Sequence record: NZ_CP067021.1
Length of the DNA: 64,000 bases
DNA from: a plasmid
Strand: one strand, 5' to 3'
The notes beneath the pieces are model-generated. The model did no database searches, had not been told where the DNA came from, and saw nothing but the letters and a program-made list of their open reading frames with translations. Positions 1 through 64,000 of this stretch are shown here, in pieces. How positions within the stretch are numbered: position 1 is the stretch's first letter; each line of letters starts with the position of its first letter. The translations under genes were made by a program, and so were the position numbers.

Positions 1-5
1 ATTTT

Positions 6-668
6 TTGGGAATGATCCATGTTCTTAACATGGATCTCTATGGAATAGGAGAAAATACAATGTCTGATCATATCTATAATTACATCATCGGCAGAATCGA
101 CAAAAGCCGTAAAATTATGGTTCTGGTGAACTACGAATCAAGATCCAATCTGGTGACTCAAGCACAGTTAATGAAAGTGCAATTCCCGAACATCAATACC
201 TTGAGAATGTTCCTGAATGACTTTGAGCCAACGGAAAAACATGTTATCCATTACTCGAAATACAGTAAAGAAATGCCATCAGGTGCAGATGGATATTTCC
301 TATTTTCAGAACATGACCAGCAATGGAATATTTTTGATCCGAATGTCTTAAGTCGGTTTGTTTGTATATACCAAGAATCACCAGAGTTAGATAATTACCA
401 AGATTACATCTGTTCTTGTGAAGTCAAAAACTCACCCACACTTAAAGCAAAACATAAAAAACAAGCATTTATGGAGAAGATGATCTTCACTTCATTGGGT
501 TTTGAGCGTTATTGCCATCATTGCAACGGTTATGAACCACTGGATCGTTTTTATTATCATTCTGATACCAAAACCTATGAATCAGTTTGCAAGCCTTGTT
601 ATGTTCCTCATTACAAACCTTACAAGATGAAAAAACTTATGACCAGTACGGTTGAAGAATATATTTAA
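6..668 (+). CDS. hypothetical Cys/His-rich protein (C-terminal CHHC...CKPC zinc-ribbon-like); start uncertain, the track starts at TTG and the ORF may extend past the window edge
   Basis: Long ORF; C-terminal Cys/His clusters seen in the translation. Confidence 0.4.
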   Translation: MGMIHVLNMDLYGIGENTMSDHIYNYIIGRIDKSRKIMVLVNYESRSNLVTQAQLMKVQFPNINTLRMFLNDFEPTEKHVIHYSKYSKEMPSGADGYFLFSEHDQQWNIFDPNVLSRFVCIYQESPELDNYQDYICSCEVKNSPTLKAKHKKQAFMEKMIFTSLGFERYCHHCNGYEPLDRFYYHSDTKTYESVCKPCYVPHYKPYKMKKLMTSTVEEYI

Positions 669-769
669 TCATTAACTAGAACTCAAAAAGATGGCAACTA
701 TTAATTATTGCCATCTTTTATTTATTTTCTTTAACATATAAATTATAAACCCTAAATATAGGATTCCTT

Positions 770-1528
770 ATGACTTTAAGTTATCAGCTTAATGAACTAA
801 ATAAAAAACAGAATAAAAGTAAAAATACAAATGAAGATCACCTGATGCATTACAACTTTTACTTAATAAAAGAATGTGATGCAATATTAAAATCATTCGG
901 ATATAACACGTTCAGGCTTAGATCAAATGAGATTAAAGGTAGACACATAAATGTACTTTTTCAGTATTGGAAAAACCAGACTCAAAATATTGTTATTTTA
1001 AAGCAGAAATATAACTTTTTATTGTGGTGGGCTAATAGTTGCAACAATGTTGGTGTTCTAAAAGAATTATCTGTTTATTTAAATTGCCCATTAAATAAAA
1101 TATCCGCACCACTAGATAGCATAGAGTCTAAGTTTGGCTGGCATAATAATATTCACCTACCATCATATAAATGTCTTGAATGCGAAGTTCAGTTAGAATT
1201 AGTAAATAAATCTTATATATGCCCTATTTGTTCAAAGTATGTTGGAATTAATAGCGATGGTAGACCATTAGGATATATTGCAGATGAAGAACTTAGAGCT
1301 TGCAGAAAAAAAGCACATTATTTTTTTGATAACTTATGGCAAAGAAAGTTAATTACACACCCGAACCTAACAAAAAACCAAGCAAGAAGATTAGGCTATA
1401 AGTGGTTATCAGAAAAGTTAAATATATCGCACCATTTATGCCACATTGCTTTTTTTGATATAGATCTATGTAATCAGGTTATTTTAATATGTGAGCCTTA
1501 TTTTATTTCATTAAATAGAAATAATTGA
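770..1528 (+). CDS. hypothetical protein with CxxC...CPIC zinc-ribbon motif, very AT-rich
   Basis: ORF with an upstream SD-like sequence; CLECE...CPICS motif. Confidence 0.45.
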   Translation: MTLSYQLNELNKKQNKSKNTNEDHLMHYNFYLIKECDAILKSFGYNTFRLRSNEIKGRHINVLFQYWKNQTQNIVILKQKYNFLLWWANSCNNVGVLKELSVYLNCPLNKISAPLDSIESKFGWHNNIHLPSYKCLECEVQLELVNKSYICPICSKYVGINSDGRPLGYIADEELRACRKKAHYFFDNLWQRKLITHPNLTKNQARRLGYKWLSEKLNISHHLCHIAFFDIDLCNQVILICEPYFISLNRNN

Positions 1529-1552
1529 TATTACTTTTATTCAACGTATACG

Positions 1553-1575
1553 GTGATTTTAATTGATTAAAATAT
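1553..1575. promoter_or_regulatory. Copy 1 of conserved intergenic element A (GATTTTAATTGATTAAAA core)
   Basis: Near-identical sequence recurs at 7 intergenic sites. Confidence 0.6.
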
Positions 1576-1686
1576 TTTCATTGCTGAACCACTACCGTTG
1601 TTATATTCAGCTTCATTCATATTTTAAGAAAAAGTTATAAACGCCACTTAATAGCTATTTTGGAATCTCAGATGTAGAGCACACGG

Positions 1687-1700
1687 CTCAAAACTTGGAG
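1687..1700 (+). promoter_or_regulatory. Operon-leader element B (CTCAAAACTTGGAG) with GGAG SD 8 nt before ATG 1709
   Basis: Shared motif before at least 10 first genes of operons. Confidence 0.6.
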
Positions 1701-1708
1701 ATTTTAAA

Positions 1709-2857
1709 ATGTCACATTTCACAGTTGCAGTAGTTACCACCCCTGATGGTGATGTTGTAGATGCCCTAGAACCATTTTACGAATTTGAATGCTCAGGCAT
1801 TAAAAACAAATATTGCATTTCAGAATCATCATTGGACGAAATTAAAGACCAATACGAATCGACAGAAATCACTTTGATGAAAAACTCAAAGCCTATCTTA
1901 GATGATGGTGAAGAGCGCTATGCGTTTCTTGACGACCCTCGTTTCGTGCGTGATGCAACAGACTTAGAGCTTGATGCCATCAAAAACAACAAAGGTGATA
2001 TTTTTGCTGACTTCCCGAACGGCGGTGAGCATTTATCAGTGGTACAGGTCAAAAACGATGATGGTACGTACTCAAGTCGCATTCGTGATTTAGGCATGTT
2101 CATTCAATGGCATCAAAAAGATGTGCCATGTACTGAAGTGTTTGAGCTTCAACAGTTCATTAATTGGTATAACGAAGAAGTTACGCCAACTGTTTTGACA
2201 GGTGAAAAACCTGATGAAAGTTGGACAGAATGGATAGAGCTTGATGCTGATGGCAAAGTGGTCGATTACTTCACCACCACCAACCCGAATCCGAAATACG
2301 ATTGGTATGAAATCGGAGGACGTTGGAAAAACATGCTGTTGCGTCTTGATGGACGTAATGTGAATAGTTGCCCGATTGGTGAGCTTGATTTTGAATCCGA
2401 AATCAACCGTTTAAAAACCGAAGCCAACCGTGTTTATGACTACTTTGAAAAATGTATCGGTGATGCTTCACGTACTTGGCGTCCATTAAGTGAATTGTGG
2501 GCTGATGAATCAATCGAAACAGTCAATGAAAAGCGTGATATTTATCATAACCAAGATTCAATCAAAACAATTAGAGCCAATGACACTGATAAGTTTTATG
2601 GCTTGAGTGGCTATGATTTTGATGAATTTTTGGTGAGCCGTGAAGAATTCGTAGCTAAAAAATCAGCAAACCCATTCGGTACATACTGTTTCTTAGATGC
2701 GACCAGTGGTGATGAAATAGGCGACTGGACAGGTTCAGAGTGTGGCATGTTTGGACAGGATATTCGCAAGGAAGAAGATTGGGAAAACAAAAACCAAGCC
2801 TTGCTCAAGAGCTTTCCAAGCGACTATATAATCACGATTGTTGATTGCCATATCTAA
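1709..2857 (+). CDS. hypothetical protein (382 aa), acidic
   Basis: ORF preceded by motif B/SD; terminator hairpin downstream. Confidence 0.6.
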   Translation: MSHFTVAVVTTPDGDVVDALEPFYEFECSGIKNKYCISESSLDEIKDQYESTEITLMKNSKPILDDGEERYAFLDDPRFVRDATDLELDAIKNNKGDIFADFPNGGEHLSVVQVKNDDGTYSSRIRDLGMFIQWHQKDVPCTEVFELQQFINWYNEEVTPTVLTGEKPDESWTEWIELDADGKVVDYFTTTNPNPKYDWYEIGGRWKNMLLRLDGRNVNSCPIGELDFESEINRLKTEANRVYDYFEKCIGDASRTWRPLSELWADESIETVNEKRDIYHNQDSIKTIRANDTDKFYGLSGYDFDEFLVSREEFVAKKSANPFGTYCFLDATSGDEIGDWTGSECGMFGQDIRKEEDWENKNQALLKSFPSDYIITIVDCHI

Positions 2858-2867
2858 AACCCAAACA

Positions 2868-2900
2868 GGGATAAGCGTAAAACCTTATCCCTTTTCTTTT
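2868..2900 (+). terminator. Rho-independent terminator (GGGATAAG-loop-CTTATCCC plus TTTTCTTTT)
   Basis: 8-bp stem followed by a T-run directly after the stop of 1709..2857. Confidence 0.6.
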
Positions 2901-2920
2901 GGGCATTTTTTAAAGCGCAT

Positions 2921-2959
2921 TCGATGTTTTTTAATTGATTAAAAAGGTTTTGAATTTTT
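2921..2959. promoter_or_regulatory. Copy 2 of element A (CGATGTTTTTTAATTGATTAAAAAGGTTTTGAATT)
   Basis: Conserved 35-bp element. Confidence 0.65.
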
Positions 2960-2999
2960 AAATTTTAAGAAAAATTAAACAGCTATTGCGCTTTGTATA

Positions 3000-3194
3000 A
3001 TGAATATAGATTTAATCACTATCCTTAAAGGTTTTAATATGTGGAATACATTAGTTTTAATTCGTAAAACTGCAACGTCAAAAGAAATAAAAGACAAAGC
3101 TGATATGTATTTAAGCCAGTTAAATACTGCAACCATTTCAGCATCTCTTAAAGCTGAAATACTCTCTTTTATCGAATCTGTTTTAAACGATTAA
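3000..3194 (+). CDS. small hypothetical protein (64 aa)
   Basis: ORF between element A and motif B; low support. Confidence 0.3.
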   Translation: MNIDLITILKGFNMWNTLVLIRKTATSKEIKDKADMYLSQLNTATISASLKAEILSFIESVLND

Positions 3195-3214
3195 TCAACT
3201 TAGGCTCAACGCCT

Positions 3215-3225
3215 ACAACTTGGAG
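3215..3225 (+). promoter_or_regulatory. Leader element B variant (ACAACTTGGAG)
   Basis: GGAG 7 nt before ATG 3233. Confidence 0.5.
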
Positions 3226-3232
3226 AAACCCC

Positions 3233-3658
3233 ATGAATTACTACAACACATTCACCATTCCATGCAATTTTAAAGTACAGCACATTGAAGATGGTCAATT
3301 TGTCGTGTTTTTTGCTGATGGCACTCAGTTAAGTTACCAGATTGAAAACACCAGCAAGGTTAAATGGATTGAACCTGAAGCATTCAGCTTAGAGCAAGTA
3401 CTCCTAAGCTCAAAAGAGCCAATCAATGCCGATGATATTGACATCATTAAGTATGCTTCATACCGCTTAATTGCTGACACGCCATTGATTGATGATGATG
3501 GTAGCAATCCTGAGCCTGATTGCCTTTACTGCAAAAAATCTAGTGACACTCTTAACAGCCTCATACTTCAAGTCACTGAAGCACATACCCTCCCATGTTG
3601 GCTACTGACATCAAACGGCGTTCATATCCTAGATATTAATGAATTGACTGAAGTTTAA
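3233..3658 (+). CDS. hypothetical protein (141 aa)
   Basis: ORF with motif B/SD; hairpin 3668-3693 downstream. Confidence 0.6.
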   Translation: MNYYNTFTIPCNFKVQHIEDGQFVVFFADGTQLSYQIENTSKVKWIEPEAFSLEQVLLSSKEPINADDIDIIKYASYRLIADTPLIDDDGSNPEPDCLYCKKSSDTLNSLILQVTEAHTLPCWLLTSNGVHILDINELTEV

Positions 3659-3710
3659 GAACAACAACTAGTGAAGCATGTCTATTGCTTCACTTCTTGG
3701 CAGTTGAAAA

Positions 3711-3758
3711 CCGCATTCGATGTTTTTTTAGTTGATTAAAAAAAGGTTTAGAAATTTG
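3711..3758. promoter_or_regulatory. Copy 3 of element A (variant TTTTAGTTGATTAAAAAAAGGTTTAGAAATT)
   Basis: Conserved element, shares the GCATTCGATG prefix with copy 2. Confidence 0.6.
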
Positions 3759-3964
3759 GTTGTGGCCAGCGCTAGATCTGGCGCACCAGGATCAATGCTT
3801 ATTTTTATGGTTCCTTAATTGCTTCCATCATTTTAATAGCATCCTCATTACCATTTTTAGCTGCTATCTGTTAAAAGTCGCAGCAAGGATCAGTAAAACA
3901 ATAATAAAAATAAATAATTTTAAAAAAGTTTTTGGTTTAGGTTCTATCTTAAAATAAACATATT

Positions 3965-3989
3965 GAAGCAGAAAGCTTAAAACTTGGAG
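3965..3989 (+). promoter_or_regulatory. Leader element B (GAAGCAGAAAGCTTAAAACTTGGAG), identical 25-mer also at 17881-17905
   Basis: Exact 25-nt repeat; GGAG 5 nt before ATG 3995. Confidence 0.65.
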
Positions 3990-3994
3990 TTGAA

Positions 3995-4951
3995 ATGGTT
4001 ACTATTAATGAATTACTTAGCAAAAACCTTGATCGCAAATATGGTCCAATTGAAGCGCATGAAGTTATAGAACTTGTTCGTGTAACTCGTGCGCCAGAAT
4101 CAATAAATAACCCTTCAATGCCATCAGTTAGAATTTCTACTGCAGATCTGCACCATATGGTTGAACAAGCTAAAAAGTTCAATTTGTGGGAAGAATGGTC
4201 CACCAAGGTTTTAGCAACTGAGTTGCCATACAACCCTTATCTTAAGCCAGTGTTTACAGGTCATAGTTTCCCACGTTCTAGCATGTCTACTGACAACTAC
4301 GAAGCATTAGTACGCTCTACGTTAGTGCCGGTGCTACTACCTGAAGATAAAAAGTCTTTTATCAACCTGAATGACAAAGTTATGTCATTTAACAACCTCA
4401 TGTTTGATATGCCCGATGCGATGGTGAACCATCTCATGACTGGTAAAAAACTTTGGCTATATGCAAAAAATGGGCAAGTGGTCTGGTATACCCGTGCTGA
4501 GTATGAGGCGCAAACCAAGTGGAACCAGGCTGAACAGGATGCTAAGAAAAAAATTACTGCATTGTTTGAATTATTCAATGCGCTGCAACAAGCTAAACCG
4601 ATCTTTGATGCTATCGATCAGAAGAAAAACTTCAGTGCTTTACCGTTCAAATGGTTCACTGGTGTAAAAATTGTAATGTCAGGCTTGTCAGCTGGATCAT
4701 GGGGCGATGGTGAAAAATCAAATACAGTGACTCACTTGGTTTTTGATGAAGACTACTCAGGATCTAAATTGGTTCGTGAGAAAAACCAGTACTTGTGCTC
4801 AGCTGGAGGCTTATTCCCTGCAGATGAAGCAAAGAAAGAATTCAAAATGAAAGTAGGTGAAGTTACCGTGGACACGGTACCGCACCTTGTTACATGTAAA
4901 GTGTGCCTAAAACGTATTTTTACGCAACTTGCATTAACTCAATCTAATTAA
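3995..4951 (+). CDS. hypothetical protein (318 aa)
   Basis: ORF with leader B; first gene of a 3-gene + strand operon. Confidence 0.6.
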   Translation: MVTINELLSKNLDRKYGPIEAHEVIELVRVTRAPESINNPSMPSVRISTADLHHMVEQAKKFNLWEEWSTKVLATELPYNPYLKPVFTGHSFPRSSMSTDNYEALVRSTLVPVLLPEDKKSFINLNDKVMSFNNLMFDMPDAMVNHLMTGKKLWLYAKNGQVVWYTRAEYEAQTKWNQAEQDAKKKITALFELFNALQQAKPIFDAIDQKKNFSALPFKWFTGVKIVMSGLSAGSWGDGEKSNTVTHLVFDEDYSGSKLVREKNQYLCSAGGLFPADEAKKEFKMKVGEVTVDTVPHLVTCKVCLKRIFTQLALTQSN

Positions 4952-4964
4952 TCAAATTTATAGG

Positions 4965-5435
4965 GTGTTCATCATGAATAACAAAACAATTGCCAAAAAA
5001 ATGATTAACCAAGTTAAATCGGTTATCACTGACCCTCAAGCAAAAAGCTTGTTGGCTGCTTATCACGTAGAGACGTCATTTACCCACTTCTACGAAACAC
5101 ACAGCCACATTTACTTGGTTGGTAAAGACATTACTGCAGTCATGGCCAAACATTTTCCATACTTCACGTTTAAGACTCGTGATAACAAGAAAGCCCGTCA
5201 CGGTATTGGCGATGGCTCAATGTCTGATTGCTTAAACAAGCTGCGCCGTGTGTATCGCTTAGAAATCAAAAAACCGATTAGCGAGAAGTTTATCGCTGAA
5301 GCTGGTGCACCGACTTTCACAAAAAGCCAATCTGTAAGTCCTGTTGCTTATTTGATTGATGAAGTTGTGCAACAAGAAACAGCGCCGATCGCACGATCTG
5401 ACGTTCAAAACAGTTTCCAGGATCTTTTCAATTGA
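4965..5435 (+). CDS. hypothetical protein (156 aa)
   Basis: ORF 13 nt after the previous stop, SD-like GGGTG. Confidence 0.5.
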   Translation: MFIMNNKTIAKKMINQVKSVITDPQAKSLLAAYHVETSFTHFYETHSHIYLVGKDITAVMAKHFPYFTFKTRDNKKARHGIGDGSMSDCLNKLRRVYRLEIKKPISEKFIAEAGAPTFTKSQSVSPVAYLIDEVVQQETAPIARSDVQNSFQDLFN

Positions 5436-5447
5436 TTTGAGGCTTAT

Positions 5448-5735
5448 ATGAATATGCATACGACTCAAAAGAGTGAGAGAGACAAAATGACAAAACGCTG
5501 TTCTGTTGATGTGAAGTCACCCTGGTTCTTCATAGAGGACCAAATCCCAAACAAAGATGGCACGGCGTTTATTGTGTGGGATGAATTCTTAGACCATGAA
5601 ATTAAACCTATCCGCTGGAGCGATAAGATCCGTGACTATGCTTCAGGTGAAGTCGAATGGAGTGGAAGCTTCTTATTTTGGCGATATGATGATGGTACAC
5701 CAGCTGAATCACCAAGAAGCTATCAGCAATCTTAA
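5448..5735 (+). CDS. hypothetical protein (95 aa)
   Basis: ORF closely following the previous gene. Confidence 0.4.
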   Translation: MNMHTTQKSERDKMTKRCSVDVKSPWFFIEDQIPNKDGTAFIVWDEFLDHEIKPIRWSDKIRDYASGEVEWSGSFLFWRYDDGTPAESPRSYQQS

Positions 5736-5869
5736 TTTCTTATATTTCCGAGGGTGTAGCCAATTGATTTTGAGATTTGATCAATCTCTTTAAGGCAAAG
5801 GTTTGATTCCTTGAATGCCAGTTCGAGTCTGACCATCCCCGTCATTGCCAACAAATTCCCTCAAATGAA

Positions 5870-7159
5870 TCAATTGAAGACAATCATACCAGCCTCACTA
5901 AAATAGTTACGGCTTTGACGTTCTGACTTAGGTTCCCAATCTCTATTTTTCAGATTACATGATCCAGCAGCAATTTTAGCCTTGCCAAACTTACTTTGAA
6001 TGTTTTGAAACGCCGTCATTAACGCTTGCTCTTTTTCAAGCTGCTCTACGTCAGTTAGTAGGCCGATCGTGCGATGTTCTTCTTTTATCAATTCACACAA
6101 CATCACGCCACATTTCTTAAACTCTATCCCCTCTTTGTACAATTTATCAATCAGTGATGTGGCAGCTTTAACCAGTTGCATCAAATTGTTTGTAGGTTGG
6201 GTAAACGTGTATGTTAACGACTTGCTGTAATACGGTTTTGACTGGTCAAATGGGTTGGATTGCAAGAAAACAATCAGAGATCCGCATAGCTGGTGTTCAG
6301 CAACAAGCCGATTGAATGCATTATGGGTATATTTGCTGACGGCTTCTTGAAGAATTGAGAGCTCAGTAATTTTCTGGCCGAAAGATTTGCTCGAGACAAT
6401 CTGTTGTTTCGCCTTAGGTGAACTTTCAAATTCAAAGCATGGCTGGCCAAGCAATTCTAAAATCGTACTTTGCATATTCACATTGAAGAGTTCACGCATT
6501 CGATTCGGGTTGGATGTTGCAAGATCCAGCACACTTAAAATCCCCATGTCATTAAGCTTTTTAGCGTACTTTCGCCCTACACCCCATATTTCATCAACTG
6601 GCATGCTTTGATAGTAGCTTTCGACATCTACCAGGCTCATTGTCACTAAATTACAGATTCCATTTAATTCTGGATTCTTTTTGGCAAGGTTGTTGGCCAT
6701 TTTACTTTCAGTCAGTGTTCTACCAACACCCACGCACGTTGTTAAGCCAATAAACTTATATACTTGATGCCGAATCTCCCGTGCCATTTCAGTAGCATCA
6801 AAGTTTTTAGTAAATTGAGTAAATTCTATAAAGCCTTCATCAATGCTGTAAATGCTGTAACAGCTTGGATCTACAAAACCAGATAATATTCCATGAAAAC
6901 GGCGTGACATTTCGCCATATAGCGCAAAATTGCTCGATAGCACATGAACGTTATGTTTATTGATGATGTCTTGGACCTTAAAGAGTGGCGCACCCATCGG
7001 GATTTTTAAGAGTTTAGCTTCAGCGCTTCTCGCGATGATTGTTCCATCATTAGAGCTTAAGACAACGCATGGTTTACCCTTTAACTTAGGGTTCCAAAAT
7101 GCTTCCATCGAACAATATGCCGAATTTATATCAACATGAATAAATACCCGGTTTGTCAT
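5870..7159 (-). CDS. umuC: Y-family error-prone DNA polymerase V catalytic subunit (UmuC-like)
   Basis: N-terminal IHVDINSAYCSME matches the Y-family polymerase palm motif; 429 aa; overlaps the umuD stop (operon). Confidence 0.85.
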   Translation of the reverse strand: MTNRVFIHVDINSAYCSMEAFWNPKLKGKPCVVLSSNDGTIIARSAEAKLLKIPMGAPLFKVQDIINKHNVHVLSSNFALYGEMSRRFHGILSGFVDPSCYSIYSIDEGFIEFTQFTKNFDATEMAREIRHQVYKFIGLTTCVGVGRTLTESKMANNLAKKNPELNGICNLVTMSLVDVESYYQSMPVDEIWGVGRKYAKKLNDMGILSVLDLATSNPNRMRELFNVNMQSTILELLGQPCFEFESSPKAKQQIVSSKSFGQKITELSILQEAVSKYTHNAFNRLVAEHQLCGSLIVFLQSNPFDQSKPYYSKSLTYTFTQPTNNLMQLVKAATSLIDKLYKEGIEFKKCGVMLCELIKEEHRTIGLLTDVEQLEKEQALMTAFQNIQSKFGKAKIAAGSCNLKNRDWEPKSERQSRNYFSEAGMIVFN

Positions 7160-7674
7160 TTTCGTGCGTCTTTAATGATGTAAGTCACTACGCCCCACAC
7201 AATCAATTCCTGTTCAGGTTTTAGAAAAATATGTGAGTGCTCTTGGTTTTCTGCTTTAAGCCAAACTGGAGGGATAGATTTTGCATCTGGACCAAAAATT
7301 TCATTAATTTCACCAGCTGACATTTGCTTGGTGATCATCAACCGCTTAACGGTAAAGTCTGTTTCTAGCTGAGCAACAATAATATCTAGATGCTTGGCGT
7401 CTAAGCTTCTATCGATTATGAGCTTATCGTTAATATCTATACCGGCATTTAGCATGGAACGAGAGCCTACTTTACCAATAAACGTAGAGTACTCATTGGT
7501 GATCAGCATTTCGTTGAGATCGACCGACTTTTCAATAAAATCTTGTGCTGGTGATGCAAATCCAGCCGACAGCAGCTCTAACGCCACTGGAATGCGTTTA
7601 GGTGCACCAGGAGCAAGAGCTTCAATTTCAACTAAATCACCAGCTTTAAGCGGTATTTCTGATTTTTCTGACAT
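7156..7674 (-). CDS. umuD: UmuD-like S24 LexA/UmuD family peptidase
   Basis: 172 aa; LLSAGF cleavage-site-like motif and S24 C-terminal Ser/Lys region; 4-nt overlap with umuC. Confidence 0.8.
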   Translation of the reverse strand: MSEKSEIPLKAGDLVEIEALAPGAPKRIPVALELLSAGFASPAQDFIEKSVDLNEMLITNEYSTFIGKVGSRSMLNAGIDINDKLIIDRSLDAKHLDIIVAQLETDFTVKRLMITKQMSAGEINEIFGPDAKSIPPVWLKAENQEHSHIFLKPEQELIVWGVVTYIIKDARK

Positions 7675-7729
7675 CTCAAGACCGGTGAAAGAATATATAT
7701 ACCAATTCTATTTCTTGCATGTCTGATGA

Positions 7730-7774
7730 TCAATCAAAAAATAAAAACCAGTAGGCATGCCACTTGCCTACTGG
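7730..7774 (-). terminator. Rho-independent terminator on the minus strand (CCAGTAGGCA-7nt-TGCCTACTGG then T-run on minus)
   Basis: Perfect 10-bp stem; T-rich tract on the minus strand. Confidence 0.5.
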
Positions 7775-7939
7775 TCGTATTGGAAGTTCAAAATTGACTT
7801 AGATCTTAGAAAAACTCAAGTGATATGTTGGACATCTATATTCACTTGAATACACAACCAAGATTGAAGTGCTGGAAGAAGCATTTTTAGCATTAGGACT
7901 TTGGATCTTCAGGTTATTTAATTAACTTCTACCCTTTTG

Positions 7940-7965
7940 ACCTAGCCTAGCTAGGTTTTTTTTTG
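7940..7965 (+). terminator. Rho-independent terminator (ACCTAGC-CTA-GCTAGGT plus T9)
   Basis: Stem-loop followed by a 9-T run; no annotated + gene upstream. Confidence 0.5.
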
Positions 7966-8004
7966 AAAAAATTTTAAAGCCCAAACAGTCTTTAAAATGA
8001 ATAC

Positions 8005-8031
8005 ATCAAGCTCATTGCTTAAAACCTGGAG
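8005..8031 (+). promoter_or_regulatory. Leader element B (ATCAAGCTCATTGCTTAAAACCTGGAG)
   Basis: Same 27-mer as 15485-15511 and rc of 11065-11091; GGAG 8 nt before ATG 8040. Confidence 0.65.
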
Positions 8032-8039
8032 TATTCAAG

Positions 8040-8495
8040 ATGTATCTACGCTACACGATGTTTAAAACAGATGGAGAAAAAGTCCTTAGTTCGCACGGCA
8101 TTGGGTTAAGCAACTGCTTTATTTACCATGCAGCGGAAATACTCTACAAAGAGGTTCAAAATTCTGCATCTTTTGACCGTTACATTGAGAGATTATCAAA
8201 GTGTAATACGATCAAATACAACCACGAACGACACGGCGACAAAGCACGTATTGTCTATTTTGCACCTGAAGATCTAACGCGTGTCTCTTACAGTACAACA
8301 TATAGCGAACGGGTTGAAAATGCCAATATCGATAGCTTTGACTTGATTACCCTGTACGCTGAGTACAAAACTATTTTTAGTTGTATCTATTTTGATATAT
8401 CAACGAATACCTGGTCTGTACGTACATACACTGATGTATTAACATCAATGGGCATGTTAAAGCCACCAGTAGCACAGTTAGCATTTGCAATATAA
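8040..8495 (+). CDS. hypothetical protein (151 aa)
   Basis: ORF with leader B and a strong terminator after it. Confidence 0.55.
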   Translation: MYLRYTMFKTDGEKVLSSHGIGLSNCFIYHAAEILYKEVQNSASFDRYIERLSKCNTIKYNHERHGDKARIVYFAPEDLTRVSYSTTYSERVENANIDSFDLITLYAEYKTIFSCIYFDISTNTWSVRTYTDVLTSMGMLKPPVAQLAFAI

Positions 8496-8520
8496 GAGCC
8501 CCTGAAAAGTCTTATACCCA

Positions 8521-8554
8521 CCTAGCATTGACCAATCAATGCTAGGTTTTTTTT
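8521..8554 (+). terminator. Rho-independent terminator (CCTAGCATTGA-ccaa-TCAATGCTAGG plus T8)
   Basis: 11-bp perfect stem plus T-run. Confidence 0.7.
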
Positions 8555-9878
8555 ACGATGCAATTTGATATTCCATTTCATGTTTAAAGTTTGCTTTGAC
8601 AAGTGCATGGGATAGATCTGGAGGTACTGAGTTACCTACCATTCTGTATTGCTCAGTTTTCGTCAGCTTAATTTTTTGGTTATTTTCATCTACACCATGA
8701 GTAAAGATGTAATTGCTTGGAAAGCCCTGAGCCTTATACAACTCAAATGGTTGAATCATCCTAAAACCAATGTCTTCAATATAATAATGTTCATTATTGA
8801 TTTCGATTAAGCCGAAACGTTCAAACAAGTCATTCTTAAAGTTGAATTGCCCGGTAAATTTCAAAAGTAGCGCACGTACTTCCGCAAACTGATTCACGGT
8901 CGTTAACGTGTGAAATGGTTCTGATAGCTCTTGGCCAGTGCACCCCTTTTTCATTTTAGATAGGTGACACACGTATAGCGCATGTGTACCGCCTTTTGTT
9001 TCTGCTGTAATTGTACGTAATGGCTCATTTATTGGCATGGATCTACGACTTGAACCATTGGCACACTCAGTAAGAATTGGCGCCACATTGTCCACGATGT
9101 AAGGTTTTGGGTTGTGAACGATATATTTTAAAATCCCCCTCACAATTCGCTCTAATGTAGCTGGTGCTAAAGGTTTTTTACGCTTGAATATGCTTAAACA
9201 TTCATAATTAAGGTCCACACATTGAGCAGCTGTCTTCCATGGTTGTTTTTTCGTTTTTTGAGGTGCAAAAAAGTCAAATTCAGCATGTGTGGGTTCTGGC
9301 CAGACGATCGGTAAATTGTCACGCCGAGCAATTAAGAAAAATCTATTTCTCAATGTCGGTGCACCATAGTCGCATGCTCGTAGTTCACGATATTCGACCG
9401 TGTACCCTTGGTACCTGAGCGCATTCACGAAACAGTTAAACGTTCGCCCTTTCCGCTTTAAAATCGGTTTACCGTTCTTATCCAAATCACCCCATTCAAC
9501 AAACTCAACCACGTTTTCAAGCATGATGATTCGTGGTCGAACTGTTGCAGCCCACCTTAAAGCAATCCAAGCTAAACCGCGGATCTTCTTGTTTAACGGC
9601 TTGCCACCTTTCGCACGGCTATGATGTTTACAGTCTGGACTAAGCCAAACCAAGCCAACAGGTTGATTGCCCGTAATCTTTACAGGGTTAACATCCCAAA
9701 CACTCTCGCAGTAGTGCTTTGTTTTTGGATGATTGATGCGATGCATGGCCAAGGCTTTCGGATCATGATTAATTGCAATATCAATCGGTCTACCGAACGC
9801 ACGTTCTAAACCAGTTGATGTACCGCCACCGCCAGCAAAGTTATCAACGATTAATTCATGTGGAAGCAAGTTATACAT
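8553..9878 (-). CDS. DNA (cytosine-5) methyltransferase, orphan (no adjacent restriction enzyme)
   Basis: Motif I DNFAGGGG, PxC-like SPDCKHH, ENV motif (IIMLENVVEF); 441 aa. Confidence 0.75.
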   Translation of the reverse strand: MYNLLPHELIVDNFAGGGGTSTGLERAFGRPIDIAINHDPKALAMHRINHPKTKHYCESVWDVNPVKITGNQPVGLVWLSPDCKHHSRAKGGKPLNKKIRGLAWIALRWAATVRPRIIMLENVVEFVEWGDLDKNGKPILKRKGRTFNCFVNALRYQGYTVEYRELRACDYGAPTLRNRFFLIARRDNLPIVWPEPTHAEFDFFAPQKTKKQPWKTAAQCVDLNYECLSIFKRKKPLAPATLERIVRGILKYIVHNPKPYIVDNVAPILTECANGSSRRSMPINEPLRTITAETKGGTHALYVCHLSKMKKGCTGQELSEPFHTLTTVNQFAEVRALLLKFTGQFNFKNDLFERFGLIEINNEHYYIEDIGFRMIQPFELYKAQGFPSNYIFTHGVDENNQKIKLTKTEQYRMVGNSVPPDLSHALVKANFKHEMEYQIAS

Positions 9879-9987
9879 AGAAATTCCCTCTTACAAATGC
9901 CCCTTTATGGCTTAGATCTCTTAATTCATGCGGTACATCTTCTGGAGACAGATACCTATAAGCATGAATAACCTTGCTCAGATTCAT
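9868..9987 (-). CDS. 39-aa coupled ORF between the two methyltransferase genes (MNLSKVIHAYRYLSPEDVPHELRDLSHKGAFVRGNFYV)
   Basis: ATGA overlap with the upstream MTase stop and TAA overlapping the downstream ATG; hand-translated, below the ORF-track cutoff. Confidence 0.3.
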
Positions 9988-11057
9988 ACAGCCACCCCCA
10001 TGCTTTCAACGGCACTTTCTAATGTTTGATGTGCTGAATAATCATCACAGTCGTAATAATCGTCATCGATCAAATTAGAGATGTCGTAGTCACTCAAACC
10101 GCTATTTAAACAGCGACTCAAAAGCTCAGGATCTAAACGATCATACTTGTTGCAAATCGTCATTAACGAATTGCTATGTGCGTTGTTTGCCGTGAAAAAT
10201 GAGTATGCAAAACCTTCAGGCGTTACGCTTCTAGCATTCTTAGTCGCAATACTATTGCCACCGTATAGGCGGTGCATTTTAGAGCCCTCAACAGGTTCAA
10301 CAGGTGCAATTGGTAGGTCGGCATTGAAACGGCCCCACAATAATGTTTTCTTTGTGTATGTATCACCAAAATGAAACGGATCAAACGACAGACGCCACGG
10401 CGACAACCCGGTTAAGCTCGCAATACGCCCTACTGGATTCTCAATTGCCCAAATATTCGGTTTAAAAAATTCAATTGTTCTTAAAGTTTGGTACACCAGC
10501 TCAATACTGCTTAACGTGCGACCATCAGCATCTTTGGCAGTAAAATGTCTTGCACCAGAAACAGCAAAGTCTGTACATGGGCATGCAGCTAAAATCGCAT
10601 GAACGTCCAAACCATCAAAGCATGCAAAAAGCTCGTTAAAGAATTCCACGCTGAAGTTATTAATATCGCCAAAATAAGGATCTGCCTGTATATCAAACCG
10701 AAATACTTGATAGCCAGCATCAACCCATGGTTGTGACCATGTGCCAGACAAATCAAAAAGAGAAAGGACAATTTTTTGGTTGTTTTGGGTGCGGATCGTT
10801 GGATCTAGATATTGGTTAAACGCAACGTTTTTCCATTGTTCTAAACGTTCTAATGCGGAAGATCTGGACATCCAGCCATTAGCTTCTACATATGCTTGTG
10901 ATTTCTTATTTAAGCGAACAACTTCATTCTTATGCGGTGCATCAAAGATGTTTGAAATCTTAAACTCAGCATCAATAAAACTACTTCTTGCATCCAATAA
11001 AAGCTTATTGAAAAGTTGCAATTGTTCATTGTTGTTTTGCGTTTTTACTAAATCCAC
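9984..11057 (-). CDS. second C5 cytosine methyltransferase-like protein (probable GTG start at 11057; the track starts at TTG 11069 inside the leader motif)
   Basis: PC motif (AACPCTDFAVSGARHF), ENV motif (IWAIENPVGR); leader B immediately upstream. Confidence 0.65.
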   Translation of the reverse strand: MDLVKTQNNNEQLQLFNKLLLDARSSFIDAEFKISNIFDAPHKNEVVRLNKKSQAYVEANGWMSRSSALERLEQWKNVAFNQYLDPTIRTQNNQKIVLSLFDLSGTWSQPWVDAGYQVFRFDIQADPYFGDINNFSVEFFNELFACFDGLDVHAILAACPCTDFAVSGARHFTAKDADGRTLSSIELVYQTLRTIEFFKPNIWAIENPVGRIASLTGLSPWRLSFDPFHFGDTYTKKTLLWGRFNADLPIAPVEPVEGSKMHRLYGGNSIATKNARSVTPEGFAYSFFTANNAHSNSLMTICNKYDRLDPELLSRCLNSGLSDYDISNLIDDDYYDCDDYSAHQTLESAVESMGVAV

Positions 11058-11064
11058 GACCGAC

Positions 11065-11091
11065 TCCAAGTTTTAAGCAATGAGCTTGATT
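11065..11091 (-). promoter_or_regulatory. Leader element B (rc: ATCAAGCTCATTGCTTAAAACTTGGAG) for the MTase operon
   Basis: Same 27-mer as two other sites. Confidence 0.65.
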
Positions 11092-11244
11092 ACTTAATTG
11101 TAGAGTCAGTTTTTCTAATAAAACTTTTTTAAAAAAAATAATATGAAATAGAAAAGGCTGAAATGATCAGCCTTTTATTATTAGCGAAAATAAGATTTAT
11201 ATTTTATTAATACCCTCACATAACTCTAATGCTAGTGGTTACAT

Positions 11245-12325
11245 GGCGAATTCAAACATGAGGTGCGACAGTTTCAAAAGCCATATGATAATCAACAAGC
11301 TGAGCAAATTTCTCTAATGGTGTAAGCCAATCTAACGCTTTTCTAGGACGAGTATTCAGTGACATGGCAACTTGATTTAAATAATGCTGATCTGCCTGAT
11401 TTAAATCAATCCCTTTAGGTAAATATTGCCTAATTAAACCATTCATATTTTCGCATGTGCCTTTTTGCCAGGGTGAATGTGGGTCACAGAAATATACATC
11501 TATGCCTAAATCTTCTTCAAGTATTTTATGTTCTGCCATCTCGCGTCCACGGTCATAGGTCAACGTTTTACGCAGTTCTGCAGGTAAATATTTCAGAGCT
11601 TCAGTTAAAGCCTTGCGCACTGATTCTGCCTTTGCATCAGGTAATGTTGCCAAGATACAGAGCCGTGTATTTCGTTCAATAAGTGTTGCTATCGAACTTT
11701 TATTGTCTTTACCTTTAATTAAATCAGCTTCCCAATGACCCGGTATTTTTCTTTCTTGAACTTCGGCTGGGCGCTCATGAATAGTTTTAATATCCTGTAA
11801 TATAGAATCTTTTTTAGGTTCACCGTTAGCTTTTCGCTTTTTATTTTCATGACGCAGACAGGATAATAAGTCTTTTTTCAACTCACCCTTTGGTAATGCT
11901 CGTATCGTTGAATAAATCGTTGTATGGCTTACATTCATTGTTTGATCCAAATCAGGAAATGTCTTTAAACGTTTTGCTATTTGCTGAGGAGACCATAAAC
12001 AACGGATCGCTTCAACAATAAATTTCCAGAGGATTGAATCGATTTTGAGTTTTCTGTGACCACGTCTACGTCTAGCGAAGGTGTTATCAGAAGCATATTG
12101 AGCTTGATAAACGTCATTGATGCTATTTCTTTTAAGCTCACGATAGATCGTACTAGGATGTCTTTTAATGAGTTCAGCAAATTTTCTGGCTGAAAAGCCT
12201 TCTTTTCTTGACTCAAGCATTAATGCAGTACGATCTTCAAAGTTAAGATGATGGTATGACAATTTTATATACTCCATAAACCCTTTAAATTAATTAGGTG
12301 GTTTATGTCGCACTTCAAGTTTTAC
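11245..12325 (-). mobile_element. IS30-family insertion sequence (ISAba125-like), about 1.07-1.09 kb
   Basis: Terminal inverted repeats AAACATGAGGTGCGACAG (11255-) and CTGTCGCACTTCAAGTTT (-12323) flank the transposase ORF. Confidence 0.75.
11252..12277 (-). CDS. tnp: IS30 family transposase (DDE)
   Basis: 341 aa; N-terminal HTH; DDE region with ...HWEADL...D...E; typical IS30 length. Confidence 0.85.
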   Translation of the reverse strand: MEYIKLSYHHLNFEDRTALMLESRKEGFSARKFAELIKRHPSTIYRELKRNSINDVYQAQYASDNTFARRRRGHRKLKIDSILWKFIVEAIRCLWSPQQIAKRLKTFPDLDQTMNVSHTTIYSTIRALPKGELKKDLLSCLRHENKKRKANGEPKKDSILQDIKTIHERPAEVQERKIPGHWEADLIKGKDNKSSIATLIERNTRLCILATLPDAKAESVRKALTEALKYLPAELRKTLTYDRGREMAEHKILEEDLGIDVYFCDPHSPWQKGTCENMNGLIRQYLPKGIDLNQADQHYLNQVAMSLNTRPRKALDWLTPLEKFAQLVDYHMAFETVAPHV

Positions 12326-12418
12326 TCTGCCCATTACTGGTTGATGCAACCAGGAATAACGAACAGCAAAGTAGTATTCTTTATTAATGGCGCATGAATT
12401 AGTCATAGTAAATACCTA

Positions 12419-12676
12419 CTAGTCTTTAGTTAGCCAAAGGAAGAAACACAGTCCGAAGATGAAGAACCCCAATGTCAAAGGAACAGAAAGAAAAAAATGT
12501 TCGACTACACCAAAGCTAAAAATGGTACCAATATTGGTTGAAATAAAAAATCCCATTACACTAAGTAGTATTGGAAAAATAGCCATGAAAAAAATGTATA
12601 GCATTACTTTCAAAACCTTGTGATTTTGGAAGAATCTACGTTTAAAAAAATCTTTGCTTGGACCACTTAAAATCAT
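12419..12676 (-). CDS. small membrane protein (85 aa, 2 TM)
   Basis: Hydrophobic ORF 9 nt after the upstream gene. Confidence 0.4.
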   Translation of the reverse strand: MILSGPSKDFFKRRFFQNHKVLKVMLYIFFMAIFPILLSVMGFFISTNIGTIFSFGVVEHFFLSVPLTLGFFIFGLCFFLWLTKD

Positions 12677-12684
12677 GCCTTCAC

Positions 12685-13461
12685 CTATCGCCCATATAAC
12701 TTATTAAGTTTGCCTGATGCTATTTCACTAAACTTTACGTAAATAGTGATTGCCGTTTTCGCTAATTGAATTTCAAGATGTTCGTTAATACGAATGTAAT
12801 ACCCTTTATTCATATTTAGATTTGTTGTTAATTCCTCGATAGCCTTATCAAAATTTTTTTCATCAATGTCTAACAATGACTCATCAGCACTGATGCTTAA
12901 ATTAATTGTTTTAGCTATTTGTTCAAAAGTACGAACCATATTGAAACATTGGTCTATTTTTCTTTTCTTATTGATACCAGTACCATGAATACGTGTTTTA
13001 GGTGATTTCTCAACAAACTTAAAACTCCATATCGTATCGTATATACCGACTTGATTAGCAAGCACATCAATCAGTGATGAATTATTTGAAAGATCATTCA
13101 TAACAGATAGTGCCTTACGTGCAGCATTAAGCCCAAACACTTTGCCGTTTTGTGTGCAGTACTTCGTATAGAACATTGTTTTGACCTCTAAACGATTGTT
13201 ACTCTTACTGACAATCTGATTATAAACCTTGATCCAATAGATATTGCATAGTGTTAAATACAAAGGATCTTTATCAGTCTCTTTTTGTAGTTCTGGAAGT
13301 ACAGCATTAAGATCTGAATGCTGGTTAAGCTGTAATATGCTTAATTGAACTTCTGGATCAAAGTTTACAAATACTTTTCTAGCATCAAGTAGCGCCGTAG
13401 CTTTATCATTAAATTCAAAAAACAACTCGTTTAGTATTTTATCTATTTCTGCCCTTTTCAT
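12685..13461 (-). CDS. hypothetical protein (258 aa)
   Basis: Long ORF, AT-rich. Confidence 0.5.
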   Translation of the reverse strand: MKRAEIDKILNELFFEFNDKATALLDARKVFVNFDPEVQLSILQLNQHSDLNAVLPELQKETDKDPLYLTLCNIYWIKVYNQIVSKSNNRLEVKTMFYTKYCTQNGKVFGLNAARKALSVMNDLSNNSSLIDVLANQVGIYDTIWSFKFVEKSPKTRIHGTGINKKRKIDQCFNMVRTFEQIAKTINLSISADESLLDIDEKNFDKAIEELTTNLNMNKGYYIRINEHLEIQLAKTAITIYVKFSEIASGKLNKLYGR

Positions 13462-13467
13462 AAGTGG

Positions 13468-13662
13468 CTAACTCCCAAAAAAAAACTCTATTGCCATTTC
13501 GCTTTCTATACAGGTCAGTGTAACTTCACCTGATTGCATGTAATTCAGTAGGTCATTACGCTTTTTTATCAGGTCCTTTTGTGAAGTAGACACATACAGA
13601 TTAGTTGCACAATAGCTTTGAATCTGAGTGATCAACTTCATCTTTAAGCGTAGCAAGCTCAT
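13468..13662 (-). CDS. small hypothetical protein (64 aa)
   Basis: ORF 7 nt upstream of the 258-aa gene. Confidence 0.3.
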   Translation of the reverse strand: MSLLRLKMKLITQIQSYCATNLYVSTSQKDLIKKRNDLLNYMQSGEVTLTCIESEMAIEFFFGS

Positions 13663-13721
13663 TGATAACCGCAGCGAGTTCTTTTTCTTGAATCAACATT
13701 TGAATACATCCTACGATTGAA

Positions 13722-13739
13722 TAGACGAAAGGCCTGTAA
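13722..13739 (-). terminator. Hairpin AGGCCTG-taac-CAGGCCT downstream of 13757..14122
   Basis: 7-bp stem; weak U-tract. Confidence 0.35.
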
Positions 13740-13756
13740 CCAGGCCTGGAAAATGA

Positions 13757-14122
13757 TTACTTTGTATAAATCACATTCTTATATTGTGTTTGGAGCTTGT
13801 AGAACTCACGGTGAGATAGCTCTTTAGGGTTTTGAGCCATGATCGTATAAAACTTACGAATCTCTTGTTCCTTTTTTTCCGATGGTTCACTGATCTCAGC
13901 AATACGCACGGTTTCATACCAGCCGACTACTTGGCCATAGTCTTTAGATGCGATTTGCGCCGTAGAATAAAATACATAAGAAATAATGATGGTTGCAACA
14001 CCAGTAATCGCTAGCAACGTAAATGTCGTGCGACCCCATGCAAGAAGCTTTGCTTTGTATTCATCAAGAGCAAGCAACCAAGTACCAACCATCGCAAGAG
14101 CTAAAATATCACCTAAAATCAT
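13757..14122 (-). CDS. membrane protein (121 aa, 2 N-terminal TM helices)
   Basis: ORF; hydrophobic N-terminus. Confidence 0.5.
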   Translation of the reverse strand: MILGDILALAMVGTWLLALDEYKAKLLAWGRTTFTLLAITGVATIIISYVFYSTAQIASKDYGQVVGWYETVRIAEISEPSEKKEQEIRKFYTIMAQNPKELSHREFYKLQTQYKNVIYTK

Positions 14123-14269
14123 TTTGGTTTTCCTTAAATAAATTCACCTTTCGCTTTTAATTATAGAAAATAAAACCCTTAAAACTTTTTTTCTAAAAAC
14201 AATTATTCTTTTCTTAAAATATTTAAAAGGACTTATAAAACCACTTTAAGCTTTCTTAAAAACGCATAC

Positions 14270-14292
14270 GCTGATTTTAATTGATTAAAATA
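14270..14292. promoter_or_regulatory. Copy 4 of element A (GATTTTAATTGATTAAAA)
   Basis: Conserved element. Confidence 0.55.
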
Positions 14293-14378
14293 AAATTCAC
14301 TTTTTAATTTTTAGAGAAAAGTTAAAACCTTTTAAGGATTGATACTATGTATCTATTCCAATAGATAGGCGATCCCCT

Positions 14379-14723
14379 ATGCACTCATTACCAGTTGACG
14401 CTAAATCAGTAAAACATTTTGCATCGAATCCTTTAAGTGATTGGGCAATAGGACTTGTCAAAGCTGATGCGGTGAATAACCACCTTAGTTTTGATGCTAA
14501 CTGCACCCTTCAGTTAAGCACGGTTTTTGATTTTATTGCGATTGCGGATACCGAAGCAGAAGACTTTGAATCGCTGTTTTTAAGAGAGTTTGGTGAGGAT
14601 TTCACACCATTAAGTCACCTTGAATATGAATCAGTGAATAGCTTGGCTGAAATGATTACATCGCAATATGAGACGGCGATCGAAACCGTTAGACACATCA
14701 TTATTGAACGTGAATTGAACTAA
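14379..14723 (+). CDS. small highly acidic hypothetical protein (114 aa)
   Basis: ORF; D/E-rich composition; start uncertain (weak SD). Confidence 0.45.
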   Translation: MHSLPVDAKSVKHFASNPLSDWAIGLVKADAVNNHLSFDANCTLQLSTVFDFIAIADTEAEDFESLFLREFGEDFTPLSHLEYESVNSLAEMITSQYETAIETVRHIIIERELN

Positions 14724-14735
14724 GGAACTGGACGC

Positions 14736-15485
14736 ATGAATAAGCTTGTACTTGCCATTGAGTCAGGGCGTATTACTGACGGAGAAGTTTTATTTTCACA
14801 GTTGAATCAGCTTAAATCTGGTCAAATACCCGATATGGTAAGTAGACAGCAATTTGCTGAATTGTCTGAAATGGTCAATGCCTACCAGGATGTATGGATG
14901 GATGAACCAGTAGCTTTTTTTCAGCCTATCCAAGACTTTTTAAAAGCGATTGATTTAGAAGTCTACAATGATTTCAGCACTGATTTTGACTTGTGGTACT
15001 ACTACGAAGCACCAGAGCAAAAATACGAAGCAACAGTAGCAACTAAACCATTATTCACGGCACCAAAACTCACCGCTACTGGTGAAGTCTACAACTGTCT
15101 ATTGACCGTTGAACAAGCTCAAAACTATCTAAATAAGGCAATTCAATTTGCTCGTGACCATAACATGCCAGTACCAAAGTCATGTAATGAACCGTTTATC
15201 GTCACAGATGGTTTAGAGGTTGGATCTGAGTTGATCTACTCAGGCGTAGGCACAGATAAAGCCGTATATACGGCAATACAGCTCATACAAGAGGCAATAC
15301 TCAATAATGCTGGTAAAGAGCATGTGTTATGCCTAAGACGTTTTTCAAACAGCTTAAAACCATTGGTAAAGTCTGCATTAGGAAAGGAAGTTTACTTAAC
15401 CAATTGCACACTAGGGAAGCTGGCAGATCTTCTTGATCGCCCTGAAACATGGTCAGAGTTCACAGAACACTTTAAACAAAACTAA
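14736..15485 (+). CDS. hypothetical protein (249 aa)
   Basis: ORF with AAGGAA SD. Confidence 0.55.
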   Translation: MNKLVLAIESGRITDGEVLFSQLNQLKSGQIPDMVSRQQFAELSEMVNAYQDVWMDEPVAFFQPIQDFLKAIDLEVYNDFSTDFDLWYYYEAPEQKYEATVATKPLFTAPKLTATGEVYNCLLTVEQAQNYLNKAIQFARDHNMPVPKSCNEPFIVTDGLEVGSELIYSGVGTDKAVYTAIQLIQEAILNNAGKEHVLCLRRFSNSLKPLVKSALGKEVYLTNCTLGKLADLLDRPETWSEFTEHFKQN

Positions 15486-15511
15486 TCAAGCTCATGGCTT
15501 AAAACTTGGAG
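15485..15511 (+). promoter_or_regulatory. Leader element B (ATCAAGCTCATGGCTTAAAACTTGGAG)
   Basis: Conserved 27-mer; GGAG 8 nt before ATG 15520. Confidence 0.65.
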
Positions 15512-15519
15512 ATACGACA

Positions 15520-16050
15520 ATGCAACTACACAATTTGAATCCTGGTACCGATACAGTTCGCCACCTTTTGAAAACCGAGAGTGCTACATATAGTGGCGTT
15601 CCATCATGTGTGATCAATATCATTGGGCAAGCAAAAAAGACTGTTCCCAACTTTATTGAAGTGATTTTTGTTGAGGTTGTATTGTTTCATCCCAAAGATG
15701 GCGAAGTATACGAAATTGAAGTGAGTGCACCGTTACAGGTTGAGCCTGTTGCCGAAGCTCACCGTATTGGAATGTTCAATCCAAGTGAAGCTAGAGCACT
15801 TATTGAGGGTGAAGTGCTGGATGTAGCAATCAATCTACAACGCAAGGCAATTGAGGAAATGATTGAATATGATTTGCTCTCAGAAGACGGTCTGGAGAAG
15901 TTCAACGCATGGAATGGGATCTCACCTGAAAGCCTATTGCTTGAAAGCTTTGAATGCGTGACCGAATACAACGGACTTCACAGCACACACTTTATGGCCA
16001 GCAAGGTGAAGCAAAAAGTAACCAATTACCTTAAAAGAGATTTGTTCTAA
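15520..16050 (+). CDS. hypothetical protein (176 aa); the track ORF 15433..16050 is trimmed to the ATG after leader B
   Basis: ATG in frame 8 nt after GGAG. Confidence 0.55.
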   Translation: MQLHNLNPGTDTVRHLLKTESATYSGVPSCVINIIGQAKKTVPNFIEVIFVEVVLFHPKDGEVYEIEVSAPLQVEPVAEAHRIGMFNPSEARALIEGEVLDVAINLQRKAIEEMIEYDLLSEDGLEKFNAWNGISPESLLLESFECVTEYNGLHSTHFMASKVKQKVTNYLKRDLF

Positions 16051-16060
16051 TCAGATCCAT

Positions 16061-16090
16061 AAAAAAGAGAGGTTTGCCCTCTCTTTTTTA
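16061..16090. terminator. Bidirectional rho-independent terminator (AAAAAAGAGAGG-tttgc-CCTCTCTTTTTT)
   Basis: 12-bp stem flanked by A-run and T-run. Confidence 0.7.
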
Positions 16091-16113
16091 TGGCCATAGA
16101 TTTATGGCCGTAA

Positions 16114-16152
16114 ACGGTGTTTTTTAATTGATTAAAAAGGTTTTGGATTCTT
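16114..16152. promoter_or_regulatory. Copy 5 of element A (GGTGTTTTTTAATTGATTAAAAAGGTTTTGGATT)
   Basis: Conserved element; overlaps the stop codon of the minus small ORF. Confidence 0.6.
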
Positions 16153-16254
16153 CAACCCATTAGGTTTTTTAACCAAGCTTAATGCAATAGCCAAAACAAC
16201 AACACTGGCTAACATAGCCAGTGGTATTAAAAGGAATTTTAAAGGTTGAGCCAT
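16132..16254 (-). CDS. 40-aa hydrophobic peptide (MAQPLKFLLIPLAMLASVVVLAIALSLVKKPNGLKNPKPF)
   Basis: Hand-translated minus-strand ORF with its own leader-B variant (CTTAAAACTTGGTG) upstream; below the ORF-track cutoff. Confidence 0.35.
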   Translation of the reverse strand: MAQPLKFLLIPLAMLASVVVLAIALSLVKKPNGLKNPKPF

Positions 16255-16400
16255 ATTCCACTACACCAAGTTTTAAGCGTTGTGCTTATTTAATTTAATT
16301 ATAGTGAAAAAGTTAGCTTATAAATTTTAAAAAAAAATTAATGACCATGGTTTTTATTAAAATATCTATATAGACAATTAAGCTAATTAGGTGGGCAATT

Positions 16401-17204
16401 ATGAATATGTTGGTAAATATAAAAAGAGAAGTGCAAGCATCTGAATTAGACTTTATTGAAGTCGAAAAGCTAATTTTGCAATGCGAAAAAGCAAAATCGT
16501 CAATAAAGGTTATTTATGAAAGCATCAAAGATATTGAACTTGATGCTTACCAGATTGTGAGTGCAATCACCCGAAAATCATATTCATCATCATTCAATAC
16601 TGAAGAATCTGCTTTAAAACAAATATCGTCATGCTTCTGGAGGAAGTTAACTGAGATCATCAATCTTAGAAACTTTATATCTGAAAAAGAATATGATGCG
16701 TTGTCAGATAAAATTGCTCGTCATGAAATTGAAGATTTCACGATGGATAACGTGAATGTATTTTTAGAATCTATCTGGTCTACGCGCCACATGGCATATG
16801 CTCGTAAAGTTGATTCATTGTTTTGCCAATTATCAAGCAAATACAAAACCAATCTTGGTGCTGGTATTAACCCGTGCGTGATCATTCATCACAATAGCTA
16901 CCATTCTTATTGCAGACGAGATAATTTAGTGGAAGAAGTACGCTTTATAGCAAGGCAGTTATTTGGCAAGCCTTTAGACCACACTAGATTAGATAAACTC
17001 AGGTTAGATCGTGGTATCTGGCATAGCATTGATGATAATTTATTACGCATTAAGATCTACGAAAACGGTAACTGTCATATCTTGTTTAATCAATGCGTAG
17101 TTGATCGCATTAACCAGGTATTAAACCTGTTATATCCGAATCAAATTGGCATAGATCCAAATGTAAAACACAAACGCCGTGCGTATGATGAACCCATTTT
17201 ATAA
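16401..17204 (+). CDS. hypothetical protein (267 aa)
   Basis: ORF with AGGTGG SD. Confidence 0.55.
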   Translation: MNMLVNIKREVQASELDFIEVEKLILQCEKAKSSIKVIYESIKDIELDAYQIVSAITRKSYSSSFNTEESALKQISSCFWRKLTEIINLRNFISEKEYDALSDKIARHEIEDFTMDNVNVFLESIWSTRHMAYARKVDSLFCQLSSKYKTNLGAGINPCVIIHHNSYHSYCRRDNLVEEVRFIARQLFGKPLDHTRLDKLRLDRGIWHSIDDNLLRIKIYENGNCHILFNQCVVDRINQVLNLLYPNQIGIDPNVKHKRRAYDEPIL

Positions 17205-17398
17205 AGCTCATTAAAAAACCATCAATTGTTATTGTGGTTTTTTTTAGATATATACGGTACTAATTTTGCGATCGTGCCACTGGTGAACATACACTGACCA
17301 TATCACTATGGATACTTGGGATAAATCATATCCCTTAAAGGCAGATTTAAATTTAGACTCCATTTTTCGGAGCTGCATTCTCTTATCACGAGATGGCT

Positions 17399-17692
17399 CT
17401 AATTCAATATCCCCAATGAATTGAGAATTGCAATAAGATCTTGTTCAGGTGTATCAGCAAGCACCGTCACGTTATAGCCACCGCTAAACTGGTGTAATTC
17501 AGCACAGTACTCAACATCAGACGCCGTGAGTACCAATTCAACATCAAAATATTGAATCACTTTAAGCACCTGGTACTTTGCTTTAAAGAATCCGTTGTTT
17601 TCAGCTAACTTCATCGCTTCAGCAATGGTGATGTTTTCAAGCACAAGACGGTCTTGAGCTGGTTCATCTTCATATGTTTTAAAACTTAACAA
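17399..17692 (-). CDS. hypothetical protein (97 aa)
   Basis: ORF. Confidence 0.4.
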   Translation of the reverse strand: MLSFKTYEDEPAQDRLVLENITIAEAMKLAENNGFFKAKYQVLKVIQYFDVELVLTASDVEYCAELHQFSGGYNVTVLADTPEQDLIAILNSLGILN

Positions 17693-17786
17693 TTTAATTA
17701 AACTTAATTAATTAACTAATTGCTCGTTAAATTATTCTTAATGCATTACGGCGATACGGCTAATAGAAAAATCATATTAGTACGCA

Positions 17787-17830
17787 AGCGATGTTTTTTA
17801 ATTGATTAAAAAAAGATTGAAAATCTTATT
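17787..17830. promoter_or_regulatory. Copy 6 of element A (GCGATGTTTTTTAATTGATTAAAAAAAGATTGAAAATC)
   Basis: Conserved element. Confidence 0.6.
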
Positions 17831-17880
17831 TTTCGAGAAAGGTTTGCCAGGTTGTGTTTTCCCATAAAATGAAACTATCA

Positions 17881-17905
17881 AAAGCAGAAAGCTTAAAACT
17901 TGGAG
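17881..17905 (+). promoter_or_regulatory. Leader element B (AAAGCAGAAAGCTTAAAACTTGGAG)
   Basis: Identical 25-mer to 3965-3989. Confidence 0.65.
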
Positions 17906-17913
17906 TGAACAGC

Positions 17914-18321
17914 ATGTCAAATTTAAACGCTCAATCAGTACAGTTACAAGGCACTTTATACATCGGTTTCCCTAAAACTTTTAGCGGTGCTCACATGGAA
18001 ACATTGTTTGATGAAATCTCAGATTACATCGACAACAACTGTGATTTAACCCTTGCGGATCTTCAAGCGGATAGTGACTATGCTCAACTTCAATTTCAAC
18101 AGCACATGCCGACATTGGCTGATAAAACAAATTTCTTCTTCATGGACGTTGAAATCTATGTTGCAACATTAAAAGAAAACTTTGGTCATACATCAGTACT
18201 CGACCAAGTTACCTCAGTAAATATCTTTGGCAAAAACCTTGAAGACATTTGCACGTTAATGGCTCAAAACGGCTACGCATACGACCGTATAGAAGATTGT
18301 TGGTCACGCGAACTTTCTTAA
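17914..18321 (+). CDS. hypothetical protein (135 aa; track ORF trimmed to ATG 17914)
   Basis: ATG 8 nt after GGAG. Confidence 0.55.
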   Translation: MSNLNAQSVQLQGTLYIGFPKTFSGAHMETLFDEISDYIDNNCDLTLADLQADSDYAQLQFQQHMPTLADKTNFFFMDVEIYVATLKENFGHTSVLDQVTSVNIFGKNLEDICTLMAQNGYAYDRIEDCWSRELS

Positions 18322-18386
18322 TTCAATTCACCCATACGCACGGATAACGTGCGTATGCCACTGAATCACATTTGAGGATATAAACC

Positions 18387-18857
18387 ATGCAAAACCTAAT
18401 TACAGCGCATTGCGAGCTAACCATCAAACATGATGAAAAACAGCAAAAAAATGTCGGGCCTGTTGTTGTGACGTTTGGGGCGATCTTTACTGCTGAGTCG
18501 GTGAATGAACTGTTTTGCGCTATATGCCAAGACGGAATCAGATTTAAAGCAATCTATAACCCCGACAATATGTATTTTTTACGCCATGAGCTAAGCCCAA
18601 TTGCTGATTTGTCAGTTAAGACAGACCAAGACGGCAACATTATTGTCAGTGTGATTGCATCCACTAGCCCATATTTTGAGATCAAAGTACTAAAAAATGG
18701 TTTTACCAACTCAGACACCTTAAATAGTTCTGCGATTCGCACGTTGGTTCGCAACCATCAAAGCCCATTCCAAGAGCAAATTTCTGACTACTTTGAAACA
18801 GACCAAATTTTTAAAACCATGCAAGCAATTTTTGCACACACGTATTTAAGCCGATAA
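18387..18857 (+). CDS. hypothetical protein (156 aa)
   Basis: ORF with GAGGA SD. Confidence 0.55.
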   Translation: MQNLITAHCELTIKHDEKQQKNVGPVVVTFGAIFTAESVNELFCAICQDGIRFKAIYNPDNMYFLRHELSPIADLSVKTDQDGNIIVSVIASTSPYFEIKVLKNGFTNSDTLNSSAIRTLVRNHQSPFQEQISDYFETDQIFKTMQAIFAHTYLSR

Positions 18858-18868
18858 GGAACTTCACC

Positions 18869-19819
18869 ATGACGACCGCTACTGCTACCGCTGAAAAGAC
18901 CGTGTTCAAACGTGAAACGTTGGAGCTGAAGAACATCCATGTTTACACCCAAAACGACCGCATTAACCAAAAAAGTCGCGTTGGCGACCGTGCATACGAC
19001 AATGGATTAGTGAAGGACATCCTGTTCAGCCCTATGCTTTGGGCTACCCCTGAATTTTCATCTAGCTATGTTACTCAGATTCAAATTAAAGGCACACGCA
19101 TTTATGATTCACTTTGCAGTTATACTGGCGTTCGCACCTATTTTTATAAGTTGTCAGACAGTGAGTTTGGGTGCATGTATCAAAAACGTCCGTACCCACA
19201 AAACGACTTTCTCTTAATTTTTGCAAACTTAACGCAAATGTTTAACGATGCAGTTTGTTACTTTGGAAACAACAGTAATAAAAACGTTTTTAAAGGTCTA
19301 AATTTTGACATCGAAAGTGGTGTTTCACGGTTCAATTTACAGCAACGTTTATTAGAGTTTTATAAGAAGTCTAAACGCCAATTGACCATCAGTGAAACAA
19401 CAAGAGGAATGCTTGGTGACTCGAATCTTCGCTATAACATCTTTGTTCGCAACCAACCAAAATTGGACAAACACGGCAAGCCGTTAAAGTGCGCCAAAAA
19501 ACTCATTAAGCTGTACAAAGAGCGTGGCACAGTTGCGATCTATGGCGGTGACTGCATTTCACCACTCAAGCTCGTTAAACACCAACAAATCAAGCTAGAG
19601 AGCGAAAATGGCAAGTTTTCATATACGACTGACTTCATCACGTTGTACTCAGTAGAACAAGACATGTACACCTTATATATTCCCTATTCAGCACTTAATG
19701 AAAGCTACGGAACAACTAATAAATTTTATGGTTTGCATCTCACCCAAGAAGAAGCAGAAAAAACCATCCCGAAATTATTAGAACGTACTCAAAAGTATTT
19801 AAACCATAAAAAAGGTTAA
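18869..19819 (+). CDS. hypothetical protein (316 aa)
   Basis: ORF with AAGGAA SD; hairpin GTTGATCA-n6-TGATCAAC after the stop. Confidence 0.55.
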   Translation: MTTATATAEKTVFKRETLELKNIHVYTQNDRINQKSRVGDRAYDNGLVKDILFSPMLWATPEFSSSYVTQIQIKGTRIYDSLCSYTGVRTYFYKLSDSEFGCMYQKRPYPQNDFLLIFANLTQMFNDAVCYFGNNSNKNVFKGLNFDIESGVSRFNLQQRLLEFYKKSKRQLTISETTRGMLGDSNLRYNIFVRNQPKLDKHGKPLKCAKKLIKLYKERGTVAIYGGDCISPLKLVKHQQIKLESENGKFSYTTDFITLYSVEQDMYTLYIPYSALNESYGTTNKFYGLHLTQEEAEKTIPKLLERTQKYLNHKKG

Positions 19820-19864
19820 TACCCTTGCGTTGATCAGCTAATTGATCAACTGCTGGCTTTATAA

Positions 19865-19900
19865 ACGCAAACGATGTTTTTTTAGTTGATTAAAATAATC
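19865..19900. promoter_or_regulatory. Copy 7 of element A (ACGATGTTTTTTTAGTTGATTAAAATAATCC)
   Basis: Conserved element. Confidence 0.55.
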
Positions 19901-20329
19901 CAAAACTTAATTTTGATAATTCAGCACCCATAATTCTACTAATGCATTTCCATCAAGCCTTAATTCAAACCATATTCAATTAACAATGAATTAACACCAC
20001 TACGGCGTTATTTCTTAAATGTGGTATATGGCTTTACCCACCCCCTACTCGTCTATGGCTAATTGTTCCAGTGTCAGTCAAAAAATGAAATATAATTCAT
20101 TCTCAAAAATGAGAATCTGTTCACAAATGGGAACGCGAAGCAGCCTTAATTTTAAAAATATCAGTTCATCTAGACTAAATTTGAGTAAGTCTGATTAATA
20201 TTGAATAATAAACCTAAGTTTTTCGCCGTATGTTTTAATCTTCAAGGGTTTAACTTTAATGAAGTTTTTTTTAAATAAACTAATTTAGTGGATTTTGACC
20301 GTTATAATGGTTTTATCTCGAGGCATATT

Positions 20330-20344
20330 GCCTTAAACTTGGAG
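20330..20344 (+). promoter_or_regulatory. Leader element B (GCCTTAAACTTGGAG)
   Basis: GGAG 7 nt before ATG 20352. Confidence 0.55.
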
Positions 20345-20351
20345 CCGTGTG

Positions 20352-20711
20352 ATGTTAAAACTATCTAGTATCTTTTCTCATGAAGCTAGGATTGAATCCC
20401 TTGTTATTCAATTTGAAGCCGATTATCAAACTGCACTAAAGCAAGGTTTAGATATTTACTTTGGCGTTGGCTATGCAACTAATGAGGATAGTCAATCTAT
20501 ACAGGCGTATCTTGTGAAAGATAAGGAGATTTATAAAAAGCATTACTGGAGTTGGGAATACCCAAGAACACCACACAAAATTGAAAAAACTAAAGCTGAG
20601 CACCGCCATTGGTTAAACCTAGCTGATGTACGAAACGCTGCGCTCGAGGCGAATATTACAAATGAAGCAGATCTACAATCTGTTTTACAACGTTCATTCG
20701 CTACAATATAA
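20352..20711 (+). CDS. hypothetical protein (119 aa)
   Basis: ORF with leader B. Confidence 0.55.
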   Translation: MLKLSSIFSHEARIESLVIQFEADYQTALKQGLDIYFGVGYATNEDSQSIQAYLVKDKEIYKKHYWSWEYPRTPHKIEKTKAEHRHWLNLADVRNAALEANITNEADLQSVLQRSFATI

Positions 20712-20724
20712 AAAGGTAATCTAA

Positions 20725-21102
20725 ATGATAAAAAAAAGTGTGGGTTTTGAACGTGCTTCTGATGTTCAAGCCATCGTTTACTCAGTAAATGATGGATCTG
20801 CAGTTTTTGTCGTACCAAATGGCTTTGTGGTGCTGGAGGTTCCATTGTCACAAACTCAAGCCGAGTACTTCAAGATGTATGAGAAGTCACCTAATGTATT
20901 TGTGTTGCACGGTAAGGCAAAATTCCATTACGTGTGTGATTGTGAAGTTGAACTGGTTGGCTTTAGTATAGAAAAATCTAAGCTAACAAATCAATTGGTC
21001 AATCCAAGCTTATTTAGCCACATTGATAAACCTGCAGTCAGTATAGATTGCATCTATGATGATATGTCTGCACCAACTATAAGCCCTGGCTTTTATTGTT
21101 AA
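20725..21102 (+). CDS. hypothetical protein (125 aa)
   Basis: ORF 13 nt after the previous stop. Confidence 0.5.
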   Translation: MIKKSVGFERASDVQAIVYSVNDGSAVFVVPNGFVVLEVPLSQTQAEYFKMYEKSPNVFVLHGKAKFHYVCDCEVELVGFSIEKSKLTNQLVNPSLFSHIDKPAVSIDCIYDDMSAPTISPGFYC

Positions 21103-21157
21103 TTAGCTGGTATAAAAGTAGCCCGAAATTCGGGCTTTTAATTTGTCTGAAGACAAG

Positions 21158-22144
21158 TTATTTCAACTCGCACGGCGCTTTAATTCTGATGTTATTTGCC
21201 CAAGAAAAAACATCCGAACCTTTTTGTGGGAAAGGCTGACTCTTAGAATACTGCAACCAACACACCGAATTATGGGTTGGATCTTGTGCCTTACGTTTTT
21301 CACGTAATTTAATCAGGCTTTCTCTTAACGCTGCAGTATCGTATTTTGGATCAAGTGACATAAAACCTACCGCAAACAGATCCGCATAAGATTCTCGCCA
21401 TAGTTGAGTTTTACCGCTACTTTCAGCCGTTACAAAGGTAGATACATCATCCATCTTTACTTTGGACCGATCAGACGGCGCAATTGAATTTAATGCTTTA
21501 AGTGGCTGGCCAAGTTCACCAGGCACATCGGTCGCACGATCTAAACAGTGAGATAACTCGTGCGCTAATATCAGCATTTCCCAATCGTTGTAGCTTACAT
21601 CGGTTTTTGCTGCTTTATACATGGTGTTCATGCTGGTTTTAGACATATTCACCAGGCAATATCCTGTACTAGATCTTAATGAAGCTGGAGAAGCTTGCGG
21701 TATATCCAAGGAAGTTAAAGCCCAACTTTCGTTAAAGTCACCTAACACAAGTGGCGCGTTGTAGTTTTCCTTGGCAAACTTTTGTAGTTGATTGAAGTTG
21801 CTACCCGGTAGCATCGCAGCAATATGGTCATGGTTGAACTGTTTCTTTTCTAGCGTTTTGAAACACCATATAAAACCATATGACAGTAGAAACATTAGGA
21901 ATGGAACAACAGCAACAGAGAGCATAAGTAGCATAAAGTTTTCGTCTAGTCGCTTGGTTCGGTCTTTGGTCTTAATATAAGGTGTTGCCAAGCACCAGCT
22001 GAGCACTACTGTCATCAAGATTAAAATAACAAGAAAAGTCATGGTGTAGCCAACTGGTTGAATAAACGTAAAGGCAATCCACGCAAAACAAGTTAGGACG
22101 GTTAAGGTCCACAAAATGATGTTTAAAATGATTTTTGTTTTCAC
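21158..22144 (-). CDS. membrane-anchored putative zinc metallopeptidase (HExxH)
   Basis: Three N-terminal TM helices; AHELSHCLD HExxH motif. Confidence 0.5.
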   Translation of the reverse strand: MKTKIILNIILWTLTVLTCFAWIAFTFIQPVGYTMTFLVILILMTVVLSWCLATPYIKTKDRTKRLDENFMLLMLSVAVVPFLMFLLSYGFIWCFKTLEKKQFNHDHIAAMLPGSNFNQLQKFAKENYNAPLVLGDFNESWALTSLDIPQASPASLRSSTGYCLVNMSKTSMNTMYKAAKTDVSYNDWEMLILAHELSHCLDRATDVPGELGQPLKALNSIAPSDRSKVKMDDVSTFVTAESSGKTQLWRESYADLFAVGFMSLDPKYDTAALRESLIKLREKRKAQDPTHNSVCWLQYSKSQPFPQKGSDVFSWANNIRIKAPCELK

Positions 22145-22283
22145 GCCGTTGGCATCCCTAATCTATAAAAATAAATGTGGCCCATTAAACGGGCCATATT
22201 GAGTCTGTTCTCTTCATCATCGCCAATGTGGTCGATATAAATATATTAATAAACCATCAAAGCTAAAAACTTTTCTTAAAAAT

Positions 22284-22796
22284 TTAAGATGCCTGCACAC
22301 CAGGATAATCGTTGTAGTTGCCATCAATAAATTGATTGGTAGATTTACTGACATCATCATACCAAATCGGCATGCATTTCGACTTGTCAGTTTGATCGAT
22401 GGCCATGTATGGAAGTCCTAATTCGTTTTGAATCAATTCAGCATCCATAAATGGCTCAAGAACCTTCATAGGAATGGAAAACAAACACTCAACATACCCA
22501 TTATCATGAATGACCTTCCGACTGGCTTTAGAAGCACTGTCAAAGCGCAATGCATTCCACAAGTGAGAAGCTTCATTGATGGTATGTGGTTGTTTTAGGT
22601 AATTAGGATTTTCAGACGCATAGATCGACAGTGTATTCACATCAATCATCAGCTTAAGTACACCTGAACCGACCATATGTTCAATCGGTATATACAGCAT
22701 GATAGCGCCGTATCCTAAGCTTCGTTTTTTAGCATCTGGATGTTCACCAATACCACCAATAACGCTATGAATAAGAATAGGTAGAGTTGTGTTCAT
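22284..22796 (-). CDS. hypothetical protein (170 aa)
   Basis: ORF. Confidence 0.5.
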   Translation of the reverse strand: MNTTLPILIHSVIGGIGEHPDAKKRSLGYGAIMLYIPIEHMVGSGVLKLMIDVNTLSIYASENPNYLKQPHTINEASHLWNALRFDSASKASRKVIHDNGYVECLFSIPMKVLEPFMDAELIQNELGLPYMAIDQTDKSKCMPIWYDDVSKSTNQFIDGNYNDYPGVQAS

Positions 22797-23072
22797 TTTA
22801 TAAACCTTTCAATAGTTTTGTAGCTCTTTATACATTTGATACCGCGTATAGCAGATATATAACACGGCGATGTTAATAGAGATTGCATGAAGAATGATGA
22901 TCAGGTTGGCACCCGATAATTCATCATATAAGGGCGAATAAAACGCATAAACGACTGAGAGTTCAGACATTAAAATCCAAAAAAAGCGGATAGAGGGGAT
23001 ATATCTAAAAGCTTCACTTTTTGCTTAATTTGTTTTTGCTGACTCATATTTCTCACCATTAGATTACAGCCA

Positions 23073-23531
23073 TTAATATTGATTAATGATTTCATCCATC
23101 ACATAAATTGAGTAGTTGTACTGGTCTAAGCGATATTTGCTTTCTTCAGTATGTTCACTGGCCAATGCTTGTAGTTGAGTTTCGTTCATGGAAGAAGCAT
23201 AGCGGTTACGGATTGATTTAAGCTGGCTCAATTCTAAACGTCCAGTACTCTTGGTCAGATTGCTGACAGTTGTGAATAGATCCTGGTCATATTCTTGCAA
23301 TTCACCATACAGCCAAGCAAGGTGTTCTGCATTGATGTATGGGTTATTTTTTTCATAGTAGTTTTTCAGTTTGAATAAACTCAAACCACATATGAACACA
23401 GCAACCATAAGGCTAATGACAAGCCCCTCACCGAGTTTAAGTAGGTATAGGAATATAAAGATACTAATCACGCCAATGGCAATAGAGATATATCGCATGG
23501 TTTGATTTTGGAACATTTCTAACATGGGCAT
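23073..23531 (-). CDS. membrane protein (152 aa, N-terminal TM pair)
   Basis: ORF; ATGA overlap with the upstream gene. Confidence 0.5.
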   Translation of the reverse strand: MPMLEMFQNQTMRYISIAIGVISIFIFLYLLKLGEGLVISLMVAVFICGLSLFKLKNYYEKNNPYINAEHLAWLYGELQEYDQDLFTTVSNLTKSTGRLELSQLKSIRNRYASSMNETQLQALASEHTEESKYRLDQYNYSIYVMDEIINQY

Positions 23532-23950
23532 TACTCACTTTTTGTAATGTTGTTTTGATAAAGATGGTCTATTTGAGCGATGGTAAGTTTCATGCGTTCC
23601 GTGGTGCAAGTCAGGTCGTCATCAAAACGATGGTTGAATTCAACAATCCCCTGTTCTTCCATGTCTTGCATTTCACGCTTAGCATTACTTAAGCCTTTTT
23701 CTATACCAACCAGATTCAAGTTAAAGAAGTCTTCTAGTAGCTTTTCACTCTCAATGATTTGTTTGAGCTCAGTAACATAGACTTCAGTTTTCTTTTTGCT
23801 GATTTCCGCAGCCATCGCATAACGAAAGTTGCCGTTTACAACAACAGTTTTGAGATCTGGTGAATATTCGTTGTATTCACTTGGAATTCGACTAACGGAC
23901 TGGACGGCGTGACTCCAGCCATACTTCTGAAAATATTCAATTCCCGTCAT
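23531..23950 (-). CDS. hypothetical protein (139 aa)
   Basis: ORF in a coupled operon. Confidence 0.5.
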   Translation of the reverse strand: MTGIEYFQKYGWSHAVQSVSRIPSEYNEYSPDLKTVVVNGNFRYAMAAEISKKKTEVYVTELKQIIESEKLLEDFFNLNLVGIEKGLSNAKREMQDMEEQGIVEFNHRFDDDLTCTTERMKLTIAQIDHLYQNNITKSE

Positions 23951-23959
23951 GGTATATAC

Positions 23960-24331
23960 CTACGATTGTTCTTTTTTAAGTTCAATAACAGCCAATAACG
24001 CTTTGTTTTGGCGTTCCAATTCATATTGTTTTTGGCGGTCTACATTTTGGCGATCGAAAAGTTCTCTAATCTGCTGTTTGTAGTGGTTGTCATAGTACGA
24101 ATAGGCTTTACGTTCTGCTTTTCTACGTGCAATGCGAACTTTGGGATGCCAGTTGAATTCTTTGTCGTCTGCATAACCCCTCATGAACTCAACCAGTTTG
24201 CTATCACCACGCATTTTACAAACCTTAATGAAGCCCATTTCTAAAACTGTAATTGGCGCACGGCGCGGATCTCCAAACTCCCAACGCCGTTTAATCCCAA
24301 AGCCACACATCTCTATTTGAACCGTAATCAT
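23960..24331 (-). CDS. hypothetical basic protein (123 aa)
   Basis: ORF; 4-nt overlap with the upstream gene. Confidence 0.5.
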   Translation of the reverse strand: MITVQIEMCGFGIKRRWEFGDPRRAPITVLEMGFIKVCKMRGDSKLVEFMRGYADDKEFNWHPKVRIARRKAERKAYSYYDNHYKQQIRELFDRQNVDRQKQYELERQNKALLAVIELKKEQS

Positions 24332-24885
24332 GGTTTAACCTTTATCAAATGTTTGAGCTTCTGGATCTTCGACATTAAATCTGGACCATCACTTTCATGG
24401 TAAACAAGGTGTTCATTAACGAATGTGATAAAAGCATCCAATTCAGTTTGAATCGTTGCCAATTGATTGCGTAACCACTGGCATGTGGCTTCATCTTGTT
24501 TTATCGCCGTTTCAAGCAATCCTCTCGCATGTTCATAGGCATTTGCCTCCCCTTGCGCCACCATATCTGCAGATGATTTCCAATCGCCCCATTTCTTATT
24601 CCAAAAGTCATCGAGCAACTGCAGTAATTTTTCCACTTCCAATTGGTCATCGCTGATGGCTGGTGTTTGCATTTGATAGATAGATTTTTTAGTTTCTACT
24701 TCACTTTGCATCCAACCATCACGAAAAGCTTCCCATTTCGCCTGATGCACCCAAGAAGAATAGTTGCCACTGGCCAACAGACTACCGACCACGCCGTATC
24801 TATTTTCAAAAGCGCTACGAGCTTCAATTTCTGAAGCAATGTTTTCATTAGTATTTTGCGTATCAATCATGCTGACTATCCCCAT
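24328..24885 (-). CDS. hypothetical protein (185 aa)
   Basis: ORF; overlaps the upstream gene by 23 nt. Confidence 0.5.
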   Translation of the reverse strand: MGIVSMIDTQNTNENIASEIEARSAFENRYGVVGSLLASGNYSSWVHQAKWEAFRDGWMQSEVETKKSIYQMQTPAISDDQLEVEKLLQLLDDFWNKKWGDWKSSADMVAQGEANAYEHARGLLETAIKQDEATCQWLRNQLATIQTELDAFITFVNEHLVYHESDGPDLMSKIQKLKHLIKVKP

Positions 24886-25369
24886 GAAGCCAAGGCACTT
24901 GTAATGAGATTTTTGTTTCCTTCATCTCATGAAGTTTTTGAATCGCACGTTCTGGATCTATCACCCATGCATCAAAGAGAAGTTGAGTGACAAAAGAAAA
25001 CTTCTCACCAACTTTGCGGAACGGTGCGCCGTGGCTATTCAGGAATTGTTCAAACACAAGATATTGCTGTTCGATGGCCTGGTTAAGTTCAAATAGGTCA
25101 ATACAGCCCTCTAGCAAGTTGTACTCACCTGAAGCATTCGGCATAAACATCCATTTACGCTCATGGGTTAAGCCATCTACATGTAGGTAGGCATGTTTGT
25201 TGAGACTAGTCCACTCAGGTTTCATCATGACGTAGGTGTTGTACTCGTCATCTTCAAGATAGTTGTAGTGGGTAGCATCAACGGGTTTCTTTGCTAAAAC
25301 AGAAATGGCCTGTTCAAGTGTCAGACCGAGAATGAGTGCATGTGGTGTAGTTGATGATTGGTGATCCAT
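24863..25369 (-). CDS. hypothetical protein (168 aa)
   Basis: ORF. Confidence 0.5.
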   Translation of the reverse strand: MDHQSSTTPHALILGLTLEQAISVLAKKPVDATHYNYLEDDEYNTYVMMKPEWTSLNKHAYLHVDGLTHERKWMFMPNASGEYNLLEGCIDLFELNQAIEQQYLVFEQFLNSHGAPFRKVGEKFSFVTQLLFDAWVIDPERAIQKLHEMKETKISLQVPWLHGDSQHD

Positions 25370-25381
25370 ATTCCCTACCCC

Positions 25382-26479
25382 TTAGATTGTCGGGCTAGTC
25401 GGTTTAGGACCACTCAAACAAATTTCGTTTTGAACGTGATTGTAGATCTCAGCCAAGTGAGGGCGTGTGCTAAAAAATTGATCTTTTGATGTATCAGAGA
25501 GGTTAGCACTCATGATGGTGAGTAGTGCTTCATTTTTGAATTGCGCTTGAACCGCCGTCTTTAATGCACCATTCAATGAAGCATGCAGATTGTTGAATAG
25601 CGAAATAACACGGGCATTCTGATCATTCTTTTTGAAGAAGATAAAATTAACTTCACGTTCACGGAAAAACACCAGCTGATATTCAAGCCCTGATTCTGAT
25701 AAATCATTCCCCATATCAATCAATGCATCATCTGGCACGGCGAACGCAGCGTATTTTGAATCAAAGTTTTGAAGTGCTTTATTTGAGATTAGATTCAAAC
25801 TTACTTTGCCTTGAATCGGCACACATTGGCTCAGTTTCTTAGCCAAGTAATGTGCAGCAGCCATGTGATGTGATCCACCAGAATTTTGAACAAAAATCTT
25901 AGGACTCCAGCCATAGATAAAAAAATGATCAGTGGTTGTATCTGGAGAGTTCAATAAACGGATTTCTGGCCATAACAACATTCGTTCTAAATTTTCCATA
26001 CTCACATCACTAATGTAATCAGGGCATGCGTTTTTTACAAAATCATCAATGCTACGGTACTGGCTTAAATCCGACTTGGAATTTGAGAAGCCCCCAATTT
26101 CAGATAGGTCAAGTAAGCATGGTGTTTCAAGATGAATGGTTTCTGAAAAAATCGGGTTAAATACTTCAGCCAATTCTTCAGCAAAGGGAGAGATGTAAAT
26201 CGGCTTATGATTTTGCGTATCTTGACCAAGGTAGCTGATGGAATCGTTATCTTTGGCATGTGGATTCAAAACAATGTTTTTGCCTGGTACAAAATTAGTA
26301 GGAGATATACCAGTCATACAAAGAGAATCTTTGATTTGATGAAAAGGGAAAACATCGGTCGTGGCGATGCTGTCAGAATTGACTAAACGGGTATCAATAA
26401 AGGGTTTTAGCTTGAGATTCTTATAAAGCTTATGTTTTGGTGAAAATACCGAAAGTAAAGTGTCTAACATTTTAAGCAC
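25382..26479 (-). CDS. hypothetical protein (365 aa)
   Basis: ORF with GGAG SD. Confidence 0.55.
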   Translation of the reverse strand: MLKMLDTLLSVFSPKHKLYKNLKLKPFIDTRLVNSDSIATTDVFPFHQIKDSLCMTGISPTNFVPGKNIVLNPHAKDNDSISYLGQDTQNHKPIYISPFAEELAEVFNPIFSETIHLETPCLLDLSEIGGFSNSKSDLSQYRSIDDFVKNACPDYISDVSMENLERMLLWPEIRLLNSPDTTTDHFFIYGWSPKIFVQNSGGSHHMAAAHYLAKKLSQCVPIQGKVSLNLISNKALQNFDSKYAAFAVPDDALIDMGNDLSESGLEYQLVFFREREVNFIFFKKNDQNARVISLFNNLHASLNGALKTAVQAQFKNEALLTIMSANLSDTSKDQFFSTRPHLAEIYNHVQNEICLSGPKPTSPTI

Positions 26480-26559
26480 TCCATTGATTAATGCTTTATT
26501 AAAACTAATAAAGATATATTAATACAGAAAGTGCTTATAAGTATTTTTTTGGAAAATTA

Positions 26560-26730
26560 ATTTAAGAATTGCGGTTGAGTGGTATTAGTTGCAAGTGGTT
26601 GTACGGCGTTGTTATCGACAGACTTTGAGTACTGTTGCACTTCAACAATTCGCACACCTTTAACGTGTAAACGTGTTTTATAGTCAGTCATTCCAAGTGT
26701 TTGTAAGTCGTCTAGCTGTTCTTTAGTCAT
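26560..26730 (-). CDS. 56-aa ORF (MTKEQLDDLQTLGMTDYKTRLHVKGVRIVEVQQYSKSVDNNAVQPLATNTTQPQFLN), possible first gene of the minus operon
   Basis: Hand-translated; below the ORF-track cutoff. Confidence 0.3.
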
Positions 26731-27310
26731 TGCCTATATCCTGTATATTGGATGTGATTTAAGGGCAATTTAATTGATGTATTAAGAATTGTAAAGGGTA
26801 AAACACAGTTCATTAAACTTTTTATGAAATGGTATATACCGATTAAGCCTAAAACAAAACAAGGTTTTAAGAAGTGGTTTAGTTATGTTTAAGAATACGC
26901 ACGTTAAAACTAAGTTATTATATTAAAATGCATCTAAACTAGGGTTAAAACCAAACTGGATGCCAATATGTGTTCAAACATTGAATCTTACGCCGTGAAC
27001 CTATCCAATGTACCTAAAGCTATCTCTTGCTTGAATATGTATGACTTTCAAACGTTAGCACTAGGACCAACCTATTTACCCCGATTTATCACTTGCAGAT
27101 CGCCACATTCCATATACGGCGCTATTGGTTGCATTTGATGTGAATGCGTCTGAAAAGTTTCGCTTAATCGAAATGATGGTGCCTGAAGCCATTCCGCTGT
27201 CGCAATTGTTGTTATTGGCCATATTCAATGAAACGCCGTATAAGAGCGAATATGAAATAGCCCAATACATGCCGAGTGATGAATTAAGGCGTATTAAGTA
27301 CAAACAGCTC

Positions 27311-27344
27311 ACCAAAAAAAACTAAAGGCTGGATAACCAGCCTT
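27311..27344 (-). terminator. Rho-independent terminator of the T4SS coupling-protein operon (AAGGCTGG-ataa-CCAGCCTT plus T-run on minus)
   Basis: 8-bp stem; TTTTTTTT on the minus strand right after the stop of 27366..30161. Confidence 0.65.
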
Positions 27345-27365
27345 ATGTCTTCTACATGGATGCGT

Positions 27366-37792: not shown

Positions 37793-39316
37793 TTACCCCT
37801 TACTTTTCGGTGTTGTTACGTCAGCATCAAAAAAGACTTCAAATACTTTTCCGCTGTTAACGATATACGTAGTTGGTCGAACTGTTGATGTACGTGCCAT
37901 GTTCGCCATTTCCGTACCAACGTTACCAATGATGTTCCCGGCAATTTCTTTATCGTTTGGCTCTTCCTTCGTGCTTACAACATTGCCAGTATTTGTGATT
38001 TGGGTTGTACCCATGTTTTGATAGGCTTGTCCGTACCCCTCAAAGATTCCAGCAGTAACCATACCGCCAAGCTTTTGCAAAGTGTGTTTTTGGACTTTAT
38101 CAGCCATACCCGATTGTTTTGTTCCAAGAGTTAAAGCTCGTACTTGGATTGCATACTCTTCGCCCTTAAACAACATACGGGTAAAGTTAAATTCAATATC
38201 CGCAGTATTCAGACCAACAGTACCAATAAGTTTTGCGCCGTTAAATTTACCGCCAATAACAGTAGCAAATAGGTTTTTACCTTTATCAGTATTCACACCT
38301 GTATCTAAACGCGCTTTCATTGTTGTACCAGCTTTAATGATTGCTAGTCCTTTAGTAGATTCGCTAGTCGTTTTCGCAACGTTCAAGCTTCCAAGGTTTT
38401 GTTGCCCTTCCGATGCTTTAGTGTTGTGTGAATATTTATATGTTGAATATCCGTTGACCTTGTTCTTTGTATTAGAAAACGCAGCAAGTTGATCAACAAA
38501 AGCAGTTTGACTTAATTCACGCGTTGCAACATTACGTTCTGCATTAGCAGCTGCTTGTTGGCCATATACATTAGCAACATCATTAGCAGCAGATGAAGCA
38601 TGTTCATATTGTTGCGCGTAGTTAGTTTGATAAATCGGTGCGTTTTGATTAGCACCGTTTTGTGCTTGTGGTTGTTGTGGTAGACCACCGCTAGTTGGTT
38701 GAGGTAATGCGCCACCATAAGCACCACCTTGATTTGCCATATTAGCTCTGGCCATCTGGTCAAGTTCAAGCGTAATGTTTGGTGTACCACCTTTTGCAGA
38801 ACCGTTTACAGGTTGCCCATTTGGACCTGTAATAAAATTCTGATCGTTCAGATCGCCGTTTGGATCTTGTGTTGCAACTGTTTTAAATTCGGGTAAATAG
38901 CTTTCACCATTTTTGCCAGCTTGAGCAGCTTCTTCAGCTTGTTTTTGACGTTCATATTCTACGTATTCAGGAGGGATAACATTTGTACCCTGTCCTTGGA
39001 TTCCTGGTGTAGCAATAGCAACCTGATTATCTAAAGCTAGTTGGTCACTTTTCCCCATTGGGTTAAACATAAAAAAGCCTAAACCACCAACTACTACCAA
39101 ACCAATAATTGCAACAACGCGAAAGCGCGTATCTGCAAAAACACGTTTTTTGTTAGCAGTTTTAATACTTGTATTTTTCAGTTTTTTAGGTTGGTCTTCT
39201 TCTGAATGAACTTGGTTTGCAGAAATAATAGTTTCATCGGTAGTACCTACTTCAGTGCTACGACTAGAATTCTCTTCAATGTCATTCGGGTTATTTTGTT
39301 GGTTCGTTGAATCCAT
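37793..39316 (-). CDS. DotG/IcmE (TraO)-like VirB10-family core complex protein
   Basis: TM segment, Q/G/A-rich low-complexity middle, conserved VirB10-like C-terminal beta domain; synteny. Confidence 0.65.
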   Translation of the reverse strand: MDSTNQQNNPNDIEENSSRSTEVGTTDETIISANQVHSEEDQPKKLKNTSIKTANKKRVFADTRFRVVAIIGLVVVGGLGFFMFNPMGKSDQLALDNQVAIATPGIQGQGTNVIPPEYVEYERQKQAEEAAQAGKNGESYLPEFKTVATQDPNGDLNDQNFITGPNGQPVNGSAKGGTPNITLELDQMARANMANQGGAYGGALPQPTSGGLPQQPQAQNGANQNAPIYQTNYAQQYEHASSAANDVANVYGQQAAANAERNVATRELSQTAFVDQLAAFSNTKNKVNGYSTYKYSHNTKASEGQQNLGSLNVAKTTSESTKGLAIIKAGTTMKARLDTGVNTDKGKNLFATVIGGKFNGAKLIGTVGLNTADIEFNFTRMLFKGEEYAIQVRALTLGTKQSGMADKVQKHTLQKLGGMVTAGIFEGYGQAYQNMGTTQITNTGNVVSTKEEPNDKEIAGNIIGNVGTEMANMARTSTVRPTTYIVNSGKVFEVFFDADVTTPKSKG

Positions 39317-39337
39317 TTTTACTTCTCACTTAATGAC

Positions 39338-40294
39338 TTAAAATGCGTCTTCGAGGTAAACAGTTTTAGGTGTACCGCCAGTCGTTGAAAATGTGATGTA
39401 TTTCAGATCTTCAGAATCTTCATAACGGAAAATCTTCATACCGTTGTTAGCGCGGAAAGAACTCAAAAAGGCTGGTTGAATAACACCAAAGTTACTACGC
39501 ACATATATATAGCCACCAAACTTCCAAGCACGGACATTAGGAGTATCGGTTCGCATTTCGACAGCACCTTCAGGCGCCAAGCCATCCATAAATTGCAAAC
39601 TCACACCATCTGGAATAATCGATGTTTGATTGCCTGTTGAATACATAGCTTTGGCTGTTGGGCTTCGACCAGGTATACGTGCGTCTACACGAACATCTAA
39701 ATCACGTTGGCCAGTAGCTAACATCAAAATTACTGGAGCACCCAATCCCTTTAATGTGACCGTTACGTTTCCGAAAGCAGCTGGATCTAATGGTTCGATT
39801 GAAAGGATGTTAGTTTCAGGGATTTCGTCTGGCTCTTTTTCGTTTTGCTCACCCAAACCATCTGAGAAACGTCCACGGTCCAAAGAAATCTTTTCAATGT
39901 TCCATGGATTGCCTGAAGAATCGGTAAAGACAATAGTAGATAGCATGCCAGCGCTTAAACGAATTACTGGCGGTTCCTCACCAGGGTTTAATGAAATACC
40001 CAAACTACGGGTTTTCGCTTGTGGCGTATTTACATAAGGACTAGAAAGGCTTCGTTTTTGTTGCAACAAAAGTCCTTTAACTATTTTTGTTTGCTCAGGT
40101 GTGAACTGCAAACCAACAAGGTTGTGAACCTGTCTGTCAATTTCCGATGCTGTATCAACTACCTCAGGTGCAACCAAAGGAGATTGAGCATCCGCAAAAG
40201 TATTCGGGGGCATATCAGCAGCATTAACTATTGTAGTTAATGCAGTAGAAGCAAAAAGAGCCAAAGATAATTTTTTCAATTTCATAAGTTTCAT
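39338..40294 (-). CDS. DotH/IcmK (TraN)-like outer-membrane core protein
   Basis: Signal peptide (MKLMKLKKLSLALFASTALTTIVNA); synteny. Confidence 0.6.
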   Translation of the reverse strand: MKLMKLKKLSLALFASTALTTIVNAADMPPNTFADAQSPLVAPEVVDTASEIDRQVHNLVGLQFTPEQTKIVKGLLLQQKRSLSSPYVNTPQAKTRSLGISLNPGEEPPVIRLSAGMLSTIVFTDSSGNPWNIEKISLDRGRFSDGLGEQNEKEPDEIPETNILSIEPLDPAAFGNVTVTLKGLGAPVILMLATGQRDLDVRVDARIPGRSPTAKAMYSTGNQTSIIPDGVSLQFMDGLAPEGAVEMRTDTPNVRAWKFGGYIYVRSNFGVIQPAFLSSFRANNGMKIFRYEDSEDLKYITFSTTGGTPKTVYLEDAF

Positions 40295-40298
40295 CCAA

Positions 40299-40982
40299 TT
40301 AACGCGCTGGAGTTAACGTAATTGTCTTAACAGCAATACCGTTGTAGTTCAGATAAGAACGTGGATGCTCAACAATAGTAACTGTCGCAATGAAGCGGTG
40401 AGTCTCTTTAGGTTGTTTGTCACCTAAAAAGAATTGAGTAGTGATAGGAACACGAACAGTCCAACTAGGTTCTGCAGCATGTAAATCACGGTTTTCGATT
40501 TGTGGAACATCAGTAGCAGTAGTTCGCATCGTTAGGTTGTTTTGTACGATTGTGCCAACTGTTTGTGATTGAGCGATTTGCTTCATCAATGAATCTTTAC
40601 CGCCCTCAGTGAAATACATTGAACCAGCATTGTTAATAACGTCACGCCAGTTCAAGAAATCAAAGTTGTAGACAGAAAGTATTGCACTCTTACCGAATTC
40701 AGAAATAACAACGTCAGTAACGCGAGGGTTTTTTGATGCTTCGATTGGACAGATAACCGAGTTATCTACTGTTTGAACAGCTTTAACTTTAGGGTATGCA
40801 TTAAAGGCAGCAAAAATAATCATCGCAAGAACAGCACTCACGATAAAAGCGAAAAACACGAAAACAAGCCATCGTCTTAACTTTGCAATCTCCTTATCTT
40901 TTTCATCCACCTGTTTTCTTAGCCAAAGACTAGGATCACAAGAACCTATTTCAGCGTTTTCATTAGATTTGTCTTTAGACAC
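40299..40982 (-). CDS. DotI/IcmL (TraM)-like VirB8-fold protein; proposed GTG start at 40982 with AGGAG SD (the track ORF extends to 41123)
   Basis: Single TM plus periplasmic domain; SD plus GTG in frame; synteny. Confidence 0.5.
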   Translation of the reverse strand: MSKDKSNENAEIGSCDPSLWLRKQVDEKDKEIAKLRRWLVFVFFAFIVSAVLAMIIFAAFNAYPKVKAVQTVDNSVICPIEASKNPRVTDVVISEFGKSAILSVYNFDFLNWRDVINNAGSMYFTEGGKDSLMKQIAQSQTVGTIVQNNLTMRTTATDVPQIENRDLHAAEPSWTVRVPITTQFFLGDKQPKETHRFIATVTIVEHPRSYLNYNGIAVKTITLTPAR

Positions 40983-40992
40983 AACAGCACTC

Positions 40993-41280
40993 CTATTTCG
41001 CTGGCTGATATATAACAGATGGAATTGGACGATCTGATTTAGAGCTAAGCACACACTTAACTGGTGTGCCGTCATCAAAAACCATAGATTCGAAATCTGT
41101 TGTGGTGAGTTTAAAAGCCACAAAACTAAGCGTTGTTAAAACGGTTAAAATGCACAATGAGGCAAACGTACCAACCAACACTCTTAAAAGCCTTGCGTAT
41201 TTTCTTTTACCTATTATTGATACTTCAGCGTAAGGAGAGCCCCATGTTGAAGTAGTCAAATTAGTTTTAGAGTTATCCAT
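40993..41280 (-). CDS. small membrane protein (95 aa) in the IcmM/DotJ position
   Basis: TM helix; ends immediately before the SD of the dotI-like gene. Confidence 0.45.
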   Translation of the reverse strand: MDNSKTNLTTSTWGSPYAEVSIIGKRKYARLLRVLVGTFASLCILTVLTTLSFVAFKLTTTDFESMVFDDGTPVKCVLSSKSDRPIPSVIYQPAK

Positions 41281-42540
41281 TTAGTCAATCACTAAACCCG
41301 ACTTTAATTCGTCCTTATAATAGTCGGTATTAAACTCATTTGCTATATTAAGATCAAAATAATAAAAGGTATCTAGGTTATTAGCTAAAAGTGTTTTAAC
41401 AAATTCATGGCTACCATTAACGTTTTCAATAGAATCTAAAGTAGGCTTTATACTAAAACCACTATGGCCTCTCCACTTTCGCCCATAAAAGTTAGAAGCA
41501 GTATCTTTACCAGCATGTCCAAAAGCACCAGCTATCACAAACTTATCAATACCCTTTACCTTAGCATTTGCAATACATTGATGCCTTGTACTGTATAAAG
41601 TAGGTCGTTGATCTTCATTAGTTAAAACCTTGCCTCTAAGTTTAAAGTAATTGATATAACTTAAACGTAAACGCTCTTGCAGTATTTTAATAAAAGTCTG
41701 TTTTTCATCCCATCCAAAGGTATAGCCACTACTTTTATTTAAACTAGTTACCTTTCTCACATACCTATTTAGCAAGTTCCAGTAAAGGTATATCTTTTCT
41801 TGATCTTCATGTTTAAGGTCATCAAGTATTAAATACCTTTTAAGTCCATTAGCCCGACCATGTGTAGCCTTGCCATTTTCCACAATCATGATCAGTTTTG
41901 GTCCTTTTACTGCACAACAGAATGAAACGGAAAACCACTCAACAGGACGCAATCCAACAACAAGATTGGCATCAACAAAAGCAACCATCATCCGATCAAA
42001 CTCACTAACCCTAGTGTTACTCTCGTTCTTATGTTCGAATTCTCTTACCAAGTAGTTGTAAAACGTGCGTTCAAAGTACTTTGTTTTCAGCTCAGAAGTA
42101 CGCTTAGGTTTGTCCTTGTTAGCTGTATATTTTGTGTTAATGATTCTTAAATATAGTTCTTCTAAAAAATATTCATCAAAACCAGCATCTATATCTTCAT
42201 CATTAATAGAGCCATTATTTAGCTCATTAAGCTTTAGACCGATTCCATATACTAAATATGCACGATAAGTTCTAAATGTAGATTCCGCATAATATCCATT
42301 TTCAGATTTAGTTTTAAATTCAGAATATATGTTTTCATATAACATTTTTAAATCTAGCTCTGAACTATCTAAATGTTTATCAATCTTTTGCTTAAGCTCA
42401 ATATCATATTTAGTCTTAGTAGAATACGGAAAATCTTCTATACGACTTGTATATTCTTTTAATGTCTTTGGATAGCTATTAGGATTCTCAAAACTGCTCA
42501 CCACTACCACCCTTAATCCACATGCAAAACATGAGCACAT
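41281..42540 (-). CDS. tyrosine recombinase (phage-integrase family)-like protein
   Basis: C-terminal box motifs YSTRHQCIANA (R-H) and GHAGKDTASNFYGR (H...Y nucleophile); 419 aa. Confidence 0.5.
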   Translation of the reverse strand: MCSCFACGLRVVVVSSFENPNSYPKTLKEYTSRIEDFPYSTKTKYDIELKQKIDKHLDSSELDLKMLYENIYSEFKTKSENGYYAESTFRTYRAYLVYGIGLKLNELNNGSINDEDIDAGFDEYFLEELYLRIINTKYTANKDKPKRTSELKTKYFERTFYNYLVREFEHKNESNTRVSEFDRMMVAFVDANLVVGLRPVEWFSVSFCCAVKGPKLIMIVENGKATHGRANGLKRYLILDDLKHEDQEKIYLYWNLLNRYVRKVTSLNKSSGYTFGWDEKQTFIKILQERLRLSYINYFKLRGKVLTNEDQRPTLYSTRHQCIANAKVKGIDKFVIAGAFGHAGKDTASNFYGRKWRGHSGFSIKPTLDSIENVNGSHEFVKTLLANNLDTFYYFDLNIANEFNTDYYKDELKSGLVID

Positions 42541-43577
42541 ACTACAACGTTAAACACCTTTCTAAAAGTACTCGTTAAAACGTTTTTCACTTTAAGCAAA
42601 ATGTTTTTCACTTTTAAGCCCAATAAATGCAAATGTCTTTTTTGACTCCTCTCTTGTTAGTACAGTGGAAAAATCAAAAAAATGAAGTTGAGAAATCATA
42701 AAAACACAGTGGGCCTTTTTTACAGTGAAGTGCTTGATATGCGTAGTTTCAATAGTCTTTTGCCAGTGCTGATGCCTTAAATTTTTAGGGATAAATACGA
42801 CTCTAAGCACATCATTATTGCAGTTTAATTGGTGTTTAAGGTGTAAAACTTTATATTTAAGATGCACAGCACTAAACCATAGGGTAGGTTTTTATAAGTA
42901 GCAGTTGTAATGTCTTTAAAGTTTTAAATTAGTAATGGTATATACCAAGATGCATTTTTTCTTCAAACAGTTTTTATCAATTTATTTAATATTAAAGAAG
43001 CTGACTTATAAATAAATTGCATTATCCACATTAATATTTTTATTGTTAATTAAAAAAGTATATAAACATCTTTATTAATGTACTTCTATATTGTAAAATA
43101 TAAATTACAGTATTAACAATATTTTAAGTAAAAAATAAACTAAATCTAGTTTGTTATTTTCTGTATAAAATTTATTCTAAAAAAAGAACAATAAAGATAA
43201 TAAAAAGAAAGAATAAGACTATAAAGGATTATAAAAGACGTCTAGCAAACTATAAGAGCTCATTTACTCTCTACAATTGATTGAAAAAAGTACGTTGTAT
43301 TTCTATTTCAGATAAGTACTACTAAAAAAAAGCATTGTTTTGGACAGACAATGCACCTAAAAAGAGTATTTTTTACAGATTTGTCTTGTTTAGGCCAGGT
43401 ACGACTGCCTAAAGAACGGCCTTAGATATACGTTAAAGCTTATAAATTAGGTTTAAGCGAGTGTCTAAAAGTCGGCTTTATACCTTTTAAGGGGTTTTTT
43501 ATAATTAATAAAGTGCATTTTAAAAGTTTTTAGACTAAAATCATTTTGTCTTTATACCCACTTAATCCGGAGTAAAA
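42541..43577. promoter_or_regulatory. 1-kb AT-rich non-coding spacer between divergent T4SS operons (probable divergent promoters; candidate oriT/site region)
   Basis: Composition; no credible ORF (the 91-aa ORF is probably spurious). Confidence 0.4.
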
Positions 43578-44024
43578 ATGAAGCACAATAAAAAGCTTTT
43601 AAGCGTTCTTGCAATTGGTTTAATGATGTCTGGATGTGCTAGTCGTGATGTAACGCAATTAAACGTAGCAAGCCCTTTATCTATTATATCTGAAGCATCT
43701 CAAGAGGCTTTAATTGCACAACAGAATTTAAAGAACTCTACTGCAATTCAAATGCAAACTGCTCAGAAGAAACAAGGTAGCATCAACCATGACCTTTTAA
43801 ATATCGACTACATAGGCGATCCAATACCTTTAATTAAAAGTATTTCTAGCCAATACGGATACCGTTTTGTAGAAGCTGGTCCTACCCATGAGCTTCCAAT
43901 TGTTAATTTTAATAAAAAGCGTGTTACGGGTGTAGAAGCTTTACGCAATATTTCTGCATATTTAAATACTGCTTCGATAACTCTAGATCATCAAAATAAA
44001 AGTATTTTATTGACTTATAACTAA
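43578..44024 (+). CDS. DotD (TraH)-like lipoprotein
   Basis: Lipoprotein signal with lipobox LMMSGC; 148 aa; first of the dotD-C-B-like trio. Confidence 0.55.
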   Translation: MKHNKKLLSVLAIGLMMSGCASRDVTQLNVASPLSIISEASQEALIAQQNLKNSTAIQMQTAQKKQGSINHDLLNIDYIGDPIPLIKSISSQYGYRFVEAGPTHELPIVNFNKKRVTGVEALRNISAYLNTASITLDHQNKSILLTYN

Positions 44025-44061
44025 CACCCTTTAAATCCTTTTATAAATATCTGGAGTTTTT

Positions 44062-44871
44062 ATGGACTACTCTAATAATGCTTCATTACAAGAGCTACTA
44101 AACCCATCTAACCAGTCTTCTTTAGAAGTTCATGTTAGTAATGTTGAACAGCAAGCTCGTTATGAAGCCATGCTTGAATTGGTTAAGCAAAAAGGTATTA
44201 AGTTAGGGATCAATACGTATTTAAGCAACTCTCGTGAGGTCATCAAAAGCCAAGAGCGTAACCTTGATACAATCTTTAACTTTAAACCTTACATGATCAA
44301 AGGTGTTGTTGTTCCCCCGGTTATTATTGAATCAAAAGATGTAACTGAGACACCTAATGCCATGTCGTACAAGACGACTAAGCAGACTTATAAAATCTTG
44401 AAACAAGCTCGTTTCAGTACTCGTGCACCTGATTGGCGTCAGTACCTTGTTTTCCCTACACTTGATAGCAATGTTGATTACGTGACTTTCATTCCGAAAG
44501 AAATGTTACCAGCTAACGAACAAGAACGAAAAATATGGAAAGAGACTGCTGCTAAGTCTTATGAAATGGGTTTAGTTGAGGGCCGAAATATTGTTGAAGA
44601 TGCAGTAGATCGTCTTAAACGAGATTATTTGGGGATGGTTACTTTCCATAAGTTTGTTTTAGAGGGCAAGTTATCAATGCCAGCAATTAGCAGTCAATCA
44701 CTGGCTGTTACTTCTACACAAGACACTATTGCTCTTGATATGAAATTGCTTCAAATCCAACAATTACCGCAGTTCAATTCAAATATTGAAACTTGGAAAC
44801 CAATTCTCCAACCTGAACAAATTGCACCTAGCTATCAAATTCCAAAAATTAACCTTGTTAGCGAACCTTAA
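44062..44871 (+). CDS. DotC (TraI)-like protein
   Basis: Position between the dotD-like and dotB-like genes; 269 aa. Confidence 0.45.
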   Translation: MDYSNNASLQELLNPSNQSSLEVHVSNVEQQARYEAMLELVKQKGIKLGINTYLSNSREVIKSQERNLDTIFNFKPYMIKGVVVPPVIIESKDVTETPNAMSYKTTKQTYKILKQARFSTRAPDWRQYLVFPTLDSNVDYVTFIPKEMLPANEQERKIWKETAAKSYEMGLVEGRNIVEDAVDRLKRDYLGMVTFHKFVLEGKLSMPAISSQSLAVTSTQDTIALDMKLLQIQQLPQFNSNIETWKPILQPEQIAPSYQIPKINLVSEP

Positions 44872-44898
44872 GTTCGCTAACTCAATTGGAAGTTTTAA

Positions 44899-46194
44899 AT
44901 GCAAATGAAGGTTTCGACATTAAAAGCAAAATCTGCATTATTTGATGTTAACAAGATTAAAGGATCTGAAAATAAGATTCTGACAGCTACCAAAGACATT
45001 CGCAAAGACTACGATTCTAGTCGTGGTTTTGGTTTGGCTACATTAACAGCCATAACGACATACAAAGATCCGAAACAAGGGTTTAAAAGTCGCGATGAAT
45101 TTGAAAGTCTTCTATATGAAGCATTAGCTCATGGTGCTTCAGATATTTTCATTAGTCCAGATCGCCCCATCACAATGATGAAAGACTTGGACTTATATTC
45201 GTTAACACACCGTATTATCAATCGTGATGAAGCTTTACACATCCTAAGAACGATTGCTGATGAAAATGCCTACTTAGTCCTTATTAATAATAAGTTTATT
45301 AATAAGGCATATCGTATTCTGCAGAAAGACGCTTCAGGTAAGGAAACTCGTTATAACTTTCGTGTGAACGTATCTCGAACTTCGTATCGTGGATCTGGAG
45401 ATTCTTTTCAGATAACGTTACGTACAATTTCTGGCATCCCCCCTCACTTTTCAAAAGTGGGTTTAGATGAAGATTTCATCAATAGATCGCTACCTCACAA
45501 TGGTTGCTACATCATCGGCGGTATCACTGGTTCTGGTAAAAGTACAACACTAGCTTCAAATATTCGCTATGTGTTGGAAAATAATACTCATATTCGTGGA
45601 AATATTTTAACTCACAATGAGCCTATCGAATACGAGTATGACGCAATTGAAAGCACACACAGTATTGTTAGTCAAAGTGAAATCCCCAATAACTTCGAGA
45701 CTTTTGCGGATGCAAATAGAGAGGCGATGCGTAGACGTCCTGCTGCAGTTGAAATCGGTGAATTGCGAGATAAAGAAACAATTTCTGCAGCTCTAGAACT
45801 TTCTTTAACTGGCCACCCTGTTTTTGCAACGGTTCACGCAACCACAGTAGACAAAATTATTCCACGTATGTTGAAGCGCTTTAAGCATGAAGAACATCTT
45901 CAGGCTGCAGCTGACATTATTGGTTCAGTTTATACATTGATTGCTCAACGTCTTGTTAAAGATGTGAACGGCAAGGTATTTGCTGTAAGGGAACACTTAA
46001 TTTTATCACCTCAACTTAAAGAACAATTGCTTTTAATTGATGATATTCATGCTCAACAGAAGTTTATTCGAGAGTTAATGATTAATTCTGATGGTTCAGA
46101 TCCAAACATCAGTAAGAGTTTCAGGAAACAAGCTGACGATCTACTCAAAGCTGGTCGTTTGCATGAAGACTACTATTACAAACTGATTTATTAA
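44899..46194 (+). CDS. DotB (TraJ)-like VirB11/PilT-family secretion ATPase
   Basis: Walker A GGITGSGKST, Walker B and His-box regions; 431 aa. Confidence 0.75.
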   Translation: MQMKVSTLKAKSALFDVNKIKGSENKILTATKDIRKDYDSSRGFGLATLTAITTYKDPKQGFKSRDEFESLLYEALAHGASDIFISPDRPITMMKDLDLYSLTHRIINRDEALHILRTIADENAYLVLINNKFINKAYRILQKDASGKETRYNFRVNVSRTSYRGSGDSFQITLRTISGIPPHFSKVGLDEDFINRSLPHNGCYIIGGITGSGKSTTLASNIRYVLENNTHIRGNILTHNEPIEYEYDAIESTHSIVSQSEIPNNFETFADANREAMRRRPAAVEIGELRDKETISAALELSLTGHPVFATVHATTVDKIIPRMLKRFKHEEHLQAAADIIGSVYTLIAQRLVKDVNGKVFAVREHLILSPQLKEQLLLIDDIHAQQKFIRELMINSDGSDPNISKSFRKQADDLLKAGRLHEDYYYKLIY

Positions 46195-46203
46195 GAGGCG
46201 AAT

Positions 46204-46473
46204 ATGGATGATCAATATGCACACTGGTCGCAATTTAGATTAAATCTAATCCTATGGGGCGGTTTAAACGGATATTTGTTTATACCTTTTCTAGCTGTTG
46301 TTATTAAGTTTTCCTTATTCAAACTTATGCTTTTCATCGGCTTGATAGTAGCAACATTGGTTATTGAAAAAGTATTTAAATACAAATACAGCTATATCCC
46401 CTCTGCTCTTAGACGCTTAGTTTTTGGGGGCAATAAATACACTAGACGCGGTAGAAGACGTTACTCGTTGTAA
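46204..46473 (+). CDS. small membrane protein (89 aa)
   Basis: Two TM helices; basic C-terminal tail. Confidence 0.4.
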   Translation: MDDQYAHWSQFRLNLILWGGLNGYLFIPFLAVVIKFSLFKLMLFIGLIVATLVIEKVFKYKYSYIPSALRRLVFGGNKYTRRGRRRYSL

Positions 46474-46484
46474 ATCTTGAAAAA

Positions 46485-47606
46485 TTGAAAGGTAAACTTA
46501 TGAAAAATACTCAAAATGAAAAACCAGCGATTGAAGAACGTTATATTGTTCTAGGTATTGATGATGGACATGGCGGTACAAAGCTTTATGCTGGTCTAGA
46601 TCCAGATGGAAATGAAATCAAACTGACTATTCCTAGTATTGCTTATTCAGGAAAAGTCCTCACTGGCGAAGAGGAATCTACTGACTATTATGTGGTTAAA
46701 GTTAATGAAAACCTTTATACAGTTGGTAAGAAGATCAATAGTAGTGTTCCTCTAGATACCAGAACAGATGAATACCCGACATCTGAATATAACAAGGCAC
46801 TAATACACCAGGCAATTAAGGCCTATATTGACCATATCGGAACATATGATGGTAGAGCGTTTGCAATCGCTACTTCACTTCCTGTTAGTCGCTATTACAC
46901 ACCTGAAAAAACCAAAAACATGCCACTTATTGATATGAAAACTAATTTTCTACTCAATGGTGATGTTTGCTACAACTTAAAAGATCATAAAGCTGGTAAA
47001 CCGCTTAATATCATTAAAAGACATATTGTTAAATGTGAAGCTCAAACAGCTTATTTTAATGAGATTATTGATGTACACGGAAACGGGTCAGAAGATAGTG
47101 ATCTTTTAATAAGTTCTGAATGTGCTGTAATCGATATTGGCGGTAAAACCACTGATATTGTAGTCACATTAGATGGAGGAAACATGCTTGATGGCCATCG
47201 TTCTACATCACGTAACCTTGGTATTCTTACCATCTATGAACGAATCACTAGCTTAATTCTTGAATCTGGCTATAAAACGGTTAACGCTAACTGGCTAGAT
47301 TTCGCACTAAAATCTGGAAATTATGGTATAGGATCTCAAGCCAAAGATATTAGAGGTTTAATTCAGCAAGCTAAAAACGAATTCATGATCGAATTAAATA
47401 ACTTTATCTCTAAACAGATCGGTGGAGGAGATGATTTAGCATTAGTATTATTTTGTGGAGGCGGTGCAGCTTTTCTTGAAAAAGAGATTAAAGAAAAGTA
47501 CGACTTACCGAACGTAAGAATCGCAGAATCACCAGAGTACGCCAATGCTAAAGGTTTATATAAGTTAGCTAAATACATGTATAAAATGTACGCAGAAATC
47601 AAATGA
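46485..47606 (+). CDS. ParM/StbA-like actin-fold ATPase
   Basis: Phosphate-1 LGIDDGHGGTKL and phosphate-2 AVIDIGGKTTDIVV motifs. Confidence 0.65.
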   Translation: MKGKLMKNTQNEKPAIEERYIVLGIDDGHGGTKLYAGLDPDGNEIKLTIPSIAYSGKVLTGEEESTDYYVVKVNENLYTVGKKINSSVPLDTRTDEYPTSEYNKALIHQAIKAYIDHIGTYDGRAFAIATSLPVSRYYTPEKTKNMPLIDMKTNFLLNGDVCYNLKDHKAGKPLNIIKRHIVKCEAQTAYFNEIIDVHGNGSEDSDLLISSECAVIDIGGKTTDIVVTLDGGNMLDGHRSTSRNLGILTIYERITSLILESGYKTVNANWLDFALKSGNYGIGSQAKDIRGLIQQAKNEFMIELNNFISKQIGGGDDLALVLFCGGGAAFLEKEIKEKYDLPNVRIAESPEYANAKGLYKLAKYMYKMYAEIK

Positions 47607-48430
47607 CAGATTCAAACTACATACAACTATCCTATCAATTAATTCACTTAACAAGAGAAGATCTTGATGTGATTAGTAGTGTTAATAGAAATCTACCAGG
47701 TCTAGACTTAAACGCTTTTAGTTTAAGTCTGCTGTATTTGGGATTTATCTTTTGTACTGACAAGCAGAAGATTTTTCTAAATGCGCCAGTGCAAAATGAA
47801 ATAGACGAGATGTTTGCACAGCCTGTACGAATGAAAATAGATAAAAATGCAAATCAAAAACTATTTAATTCAATTAAAAAACATCCTCAAGGAAAGCTTC
47901 GTAGAAATTACATAACTGCTGTTTTACATGCTGGTATAGCGGTTCTAATTGAGCTTTCATACCTTTATAAGTTGTATGAAGTTAATGAGGATATGGCAAG
48001 CCTATATTCTGTCAATTCTTTCCTATTAAGGTTTGGTTTAAGTACTTGTGTTGAAACATACTCCAAGTTTAATACTGCTTACTATGTGTATGATATTGAA
48101 TATCTTGAAAAAAAGTATCTTGATCATATCACCATACAAATACCAGAAAGTAGTAAGGAGAAAAGTGAACAATCACCTAAAAAGCCCGTAACTGATTCTA
48201 TCAAGAGCAAGGAGGTTCCTGTTCAAAAAGCAGTTAAGATAAAGGAAGCTAAACATACTGAACATAAAAACATTCAGGACCACTCCCCTACCGTTGAAAC
48301 ATCTCAAAATACCGAAACATCCGAAATTAACAATGCTAAACCAAGTCAAAACGTATCTGAATCAAAACCAGTAACCAATCCAAGTAATTCGGATTGGCTT
48401 AACAAGACTTTTAATCCAGATCTATTATAA
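47603..48430 (+). CDS. hypothetical protein with S/T/K-rich disordered C-terminus (possible ParM adaptor)
   Basis: ATGA overlap with the ParM-like gene. Confidence 0.4.
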   Translation: MTDSNYIQLSYQLIHLTREDLDVISSVNRNLPGLDLNAFSLSLLYLGFIFCTDKQKIFLNAPVQNEIDEMFAQPVRMKIDKNANQKLFNSIKKHPQGKLRRNYITAVLHAGIAVLIELSYLYKLYEVNEDMASLYSVNSFLLRFGLSTCVETYSKFNTAYYVYDIEYLEKKYLDHITIQIPESSKEKSEQSPKKPVTDSIKSKEVPVQKAVKIKEAKHTEHKNIQDHSPTVETSQNTETSEINNAKPSQNVSESKPVTNPSNSDWLNKTFNPDLL

Positions 48431-48474
48431 AAAAACCGGCAATGCCGGTTTTTTTCATTCAAAGTTTTGAAACT

Positions 48475-49536
48475 TCAATCATTCAAGCTCTTAAAAAACT
48501 CTTCAATTTTTCTAGCTTTCTCTTCTGTAATATCGGCATCCAAGGCTACTCGCAACTTAAGTACACTCTTACCTTTGGTACCACATTCAGAACTCATAGA
48601 ACCAAATTTAACGCCCTTATCTGTTTTAAAATCGAATTTATTCTTACTCGATTGTTCTTCAGTAGTAGCTTCTTCAGTTTTTTCAGGCTTAGTCGCCTTA
48701 TTTGCTTTTTCTTCTTCACTCAAAATAGCTATAAATCCTTTATGACGCTTGCCCGTGGATTTAAATTCTTCAACGTATTTATCCCATTCTGGTCTTAACA
48801 AGTCGAAAATTGCTTTTTCGGTTTTAGTTTCTAAAGCTTTATTTATTGCGGTATTCACTTCTTGAGCAATATATCCAGAAATTAGCTCAGGATCTTCGTT
48901 CAAAGAGTCCAAAATGAACTCAGGTAAGTCTAGAATATATTTGAGACGGAAATACTTCGACTTATCAATCGCAAATTTTTCAGTAACAAATTCATAACTT
49001 TCAAAAGGATAACCGAACTCTTCACATAATTGCTTGATTTTTAATATGCTTTCAAAATCTGTAAGATTATGTCTAGCAGTATTATCCAATAAAGCTGTTA
49101 TAGCAGCTTTATCATCATTCATAGATGTTTTAACTAAAGCAGTAATTCTCTTTAGCTTTAAAATCTCTTTAATTGCTCTAAAACGTCTCTCACCAGCAAT
49201 TAACTCGTAACGATTACCCTTCTGTCGAACAGTAATTGGGTTAATTTGTCCATTAATTTCTATATCAGCAGCCAAAATTGGCAACTTCTCATATACACGT
49301 TTATTCATGATACGTGGTTGATAAGGTGATGGATCAATTAAATCAATGTCGATTGATTCTAAATGAGATCCGCTAACAATATTTTTTGTTTCTCGCTTAG
49401 CTAGTGGGTTAAGACTCCCCTCTTCTATGGCTGGAGTCGCTGTATTTTCTTTTACATCAGTAACTTGAGCGTCACTCCCTGTTGCATTAGCAACAGGTGT
49501 TTTTTTCATGCTTTTTACTTTGTCTTTAAAGTTCAT
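48475..49536 (-). CDS. parB: ParB-family partition protein
   Basis: ParB N-terminal box GERRFRA; downstream of parA. Confidence 0.8.
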   Translation of the reverse strand: MNFKDKVKSMKKTPVANATGSDAQVTDVKENTATPAIEEGSLNPLAKRETKNIVSGSHLESIDIDLIDPSPYQPRIMNKRVYEKLPILAADIEINGQINPITVRQKGNRYELIAGERRFRAIKEILKLKRITALVKTSMNDDKAAITALLDNTARHNLTDFESILKIKQLCEEFGYPFESYEFVTEKFAIDKSKYFRLKYILDLPEFILDSLNEDPELISGYIAQEVNTAINKALETKTEKAIFDLLRPEWDKYVEEFKSTGKRHKGFIAILSEEEKANKATKPEKTEEATTEEQSSKNKFDFKTDKGVKFGSMSSECGTKGKSVLKLRVALDADITEEKARKIEEFFKSLND

Positions 49537-49545
49537 ATCAGCACC

Positions 49546-50382
49546 TTATAATTTTTTGTATTCAGAAACCATTAGATCTACAAGTTGATTAATTGCTTGT
49601 TTTGCTGGTGTTTCTTTTCCAGCATCCAGATCAAATACGGAACACTTAACATATGATGCTTGACTAAAAACCGTAGCATTTGGAATACAGATTAATTCCT
49701 TATTTACCAGTTTTTCTTGTAATTTTGGTTGAGCATATTCATTGCGAATATCTTCAGCCAAGGTAAGATCCACTGTATTACGCTTGTTATAAAAGTTTAG
49801 TACTGGCGATAGAATTTTTAAATCTGGATTGCTTGTCTCTAAATCATCCATAGAGTTAAGTATATCTTCCAAACCCTGAATACTGTATTCACCCTGTAAT
49901 GGAATTAATAAACTGTTTGATGCTAACAAAGCATTAAAAGTTAAAGTTTCCATTCGCGGTGGACAATCTAACAAAATAAAGTCGAAATCCCCTTTTATCT
50001 TTCTTAATACACTTCTAATAATTTCATTAGGAACTGGACTAGAACGTTGAATATTGATCTCAACATCACGAATGTTTTTAGCACAAGGAATCAAAGATAC
50101 ATTTTCAAAGTTGGTTTTATCTGGACCTTGTATAACATCGTGGATGTTAATTGTTTTATAGTTTTCAAAAATATCTTTTAGAGTGCCATCTATATCGTCA
50201 ATATCTGGAACATTTGAAATATGTTTTGTTGCATTACGTTGGCTATCTAAGTCGATTACTAAAACCGTATAACCTAATTTTCCAAGCTTAGCAGCACAAT
50301 TCACTGTAGATGTTGTTTTGCCCACACCACCTTTAAAATGGATGCTTGTACAAATATAAGTTTTTCCTGAGTTCTTTTGCAT
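49546..50382 (-). CDS. parA: ParA-family partition ATPase
   Basis: Deviant Walker A KGGVGKTT. Confidence 0.85.
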   Translation of the reverse strand: MQKNSGKTYICTSIHFKGGVGKTTSTVNCAAKLGKLGYTVLVIDLDSQRNATKHISNVPDIDDIDGTLKDIFENYKTINIHDVIQGPDKTNFENVSLIPCAKNIRDVEINIQRSSPVPNEIIRSVLRKIKGDFDFILLDCPPRMETLTFNALLASNSLLIPLQGEYSIQGLEDILNSMDDLETSNPDLKILSPVLNFYNKRNTVDLTLAEDIRNEYAQPKLQEKLVNKELICIPNATVFSQASYVKCSVFDLDAGKETPAKQAINQLVDLMVSEYKKL

Positions 50383-50512
50383 TTTTCAATCACCTTTCAA
50401 GTAAAGTCAAACAATACAATATTTGAAAAATATTTAAAATACTTTTTCACTTTATTTTTAATATATTTTAACTTTTTCAATCTATATGCCTAACATGTGT
50501 CCATATCTTATG

Positions 50513-51520
50513 TGTTTTTCATTATCAGACTGATAACAGCTTTAGATTCCTAAGCGTGGTTTTTTTCATTATCAGACTGATAACAGCTTTAGATTCCTAA
50601 GCGTGGTTTTTTTCATTATCAGGCTGATAACAGCTTTAGATTCCTTAGCGTGGTTTTTTCATTATCAGACTGATAACGGCTTTCGATTCTTAATCGTTGA
50701 TTTTTTCATTATCAGACTGATAACAGCTTTAGATTCCTTAGCGTGGTTTTTTTCATTATCAGACTGATAACAGCTTTAGATTCCTTAGCGTGGTTTTTTT
50801 CATTATCAGGCTGATAACAGCTTTAGATTCCTTAGCGTGGTTTTTTTCATTATCAGGCTGATAACAGCTTTAGATTCCTTAGCGTGGTTTTTTTCATTAT
50901 CAGTCTGATAACAGCTTTCGATTCCTAATCGTTGATTTTTTCATTATCAGACTGGTATCAGCTTTAGATTCCTAAGCGTGGTTTTTTCATTATCAGGCTG
51001 ATAATGGCTTTCGATTCTTAATCGTTGATTTTTTCATTATCAGACTGATAACGGCTTTAGATTCTTAATCGTTGGTTTTTTCATTATCAGACTGATAATG
51101 GCTTTCGATTCCTAATCGTGGTTTTTTCATTATCAGACTGATAACGGCTTTAGATTCCTTAGCGTGGTTTTTTCATTATCAGACTGATAACGGCTTTCGA
51201 TTCTTAATCGTTGTTTTTCATTTTCAGACTGATAATGGCTTTCGATTCCTAAGCGTGGTTTTTTTCATTATCAGGCTGATAACAGCTTTAGATTCCTTAG
51301 CGTGGTTTTTTCATTATCAGGCTGATAACAGCTTTCGATTCTTAATCGTTGATCTTTTCATTATCAGACTGATAACGGCTTTAGATTCTTAATCGTTGGT
51401 TTTTTCATTATCAGACTGATAACGGCTTTAGATTCTTAATCGTTGGTTTTTTCATTATCAGGCTGATAATGGCTTTCGATTCCTAATCGTGGTTTTTTCA
51501 TTATCAGACTGATAACAGGG
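50513..51520. repeat. Array of about 21 direct repeats of a 46-47 bp iteron, each with the palindrome TTATCAG(A/G)CTGATAA; two alternating subtypes
   Basis: Period measured at 47, 47 and 46 bp between successive CATTATCAG starts. Confidence 0.9.
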
Positions 51521-51730
51521 GAGTTGCCAAGAAGAGGGGAGGGCTTACTACTACTTACAGTTAAACAAATGAGTAGACGTAGTGAAATGCACAACTGAAA
51601 ATGATCTATATTAGCTGAGTAGGGGAGTGCCCTATTCACTAAAAAGACTACCAACAATATTTATAGAGAAATTTATAATATAGGCGATTAATACACTTAA
51701 ATGTCTAGTAGGGGAGGGCTTCTTATTCAT
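51521..51730. repeat. Three dispersed copies of a GTAGGGGAG(G/T)GC(C/T)T motif at about 51528, 51612 and 51704
   Basis: Seen by eye; spacing about 90 bp. Confidence 0.4.
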
Positions 51731-51925
51731 TCTTTTTAGTATTTGACCAAGAATACTGGCTTAGTGTTGAGGTTGACCTGATTTAAGCTTTAAAAGGTAT
51801 TAAGTGCCACTTTAGTCAACATCTTAAAACCATACTTAAAATCCTTAAAAGGTTTAAGGGGAATTAGATTAAAACCAATATTAACTATATAATACTCAAC
51901 AATACACATATTAATAGGGTATAAA

Positions 51926-53455
51926 ATGGCAGATCCAAAAGATAAGCTTGTACATGAGAATCATATTTATATATTTACTGTTGTTATGGTTTTAGTGGCT
52001 TTTTTGGCTGTATGGTTTGCTTATAAACCTCAAATTGTAGGGTTTTTAGTATACACAAAAGGCATTTTAATTATTCCTCTATGGTGGATACATAGCCTAT
52101 TCAAAGCTATCGGGCTTAATTACGTACCTTTACTAAGTGAGTTGGTGTATTCAACAGAACACCTATGTAAACCAACAAACAATTGGCTTCCATTATTTTG
52201 TCAAAATAAGTTTAGCGAAGTCACTATTTTTCAAATTTCAAAAGCCAGTCAAGCATGGAATTTATTAATATTTTTGCTGGCAACACCTTGGATAAAGAAA
52301 GCTTATGACCGCTTCAACAGCGAGCATCCAGCACGGGGCTTTATCAAAAGCATGAACCTAGAAGAGTTCATAGAGGAACAAATTCCAAACCAAAGACACT
52401 TACAGGTTTTTGGTCCATTAGACTTGTCAAAATATGATACGAACAATGGTCATTTTAAAGCGCTTGATTCAACTTATGAGTTTGCAAATAGGCATGAGTT
52501 AATTACAGGAACAAAAGAGCGCCTTGTGAACATTACAATCAACGGAGTAACGAAAGAATATAATGATAAAAGCGAAACAGTACCTATCATAGATGAAGAG
52601 AAGTTTTTAAATGTCTTACGTGCACAACTAGGGGATCTTTGGATAACCCTTGATAGTTCAAAAGAAACAACACCCGATGAATTATCGTATTTATCCGATG
52701 TTGATACAATTTTGCTAGCTTTGTATTTACCAGTAGCATGTGCGACTGATGAATCTATGGATGATAAAGAGTTCCGTAAAATCAAAAAAGATTCAACAAC
52801 ATTAATTAATTACTATTGGGATATTTGCACAAAAAATATACCTAGCAACCCATTGTTTACAATTGAAAATCAGTATGTTGAGGGCGATCGTAAGCTTGTA
52901 GGGTTTAATTTTGACTTCCTTAGAAAAAGAATTCACAAATACATTAAACATCCCGTTGCTACTAAGATTTTTAATAACCATGCATATGTAAGAACTATTT
53001 TGTGTGAGGTTGTATTAACAGCAAGACAGCTAGGTGTAATGCCACCAACAGATATACGCTGGTTAAAACTATACAATCGAACTGCATACGCATTCATACA
53101 GAATATTGGTAGACCGTCTTTGTTTAGTGAGGGTTTAGGTCCAATCTCGCATTATCTAATTGAGGTGAAATTAGGGAAGCCATTAGAAGAGCCAGACTTT
53201 AACATTGGTCTTGTTGGTTTTGAATACGAATTATTGAGTTTTGCCATGACTGAAGCTAGACAAAAAGCTGCTGAAGATGTAAACAGTATTATTCGAGTAG
53301 TAGAGTTTACGGACAAGGAATTAAACAACGGATCTTATAACTCTAAAAACAATTATAAAGATGATTTTAAGTATAGTGATGATCATGTTTTTGATATGGT
53401 GAGTGTAGAAATACCACAGGATGAAATACAAAAAAACAAGCAAAAAGGGTTTTAG
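51926..53455 (+). CDS. membrane protein, possibly TrbA/DotM (IcmP)-like
   Basis: Two N-terminal TM helices; directly precedes the trbB-like gene. Confidence 0.35.
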   Translation: MADPKDKLVHENHIYIFTVVMVLVAFLAVWFAYKPQIVGFLVYTKGILIIPLWWIHSLFKAIGLNYVPLLSELVYSTEHLCKPTNNWLPLFCQNKFSEVTIFQISKASQAWNLLIFLLATPWIKKAYDRFNSEHPARGFIKSMNLEEFIEEQIPNQRHLQVFGPLDLSKYDTNNGHFKALDSTYEFANRHELITGTKERLVNITINGVTKEYNDKSETVPIIDEEKFLNVLRAQLGDLWITLDSSKETTPDELSYLSDVDTILLALYLPVACATDESMDDKEFRKIKKDSTTLINYYWDICTKNIPSNPLFTIENQYVEGDRKLVGFNFDFLRKRIHKYIKHPVATKIFNNHAYVRTILCEVVLTARQLGVMPPTDIRWLKLYNRTAYAFIQNIGRPSLFSEGLGPISHYLIEVKLGKPLEEPDFNIGLVGFEYELLSFAMTEARQKAAEDVNSIIRVVEFTDKELNNGSYNSKNNYKDDFKYSDDHVFDMVSVEIPQDEIQKNKQKGF

Positions 53456-53577
53456 TCTTATACTTATAAGTTATAATTGACCGGTATTAAAACACCGGTC
53501 TTTTTTATTTAACTATTTTTTTAAAACCATATTTTAACTATACTATTAAAACATGGCTTAAAAGGTAATACTCTAAA

Positions 53578-54483
53578 ATGCTTTTAAATAATTTCACTAA
53601 AATAGTAGCAAGTTGCGCTATTAGTATTATTACAATCTCTACTTACGCTGCACCATCTCAGGACCTTACTTCTAAGATGCAAAAAATGGGCAAAGTAAAA
53701 GAAGTTAAACCCTTTAGTGGAGGTTTAACTTCTTGGATTCTTGAGGCACCTAATGGGAAAAATGCGGTGTTTTTTACAACATCCGATGAAAAAGTCATCT
53801 TACATGGTACAGCTTGGGATTCTGCTACTAAAAAAAATATATCTGAGCCTCTTAAATTAACTGCAAAAAAAATGAATGCACCAGCACAACAACCAACAGC
53901 TTCCGTTGGGAATTTGGCCAGTGCATACAATCATCCAGTCTTTAAAGCTGTAAAAACGCTTTCAGGGTTTAAAGAGGGAAAAGCGAATGATAACAACACT
54001 GTTTACATCATTTACGATCCACGCTGTAAATATTGCCACGAAACATTCAACCTTTCTCGCTCATACGTTAAAAGCGGTGCAACTATTAAATGGATTCCAG
54101 CTTTAGTTCTAAACCAAAGTGAAAACGGAAAACAATTAGCTGCTGGAATTCTTCGTAAACCATCTGAAGATACTATTAATAAAACCTTTAATGGAACAGA
54201 TGAAGAAATTAACTCAATTAAAGTGATTCCTACACCACAGGAACTTGCTGAGTTGGATAAACACTTAGGCGCTCTTCAATCTATCTTCTTCTATCACGAA
54301 GATATTGTTGCAATGCCAAAAGAAGATCGTGAACAGCGAGAAGCAATTCGTAGCGCTGGACAAAAGCCACAGCCACTAACTGCTGGTGTACCAGTTGCTA
54401 TCTTTGTAAATAAAAAGACTGGAAAAGTTGAAGCTCGTAGAGGAACTTCAGAAACAGCCACTCTTGACTATATTTTCAAATAA
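53578..54483 (+). CDS. DsbC-like periplasmic thiol:disulfide isomerase (IncI TrbB-like)
   Basis: Signal peptide; thioredoxin CxxC (DPRCKYCHE). Confidence 0.65.
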   Translation: MLLNNFTKIVASCAISIITISTYAAPSQDLTSKMQKMGKVKEVKPFSGGLTSWILEAPNGKNAVFFTTSDEKVILHGTAWDSATKKNISEPLKLTAKKMNAPAQQPTASVGNLASAYNHPVFKAVKTLSGFKEGKANDNNTVYIIYDPRCKYCHETFNLSRSYVKSGATIKWIPALVLNQSENGKQLAAGILRKPSEDTINKTFNGTDEEINSIKVIPTPQELAELDKHLGALQSIFFYHEDIVAMPKEDREQREAIRSAGQKPQPLTAGVPVAIFVNKKTGKVEARRGTSETATLDYIFK

Positions 54484-54495
54484 GAGGGAATTGAG

Positions 54496-55170
54496 ATGAA
54501 CAAAACTCAATTGAAAGCTTTCCAATCGATTGTCGGTAACTTTTCACCTTATTTCTCTAAGATAAACAATGAGTCTATGTTTTTAGATTCTGACCTTTCT
54601 GGAGATACGGATAGAAATCGCCAGGTGAGTATCTTCAATATAGATGCAAAGGCCACAGATCTACTATTAACGATCAAAGGATTTGATCAGGTCGAGAATA
54701 ATTTGTTTAGAGGACAAGTTTTCTTAAATTCTGACGAAAACACAGAAATTCTTATTAGTGAGCCATGCTATTACTTAAACAAAAGCAAGGTTCGTTTCAG
54801 TACAAATGAACTTCAAAGCTACATAAAGGAAGTTTGGCATCAAGCTCTAAATGAATATAAGGCTGATGTTACAGACAGCACTATACGTTCTAATGAAGAA
54901 AAATACAGCTTATCTTTAGCAGATAGATTCTCTAGTTTTAAAAAGTCTTGGCCAGCTATGGGCATTGTAGCTGCAGTAGTTGTTTTTGCTGGAGGCGGTT
55001 ACTTTTTAGGTTCAGGTACTAATGCGAAAAATGCATCTTCAGAAACAAGTTCGCAACAACTAAGCACATCTGATAACCCTGAACTTGACGGTAAAGCCTT
55101 GGCTCTTAAAAACATGGGGTTAGATCCTAACTCAATGGCTTTTGATAACTCATGCTTTAAAGAAAAATAA
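54496..55170 (+). CDS. hypothetical protein with one TM helix (224 aa)
   Basis: ORF. Confidence 0.45.
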   Translation: MNKTQLKAFQSIVGNFSPYFSKINNESMFLDSDLSGDTDRNRQVSIFNIDAKATDLLLTIKGFDQVENNLFRGQVFLNSDENTEILISEPCYYLNKSKVRFSTNELQSYIKEVWHQALNEYKADVTDSTIRSNEEKYSLSLADRFSSFKKSWPAMGIVAAVVVFAGGGYFLGSGTNAKNASSETSSQQLSTSDNPELDGKALALKNMGLDPNSMAFDNSCFKEK

Positions 55171-55182
55171 GGTGAATTATCT

Positions 55183-55752
55183 ATGAGAGCTAGACGAATA
55201 GAAAACCTTGAAGCATTACAGCTAAAGGCCTCAGAAATAGCACAAATAACCGTTAAAGAGTTGGAAGCACGACACTATTTAGTTTGGTGGTTGAGCTCAT
55301 ATGACCGAAACATGAAACGTGGCTATAACAATGAAACCATTTGTTTAAGCACCTATCAGGTGAATGAGTTTTGTTTTTCATATGCAATCACAAGCGAAGT
55401 TGAAAAGTTTTATTTACTAATACAACCCGAAAATTGGTTTTTAAATGATTTAGCTTTCGAGTCTGCTTCTATAGATGAAAAAGGCTTAGTTTTAAATTTA
55501 GCTGAAGTAAATGATCAGTTATTCAAGCTGTATATATCGCGAATGCAAATCAGATTTAATCTTGATGAAATTCATGCTGAACGTTTAACACACGCAAAGA
55601 AATATGCAAAAGAACTGGTCTTTATTCAATACAACCCACAGAAAAATCAGGTCATGAATGTAGGTGTTTCTATCAATTTAGAAAACAACACAATCAATCG
55701 AAAATCATCAAATCAAACGGCAAAAAATAAGCGTTTGAAAGGGGCATTCTAA
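55183..55752 (+). CDS. hypothetical protein (189 aa)
   Basis: ORF. Confidence 0.45.
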   Translation: MRARRIENLEALQLKASEIAQITVKELEARHYLVWWLSSYDRNMKRGYNNETICLSTYQVNEFCFSYAITSEVEKFYLLIQPENWFLNDLAFESASIDEKGLVLNLAEVNDQLFKLYISRMQIRFNLDEIHAERLTHAKKYAKELVFIQYNPQKNQVMNVGVSINLENNTINRKSSNQTAKNKRLKGAF

Positions 55753-56309
55753 TGAAGAAATCAAACTATTTTAAGGTAATTGGTGCAGTAGCAGTTTCAA
55801 CAGTTGTTTCACTTGCTTATGCTGGCTTTACTGAAATTAATAGTTCTGGAGACATTGTTTCTAAAGACAGTGCAAATGCTTTACGCACCAGTTTTTCAAC
55901 ACCAAATCAAAATATACCAGCGCCATTACGCACATATTCACTATGGGATAAGATCTCAGAGACAACCAAATATAATGGCACAGTAGAACCGAAGCCAACA
56001 CCTGTTGCAATTGCGAGTACATCTTCACAAGCACAAAATATTCAAAGCAAAAGCAATATTAATGTGGCTAACATAGAGAGCCAACAGGAAATCAAAAGAT
56101 TACAGGCAGCACTAAAAGAGAAAGAAACTGAGAATAACAAGCTCAAATATTCAAACCTTGACATGCAAGTGCAAGTAGTTGAACTAAAAAGCGATATAAA
56201 CGAACTGAAGCAACAAGTTAACTTTTTAGCAAGCCAGATGCAAATTGTTGAAAGCGATGTGCTTGTAATGAAAAACAAAAAACCAAGTTCTTTTCTAGCA
56301 CGAAATTAA
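55752..56309 (+). CDS. secreted coiled-coil protein (185 aa)
   Basis: Signal peptide; heptad-rich C-terminus. Confidence 0.45.
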   Translation: MKKSNYFKVIGAVAVSTVVSLAYAGFTEINSSGDIVSKDSANALRTSFSTPNQNIPAPLRTYSLWDKISETTKYNGTVEPKPTPVAIASTSSQAQNIQSKSNINVANIESQQEIKRLQAALKEKETENNKLKYSNLDMQVQVVELKSDINELKQQVNFLASQMQIVESDVLVMKNKKPSSFLARN

Positions 56310-56312
56310 GCA

Positions 56313-57869
56313 ATGGTTGTGAAGAAAATTACTCAAAAACCTACCAGTGAACAGCAACGAGCAATTGATAAAGCAACACGACTAAAAACCAGTTTTAAAT
56401 TGATTGCTTTTGCTGGTACTGGTAAGACTACGACATTGATCCACTGTAGTAGTGCTTTGCAACAACTAGGTAAGCTTGGACTATATCTATCATTTAATAA
56501 AAAGATGGCAGATGAAGCTAATCAAAAATTCGCTGAATATGGATTGAATTCAGTCACATGTTCTACATTCCATTCCCTAGCTTACAGAAATATACCCGGT
56601 TGGCTGAAAAATAAGATTAACAAGCCTACGTTACTTCCTAAAGATATTGTTCAAAAGTTTAAACTTGAAAACATTCGATTTCAGTACAACGGGAAAAACC
56701 GACAACTCACCGATCTAACATTAGCGCTGATTATCCTGAATACATTACGTTATTTTTGTATGACAGTGGATCAGACTGTTACCAATGATCATGCTTACAT
56801 AGCATTAAAAGAACAAACATCAATTAAGCGCAATGACGTTCTTGAAGATAAAATCACTTCAATTGCGAAAATGATCTGGAATGATGTAGTTGATCCAAAC
56901 GGTGATTATGGTATTACACACGATTACTATCTCAAGTGGTGGGTACTGCAAAAACCACAACTTGATTTTGATTACGTGATGGTAGATGAAAGCCAAGATA
57001 GTGACCAATTAATACTAGATGTACTCAAACGTCAAAAAGCAAAAGTTATTTTTGTTGGAGATCCATACCAAAGCATTTATGGCTTTAGGGGTGCGAAAGA
57101 TATTTTACAGAACCTAGATCTTGAAGCATTGTACTTAGAGCAGTCGTTTCGGTTTGGTAATGCAGTTGCAGATATAGCTAATCTACTTCTCAATAAACTT
57201 TTTGGTGAAACCCGACAGTTAAAAGGTTTACCAAGTAAAACGTCAAAAGTTACCACTTTCAGTACATCAAGTTATGCACCATCTTCATTGAACGCGATTA
57301 TTTGTAGAACAAATGCTACGGCTTTTGAATACTTTTTTAAGTTTCATAGCTACCTTAATGGCGAAAAGAAAATACGTCTTGAGGTTGATGGAAAGCGCAG
57401 TAAAGATATTTTCAGTGGTATTTTTCAACTGAGAGCAAATAAACGGCCAACGTGTAAAGAGCTTCAAAACTTTTCTTCCTACCAAGAGCTTGTGGACCAT
57501 ATACAAGTGTTTGGAGAAGTGGAGGGGGCAACTACAGAATTAAAAACCTTTCTGGATCTAACAAACCAATACTCATGGCAAGTGATTGAGTGGGCGTTAG
57601 AAAATAGTATGGCTGATGATGAAACTGACCCAAAAAATACTTTGGTCATTAGCACATCACACAAGAGTAAAGGTTTAGAGTGGGATAATGTCCTAATCGC
57701 AAAAGGGTTTAACTATAAAATTCTCGATAAAAAGCTAATGATTTCTGCAGATGAAAAACGGCTGTTGTATGTGACCGTAACACGAGCCAAAAACATATTA
57801 TTTACAGATGGCATTAATGATTTATTGGAACACTTAAATTCAAAAAATATGGAGATTTCAAATGCCTAA
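56313..57869 (+). CDS. short UvrD/Rep-family (SF1) helicase-like protein, 518 aa
   Basis: Motif I AFAGTGKTTTL, motif II VMVDESQDSDQ, motif III FVGDPYQSIYGFRGA. Confidence 0.65.
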   Translation: MVVKKITQKPTSEQQRAIDKATRLKTSFKLIAFAGTGKTTTLIHCSSALQQLGKLGLYLSFNKKMADEANQKFAEYGLNSVTCSTFHSLAYRNIPGWLKNKINKPTLLPKDIVQKFKLENIRFQYNGKNRQLTDLTLALIILNTLRYFCMTVDQTVTNDHAYIALKEQTSIKRNDVLEDKITSIAKMIWNDVVDPNGDYGITHDYYLKWWVLQKPQLDFDYVMVDESQDSDQLILDVLKRQKAKVIFVGDPYQSIYGFRGAKDILQNLDLEALYLEQSFRFGNAVADIANLLLNKLFGETRQLKGLPSKTSKVTTFSTSSYAPSSLNAIICRTNATAFEYFFKFHSYLNGEKKIRLEVDGKRSKDIFSGIFQLRANKRPTCKELQNFSSYQELVDHIQVFGEVEGATTELKTFLDLTNQYSWQVIEWALENSMADDETDPKNTLVISTSHKSKGLEWDNVLIAKGFNYKILDKKLMISADEKRLLYVTVTRAKNILFTDGINDLLEHLNSKNMEISNA

Positions 57870-58506
57870 TCAAGTTGAAGTTCTGCAAAATAGAGTGTTT
57901 CAGGCATGTCACAATGCTAGTTATATTCGCGGAGAGTTTCATCACGAACCGTATATCATGGAGCTAGTTAAGAAAAAGGGCTCACAGGTCGCAGATATAA
58001 TCACACCACTTCTTGAAATGTTTCATCTAATTGAAAAGGAAACAAAGTCAAACTTTAGTTTCACGGAAGATTTTAATTTCAAGCAACGCCATTTTGAACC
58101 AGGTGTTTATCTCAAAACTAAAGAGATATTAAATGGTGTAGAAACGTTCGATGGCCTGGCTATCGTTGATATTCCTTCAGGATCTTTTAGAAGCATTGTC
58201 ATAGATTCAGGCGGTGGAATTGCTTCAAGTAAACATACAATTGAGCAGTTTAAGGAATTAAAGGGGAGATATTTAATTCCATTTTATTTTGATGGAATAT
58301 ATGTGCACCCTCACTGTTATACATATTTTTTCATCGAAAATGATATTAAGAGGGTGATGCCCCTTGAGGCTTATGATTCAAGCAAAGTAGGAAATGAGCA
58401 AAACATGGGCTTGCATTGGGTAGAAGAAGCAATTGAATACGGTAATCTTCACTTTGGGTTTGAAGTTGAAACACCAGATACCGAAACAATTATAGAAAAA
58501 GTCTAA
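57862..58506 (+). CDS. hypothetical protein translationally coupled to the helicase (214 aa)
   Basis: 8-nt overlap with the helicase gene. Confidence 0.5.
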   Translation: MPNQVEVLQNRVFQACHNASYIRGEFHHEPYIMELVKKKGSQVADIITPLLEMFHLIEKETKSNFSFTEDFNFKQRHFEPGVYLKTKEILNGVETFDGLAIVDIPSGSFRSIVIDSGGGIASSKHTIEQFKELKGRYLIPFYFDGIYVHPHCYTYFFIENDIKRVMPLEAYDSSKVGNEQNMGLHWVEEAIEYGNLHFGFEVETPDTETIIEKV

Positions 58507-58558
58507 AACCAAACGACAAAAAAGGGCATCTTATAGATGTCCTTTTTATGTTTTGAAA

Positions 58559-58984
58559 TTAATAAGAAAGGTCGATTGCCACTTGTGCTAAAGATGTAAA
58601 AGCAGAGGATTCACACATATAAGATTGACGAATAAAAAACGATGGATTGTATGAACTCACCATAGTTTGACTATCACAGTTTTGGCTAAATTTAATATGT
58701 TGTATATTGATTGCTTGCCAAGCTGCAGCATTCTTTTGACTTTCCGCACGAACGTCTTTGATGAAACGTGTTAATGATTGGTTGTACGGTGTATTGCACT
58801 TAAGTTCTGGTGAACCGTACTCAGAATCACGCGCTTCATTATAATTAAATACGCATTTTTGATACTCGGCTTGTACCTTGTTATAAGCTTGAATAGCTTC
58901 AGCTTTGGTCTTATAACCAGCGTTGGCAGATGACGTAATAATGGTAGCAGCACATATCAAAGCTAAACTTAAAAACTTTTTCAT
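58559..58984 (-). CDS. small secreted Cys-containing protein (start at MKKF)
   Basis: Signal peptide; AAGGA SD; paralogous layout to the next gene. Confidence 0.45.
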   Translation of the reverse strand: MKKFLSLALICAATIITSSANAGYKTKAEAIQAYNKVQAEYQKCVFNYNEARDSEYGSPELKCNTPYNQSLTRFIKDVRAESQKNAAAWQAINIQHIKFSQNCDSQTMVSSYNPSFFIRQSYMCESSAFTSLAQVAIDLSY

Positions 58985-58998
58985 AATCTGATCCTTTA

Positions 58999-59409
58999 TT
59001 ACTTCATTAATGCCGGAATAAACATTGCCCAACCTAATTTGTTGGTCGCTTTACATTGCATGCTTAGTGTTTTGTACTTTGCAGTCTGGCCAGCGTATAA
59101 CTGATCGCAGTTAGCAATTAACTGAGTAAAGTTTCGATTGTGATCAGCTAGAACACGCGGAGCTTCTTCATTATTAATATATTTAGAAGCAAGGCTACCA
59201 AGCTGACTTGCGCGGTTATAAACATTTGTATAGCAATTTAGGTGTTTTGCATCAAATGGATCGTTAGAAACCGCAGCACATTTAACGTTTACTAAGCGCA
59301 GTTTTTCAAGTTCAGCACGAATAGAGTCTGAGCTAGTATTAGCACTAGCATTAAAAGATGCACATGCTAAAAGGCTAAAACCCAATAAAGACAAAAATCT
59401 GTTTTTCAT
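58999..59409 (-). CDS. small secreted Cys-containing protein (start at MKNRF)
   Basis: Signal peptide; AAGGAA SD. Confidence 0.45.
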   Translation of the reverse strand: MKNRFLSLLGFSLLACASFNASANTSSDSIRAELEKLRLVNVKCAAVSNDPFDAKHLNCYTNVYNRASQLGSLASKYINNEEAPRVLADHNRNFTQLIANCDQLYAGQTAKYKTLSMQCKATNKLGWAMFIPALMK

Positions 59410-59431
59410 AATATTTCCTTTAATTGCTCTA

Positions 59432-61444
59432 TTAAGGGTATTCAGAATAGTAAGGACATAAACGCATAACAATACCTTCAAATGTAACGGCTTCAGCTAA
59501 AGTCACAACACCATCTCGAGGGTTTCTATCGAGGTTTCTGTTCGCATTATATTCACGACTAGGGCTTTTATATGGTCCACCTAAAACTAGAGCATAAAAC
59601 CCAGCTATTGTTTTATTATTATAGTCGCTTTTACGTTGTCGTGCTTTTACTGCAAGATATAAATCTAATAATTCGACTTGTTGTTGAGCACTCAGTGTAG
59701 TGATTTGCTTAGGGTTTGATTTAATTGAAGCTGGTATTCCTCTCGCTGTTAAATCTGAAGCATTAATATCTGTTATACCAATTTTAGTCCATTGACTTAA
59801 ACCATATGCACCAGCGTTGTTGTCAATTTTAAGATTAAAACCGGCAGATTCAAAACCAAGAATAGCTGCAACGTCATTAGGGTTATAACCATGTTTTAAA
59901 GAAACACGTTTAATACCATCTTTAACCGCACCAAAAGCACCTGGTATACCCCAACCACATTTACGATCTGGAGTACCTTGTCCACCTTTTAAGATTTGTG
60001 CATCTGAATAAACTTGCCCGTTTCCACCTTCCTCAAAAAGCTGTTTCATTTCAACTACTGCTACTTCAGGAATAACAGTTGGTTGTTCAGCTTTCGTATA
60101 AAGTTCATCTACACGGCCAGAATAGCGTTGAGTTTCTGACGCTGTATAAGCTGCCAAAAGAGCCTCTAAGCGTTCATTTTGTTTATGGATCTCTTTAGTC
60201 AAATAGTTTTGTGCATTGATAATGTTTAGCTTTTCAATCAAAAGCCCCATCATCGACATAGTTGCTAATTCATTAAACCATTTAGAGTTGCCATAACGTC
60301 CAGTACCAATGTTTTCAATTAATTCTGCTGGCGTAGAATTAAGTGCACCAATATCAAAACCCACATCATCAGCCGTACCACCAAAAATAGTTCTAGGCGG
60401 TGCATATTGAGCAACATCATTTGCATAAATGGTACCGCTTGCAGCTGCTTCAGGTGAGATAGTACCGTCAGCAATCATTTGAGCGACTTGCACTTGTGCA
60501 GATCCATAAGCATCCATCGAAACATCGCCACTAAATGCAAGTGCTGGAAGCTTTTTGCCTTGTTTTACTGCAATGCCATCTACCGATGAAGAAACGGGGA
60601 GGGTGATTCCTGTTGATGATGAATATAAGGCATTCCATTGAGTCCTAATGGTGTTACCCAAGTACGGTGTGTATTTGTTTTCTAATGCTTGTCCTTGTGG
60701 CGAGACACTAATCACAACGTCCTGAGGTAAATATGGCGTAGGATCTGTTAACTTATATTCAGAACTACCCACATATGGCGCAGATCCTTTAACGCGTTGC
60801 TGAAGTGCAATGGATGGATTTTTAAAAACTTGATCTAAGTTTTTATTCAGCCAAACATCTAGCCCACGTTTTGCCTTTACACCATATTCAATGTGCAAAT
60901 GCACGGCACATGAACCACAGCCTTTATTTGACATGTGTGCGATGTTTTGACCAGCTTGAATACGTTGACCAGGGTAAGCGTTAAATTTTTTTTGATACGA
61001 TGGATCAGTATGGCGATACATGATTCGATCGCCAGTATCCATCTGCATAATTAGTGGGTTAGTGGTTGATTGGTTGCTTGAACCAGATGAACGTGTGTCA
61101 TAAGAGACAATAGAACCTGAACCAATTGCTTTAAGTGTAAGGTCATTAGGATTCGCACGACTAATATCAATACCGTTATGACTACCAGCAGCGCCCCCTC
61201 GCAAACGAAATTCACCAAAACGACCAGCACTACGGCGCCCATCATTCGGCATGATCGAATATTTATGGAAAATCATTTTTTGAGCGTTGTTAGGAACTTT
61301 TGCCGTATTAGCGTTTGTAGCGGTTACGTTTTCAGAAATAGGATCGGCGTTAGCGGTATAAATAAAAGCCGAGCAAGTCACTAAAATTGCGACTTTAATG
61401 CCACAGCTCAAGGGCTTTAATTGAAATGAGGGTCTAAATTTCAT
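59432..61444 (-). CDS. secreted bifunctional peptidoglycan hydrolase: M23 endopeptidase plus lytic transglycosylase (SLT) domains
   Basis: Signal peptide; M23 HxGxD (SHNGID) and HxH (HLHIEY); C-terminal ES...GLSQ SLT-like motif. Confidence 0.6.
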   Translation of the reverse strand: MKFRPSFQLKPLSCGIKVAILVTCSAFIYTANADPISENVTATNANTAKVPNNAQKMIFHKYSIMPNDGRRSAGRFGEFRLRGGAAGSHNGIDISRANPNDLTLKAIGSGSIVSYDTRSSGSSNQSTTNPLIMQMDTGDRIMYRHTDPSYQKKFNAYPGQRIQAGQNIAHMSNKGCGSCAVHLHIEYGVKAKRGLDVWLNKNLDQVFKNPSIALQQRVKGSAPYVGSSEYKLTDPTPYLPQDVVISVSPQGQALENKYTPYLGNTIRTQWNALYSSSTGITLPVSSSVDGIAVKQGKKLPALAFSGDVSMDAYGSAQVQVAQMIADGTISPEAAASGTIYANDVAQYAPPRTIFGGTADDVGFDIGALNSTPAELIENIGTGRYGNSKWFNELATMSMMGLLIEKLNIINAQNYLTKEIHKQNERLEALLAAYTASETQRYSGRVDELYTKAEQPTVIPEVAVVEMKQLFEEGGNGQVYSDAQILKGGQGTPDRKCGWGIPGAFGAVKDGIKRVSLKHGYNPNDVAAILGFESAGFNLKIDNNAGAYGLSQWTKIGITDINASDLTARGIPASIKSNPKQITTLSAQQQVELLDLYLAVKARQRKSDYNNKTIAGFYALVLGGPYKSPSREYNANRNLDRNPRDGVVTLAEAVTFEGIVMRLCPYYSEYP

Positions 61445-61687
61445 AAGTGAATCGCCAGGCTTAAAGGAAGTTCTTAAAATAAATTAACTTCTTATTAAAT
61501 GTCCCTAATATCTAAGTGGACGGATTAAGTATATACGATTAAATACGTATTTTATACTTTAAAAAAAGTTTTTAGGTTTTGTTTTAAGATAGTATATACA
61601 TATAGCGTTAATCTTATTGATAGGTTTAAGAATAAGGTTACATGGTTTTAATATTTTAATTTAATAAAAGTAGTGAGGTATCTAAAT

Positions 61688-62182
61688 ATGTTAAATCACG
61701 CACACGTTTTAAGCGCTACTTTCGACCAAGCGATTGACCGCGCTTCAATGGGATTAGACTTTTTAATCCAAAACAAAGTACACCAGAAGAATGAAAATGC
61801 CTTGTTAGCTCACATTGAAATGCTAGAAAACAAAATCAAAGGTATTACAAATCAGTATAACGAATTGGTTGCTGAAGCGAACGCACACATTGATGACGTT
61901 ACAAGCAAGCACAATGAGCTGGCGAACAAGTACAACAATGTTTGCGCCCAAATGAAAGCAAAAGACATCGAGCTTAATAACAAGCAAATTGAGTTAGAAA
62001 AAGAGCGTATAAACAACTTTGACTTACTTGTGCAAAACCGTTCATATAACAATTTGAACCGTGCTTACAGTCATGCAGTTGGTCAGCTAGAGAAAGATCA
62101 ACAGCAACTTGTTAATATCGGCGTTCGTAGATTTATTTTTAACTCTACAAGCAAAAACAACATTCAGAAAATTAACTTTTAA
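61688..62182 (+). CDS. coiled-coil hypothetical protein
   Basis: ORF; ATG after a GTGAGGT SD. Confidence 0.4.
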   Translation: MLNHAHVLSATFDQAIDRASMGLDFLIQNKVHQKNENALLAHIEMLENKIKGITNQYNELVAEANAHIDDVTSKHNELANKYNNVCAQMKAKDIELNNKQIELEKERINNFDLLVQNRSYNNLNRAYSHAVGQLEKDQQQLVNIGVRRFIFNSTSKNNIQKINF

Positions 62183-62243
62183 TTATGAATATTTTGATAA
62201 AAAAAATGGTGCTTTTTGAGCACCATTTTTTATTGTCTAGATT

Positions 62244-63989
62244 TTAAGGTTTACCTTTAAACTTAGACAGAGTTGAGCTTAAACCTGAACGCACACGATT
62301 AGTCATAGAGCTACGGCCAGAAATATTAGATTTCTTGGTTGCACTAGAACTAGCACCAAAACGTGCATTAGGAGTCGAACCAGTACCATACGTATACCCA
62401 GTACTACTTGCAACATTCACACTACCGAAAGTAGAACCAGTCTTAAATGCTGATGCTTTAGCTACACCACGATTAAACGTAGAAGCTGTTTTTCCGTAAG
62501 CATTTGCACCATATAGACCACCACCAGTAGTAGGCGTATTATTTGTACCACTTACACTTGTAGCACCCATACCGAATGTAGATTGACCTTGGCTTGGGCT
62601 AGGTGATGTTGGTTTAGCACCAAGACCAGTTGTACCACCCGTACCACCACTGACACCACTTGGAGTAATACCACCTGTACCACCAGTTGCAGCGCCAAAA
62701 GAAGCGGATCTAGCTGGCATATTTACAGGGCTATATGCAGTCGTACTACCAGTACCGCCTAATGTATTACCACCTGTACCACCATTGCCACCACCACCAC
62801 CTTTCGGATTGTTTGGACCACCCTTACCACCATCAGGACGTCTACCAGGCGGTAAAGGACGGCGAGATGCTGGAGATGGACCAGACAACGTACTTGCAGC
62901 GCCACCAAACTTTTGTATAGCTTCTTTTGAGTTTGTTTCACCCCACTGACCGCCATTCAATCCAGAACCAATCCATTGTTGTACTTGGTCAGCAACACTA
63001 AATACCAACCCGTAAATCAGGTAGATCGCTGAAGTCATCAAGAATAGATATAAGAAGAACTTCCAGATAAACGTAATCAGCTCAGTAAAGATAACTGTAA
63101 ACGTATTAGATGAATAAGCGATGCTCATTGCACCTTGGTAGCTAAAGAACATATCAGTAAGCGTAACGAGAGCTGGCCCGATAATAATTTCAGCCATCCA
63201 GAAACCAACAATGATAAATATTGGTCGCATGAACAACGTTAATACCGTGACATAACCTTGTGTTTGGCTACCGACAAAAGTACGCTCAGGGATCATGTGC
63301 ATTAGCGCCCATAAAGGCAAACCACACACAGCGTATAGGATATGGATGATCCAACCCACACAAGCTAGACCAAAGAAGATCATTGGCATATATGGAATAA
63401 CAACCGCCATCCACACACCAAGAATCGTCAAATATGTTACTAGCTGACCAAGGATAGGAGCAAAGATATTTTCAACGGCATATTCTAAAGCGTTGGTGCC
63501 TTCTTCAGTTACGCCCTTAAGCCCTGGTACCCATTGAACAAGTGCAGAACCAGAACGAGCAGTAAGCACGACTAATTTCATGCCGACAACAGTACCTTGA
63601 GCCACAGCTTTATAGACTAAGATTGCTTCACCAGTATCTTGAATATTACGGATAACATTCGTATTGCGGTGCAATGTAGTAGGGCTGATATTTGAGCTAG
63701 ACGAATTATTATTTAATAATTCCGCATCGCCTTTTTCACCGACCAATATACCCATTACCAATGATTTAGTAATGTTTGTTGCCCAAGCAGAACCATACGC
63801 CGAAAACTTTTGATCGATGTTGGATACTTTGTTTGAGTCACCACCATCGGTAGACATTGATATTAAGTTGGTAGAGTCGGCAATATCGCCGTTTGCCACC
63901 CAATTATTGTTGGATGTAAGGCTACCAACAGCATTATCCATTGCAACATAAACGGTGTTATAAATTGCTTCACCTTTTGAGTTGCTCAT
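62244..63989 (-). CDS. polytopic inner-membrane protein with a Gly/Thr/Ser-rich C-terminal tail (VirB6/TrbL- or TraY/DotA-like candidate)
   Basis: About 6 TM helices (residues 180-340) followed by a GGGNGGTGG... low-complexity tail. Confidence 0.45.
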   Translation of the reverse strand: MSNSKGEAIYNTVYVAMDNAVGSLTSNNNWVANGDIADSTNLISMSTDGGDSNKVSNIDQKFSAYGSAWATNITKSLVMGILVGEKGDAELLNNNSSSSNISPTTLHRNTNVIRNIQDTGEAILVYKAVAQGTVVGMKLVVLTARSGSALVQWVPGLKGVTEEGTNALEYAVENIFAPILGQLVTYLTILGVWMAVVIPYMPMIFFGLACVGWIIHILYAVCGLPLWALMHMIPERTFVGSQTQGYVTVLTLFMRPIFIIVGFWMAEIIIGPALVTLTDMFFSYQGAMSIAYSSNTFTVIFTELITFIWKFFLYLFLMTSAIYLIYGLVFSVADQVQQWIGSGLNGGQWGETNSKEAIQKFGGAASTLSGPSPASRRPLPPGRRPDGGKGGPNNPKGGGGGNGGTGGNTLGGTGSTTAYSPVNMPARSASFGAATGGTGGITPSGVSGGTGGTTGLGAKPTSPSPSQGQSTFGMGATSVSGTNNTPTTGGGLYGANAYGKTASTFNRGVAKASAFKTGSTFGSVNVASSTGYTYGTGSTPNARFGASSSATKKSNISGRSSMTNRVRSGLSSTLSKFKGKP

Positions 63990-64000
63990 GATTGCTGAAT

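Follow-up and report, generated by a model that had tools for sequence, protein, structure and literature searches.

In the passages of PMC3997798 that deal with such leaders (references 93-95 and 109), the ompA and papA mRNAs are described as stabilized by 5'-terminal stem-loops, and the aprE leader of Bacillus subtilis by a 5' stem-loop together with ribosome binding; leaders of this kind shield the message against decay that depends on its 5' end. The 64,000-nt window analyzed here (NZ_CP067021.1), which belongs to a roughly 330-kb (332-kb) multidrug-resistance Acinetobacter megaplasmid of the pXBB1-9/pAJ_351-2 family, carries a recurring leader that resembles those of Escherichia coli ompA and papA and B. 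subtilis aprE in its predicted layout: a hairpin a few nucleotides from the mRNA 5' end, followed by an accessible ribosome-binding site. However, the ompA, papA, and aprE leaders each serve a single gene, have longer and more stable stems, and share no common sequence, whereas the 24-nt plasmid module, in which the inner pairs are sequence specific and the 7-nt linker does not vary, is repeated before about 18 unrelated genes, including at sites within operons.

Repeated sequences are also known at the DNA level. The CUP/ArdK system (IncN, pKM101) and Reg576 (p576) are plasmid regulons of establishment-type genes that act on DNA (PMC6289460, PMC6294495). As in these regulons, a conserved sequence heads several units on a conjugative plasmid. 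Their sites, however, are double-stranded operators that lie within or at the promoter and bind a known repressor, whereas the present motif is predicted to be transcribed, covaries as a helix, varies in arm spacing, abuts the Shine-Dalgarno (SD) sequence, and persists where there is no promoter. Near-identical upstream regions before nonhomologous genes within one replicon have been described as putative mobile promoters (PMC3488235); unlike these, the plasmid motif conserves only a 24-nt leader segment, with compensatory evolution.

Among RNA signals, the Cas6/Csy4 sites of CRISPR repeats and of synthetic operon insulation likewise combine a hairpin with a conserved single-stranded tail in many copies per replicon, and a Cas6e-like gene lies near the plasmid motif block. 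The plasmid copies, by contrast, are not arrayed, lack spacers, and are each fused to an SD sequence and start codon; their stems are of 4 to 5 bp and A/U rich, against 6 to 7 bp and G/C rich in Cas6/Csy4 sites. The coat protein hairpins of MS2 and PP7 and the RegA sites of T4 are short RNA signals at or beside the SD sequences of a defined class of genes on a mobile element, where they mediate translational repression. T4 RegB cleaves GGAG SD sequences, and the use of GGAG for one class of genes, with other SD sequences elsewhere, recalls the early genes of T4. Unlike in these translational operators, the SD sequence of the plasmid motif lies outside the hairpin.

Anatomy and distribution of the leader element

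The motif GCTTAAAACTTGGAG occurs nine times in the window with up to two mismatches, all between 1.7 and 20.3 kb (1686+, 3211+, 3975+, 8017+, 11064-, 15497+, 16264-, 17891+, and 20330+), against 0.19 expected from dinucleotide shuffles, none of 100 of which attained nine. The recurring leader reported in the earlier note is therefore real, and it does extend beyond an SD sequence to mark a common 5' leader. Its extent had been overstated: the window holds 9 copies rather than at least 10 operons, related plasmids having a tenth immediately before the position of window base 1 (pAJ 219109), and the motif is present in 9 of about 16 units rather than nearly all. Its assignment to the first gene of a unit holds in part, as the copies at 3211 and 15497 directly follow an upstream open reading frame without a -10 element. 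Three near-identical 27-mers were recovered as described (8005-8031 and 15485-15511 each differ by one base from the reverse complement of 11064-11090); two 25-mers said to be identical (3965 and 17881) agree over 24 bases and differ in the first (G versus A). Genes in the same 24 kb that lack the motif have AGGA, GAGG, or AAGG-type SD sequences and never CTTGGAG. The start codons proposed from the motif (15520, 17914, and GTG 11057) give coding sequences of 531, 408, and 1,074 nt, matching the RefSeq coding sequences of the near-identical plasmid NZ_CP078019.1.

Aligned copies have the form [-10 hexamer]-N9-12-[RRGC-loop(3-6 nt)-GCYY]-7-nt G-free linker (AAAACUU)-GGAG-N5-9-AUG. All are in the sense orientation, with 5 to 9 nt between GGAG and ATG or GTG, and the linker measures 7 nt in 17 of 18. 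Similarity ends abruptly at the motif borders; the loop and the spacers from the -10 box to the stem and from the SD sequence to ATG are randomized, and stem and linker are constant. Overlooked in the earlier note was the covarying hairpin in the 5' half (RRGC-loop-GCYY), whose loop is free and which a linker of constant length, 7 nt, joins to GGAG. In minimum free energy structures, the hairpin appears in 11 of 17 leaders, with the linker largely unpaired. The hairpin is short, with a predicted energy of just about -1 to -4 kcal/mol, and such a stem without a bound partner may be insufficient to protect a 5' end.

Copy 1 (1677..1700, plus strand; 37.4 bits) reads GAGC-acacg-GCTC-aaaactt-GGAG, with 8 nt to ATG 1709 of a 382-amino-acid (aa) ORFan (PHROG 10079); its outer stem pair is a G-C variant, and a weak -10 candidate, TATTTT (1656-1661), lies 15 nt upstream of the stem. 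Copy 2 (3202..3225, plus strand; 38.8 bits), (T)AGGC-tcaac-GCCT(A)-caactt-GGAG with 7 nt to ATG 3233 (141 aa), is an intra-operon, promoterless copy with no upstream -10 hexamer; its second stem pair is a G-C variant and 5 bp are possible. Copy 3 (3966..3989, plus strand; 41.9 bits), AAGC-agaaa-GCTT-aaaactt-GGAG with 5 nt to ATG 3995, precedes a 318-aa gene at the head of a three-gene operon; its -10 box TAAAAT (3950-3955) lies 10 nt before the stem, with AAAAAAGTTTT 21 nt upstream of the -10 box. Copy 4 (8008..8031, plus strand; 40 bits), AAGC-tcatt-GCTT-aaaacct-GGAG with 8 nt to ATG 8040 (151 aa), has TAAAAT (7993-7998) 9 nt before the stem, and a terminator upstream (7939-7957) closes the preceding unit. 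On the minus strand, copy 5 (11064..11087; 44.4 bits), AAGC-tcatt-GCTT-aaaactt-GGAG with 6 nt to GTG 11057, precedes a gene for a 357-aa C5 DNA methyltransferase-like protein, and another methyltransferase comes next (9878-8553); TACAAT (11097-11102) lies 9 nt before the stem, and AAAAAAGTTTT is again 21 nt upstream of the -10 box.

Copy 6 (15488..15511, plus strand; 44.2 bits), AAGC-tcatg-GCTT-aaaactt-GGAG with 8 nt to ATG 15520 (176 aa), is likewise intra-operon and promoterless, beginning 3 nt past the stop codon of the open reading frame at 14736-15485, and is kept, with changed loops, at orthologues of 81 to 90% aa identity in other samples (L074 and L075). Copy 7 (16264..16287, minus strand; 40.4 bits), (T)AAGC-acaac-GCTT(A)-aaactt-GGTG with 9 nt to ATG 16254 and a -10 box TATAAT (16298-16303), is degenerate, with only a 40-codon hydrophobic open reading frame downstream; the corresponding position in pAJ_351-2 carries GGAG and stands before two genes (136 and 176 aa) that the window lacks. 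Copy 8 (17882..17905, plus strand; 37.3 bits), AAGC-agaaa-GCTT-aaaactt-GGAG with 8 nt to ATG 17914, precedes a 135-aa gene heading a three-gene operon, with TAAAAT (17865-17870) 11 nt before the stem. Copy 9 (20321..20344, plus strand; 33.7 bits), (G)AGGC(A)-tat-(T)GCCT(T)-aaactt-GGAG with 7 nt to ATG 20352, precedes genes of 119 and then 125 aa; its second stem pair is a G-C variant, and TATAAT (20303-20308) lies 12 nt before the stem.

A sequence-agnostic descriptor (any 4-bp stem, a G-free linker, GGAG, and a start codon) gave 18 hits on the 332-kb plasmid against about 3 in shuffles. All 18 have RRGC/GCYY stems and fall in the block at 186 to 236 kb or its 126-kb duplicate; copies on the full plasmid are confined to one block of about 50 kb. 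The motif precedes about 18 to 20 mostly unrelated ORFan genes, with only two paralogous pairs among 18 motif-led proteins; its spread is thus not due to gene duplication. Where downstream genes have been lost, the SD sequence is altered, from GGAG to GGTG (window 16264-) or GATG (L061). The block includes orphan methyltransferases, umuDC, and DUF4942, with ArdC-like SprT and H-NS genes nearby, and the motif-led genes are probably establishment or accessory genes.

The element is not a generic host ribosome-binding context; a generic context is what the earlier note had named as counting against its proposal. In PLSDB, it is present in about 69 Acinetobacter megaplasmids only, two A. baumannii chromosomes there giving just a 17-nt partial match, and in GTDB (185,579 species genomes) the hits comprise 7 Acinetobacter genomes and 5 singletons attributable to chance. 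Across PLSDB, GTDB genomes, IMG/VR, and metagenomes, it is limited to this plasmid family, within which orthologous sites keep it even where the proteins of relatives share just 57 to 60% identity. The element has no match in Rfam and is not mentioned in papers on this plasmid family; it looks like an apparently undescribed RNA-level expression signal specific to the family.

Base pairing and predicted position in the transcript

Base pairing was assessed in 32 distinct copies. Of these, 25 have A-U as the outer pair, 5 have G-C, and 2 have another combination; at the second pair, 28 have A-U and 4 have G-C, and the inner pairs never vary. One-sided stem changes were absent from this alignment, in which 98% of cells are paired, compared with at most 48% when the partner is slid. 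This covariation concerns two pair positions and perhaps 5 to 7 independent events, the copies being paralogues. A G·U intermediate occurs at one orthologous site, with GGGC/GCUC on pAJ corresponding to GAGC/GCUC in A. sichuanensis; a transitions-only route from A-U to G-C through G·U, as these sequences appear to record, is typical of RNA helices. Loops differ in sequence and length (3 to 6 nt) even between orthologous sites (aatt/aaatt; taatt/caaagc), a variability that fits poorly with a dimeric DNA operator.

The distance from the end of the TAnnnT hexamer to the AAC core is 24 to 27 nt in 12 of 17 copies and 30 nt in one more. This spacing would place the hairpin at the very start of the predicted transcript, around +2 to +5 as judged from the -10 box. 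Four copies lack a -10 box and lie intact inside operons. A search for an antisense small RNA directed at the motif yielded no candidate. An RNA-level element is favored over a DNA operator by the hairpin, by the copies that lie inside operons without a promoter, and by an orientation that is sense throughout; of the three alternatives offered in the earlier note, the RNA-level control site is thus preferred to the promoter-proximal operator.

A proposed leader RNA module and competing explanations

We propose, with about an even chance of being right, that the motif acts in cis as an RNA module in the 5' leaders of one gene block of pXBB1-9-type Acinetobacter megaplasmids. Host RNA polymerase would initiate at an AT-rich promoter that has a good -10 box and lacks a canonical -35 element, and within about 2 to 5 nt the transcript would open with a small stem-loop of 4 to 5 bp (RRGC/GCYY) with a free loop of 3 to 6 nt. 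Exactly 7 G-free nucleotides (consensus AAAACUU) would follow, then the SD sequence GGAG and, 5 to 9 nt on, the start codon. The 5'-proximal hairpin may impede 5'-end-dependent decay, and the unstructured A-rich linker would keep the SD sequence open at a constant distance from it. About 18 genes that are otherwise unrelated would thereby share a standard, strong, and coordinated signal for stability and translation. That the inner G-C/C-G pairs are sequence specific and the linker nearly invariant suggests recognition of all copies by one shared factor, either a protein or the ribosome itself. Because promoter and leader are just as stereotyped in TGL-Y2, another Acinetobacter megaplasmid, yet include no hairpin, stereotypy alone is no proof of RNA function.

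That the RRGC-N-GCYY inverted repeat, alone or with AAAACTTGGAG, is a DNA operator at +1 to +25 bound by a global plasmid repressor seems unlikely, although several features agree with it. The element lies at a fixed 9 to 12 nt downstream of the -10 box in 12 of 17 copies, three copies form the perfect 12-bp palindrome AAGCAATTGCTT, and AAAAAAGTTTT is a further common DNA element. The invariance of the inner pairs and the restriction of the outer positions to purines on the 5' side and pyrimidines on the 3' side could also stem from sequence-specific DNA recognition. The block would then be expressed transiently when the plasmid enters by conjugation and be silenced thereafter, as in IncN CUP/ArdK or p576 Reg576, and its gene content resembles such establishment functions. 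However, half-site spacing of 3 to 6 nt would rotate the half-sites of a dimeric binder; the arm changes are always complementary, which a protein reading half-sites does not require; and the G·U-type intermediate can pair in RNA only. Moreover, the promoterless copies are fully conserved, the conserved part extends into the SD sequence at a constant distance and always in the sense orientation, and the block proteins scanned included no candidate HTH or RHH regulator. The comparable plasmid regulons so far described (PMC6289460, PMC6294495) act on DNA, which counts against an RNA reading.

Copying of a promoter-leader module by recombination before newly acquired genes, in the manner of a mobile promoter, would explain the similarity by recent common descent and the need for an SD sequence, with no shared regulator or RNA structure. 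Highly similar upstream regions before unrelated genes are common in prokaryotes (PMC3488235), some copies here are near-identical over 27 nt, two downstream gene pairs are paralogous, and other megaplasmids have stereotyped promoter-leaders of their own. This account nevertheless appears quite improbable, given the sharp borders around a fixed stem and linker with randomized loop and spacers, compensatory double changes without single ones, the constant linker length, conservation at the diverged orthologous sites, and decay of the SD sequence only at sites of gene loss. Amplification of one expression module, also suggested in the earlier note, is part of the history of the element but leaves the compensatory changes unexplained.

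Cas6e enzymes bind a small hairpin and cleave at its 3' base. It is a doubtful proposition, to which we give little weight, that the hairpin and 3' tail are cut or bound by the plasmid's solo Cas6e-like protein, a candidate CRISPR-independent Cas6e-type RNA hairpin endoribonuclease encoded about 4 kb beyond the motif block. Through cutting at the 3' base of the stem, or through the bound protein, every cistron would acquire a defined 5' end (AAAACUUGGAG...) and be expressed uniformly, in a natural parallel to operon insulation by Csy4, and the intra-operon copies could be processing sites. The 214-aa protein (pAJ 239880-240524) matches PF08798 (27.4 bits, with a G-rich loop); its low-confidence model matches only Cse3/Cas6e structures (E value of about 5e-5), but has a pLDDT of <50 over the N-terminal 69 residues. 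A 33%-identical relative lies within a type IV cas operon. The plasmid has no other cas gene and no CRISPR array. The Cas6e-like gene is core in 63 megaplasmids of the family, and a 57%-identical relative (L072) has the motif a few kilobases from the gene; such co-occurrence is not very informative, since any backbone gene is found together with the motif. Against a Cas6e role, the motif is kept in two plasmids with a disrupted or truncated Cas6e-like gene, known substrates have G+C-rich stems of 6 to 7 bp rather than 4 bp, and TGL-Y2 combines a complete type IV system and a related Cas6 with its hairpin-less leaders.

Early promoters of phage N4 are small DNA hairpins, and the small free-loop hairpin about 13 nt upstream of GGAG, on a plasmid encoding giant "polyvalent" proteins that may enter recipients, could by analogy serve a nonhost RNA polymerase starting near GGAG on incoming single-stranded or supercoiled DNA, but this is extremely improbable given the good sigma-70-type -10 boxes at a constant upstream distance, a GGAG-to-ATG spacing that fits an SD sequence, and the lack of an RNA polymerase domain among the giant open reading frames tested against Pfam.

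Leader copies in the window and their confinement to a megaplasmid family

The window is part of an Acinetobacter megaplasmid of about 330 kb, from a family that includes pXBB1-9 and pAJ_351-2, and its closest matches are 98 to 99% identical across 95% of the first 20 kb. Allowing up to 2 mismatches, GCTTAAAACTTGGAG was found at 9 window sites, which span 1.7 to 20.3 kb (0.19 in shuffled sequences), and the exact core AACTTGGAG occurs 9 times, with 8 of these being motif sites. Every window copy is in the sense orientation, with a start codon 5 to 9 nt downstream; the copies are spaced 0.7 to 14 kb apart, each ahead of a gene. The near-identical 27-mers described in the earlier note were recovered as reported, and the supposed 25-mers at 3965 and 17881 are indeed identical to each other but are 24 bases long. 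The start codons proposed from the motif (15520, 17914, and the GTG at 11057) give coding sequences of the same length as those that RefSeq annotates on a plasmid with 98.5% identity, and the remaining genes of the region do use AGGA-, GAGG-, or AAGG-type Shine-Dalgarno (SD) sequences instead. The statement that the element precedes nearly every transcription unit was too strong, because it is present on only about 9 of 16 units.

One copy, 16264-, is degenerate (GGTG) and is followed by just a 40-codon hydrophobic ORF, MAQPLKFLLIPLAMLASVVVLAIALSLVKKPNGLKNPKPF (window 16132-16254, minus strand). At this site on pAJ_351-2, the leader heads two genes, encoding 136 and 176 aa, that are missing from the window; a deletion or recombination breakpoint lies directly past the start codon. 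A weak model match at window 48058-48095 (minus strand) was discarded because a proper stem is lacking, only 1 nt separates GGAG from the ATG, and the pAJ_351-2 site reads GGTG.

The complete sequence of pAJ_351-2 (332,451 bp) provided a view of the whole replicon. A covariance model built on the motif (R1) and a sequence-agnostic structural descriptor (4-bp stem, G-free linker, GGAG, and start codon) detected 18 to 21 copies on this plasmid, with about 3 descriptor matches in shuffled sequences. All copies are located at 186 to 236 kb, save a single copy within a duplication at 126 kb, and none was found in the Dot/Icm transfer, partition, replication, resistance, or catabolic regions. In PLSDB, a 31-mer search identified 69 Acinetobacter megaplasmids, with matches at 3 to 8 places in each; the rest of the database gave only chance matches of 17 to 22 nt, and the two A. 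baumannii chromosomes there have a 17-nt partial match. Among 185,579 species genomes, a 19-base pattern was present in multiple copies in 7 Acinetobacter assemblies, on short plasmid-like contigs, and as 5 singletons from unrelated phyla (about 4 expected by chance). With copies confined to one block of a 332-kb plasmid, 7 Acinetobacter genomes in the species set, and only a partial chromosomal match, the element is restricted to a plasmid family and is not a generic ribosome-binding context spread throughout host genomes, a possibility that the earlier note had raised. A phage origin was rejected, as the 30 matches in IMG/VR were each single and at chance level, with no phage relatives.

Scanning metagenomes with the degenerate stem RRGC/GCYY returned the same plasmid family, an IS transposase gene, or singletons with random stem combinations, and the true family yielded no further stem variants. 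The sequence AAGCGTAATGCTTAAAACTTGGAG, which recurs approximately 35 times in environmental metagenomes (e.g., at 3492-3515 of the contig L146), lies antisense within the 3' end of the IS transposase gene; these matches are unrelated to the motif because they represent one chance match multiplied by IS copy number. Rfam 15 gave no match at gathering thresholds across the whole window. At E values of up to 1, the sole match within window 1-21 kb was an unrelated, sub-threshold tRNA-like sequence at 5750-5841 (plus strand; 25.7 bits versus a gathering score of 29), which was not called by ARAGORN and which marks the spot of a MITE/class 1 integron/NDM-1 insertion in related plasmids. A literature string search with AACTTGGAG retrieved unrelated primers only, and the two papers on the pXBB1-9/pAJ_351-2 family mention neither the motif nor a promoter. 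The element is known in kind, since plasmid regulons marked by conserved upstream elements and stabilizing 5' leaders have both been described; this covarying module of hairpin, linker, and SD sequence is undescribed, as are its multiplicity and the action at the RNA level that is likely for it.

Structure, covariation, and promoter context of the leader

The 5' half of the motif is a small hairpin (RRGC-loop-GCYY, extendable to 5 to 6 bp in some copies), and it is followed by a G-free linker (consensus, AAAACUU; 7 nt long in 17 of 18 copies) and then by GGAG. We compared the stems of 32 distinct copies from all collected sequences. The two inner pairs (G-C and C-G) are invariant, and the two outer pairs are mostly A-U, being G-C in 5 and 4 copies, respectively. 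Covariation analysis, as suggested in the earlier note, revealed compensatory changes that preserve pairing at two of the four pairs; 9 of the 32 copies carry double changes from A-U to G-C, and the alignment has no one-sided changes. Cells of the alignment were paired in 98.4% of cases, versus at most 48% when the 3' partner was slid by 1 to 3 columns, and the covariation score was reached by 0 of 500 shuffles, with the copies being paralogues and the alignment (A3) having been fitted to the model. At one orthologous site, a G·U intermediate was observed (GGGC/GCUC on pAJ_351-2 versus GAGC/GCUC on an A. sichuanensis plasmid). The stem changes are exclusively transitions, so that the 5' arm stays purine, as would be expected if an RNA helix had moved from A-U through G·U to G-C.

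Loops are free in both sequence and length (3 to 6 nt), even at orthologous sites. The predicted hairpin is weak (about -1 to -4 kcal/mol) and forms part of the minimum free energy structure in 11 of 17 leaders. Inspection also disposed of two other interpretations: an alternative CAAG/CUUG pairing that would sequester the SD sequence is lost in copies with variant stems, and a resemblance to an IHF site (WATCAANNNNTTR) fits only a subset of copies, with the wrong spacing. Inspection likewise showed no base pairing between the linker and the 3' end of 16S rRNA outside GGAG.

The few divergent relatives came from SRA assemblies. In one of them (L072; proteins 57 to 60% identical), the arrangement is kept at two orthologous sites, which read TATAAT-N10-AAGC-aaatt-GCTT-atcattt-GGAG and TATAAT-N9-GAGC-caaagc-GCTC-aaaactt-GGAG. 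In another (L073; 59% identical), a reduced stem, AGC/GCU, is followed by the linker tcaatct. Among relatives this far apart, the features retained are the hairpin, a G-free linker of 7 nt, and GGAG, with drift in the loop, in the precise sequence of the linker, and throughout the flanks.

In 12 of 17 pAJ_351-2 copies, the end of a TAnnnT hexamer (TAAAAT, TACAAT, or TATAAT) lies 24 to 27 nt ahead of the AAC core; in one further copy, this gap is 30 nt. In those 12 copies, the distance from this -10 hexamer to the stem is 9 to 12 nt; initiation 6 to 8 nt past the -10 would fall 1 to 5 nt before the stem and would place the hairpin at approximately +2 to +5 of the mRNA. A canonical -35 is absent, and a generic promoter scan misses all of these promoters. 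An additional element, AAAAAAGTTTT, follows a T-run 21 nt upstream of the -10 (window 3925-3945, 7968-7985, and 11118-11135 on the minus strand, as well as other promoters of the block). It is also found at block promoters without the hairpin leader, is enriched on the plasmid (71 versus 32 expected), and may be a UP-like element or a regulator site. Four copies (those at window 3211 and 15497 among them) lack a -10 and adjoin the upstream ORF, with the hairpin, linker, and SD sequence intact. The 15497-type copy is kept, with altered loops, in orthologues in which the protein is 81 to 90% identical. Because these promoterless copies are intact and one is conserved in orthologues, the leader module is separable from the promoter.

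Proposed interpretation as an RNA-level leader, and alternatives

We favor the interpretation that the element would act as an RNA-level leader module. The sequence comparisons that argue for it are the compensatory evolution of the stem with its G·U intermediate and free loop length, the fixed length of the linker to the SD sequence together with the strictly sense orientation, the conservation of promoterless intra-operon sites, and the decay of GGAG where downstream genes have been lost (window copy 16264- and the collected sequence L061). In the stabilizing leaders of ompA, papA, and aprE (PMC3997798), a 5'-proximal stem-loop precedes an accessible, A-rich spacer and the SD sequence, an architecture that the motif would share at its predicted 5' ends. 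In 5'-terminal stabilizers of this type, about 0 to 4 unpaired nt lie ahead of the hairpin. One common factor would be expected to read the leader, because the hairpin is weak by itself and sequence specificity extends to both the inner pairs and the linker. No antisense small RNA with a complementary box was found; every good match was in the sense orientation, before a gene.

An explanation in terms of DNA operators bound by a plasmid repressor, like those of the IncN CUP/ArdK and p576 Reg576 regulons, is rather unlikely. Those regulons set a precedent, and three motif copies are perfect palindromes, but the arms are separated by 3 to 6 nt rather than by a fixed distance, and the stem changes are always complementary. 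Operators of the CUP/ArdK, Reg576, and KorA/KorB types have a fixed half-site spacing within or overlapping the promoter, unlike the motif. Its fixed position downstream of the -10 would suit a repressor; the four promoterless copies speak against one. Pfam, NCBIfam, and PHROGs searches of about 30 proteins in and near the block gave no match to a helix-turn-helix or ribbon-helix-helix regulator. To our knowledge, the plasmid regulons described so far are based on DNA operators; action at the RNA level would make this an uncommon plasmid-wide post-transcriptional regulon.

An attractive candidate for the reader of a repeated hairpin is encoded on the same replicon. This solo Cas6e-like protein of 214 aa (WP_227504916.1; pAJ_351-2 239880-240524, minus strand; 39880-40524 of the collected segment L006) lies outside the window, about 20 kb beyond base 1. 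It matches PF08798 at 27.4 bits (cutoff, 25), including the Cas6e G-rich loop, the top Foldseek matches of its predicted model are all Cse3/Cas6e, and a 33%-identical relative is located inside a type IV-A cas operon. The gene is part of the core set shared by 63 family megaplasmids, and its homologues fall into only 7 clusters among 5.8 billion proteins. The CSD-Excalibur protein WP_038350031.1 is another candidate trans factor. The megaplasmid has no other cas gene, neither it nor the window contains a CRISPR-like array, and the contigs examined for type IV relatives had no nearby array whose repeats could be compared with the motif. CRISPR repeats are arrayed with unique spacers of about 30 to 40 nt, whereas the motif copies are dispersed, each before a gene. 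The leader hairpins might be the natural substrates of this CRISPR-independent, type-IV-derived protein, with putative binding or cutting before about 20 plasmid genes, intra-operon ones included, defining 5' ends and controlling expression. We regard this as very unlikely: the motif is kept in two plasmids in which the gene is damaged, the stem is unlike known Cas6e substrates, and the co-occurrence of gene and motif is uninformative. If true, the megaplasmid would have domesticated a CRISPR RNA-processing enzyme, in a natural counterpart to the synthetic Csy4 "RNA insulator," and a resistance plasmid that is spreading worldwide would have a post-transcriptional regulon. Propagation of a promoter-leader cassette with no further function (PMC3488235) is contradicted by the conservation pattern, and an N4-like hairpin promoter is unlikely in view of the -10 boxes and the SD spacing.

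Genes behind the leader and other stereotyped leaders

The 18 motif-led proteins include just two paralogous pairs. Their only family matches (Pfam and PHROGs) were to a C5 DNA methyltransferase-like protein, DUF6573, and an uncharacterized PHROG; they are ORFans from tiny families of 6 to 7 clusters in 5.8 billion proteins. The same block also encodes a second methyltransferase, umuDC, and DUF4942, and just outside it are genes for an ArdC-like SprT protein and an SNF2 helicase, H-NS-like genes, and genes for Fic, TraX, and a lytic transglycosylase. We infer that the motif block looks like an establishment or anti-restriction region. The large ORFs that were tested had no relaxase or RNA polymerase domain in Pfam.

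The observation of the shared leader is solid. A 24-nt leader signal common to about 18 unrelated ORFans appears to define a set of co-expressed genes, which probably function in establishment or anti-defense. Megaplasmids of 200 to 400 kb spread NDM-1, OXA-58, tet(X3), and other resistance genes across many Acinetobacter species, and their backbone genes are mostly uncharacterized. The shared leader offers an experimental handle, since one reporter would address the whole regulon and the leader RNA could be used as bait for the factor that reads it. The hairpin/7-nt spacer/GGAG module may also serve as a portable expression leader in Acinetobacter.

A small-gene array on the TGL-Y2 megaplasmid of an Acinetobacter sp. 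(L079; NZ_CP015111.1 113931-154560, reverse complement) has at least 15 same-strand units (e.g., genes at 6286, 7419, 13817, 24957, 30848, 35770, and 38038) with a promoter-leader of their own, TTACAT..ACTTAC..GCGGTATATGGTTATAAT-N5-8-TCA(G/A)CAA(C/T)GGAG-N6-8-ATG, from which the hairpin is absent. This array includes a gene for SSB and a type IV-A cas operon. A third stereotyped leader, ...tataataaYtctATCGAAACTA, was found on the Logan contig L071. On the basis of these three leaders, family-specific promoter-leader modules ending in GGAG seem to be recurrent in these plasmids, which backs the idea of a regulon; stereotypy alone proves no RNA mechanism, given that the TGL-Y2 leaders are hairpin free.

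Two other repeat arrays were noted on these plasmids. At window 50515-51518, upstream of parA/parB, a 47-bp unit, TTTTTCATTATCAGACTGATAACAGCTTTAGATTCCTAAGCGTGGTT, is repeated 21.5 times in tandem, with a counterpart site at about 91.3 kb on pAJ_351-2; these repeats are probably the partition centromere. At about 36.1 to 36.6 kb on pAJ_351-2 (L002), a long intergenic region contains about 7 copies of TGTAAACTTTCTTCCGTCCTAATGA, roughly 84 bp apart, which are iteron-like and may mark the replication origin.

Follow-up and report, generated by a model that had tools for sequence, protein, structure and literature searches.

We propose that the tandem array encoded directly upstream of parA in a family of Acinetobacter megaplasmids is the cis-acting parS centromere of the adjacent parAB operon, similar to sopC of the F plasmid. 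We consider this assignment highly probable; the evidence for it is comparative throughout. The window, meaning the whole stretch of 64,000 nucleotides that was analysed (sequence record NZ_CP067021.1), belongs to the backbone of the Acinetobacter group III-4a / pXBB1-9 / pALWED1.1 megaplasmids, and PLSDB matches to positions 48000-54000 comprise 65 records at 90-99% identity, all from Acinetobacter. No mention of the array or of its palindrome was found in the literature searched, and the array is most likely a previously undescribed centromere of a well-known and mechanistically expected type. The relevant features of the window are the following.

48431..51925, no strand: par cassette (parB, parA, array and spacer), between an stbA-associated gene and trbA (DotM)
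48475..49536, minus strand: parB, 353 aa, ParB/Spo0J family, with ParB_N (9.8e-18), a helix-turn-helix (HTH) and a C-terminal domain
49546..50382, minus strand: parA, Soj-like ATPase of the Walker type, 278 aa, lacking an N-terminal HTH domain; Pfam AAA_31 (5.6e-41)
50383..50512, minus strand: parA leader and promoter region, AT-rich (20.8% GC); promoter position predicted
50513..51520, no strand: tandem array, 21 units (45-47 bp each) followed by a last copy that consists of the palindrome only; proposed parS centromere
50522..50536, no strand: first (parA-proximal) 15-bp palindrome, TTATCAG-A-CTGATAA; proposed binding site of a ParB dimer
51501..51515, no strand: last palindrome (22nd copy), second half of the unit missing; end of the array towards trbA
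51521..51925, plus strand: non-repeat spacer from the array to trbA, within the cassette, with three to four AGGGGAG(G/T)GC boxes

Structure and conservation of the array

The first-pass annotation had described about 21 tandem repeats with an internal palindrome upstream of parAB, and this description is confirmed by both Tandem Repeats Finder and a table of the individual units. The program reports the array at 50515-51518 with a period of 47, 21.5 copies, 89% matches and a score of 1441, and no other sizeable tandem repeat occurs in the 64-kb window. When units are anchored on CATTATCAG, 21 are full (14 of 47 bp, six of 46 bp and one of 45 bp), with a mean spacing of 46.6 bp. The 22nd copy, at 51499-51518, consists of the palindrome alone and the rest of the unit is missing; the same terminal structure is found in other plasmids of the III-4a family. 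The core of each unit is a near-invariant 15-bp palindrome, TTATCAG-N-CTGATAA, the first of which is located 140 bp from the parA start codon. A search for TTATCAGNCTGATAA with up to two mismatches found 22 sites, every one within the array, and one more weak two-mismatch match at window position 554; in terms of strand-matches, 44 were observed versus 0.32 expected from shuffled sequences.

Two other roles for the array were considered and rejected. A coding role does not fit, as the unit length is not a multiple of three and the open reading frames are short repeat artefacts, and an RNA role finds no Rfam match (in the scan of 48-53 kb no score came near the gathering threshold). A consensus scan for promoters and terminators found fewer promoter-like sites than shuffled sequences contain and was uninformative for the array.

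We compared 130 units from eight plasmids of the family. Differing sites amount to 0.5% across the 14 positions of the palindrome arms versus 11.6% in the remainder of the unit, and ascertainment bias in these figures is small because only one of 135 unit intervals is aberrant, namely a 92-bp double unit whose second palindrome lacks the centre base. The centre base itself may be A, G or T and varies freely. Selection thus appears to act on the palindrome only. Several second-half positions (GCTTT, GAT, T32 and C36) are invariant in the family across 47 distinct units, for which recent common ancestry of the units could be the source. The number of copies differs from plasmid to plasmid: the eight plasmids carry 22, 22, 21, 19, 16, 16, 14 and 13, pM3-1-68 carries 14, and two species-representative genomes carry 12-13. 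Within this range of 12-22, the parA-proximal start and the terminal half-unit are constant.

Unit variants form a mosaic that is limited to the non-palindromic half. It had been suggested that two subtypes alternate along the array and that they could be bound by two different proteins. There is no such alternation, and the two-protein suggestion is not supported: unit types, classed by their variable positions, follow the order AAABAAAABABhhABhABhhh (where h is a hybrid unit), with nine switches at 20 junctions (permutation p=0.81), and no higher-order period was found at offsets 1-10. A related reading is that of a composite site, in which the palindrome binds ParB while the variable half binds a second protein, such as the 275-aa partner of a ParM/StbA-like ATPase or a host nucleoid protein, and the subtypes differ in affinity. 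This would fit the invariant second-half positions among the 47 distinct units, the perfect CGATT-N3-AATCG dyad of the B-type units, and the presence of a ParM-like gene pair adjoining the cassette. We nevertheless give it very little credence: the subtypes have no alternating or periodic order, the family contains four or more different spacer variants, the variable half has diverged in a relative with 81% identical ParB in which the palindrome is unchanged, pA297-3-type plasmids retain the ParM pair without the array, and the spacers of sopC are dispensable (PMC3177203).

The reading of the array as a centromere rests in part on its likeness to sopC. F sopC is composed of 12 repeats of 43 bp, with a range of 3-17 repeats in the Sop family, bases outside the inverted repeat make no contribution to SopB specificity, and one repeat is sufficient (PMC3177203). 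Like sopC, the array consists of head-to-tail units of about 45 bp, each with one short inverted repeat as its sole conserved part; the repeat number varies among relatives in both cases (3-17 in the Sop family, 12-22 here), and the predicted binding protein is, like SopB, an HTH protein of the ParB superfamily. There are also clear differences. The array lies upstream of parA, whereas sopC follows the B gene; the units measure 46-47 bp, or about 4.4 helical turns, and those of sopC 43 bp; and the site is a 15-bp 7-N-7 palindrome with a free centre, whereas that of sopC is 16 bp and requires a Pu-Py centre.

The ParAB proteins and the sites of their relatives

The parA and parB genes are encoded on the same strand, 9 bp apart. 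ParA has a second Pfam match (CbiA, 8.8e-17), and its closest PDB structures are ParA/Soj proteins, with alignments that start at ParA residue 10. Aligned to P1/P7 ParA structures, it matches from residue 107 or later of those structures; its score with the SopA model is 39 bits (cutoff 725), and it lacks the DNA-binding domain found at the N terminus of type Ia ParAs. ParA therefore differs from SopA, a large type Ia ParA of about 390-400 aa with an N-terminal HTH, in being a 278-aa Soj-like protein. In the leader, an alignment of 58-81% relatives shows conservation of TTGTATTGT (50411-50419) and of the Shine-Dalgarno region, both between the array and the start codon of parA, and sigma-70 matches are weak.

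ParB matches TIGR00180 with 76.3 bits (cutoff 58.45) over residues 58-230 and carries the CTP motif GERRFRA (GxxRxxA) in its ParB_N domain. In the AF2 model residues 61-270 have a block pLDDT of about 86-96, the N-terminal tail is lysine-rich and disordered, and the C-terminal domain is separate. A Foldseek search with this model retrieved Noc, KorB (TMt 0.69-0.72) and CTP-bound ParB clamps; KorB is the top match by TM-score, and Noc and chromosomal ParB match about equally well. Sequence and model together indicate a canonical CTP-clamp protein of the Spo0J/Noc/KorB type. With 353 aa and a ParB_N plus HTH fold, it is not a ribbon-helix-helix centromere-binding protein of type Ib. A Walker-type ParA and a ParB in one operon, the ParB_N, HTH and C-terminal domains of the latter, and palindromes near the operon are all features of type I ParABS. 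The system may best be described as a chromosomal/IncP-like ParAB pair combined with an upstream sopC-like centromere.

Several known systems share parts of this arrangement. In common with chromosomal ParABS (Soj/Spo0J), there is a small ParA, a ParB with GERRFRA, HTH and a C-terminal dimerisation domain, and a palindromic site, but chromosomal sites are single and dispersed around the origin, while here 12-22 tandem copies lie beside the operon and one is distal. The site of Vibrio cholerae ParB2 (chromosome 2) has the same 15-bp 7-N-7 geometry. RK2 of group IncP, with KorB and IncC, also combines a ParB-family CTP clamp with a small ParA, and there, as here, the operon-adjacent site probably doubles as an operator. 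KorB is a global regulator with 12 dispersed 13-bp operators, and the present system differs from it in having one cluster of sites and a single distal copy. The IncC plasmid R55 has a palindromic parS just upstream of parA that is likely autoregulatory too, and ParB binding and centromere incompatibility have been demonstrated experimentally for that system (PMC10954446). It differs in having 14 single sites scattered over the backbone instead of a tandem array.

In order to compare ParB with its site across lineages, we collected relatives of ParB with 82, 81, 75 and 52-59% identity and built a nine-sequence alignment with relatives that are 81, 73, 56, 53, 38, 33, 31 and 28% identical. The palindromes found with these relatives are listed below.

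81% ParB relative: TTATCAGCCTGATAA, palindrome identical, spacer clearly different; at a contig end
56% ParB relatives: GTGTCAG-A-CTGATAT, upstream of parA
Plasmid pBJAB0715 (ParB 38%): TTTCCAC-T-GTGGAAA, two copies, one about 80 bp upstream of parA and one just after parB
P. aeruginosa pF051 (ParB 33%): GTCCCAG-N-CTGGGAC, about 10 copies across 1.5 kb upstream of parA
P. mandelii (ParB 31%): TCCCAC-A-GTGGGA and TTCCCAC-N-ATGGGAA, about seven copies upstream of parA
Iodobacter (ParB 28%): GTAGCAA-N-TTGCTAC, two copies bracketing parAB

The 7-N-7 geometry and the position are kept across the relatives; the sequence and the multiplicity (two to about 10) are lineage-specific. The predicted recognition helix of ParB, KSKYFRLKYIL (with the HTH register taken from a HMMER alignment of ParB to Noc), is unchanged in the relatives at 81% and 73% identity, carries a single K-to-R substitution in those at 53-56%, where the palindrome core is kept, and differs in the lineages whose palindrome differs. 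This co-variation is supportive of a pairing between ParB and the palindrome, although it comes from few independent lineages and is confounded with phylogeny. The full arrays of the 56-82% relatives are unreadable because their Logan short-read contigs all end 90-210 bp upstream of parA.

The same survey yielded observations on other plasmids. In Pseudomonas megaplasmids, 7-10 palindromes of the form GTCCCAG-N-CTGGGAC or TCCCAC-A-GTGGGA lie upstream of parAB-trfA modules (clusters at L003:2326-3805 and L004:2151-3761), and those of P. mandelii are partly inside a 163-bp tandem repeat. These palindrome strings were absent from the literature searched, and the clusters are probably undescribed centromeres of those megaplasmids. 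The Iodobacter fluviatilis plasmid pl1 carries an 11-bp tandem repeat, TTTTGATATCC, in 36.7 copies upstream of parA (L005:3492-3892); it has one helical turn per unit and is separate from the two 7-N-7 palindromes that bracket parAB.

We also counted copies of the palindrome across 200,000 bp of pM3-1-68 and found 14 in the array and exactly one elsewhere. The lone copy, TTTTTTCATTATCAG-N-CTGATAATGAAAAAA, forms a perfect palindrome of 31 bp and lies some 34 kb from the array, in the gap immediately upstream of a giant LPD1-domain gene. It is located at about 75,234-75,266 of the pXBB1-9 record (L021:40235-40267) and at 43267 of the pM3-1-68 record, and was further seen at L147:144 and L148:144. 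In these four plasmids the arms are conserved and the centre base is variable; the surroundings are conserved in 64 family records. The sequence of the lone copy suggests that the T-run and CA flank of an array unit represent half of an extended symmetric site.

This distal copy bears on the possibility that the array is mainly a transcriptional silencer. ParB would then act like KorB of RK2, loading at the array to repress the divergent operons of parAB and of trbA, the latter for the type IV secretion system (T4SS), and at the distal copy to repress the LPD1 gene; partition would be a secondary function or one in which the ParM-like system shares. A silencer would suit the structural match of ParB to KorB, the best by TM-score (TMt 0.69-0.72), the position of the array between divergent operons in a cassette that interrupts an ancestral tra operon, the conserved single site in front of the LPD1 gene, and the lack of an autoregulatory domain in ParA. 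We regard this reading as distinctly improbable, since the single site outside the array in 200 kb of pM3-1-68 compares with 12 dispersed operators for KorB and does not make a global regulon of that type, a cognate and co-transcribed ParA is present, 12-22 sites far exceed what an operator needs, and Noc and chromosomal ParB match about equally well. Moreover, silencing is compatible with the centromere reading and does not exclude it.

The inserted cassette and the question of replication

In pA297-3 and pRIVM_C010761_3 the stbA (parM-like) gene, a hypothetical gene and trbA are contiguous, and no parB-parA-array block is found at that position. Therefore parB, parA, the array and the spacer constitute a cassette that was inserted, in inverse orientation, into the tra operon, and the array travels with parAB as one inserted module. 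The trbA gene, which is 411 bp from the array, encodes a DotM/IcmP-like type IVB secretion protein and takes its name from Mindlin et al. 2021 (PMC8490738). Its promoter is presumably located in the spacer at 51521..51925, which has a weak promoter match at 51813-51842. The spacer also contains AGGGGAG(G/T)GC boxes at 51535, 51621 and 51710, and GGGGAG occurs at 51518, with a spacing of about 86-89 bp (window 51518-51721); these boxes are possibly a regulator site for the trbA promoter.

Inside the tra operon, at window 46485-48430, are genes for a 373-aa actin-type ATPase resembling ParM/StbA and for a protein of 275 aa. This gene pair is kept in pA297-3-type plasmids that do not carry the parAB cassette, no parC-like repeats are evident near it, and plasmids of the family may therefore carry a second segregation-type gene pair.

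We searched 185,579 species-representative genomes for pairs of the palindrome separated by 20-50 bp. This pattern was found in five stretches in four Acinetobacter genomes, all of the III-4a type and all with an adjacent ParA, ParB or TrbA that is 98-100% identical to that of the window. Four of the five stretches end at or near a contig edge inside the array. Short-read assemblies of the family and its relatives repeatedly stop in the array or shortly before it, on the upstream side of parA, and the array is a systematic assembly breakpoint. In a loosened two-palindrome scan of metagenomes, the matches listed were mostly single chance ones, and the multi-copy matches were rejected as unrelated repeats with no ParA or ParB nearby.

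The array had also been interpreted as an iteron-type origin or copy-control (handcuffing) locus whose Rep gene is elsewhere. In such a locus an initiator would bind to the repeats of 47 bp, and melting would take place in the adjoining 130 bp of AT-rich DNA. Several observations on the family are in keeping with this: Ghaly 2020 (PMC7738440) found no Rep in most members, Lam et al. list pALWED1.1-type plasmids as rep-less, and in another Rep-less Acinetobacter lineage the origin lies between the par operon and the T4SS operon (PMC11142715). A stretch of 130 bp with 20.8% GC also adjoins the array and coincides with the promoter and leader region of parA. A rep gene accompanied by ten iterons of 83-84 bp, at a distance of about 58 kb from parA, was put forward by Mindlin et al. 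2021 (PMC8490738). Using their primers, we located the putative rep in pXBB1-9 at L021:16596-18386 (minus strand) and an iteron-like array (84 bp, 9.8 copies) at L021:19235-20047. The putative rep has no match to Pfam Rep_3 or any other Rep family at E<=1, which is again in keeping with this reading.

An origin at the array is nevertheless highly improbable. No DnaA box (up to one mismatch) is present in 50383-51925. The core of the unit is a symmetric palindrome and not an asymmetric iteron of 17-22 bp, the array has no k-mer of nine or more in common with the 84-bp iteron array of the family, and no homology was found to the minimal replicon of pAhaeAN54e, the one Rep-less Acinetobacter replicon that has been defined by experiment, or to its peptides. 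The block is an insertion that moves with parAB, relatives of ParB on small plasmids have just two palindromes bracketing parAB, and copy numbers from 12 to 22 are tolerated. As for a Rep gene, none of the ten neighbouring proteins contains a Pfam Rep domain, and the only published candidate is the distant gene described above. Cumulative GC skew in a complete 200-kb family member tracks gene orientation and singles out neither the array nor the 84-bp iterons. Because the putative Rep lacks a Pfam Rep match and Lam et al. still class the family as rep-less, the published initiator and origin of the family are best regarded as putative, and a role of the array region in replication keeps a small probability.

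A separate region of the window has features of its own. The divergent intergenic region of 1 kb at 42541-43577 drops to the lowest GC content of the window (12-15%, around 42970-43210) and also contains the sole perfect DnaA box of the window (43022-43030) and two copies of a 21-bp repeat (42577-42619). It could comprise divergent tra promoters or an unwinding or origin-type element.

Proposed mechanism and significance

The centromere reading, which the first-pass annotation had offered together with a role in autoregulation, is thus well supported by the conservation of the palindrome, by the sites of ParB relatives, by the linkage of array and parAB in one cassette, and by the range of copy numbers. 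We infer ParB binding, CTP-dependent spreading, partition activity and autoregulation from what is known of the protein family, as follows. A ParB dimer would bind one 15-bp palindrome per unit through its helix-turn-helix, at a site that is possibly extended by the CA and T-run flank. Binding of CTP would close the ParB clamp, which could then slide off the site and allow reloading. The 12-22 closely spaced sites would act as loaders, a role we assign to them because ParB has the GERRFRA motif and a clamp-type fold, and the sliding ParB-CTP clamps would gather into a single large partition complex. ParA, as a Soj-like ATPase, would be stimulated on the nucleoid by the disordered, lysine-rich tail at the N terminus of ParB, and would move and space these plasmids of about 200-400 kb, presumably of low copy number, across the nucleoid. 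Spreading of ParB from the array would in addition repress the par promoter, leading to autoregulation of parAB; ParB is the likely repressor because ParA lacks a domain for autoregulatory binding to DNA and the distance from the parA start to the array is 140 bp. The array is therefore probably the par operator too, with respect to a promoter whose position is itself predicted.

A more speculative extension, which we consider unlikely, is that insertion of the cassette into the ancestral tra operon created a regulatory hub, where ParB-CTP clamps loaded at the array spread in the two directions, silence both parAB and the trbA operon, and might bridge to the LPD1-proximal palindrome. If this were true, a single CTP switch would coordinate plasmid partition, conjugative transfer and the establishment genes.

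Multidrug resistance reaches many species of Acinetobacter through the III-4a/pXBB1-9 megaplasmids (Ghaly et al. 2020, PMC7738440; Mindlin et al. 2021, PMC8490738), carriage of carbapenemases occurs in the family, and its maintenance functions are poorly defined. The array explains why short-read assemblies break just upstream of parA, and its copy number of 12-22 may serve as a typing marker. The 7-N-7 sites, paired with diverging ParB recognition helices, provide material for studies of ParB-parS specificity. A defined centromere would be a target for incompatibility-based curing and a cis element for stable Acinetobacter vectors, and would thus be of practical value for a clinically important plasmid family.
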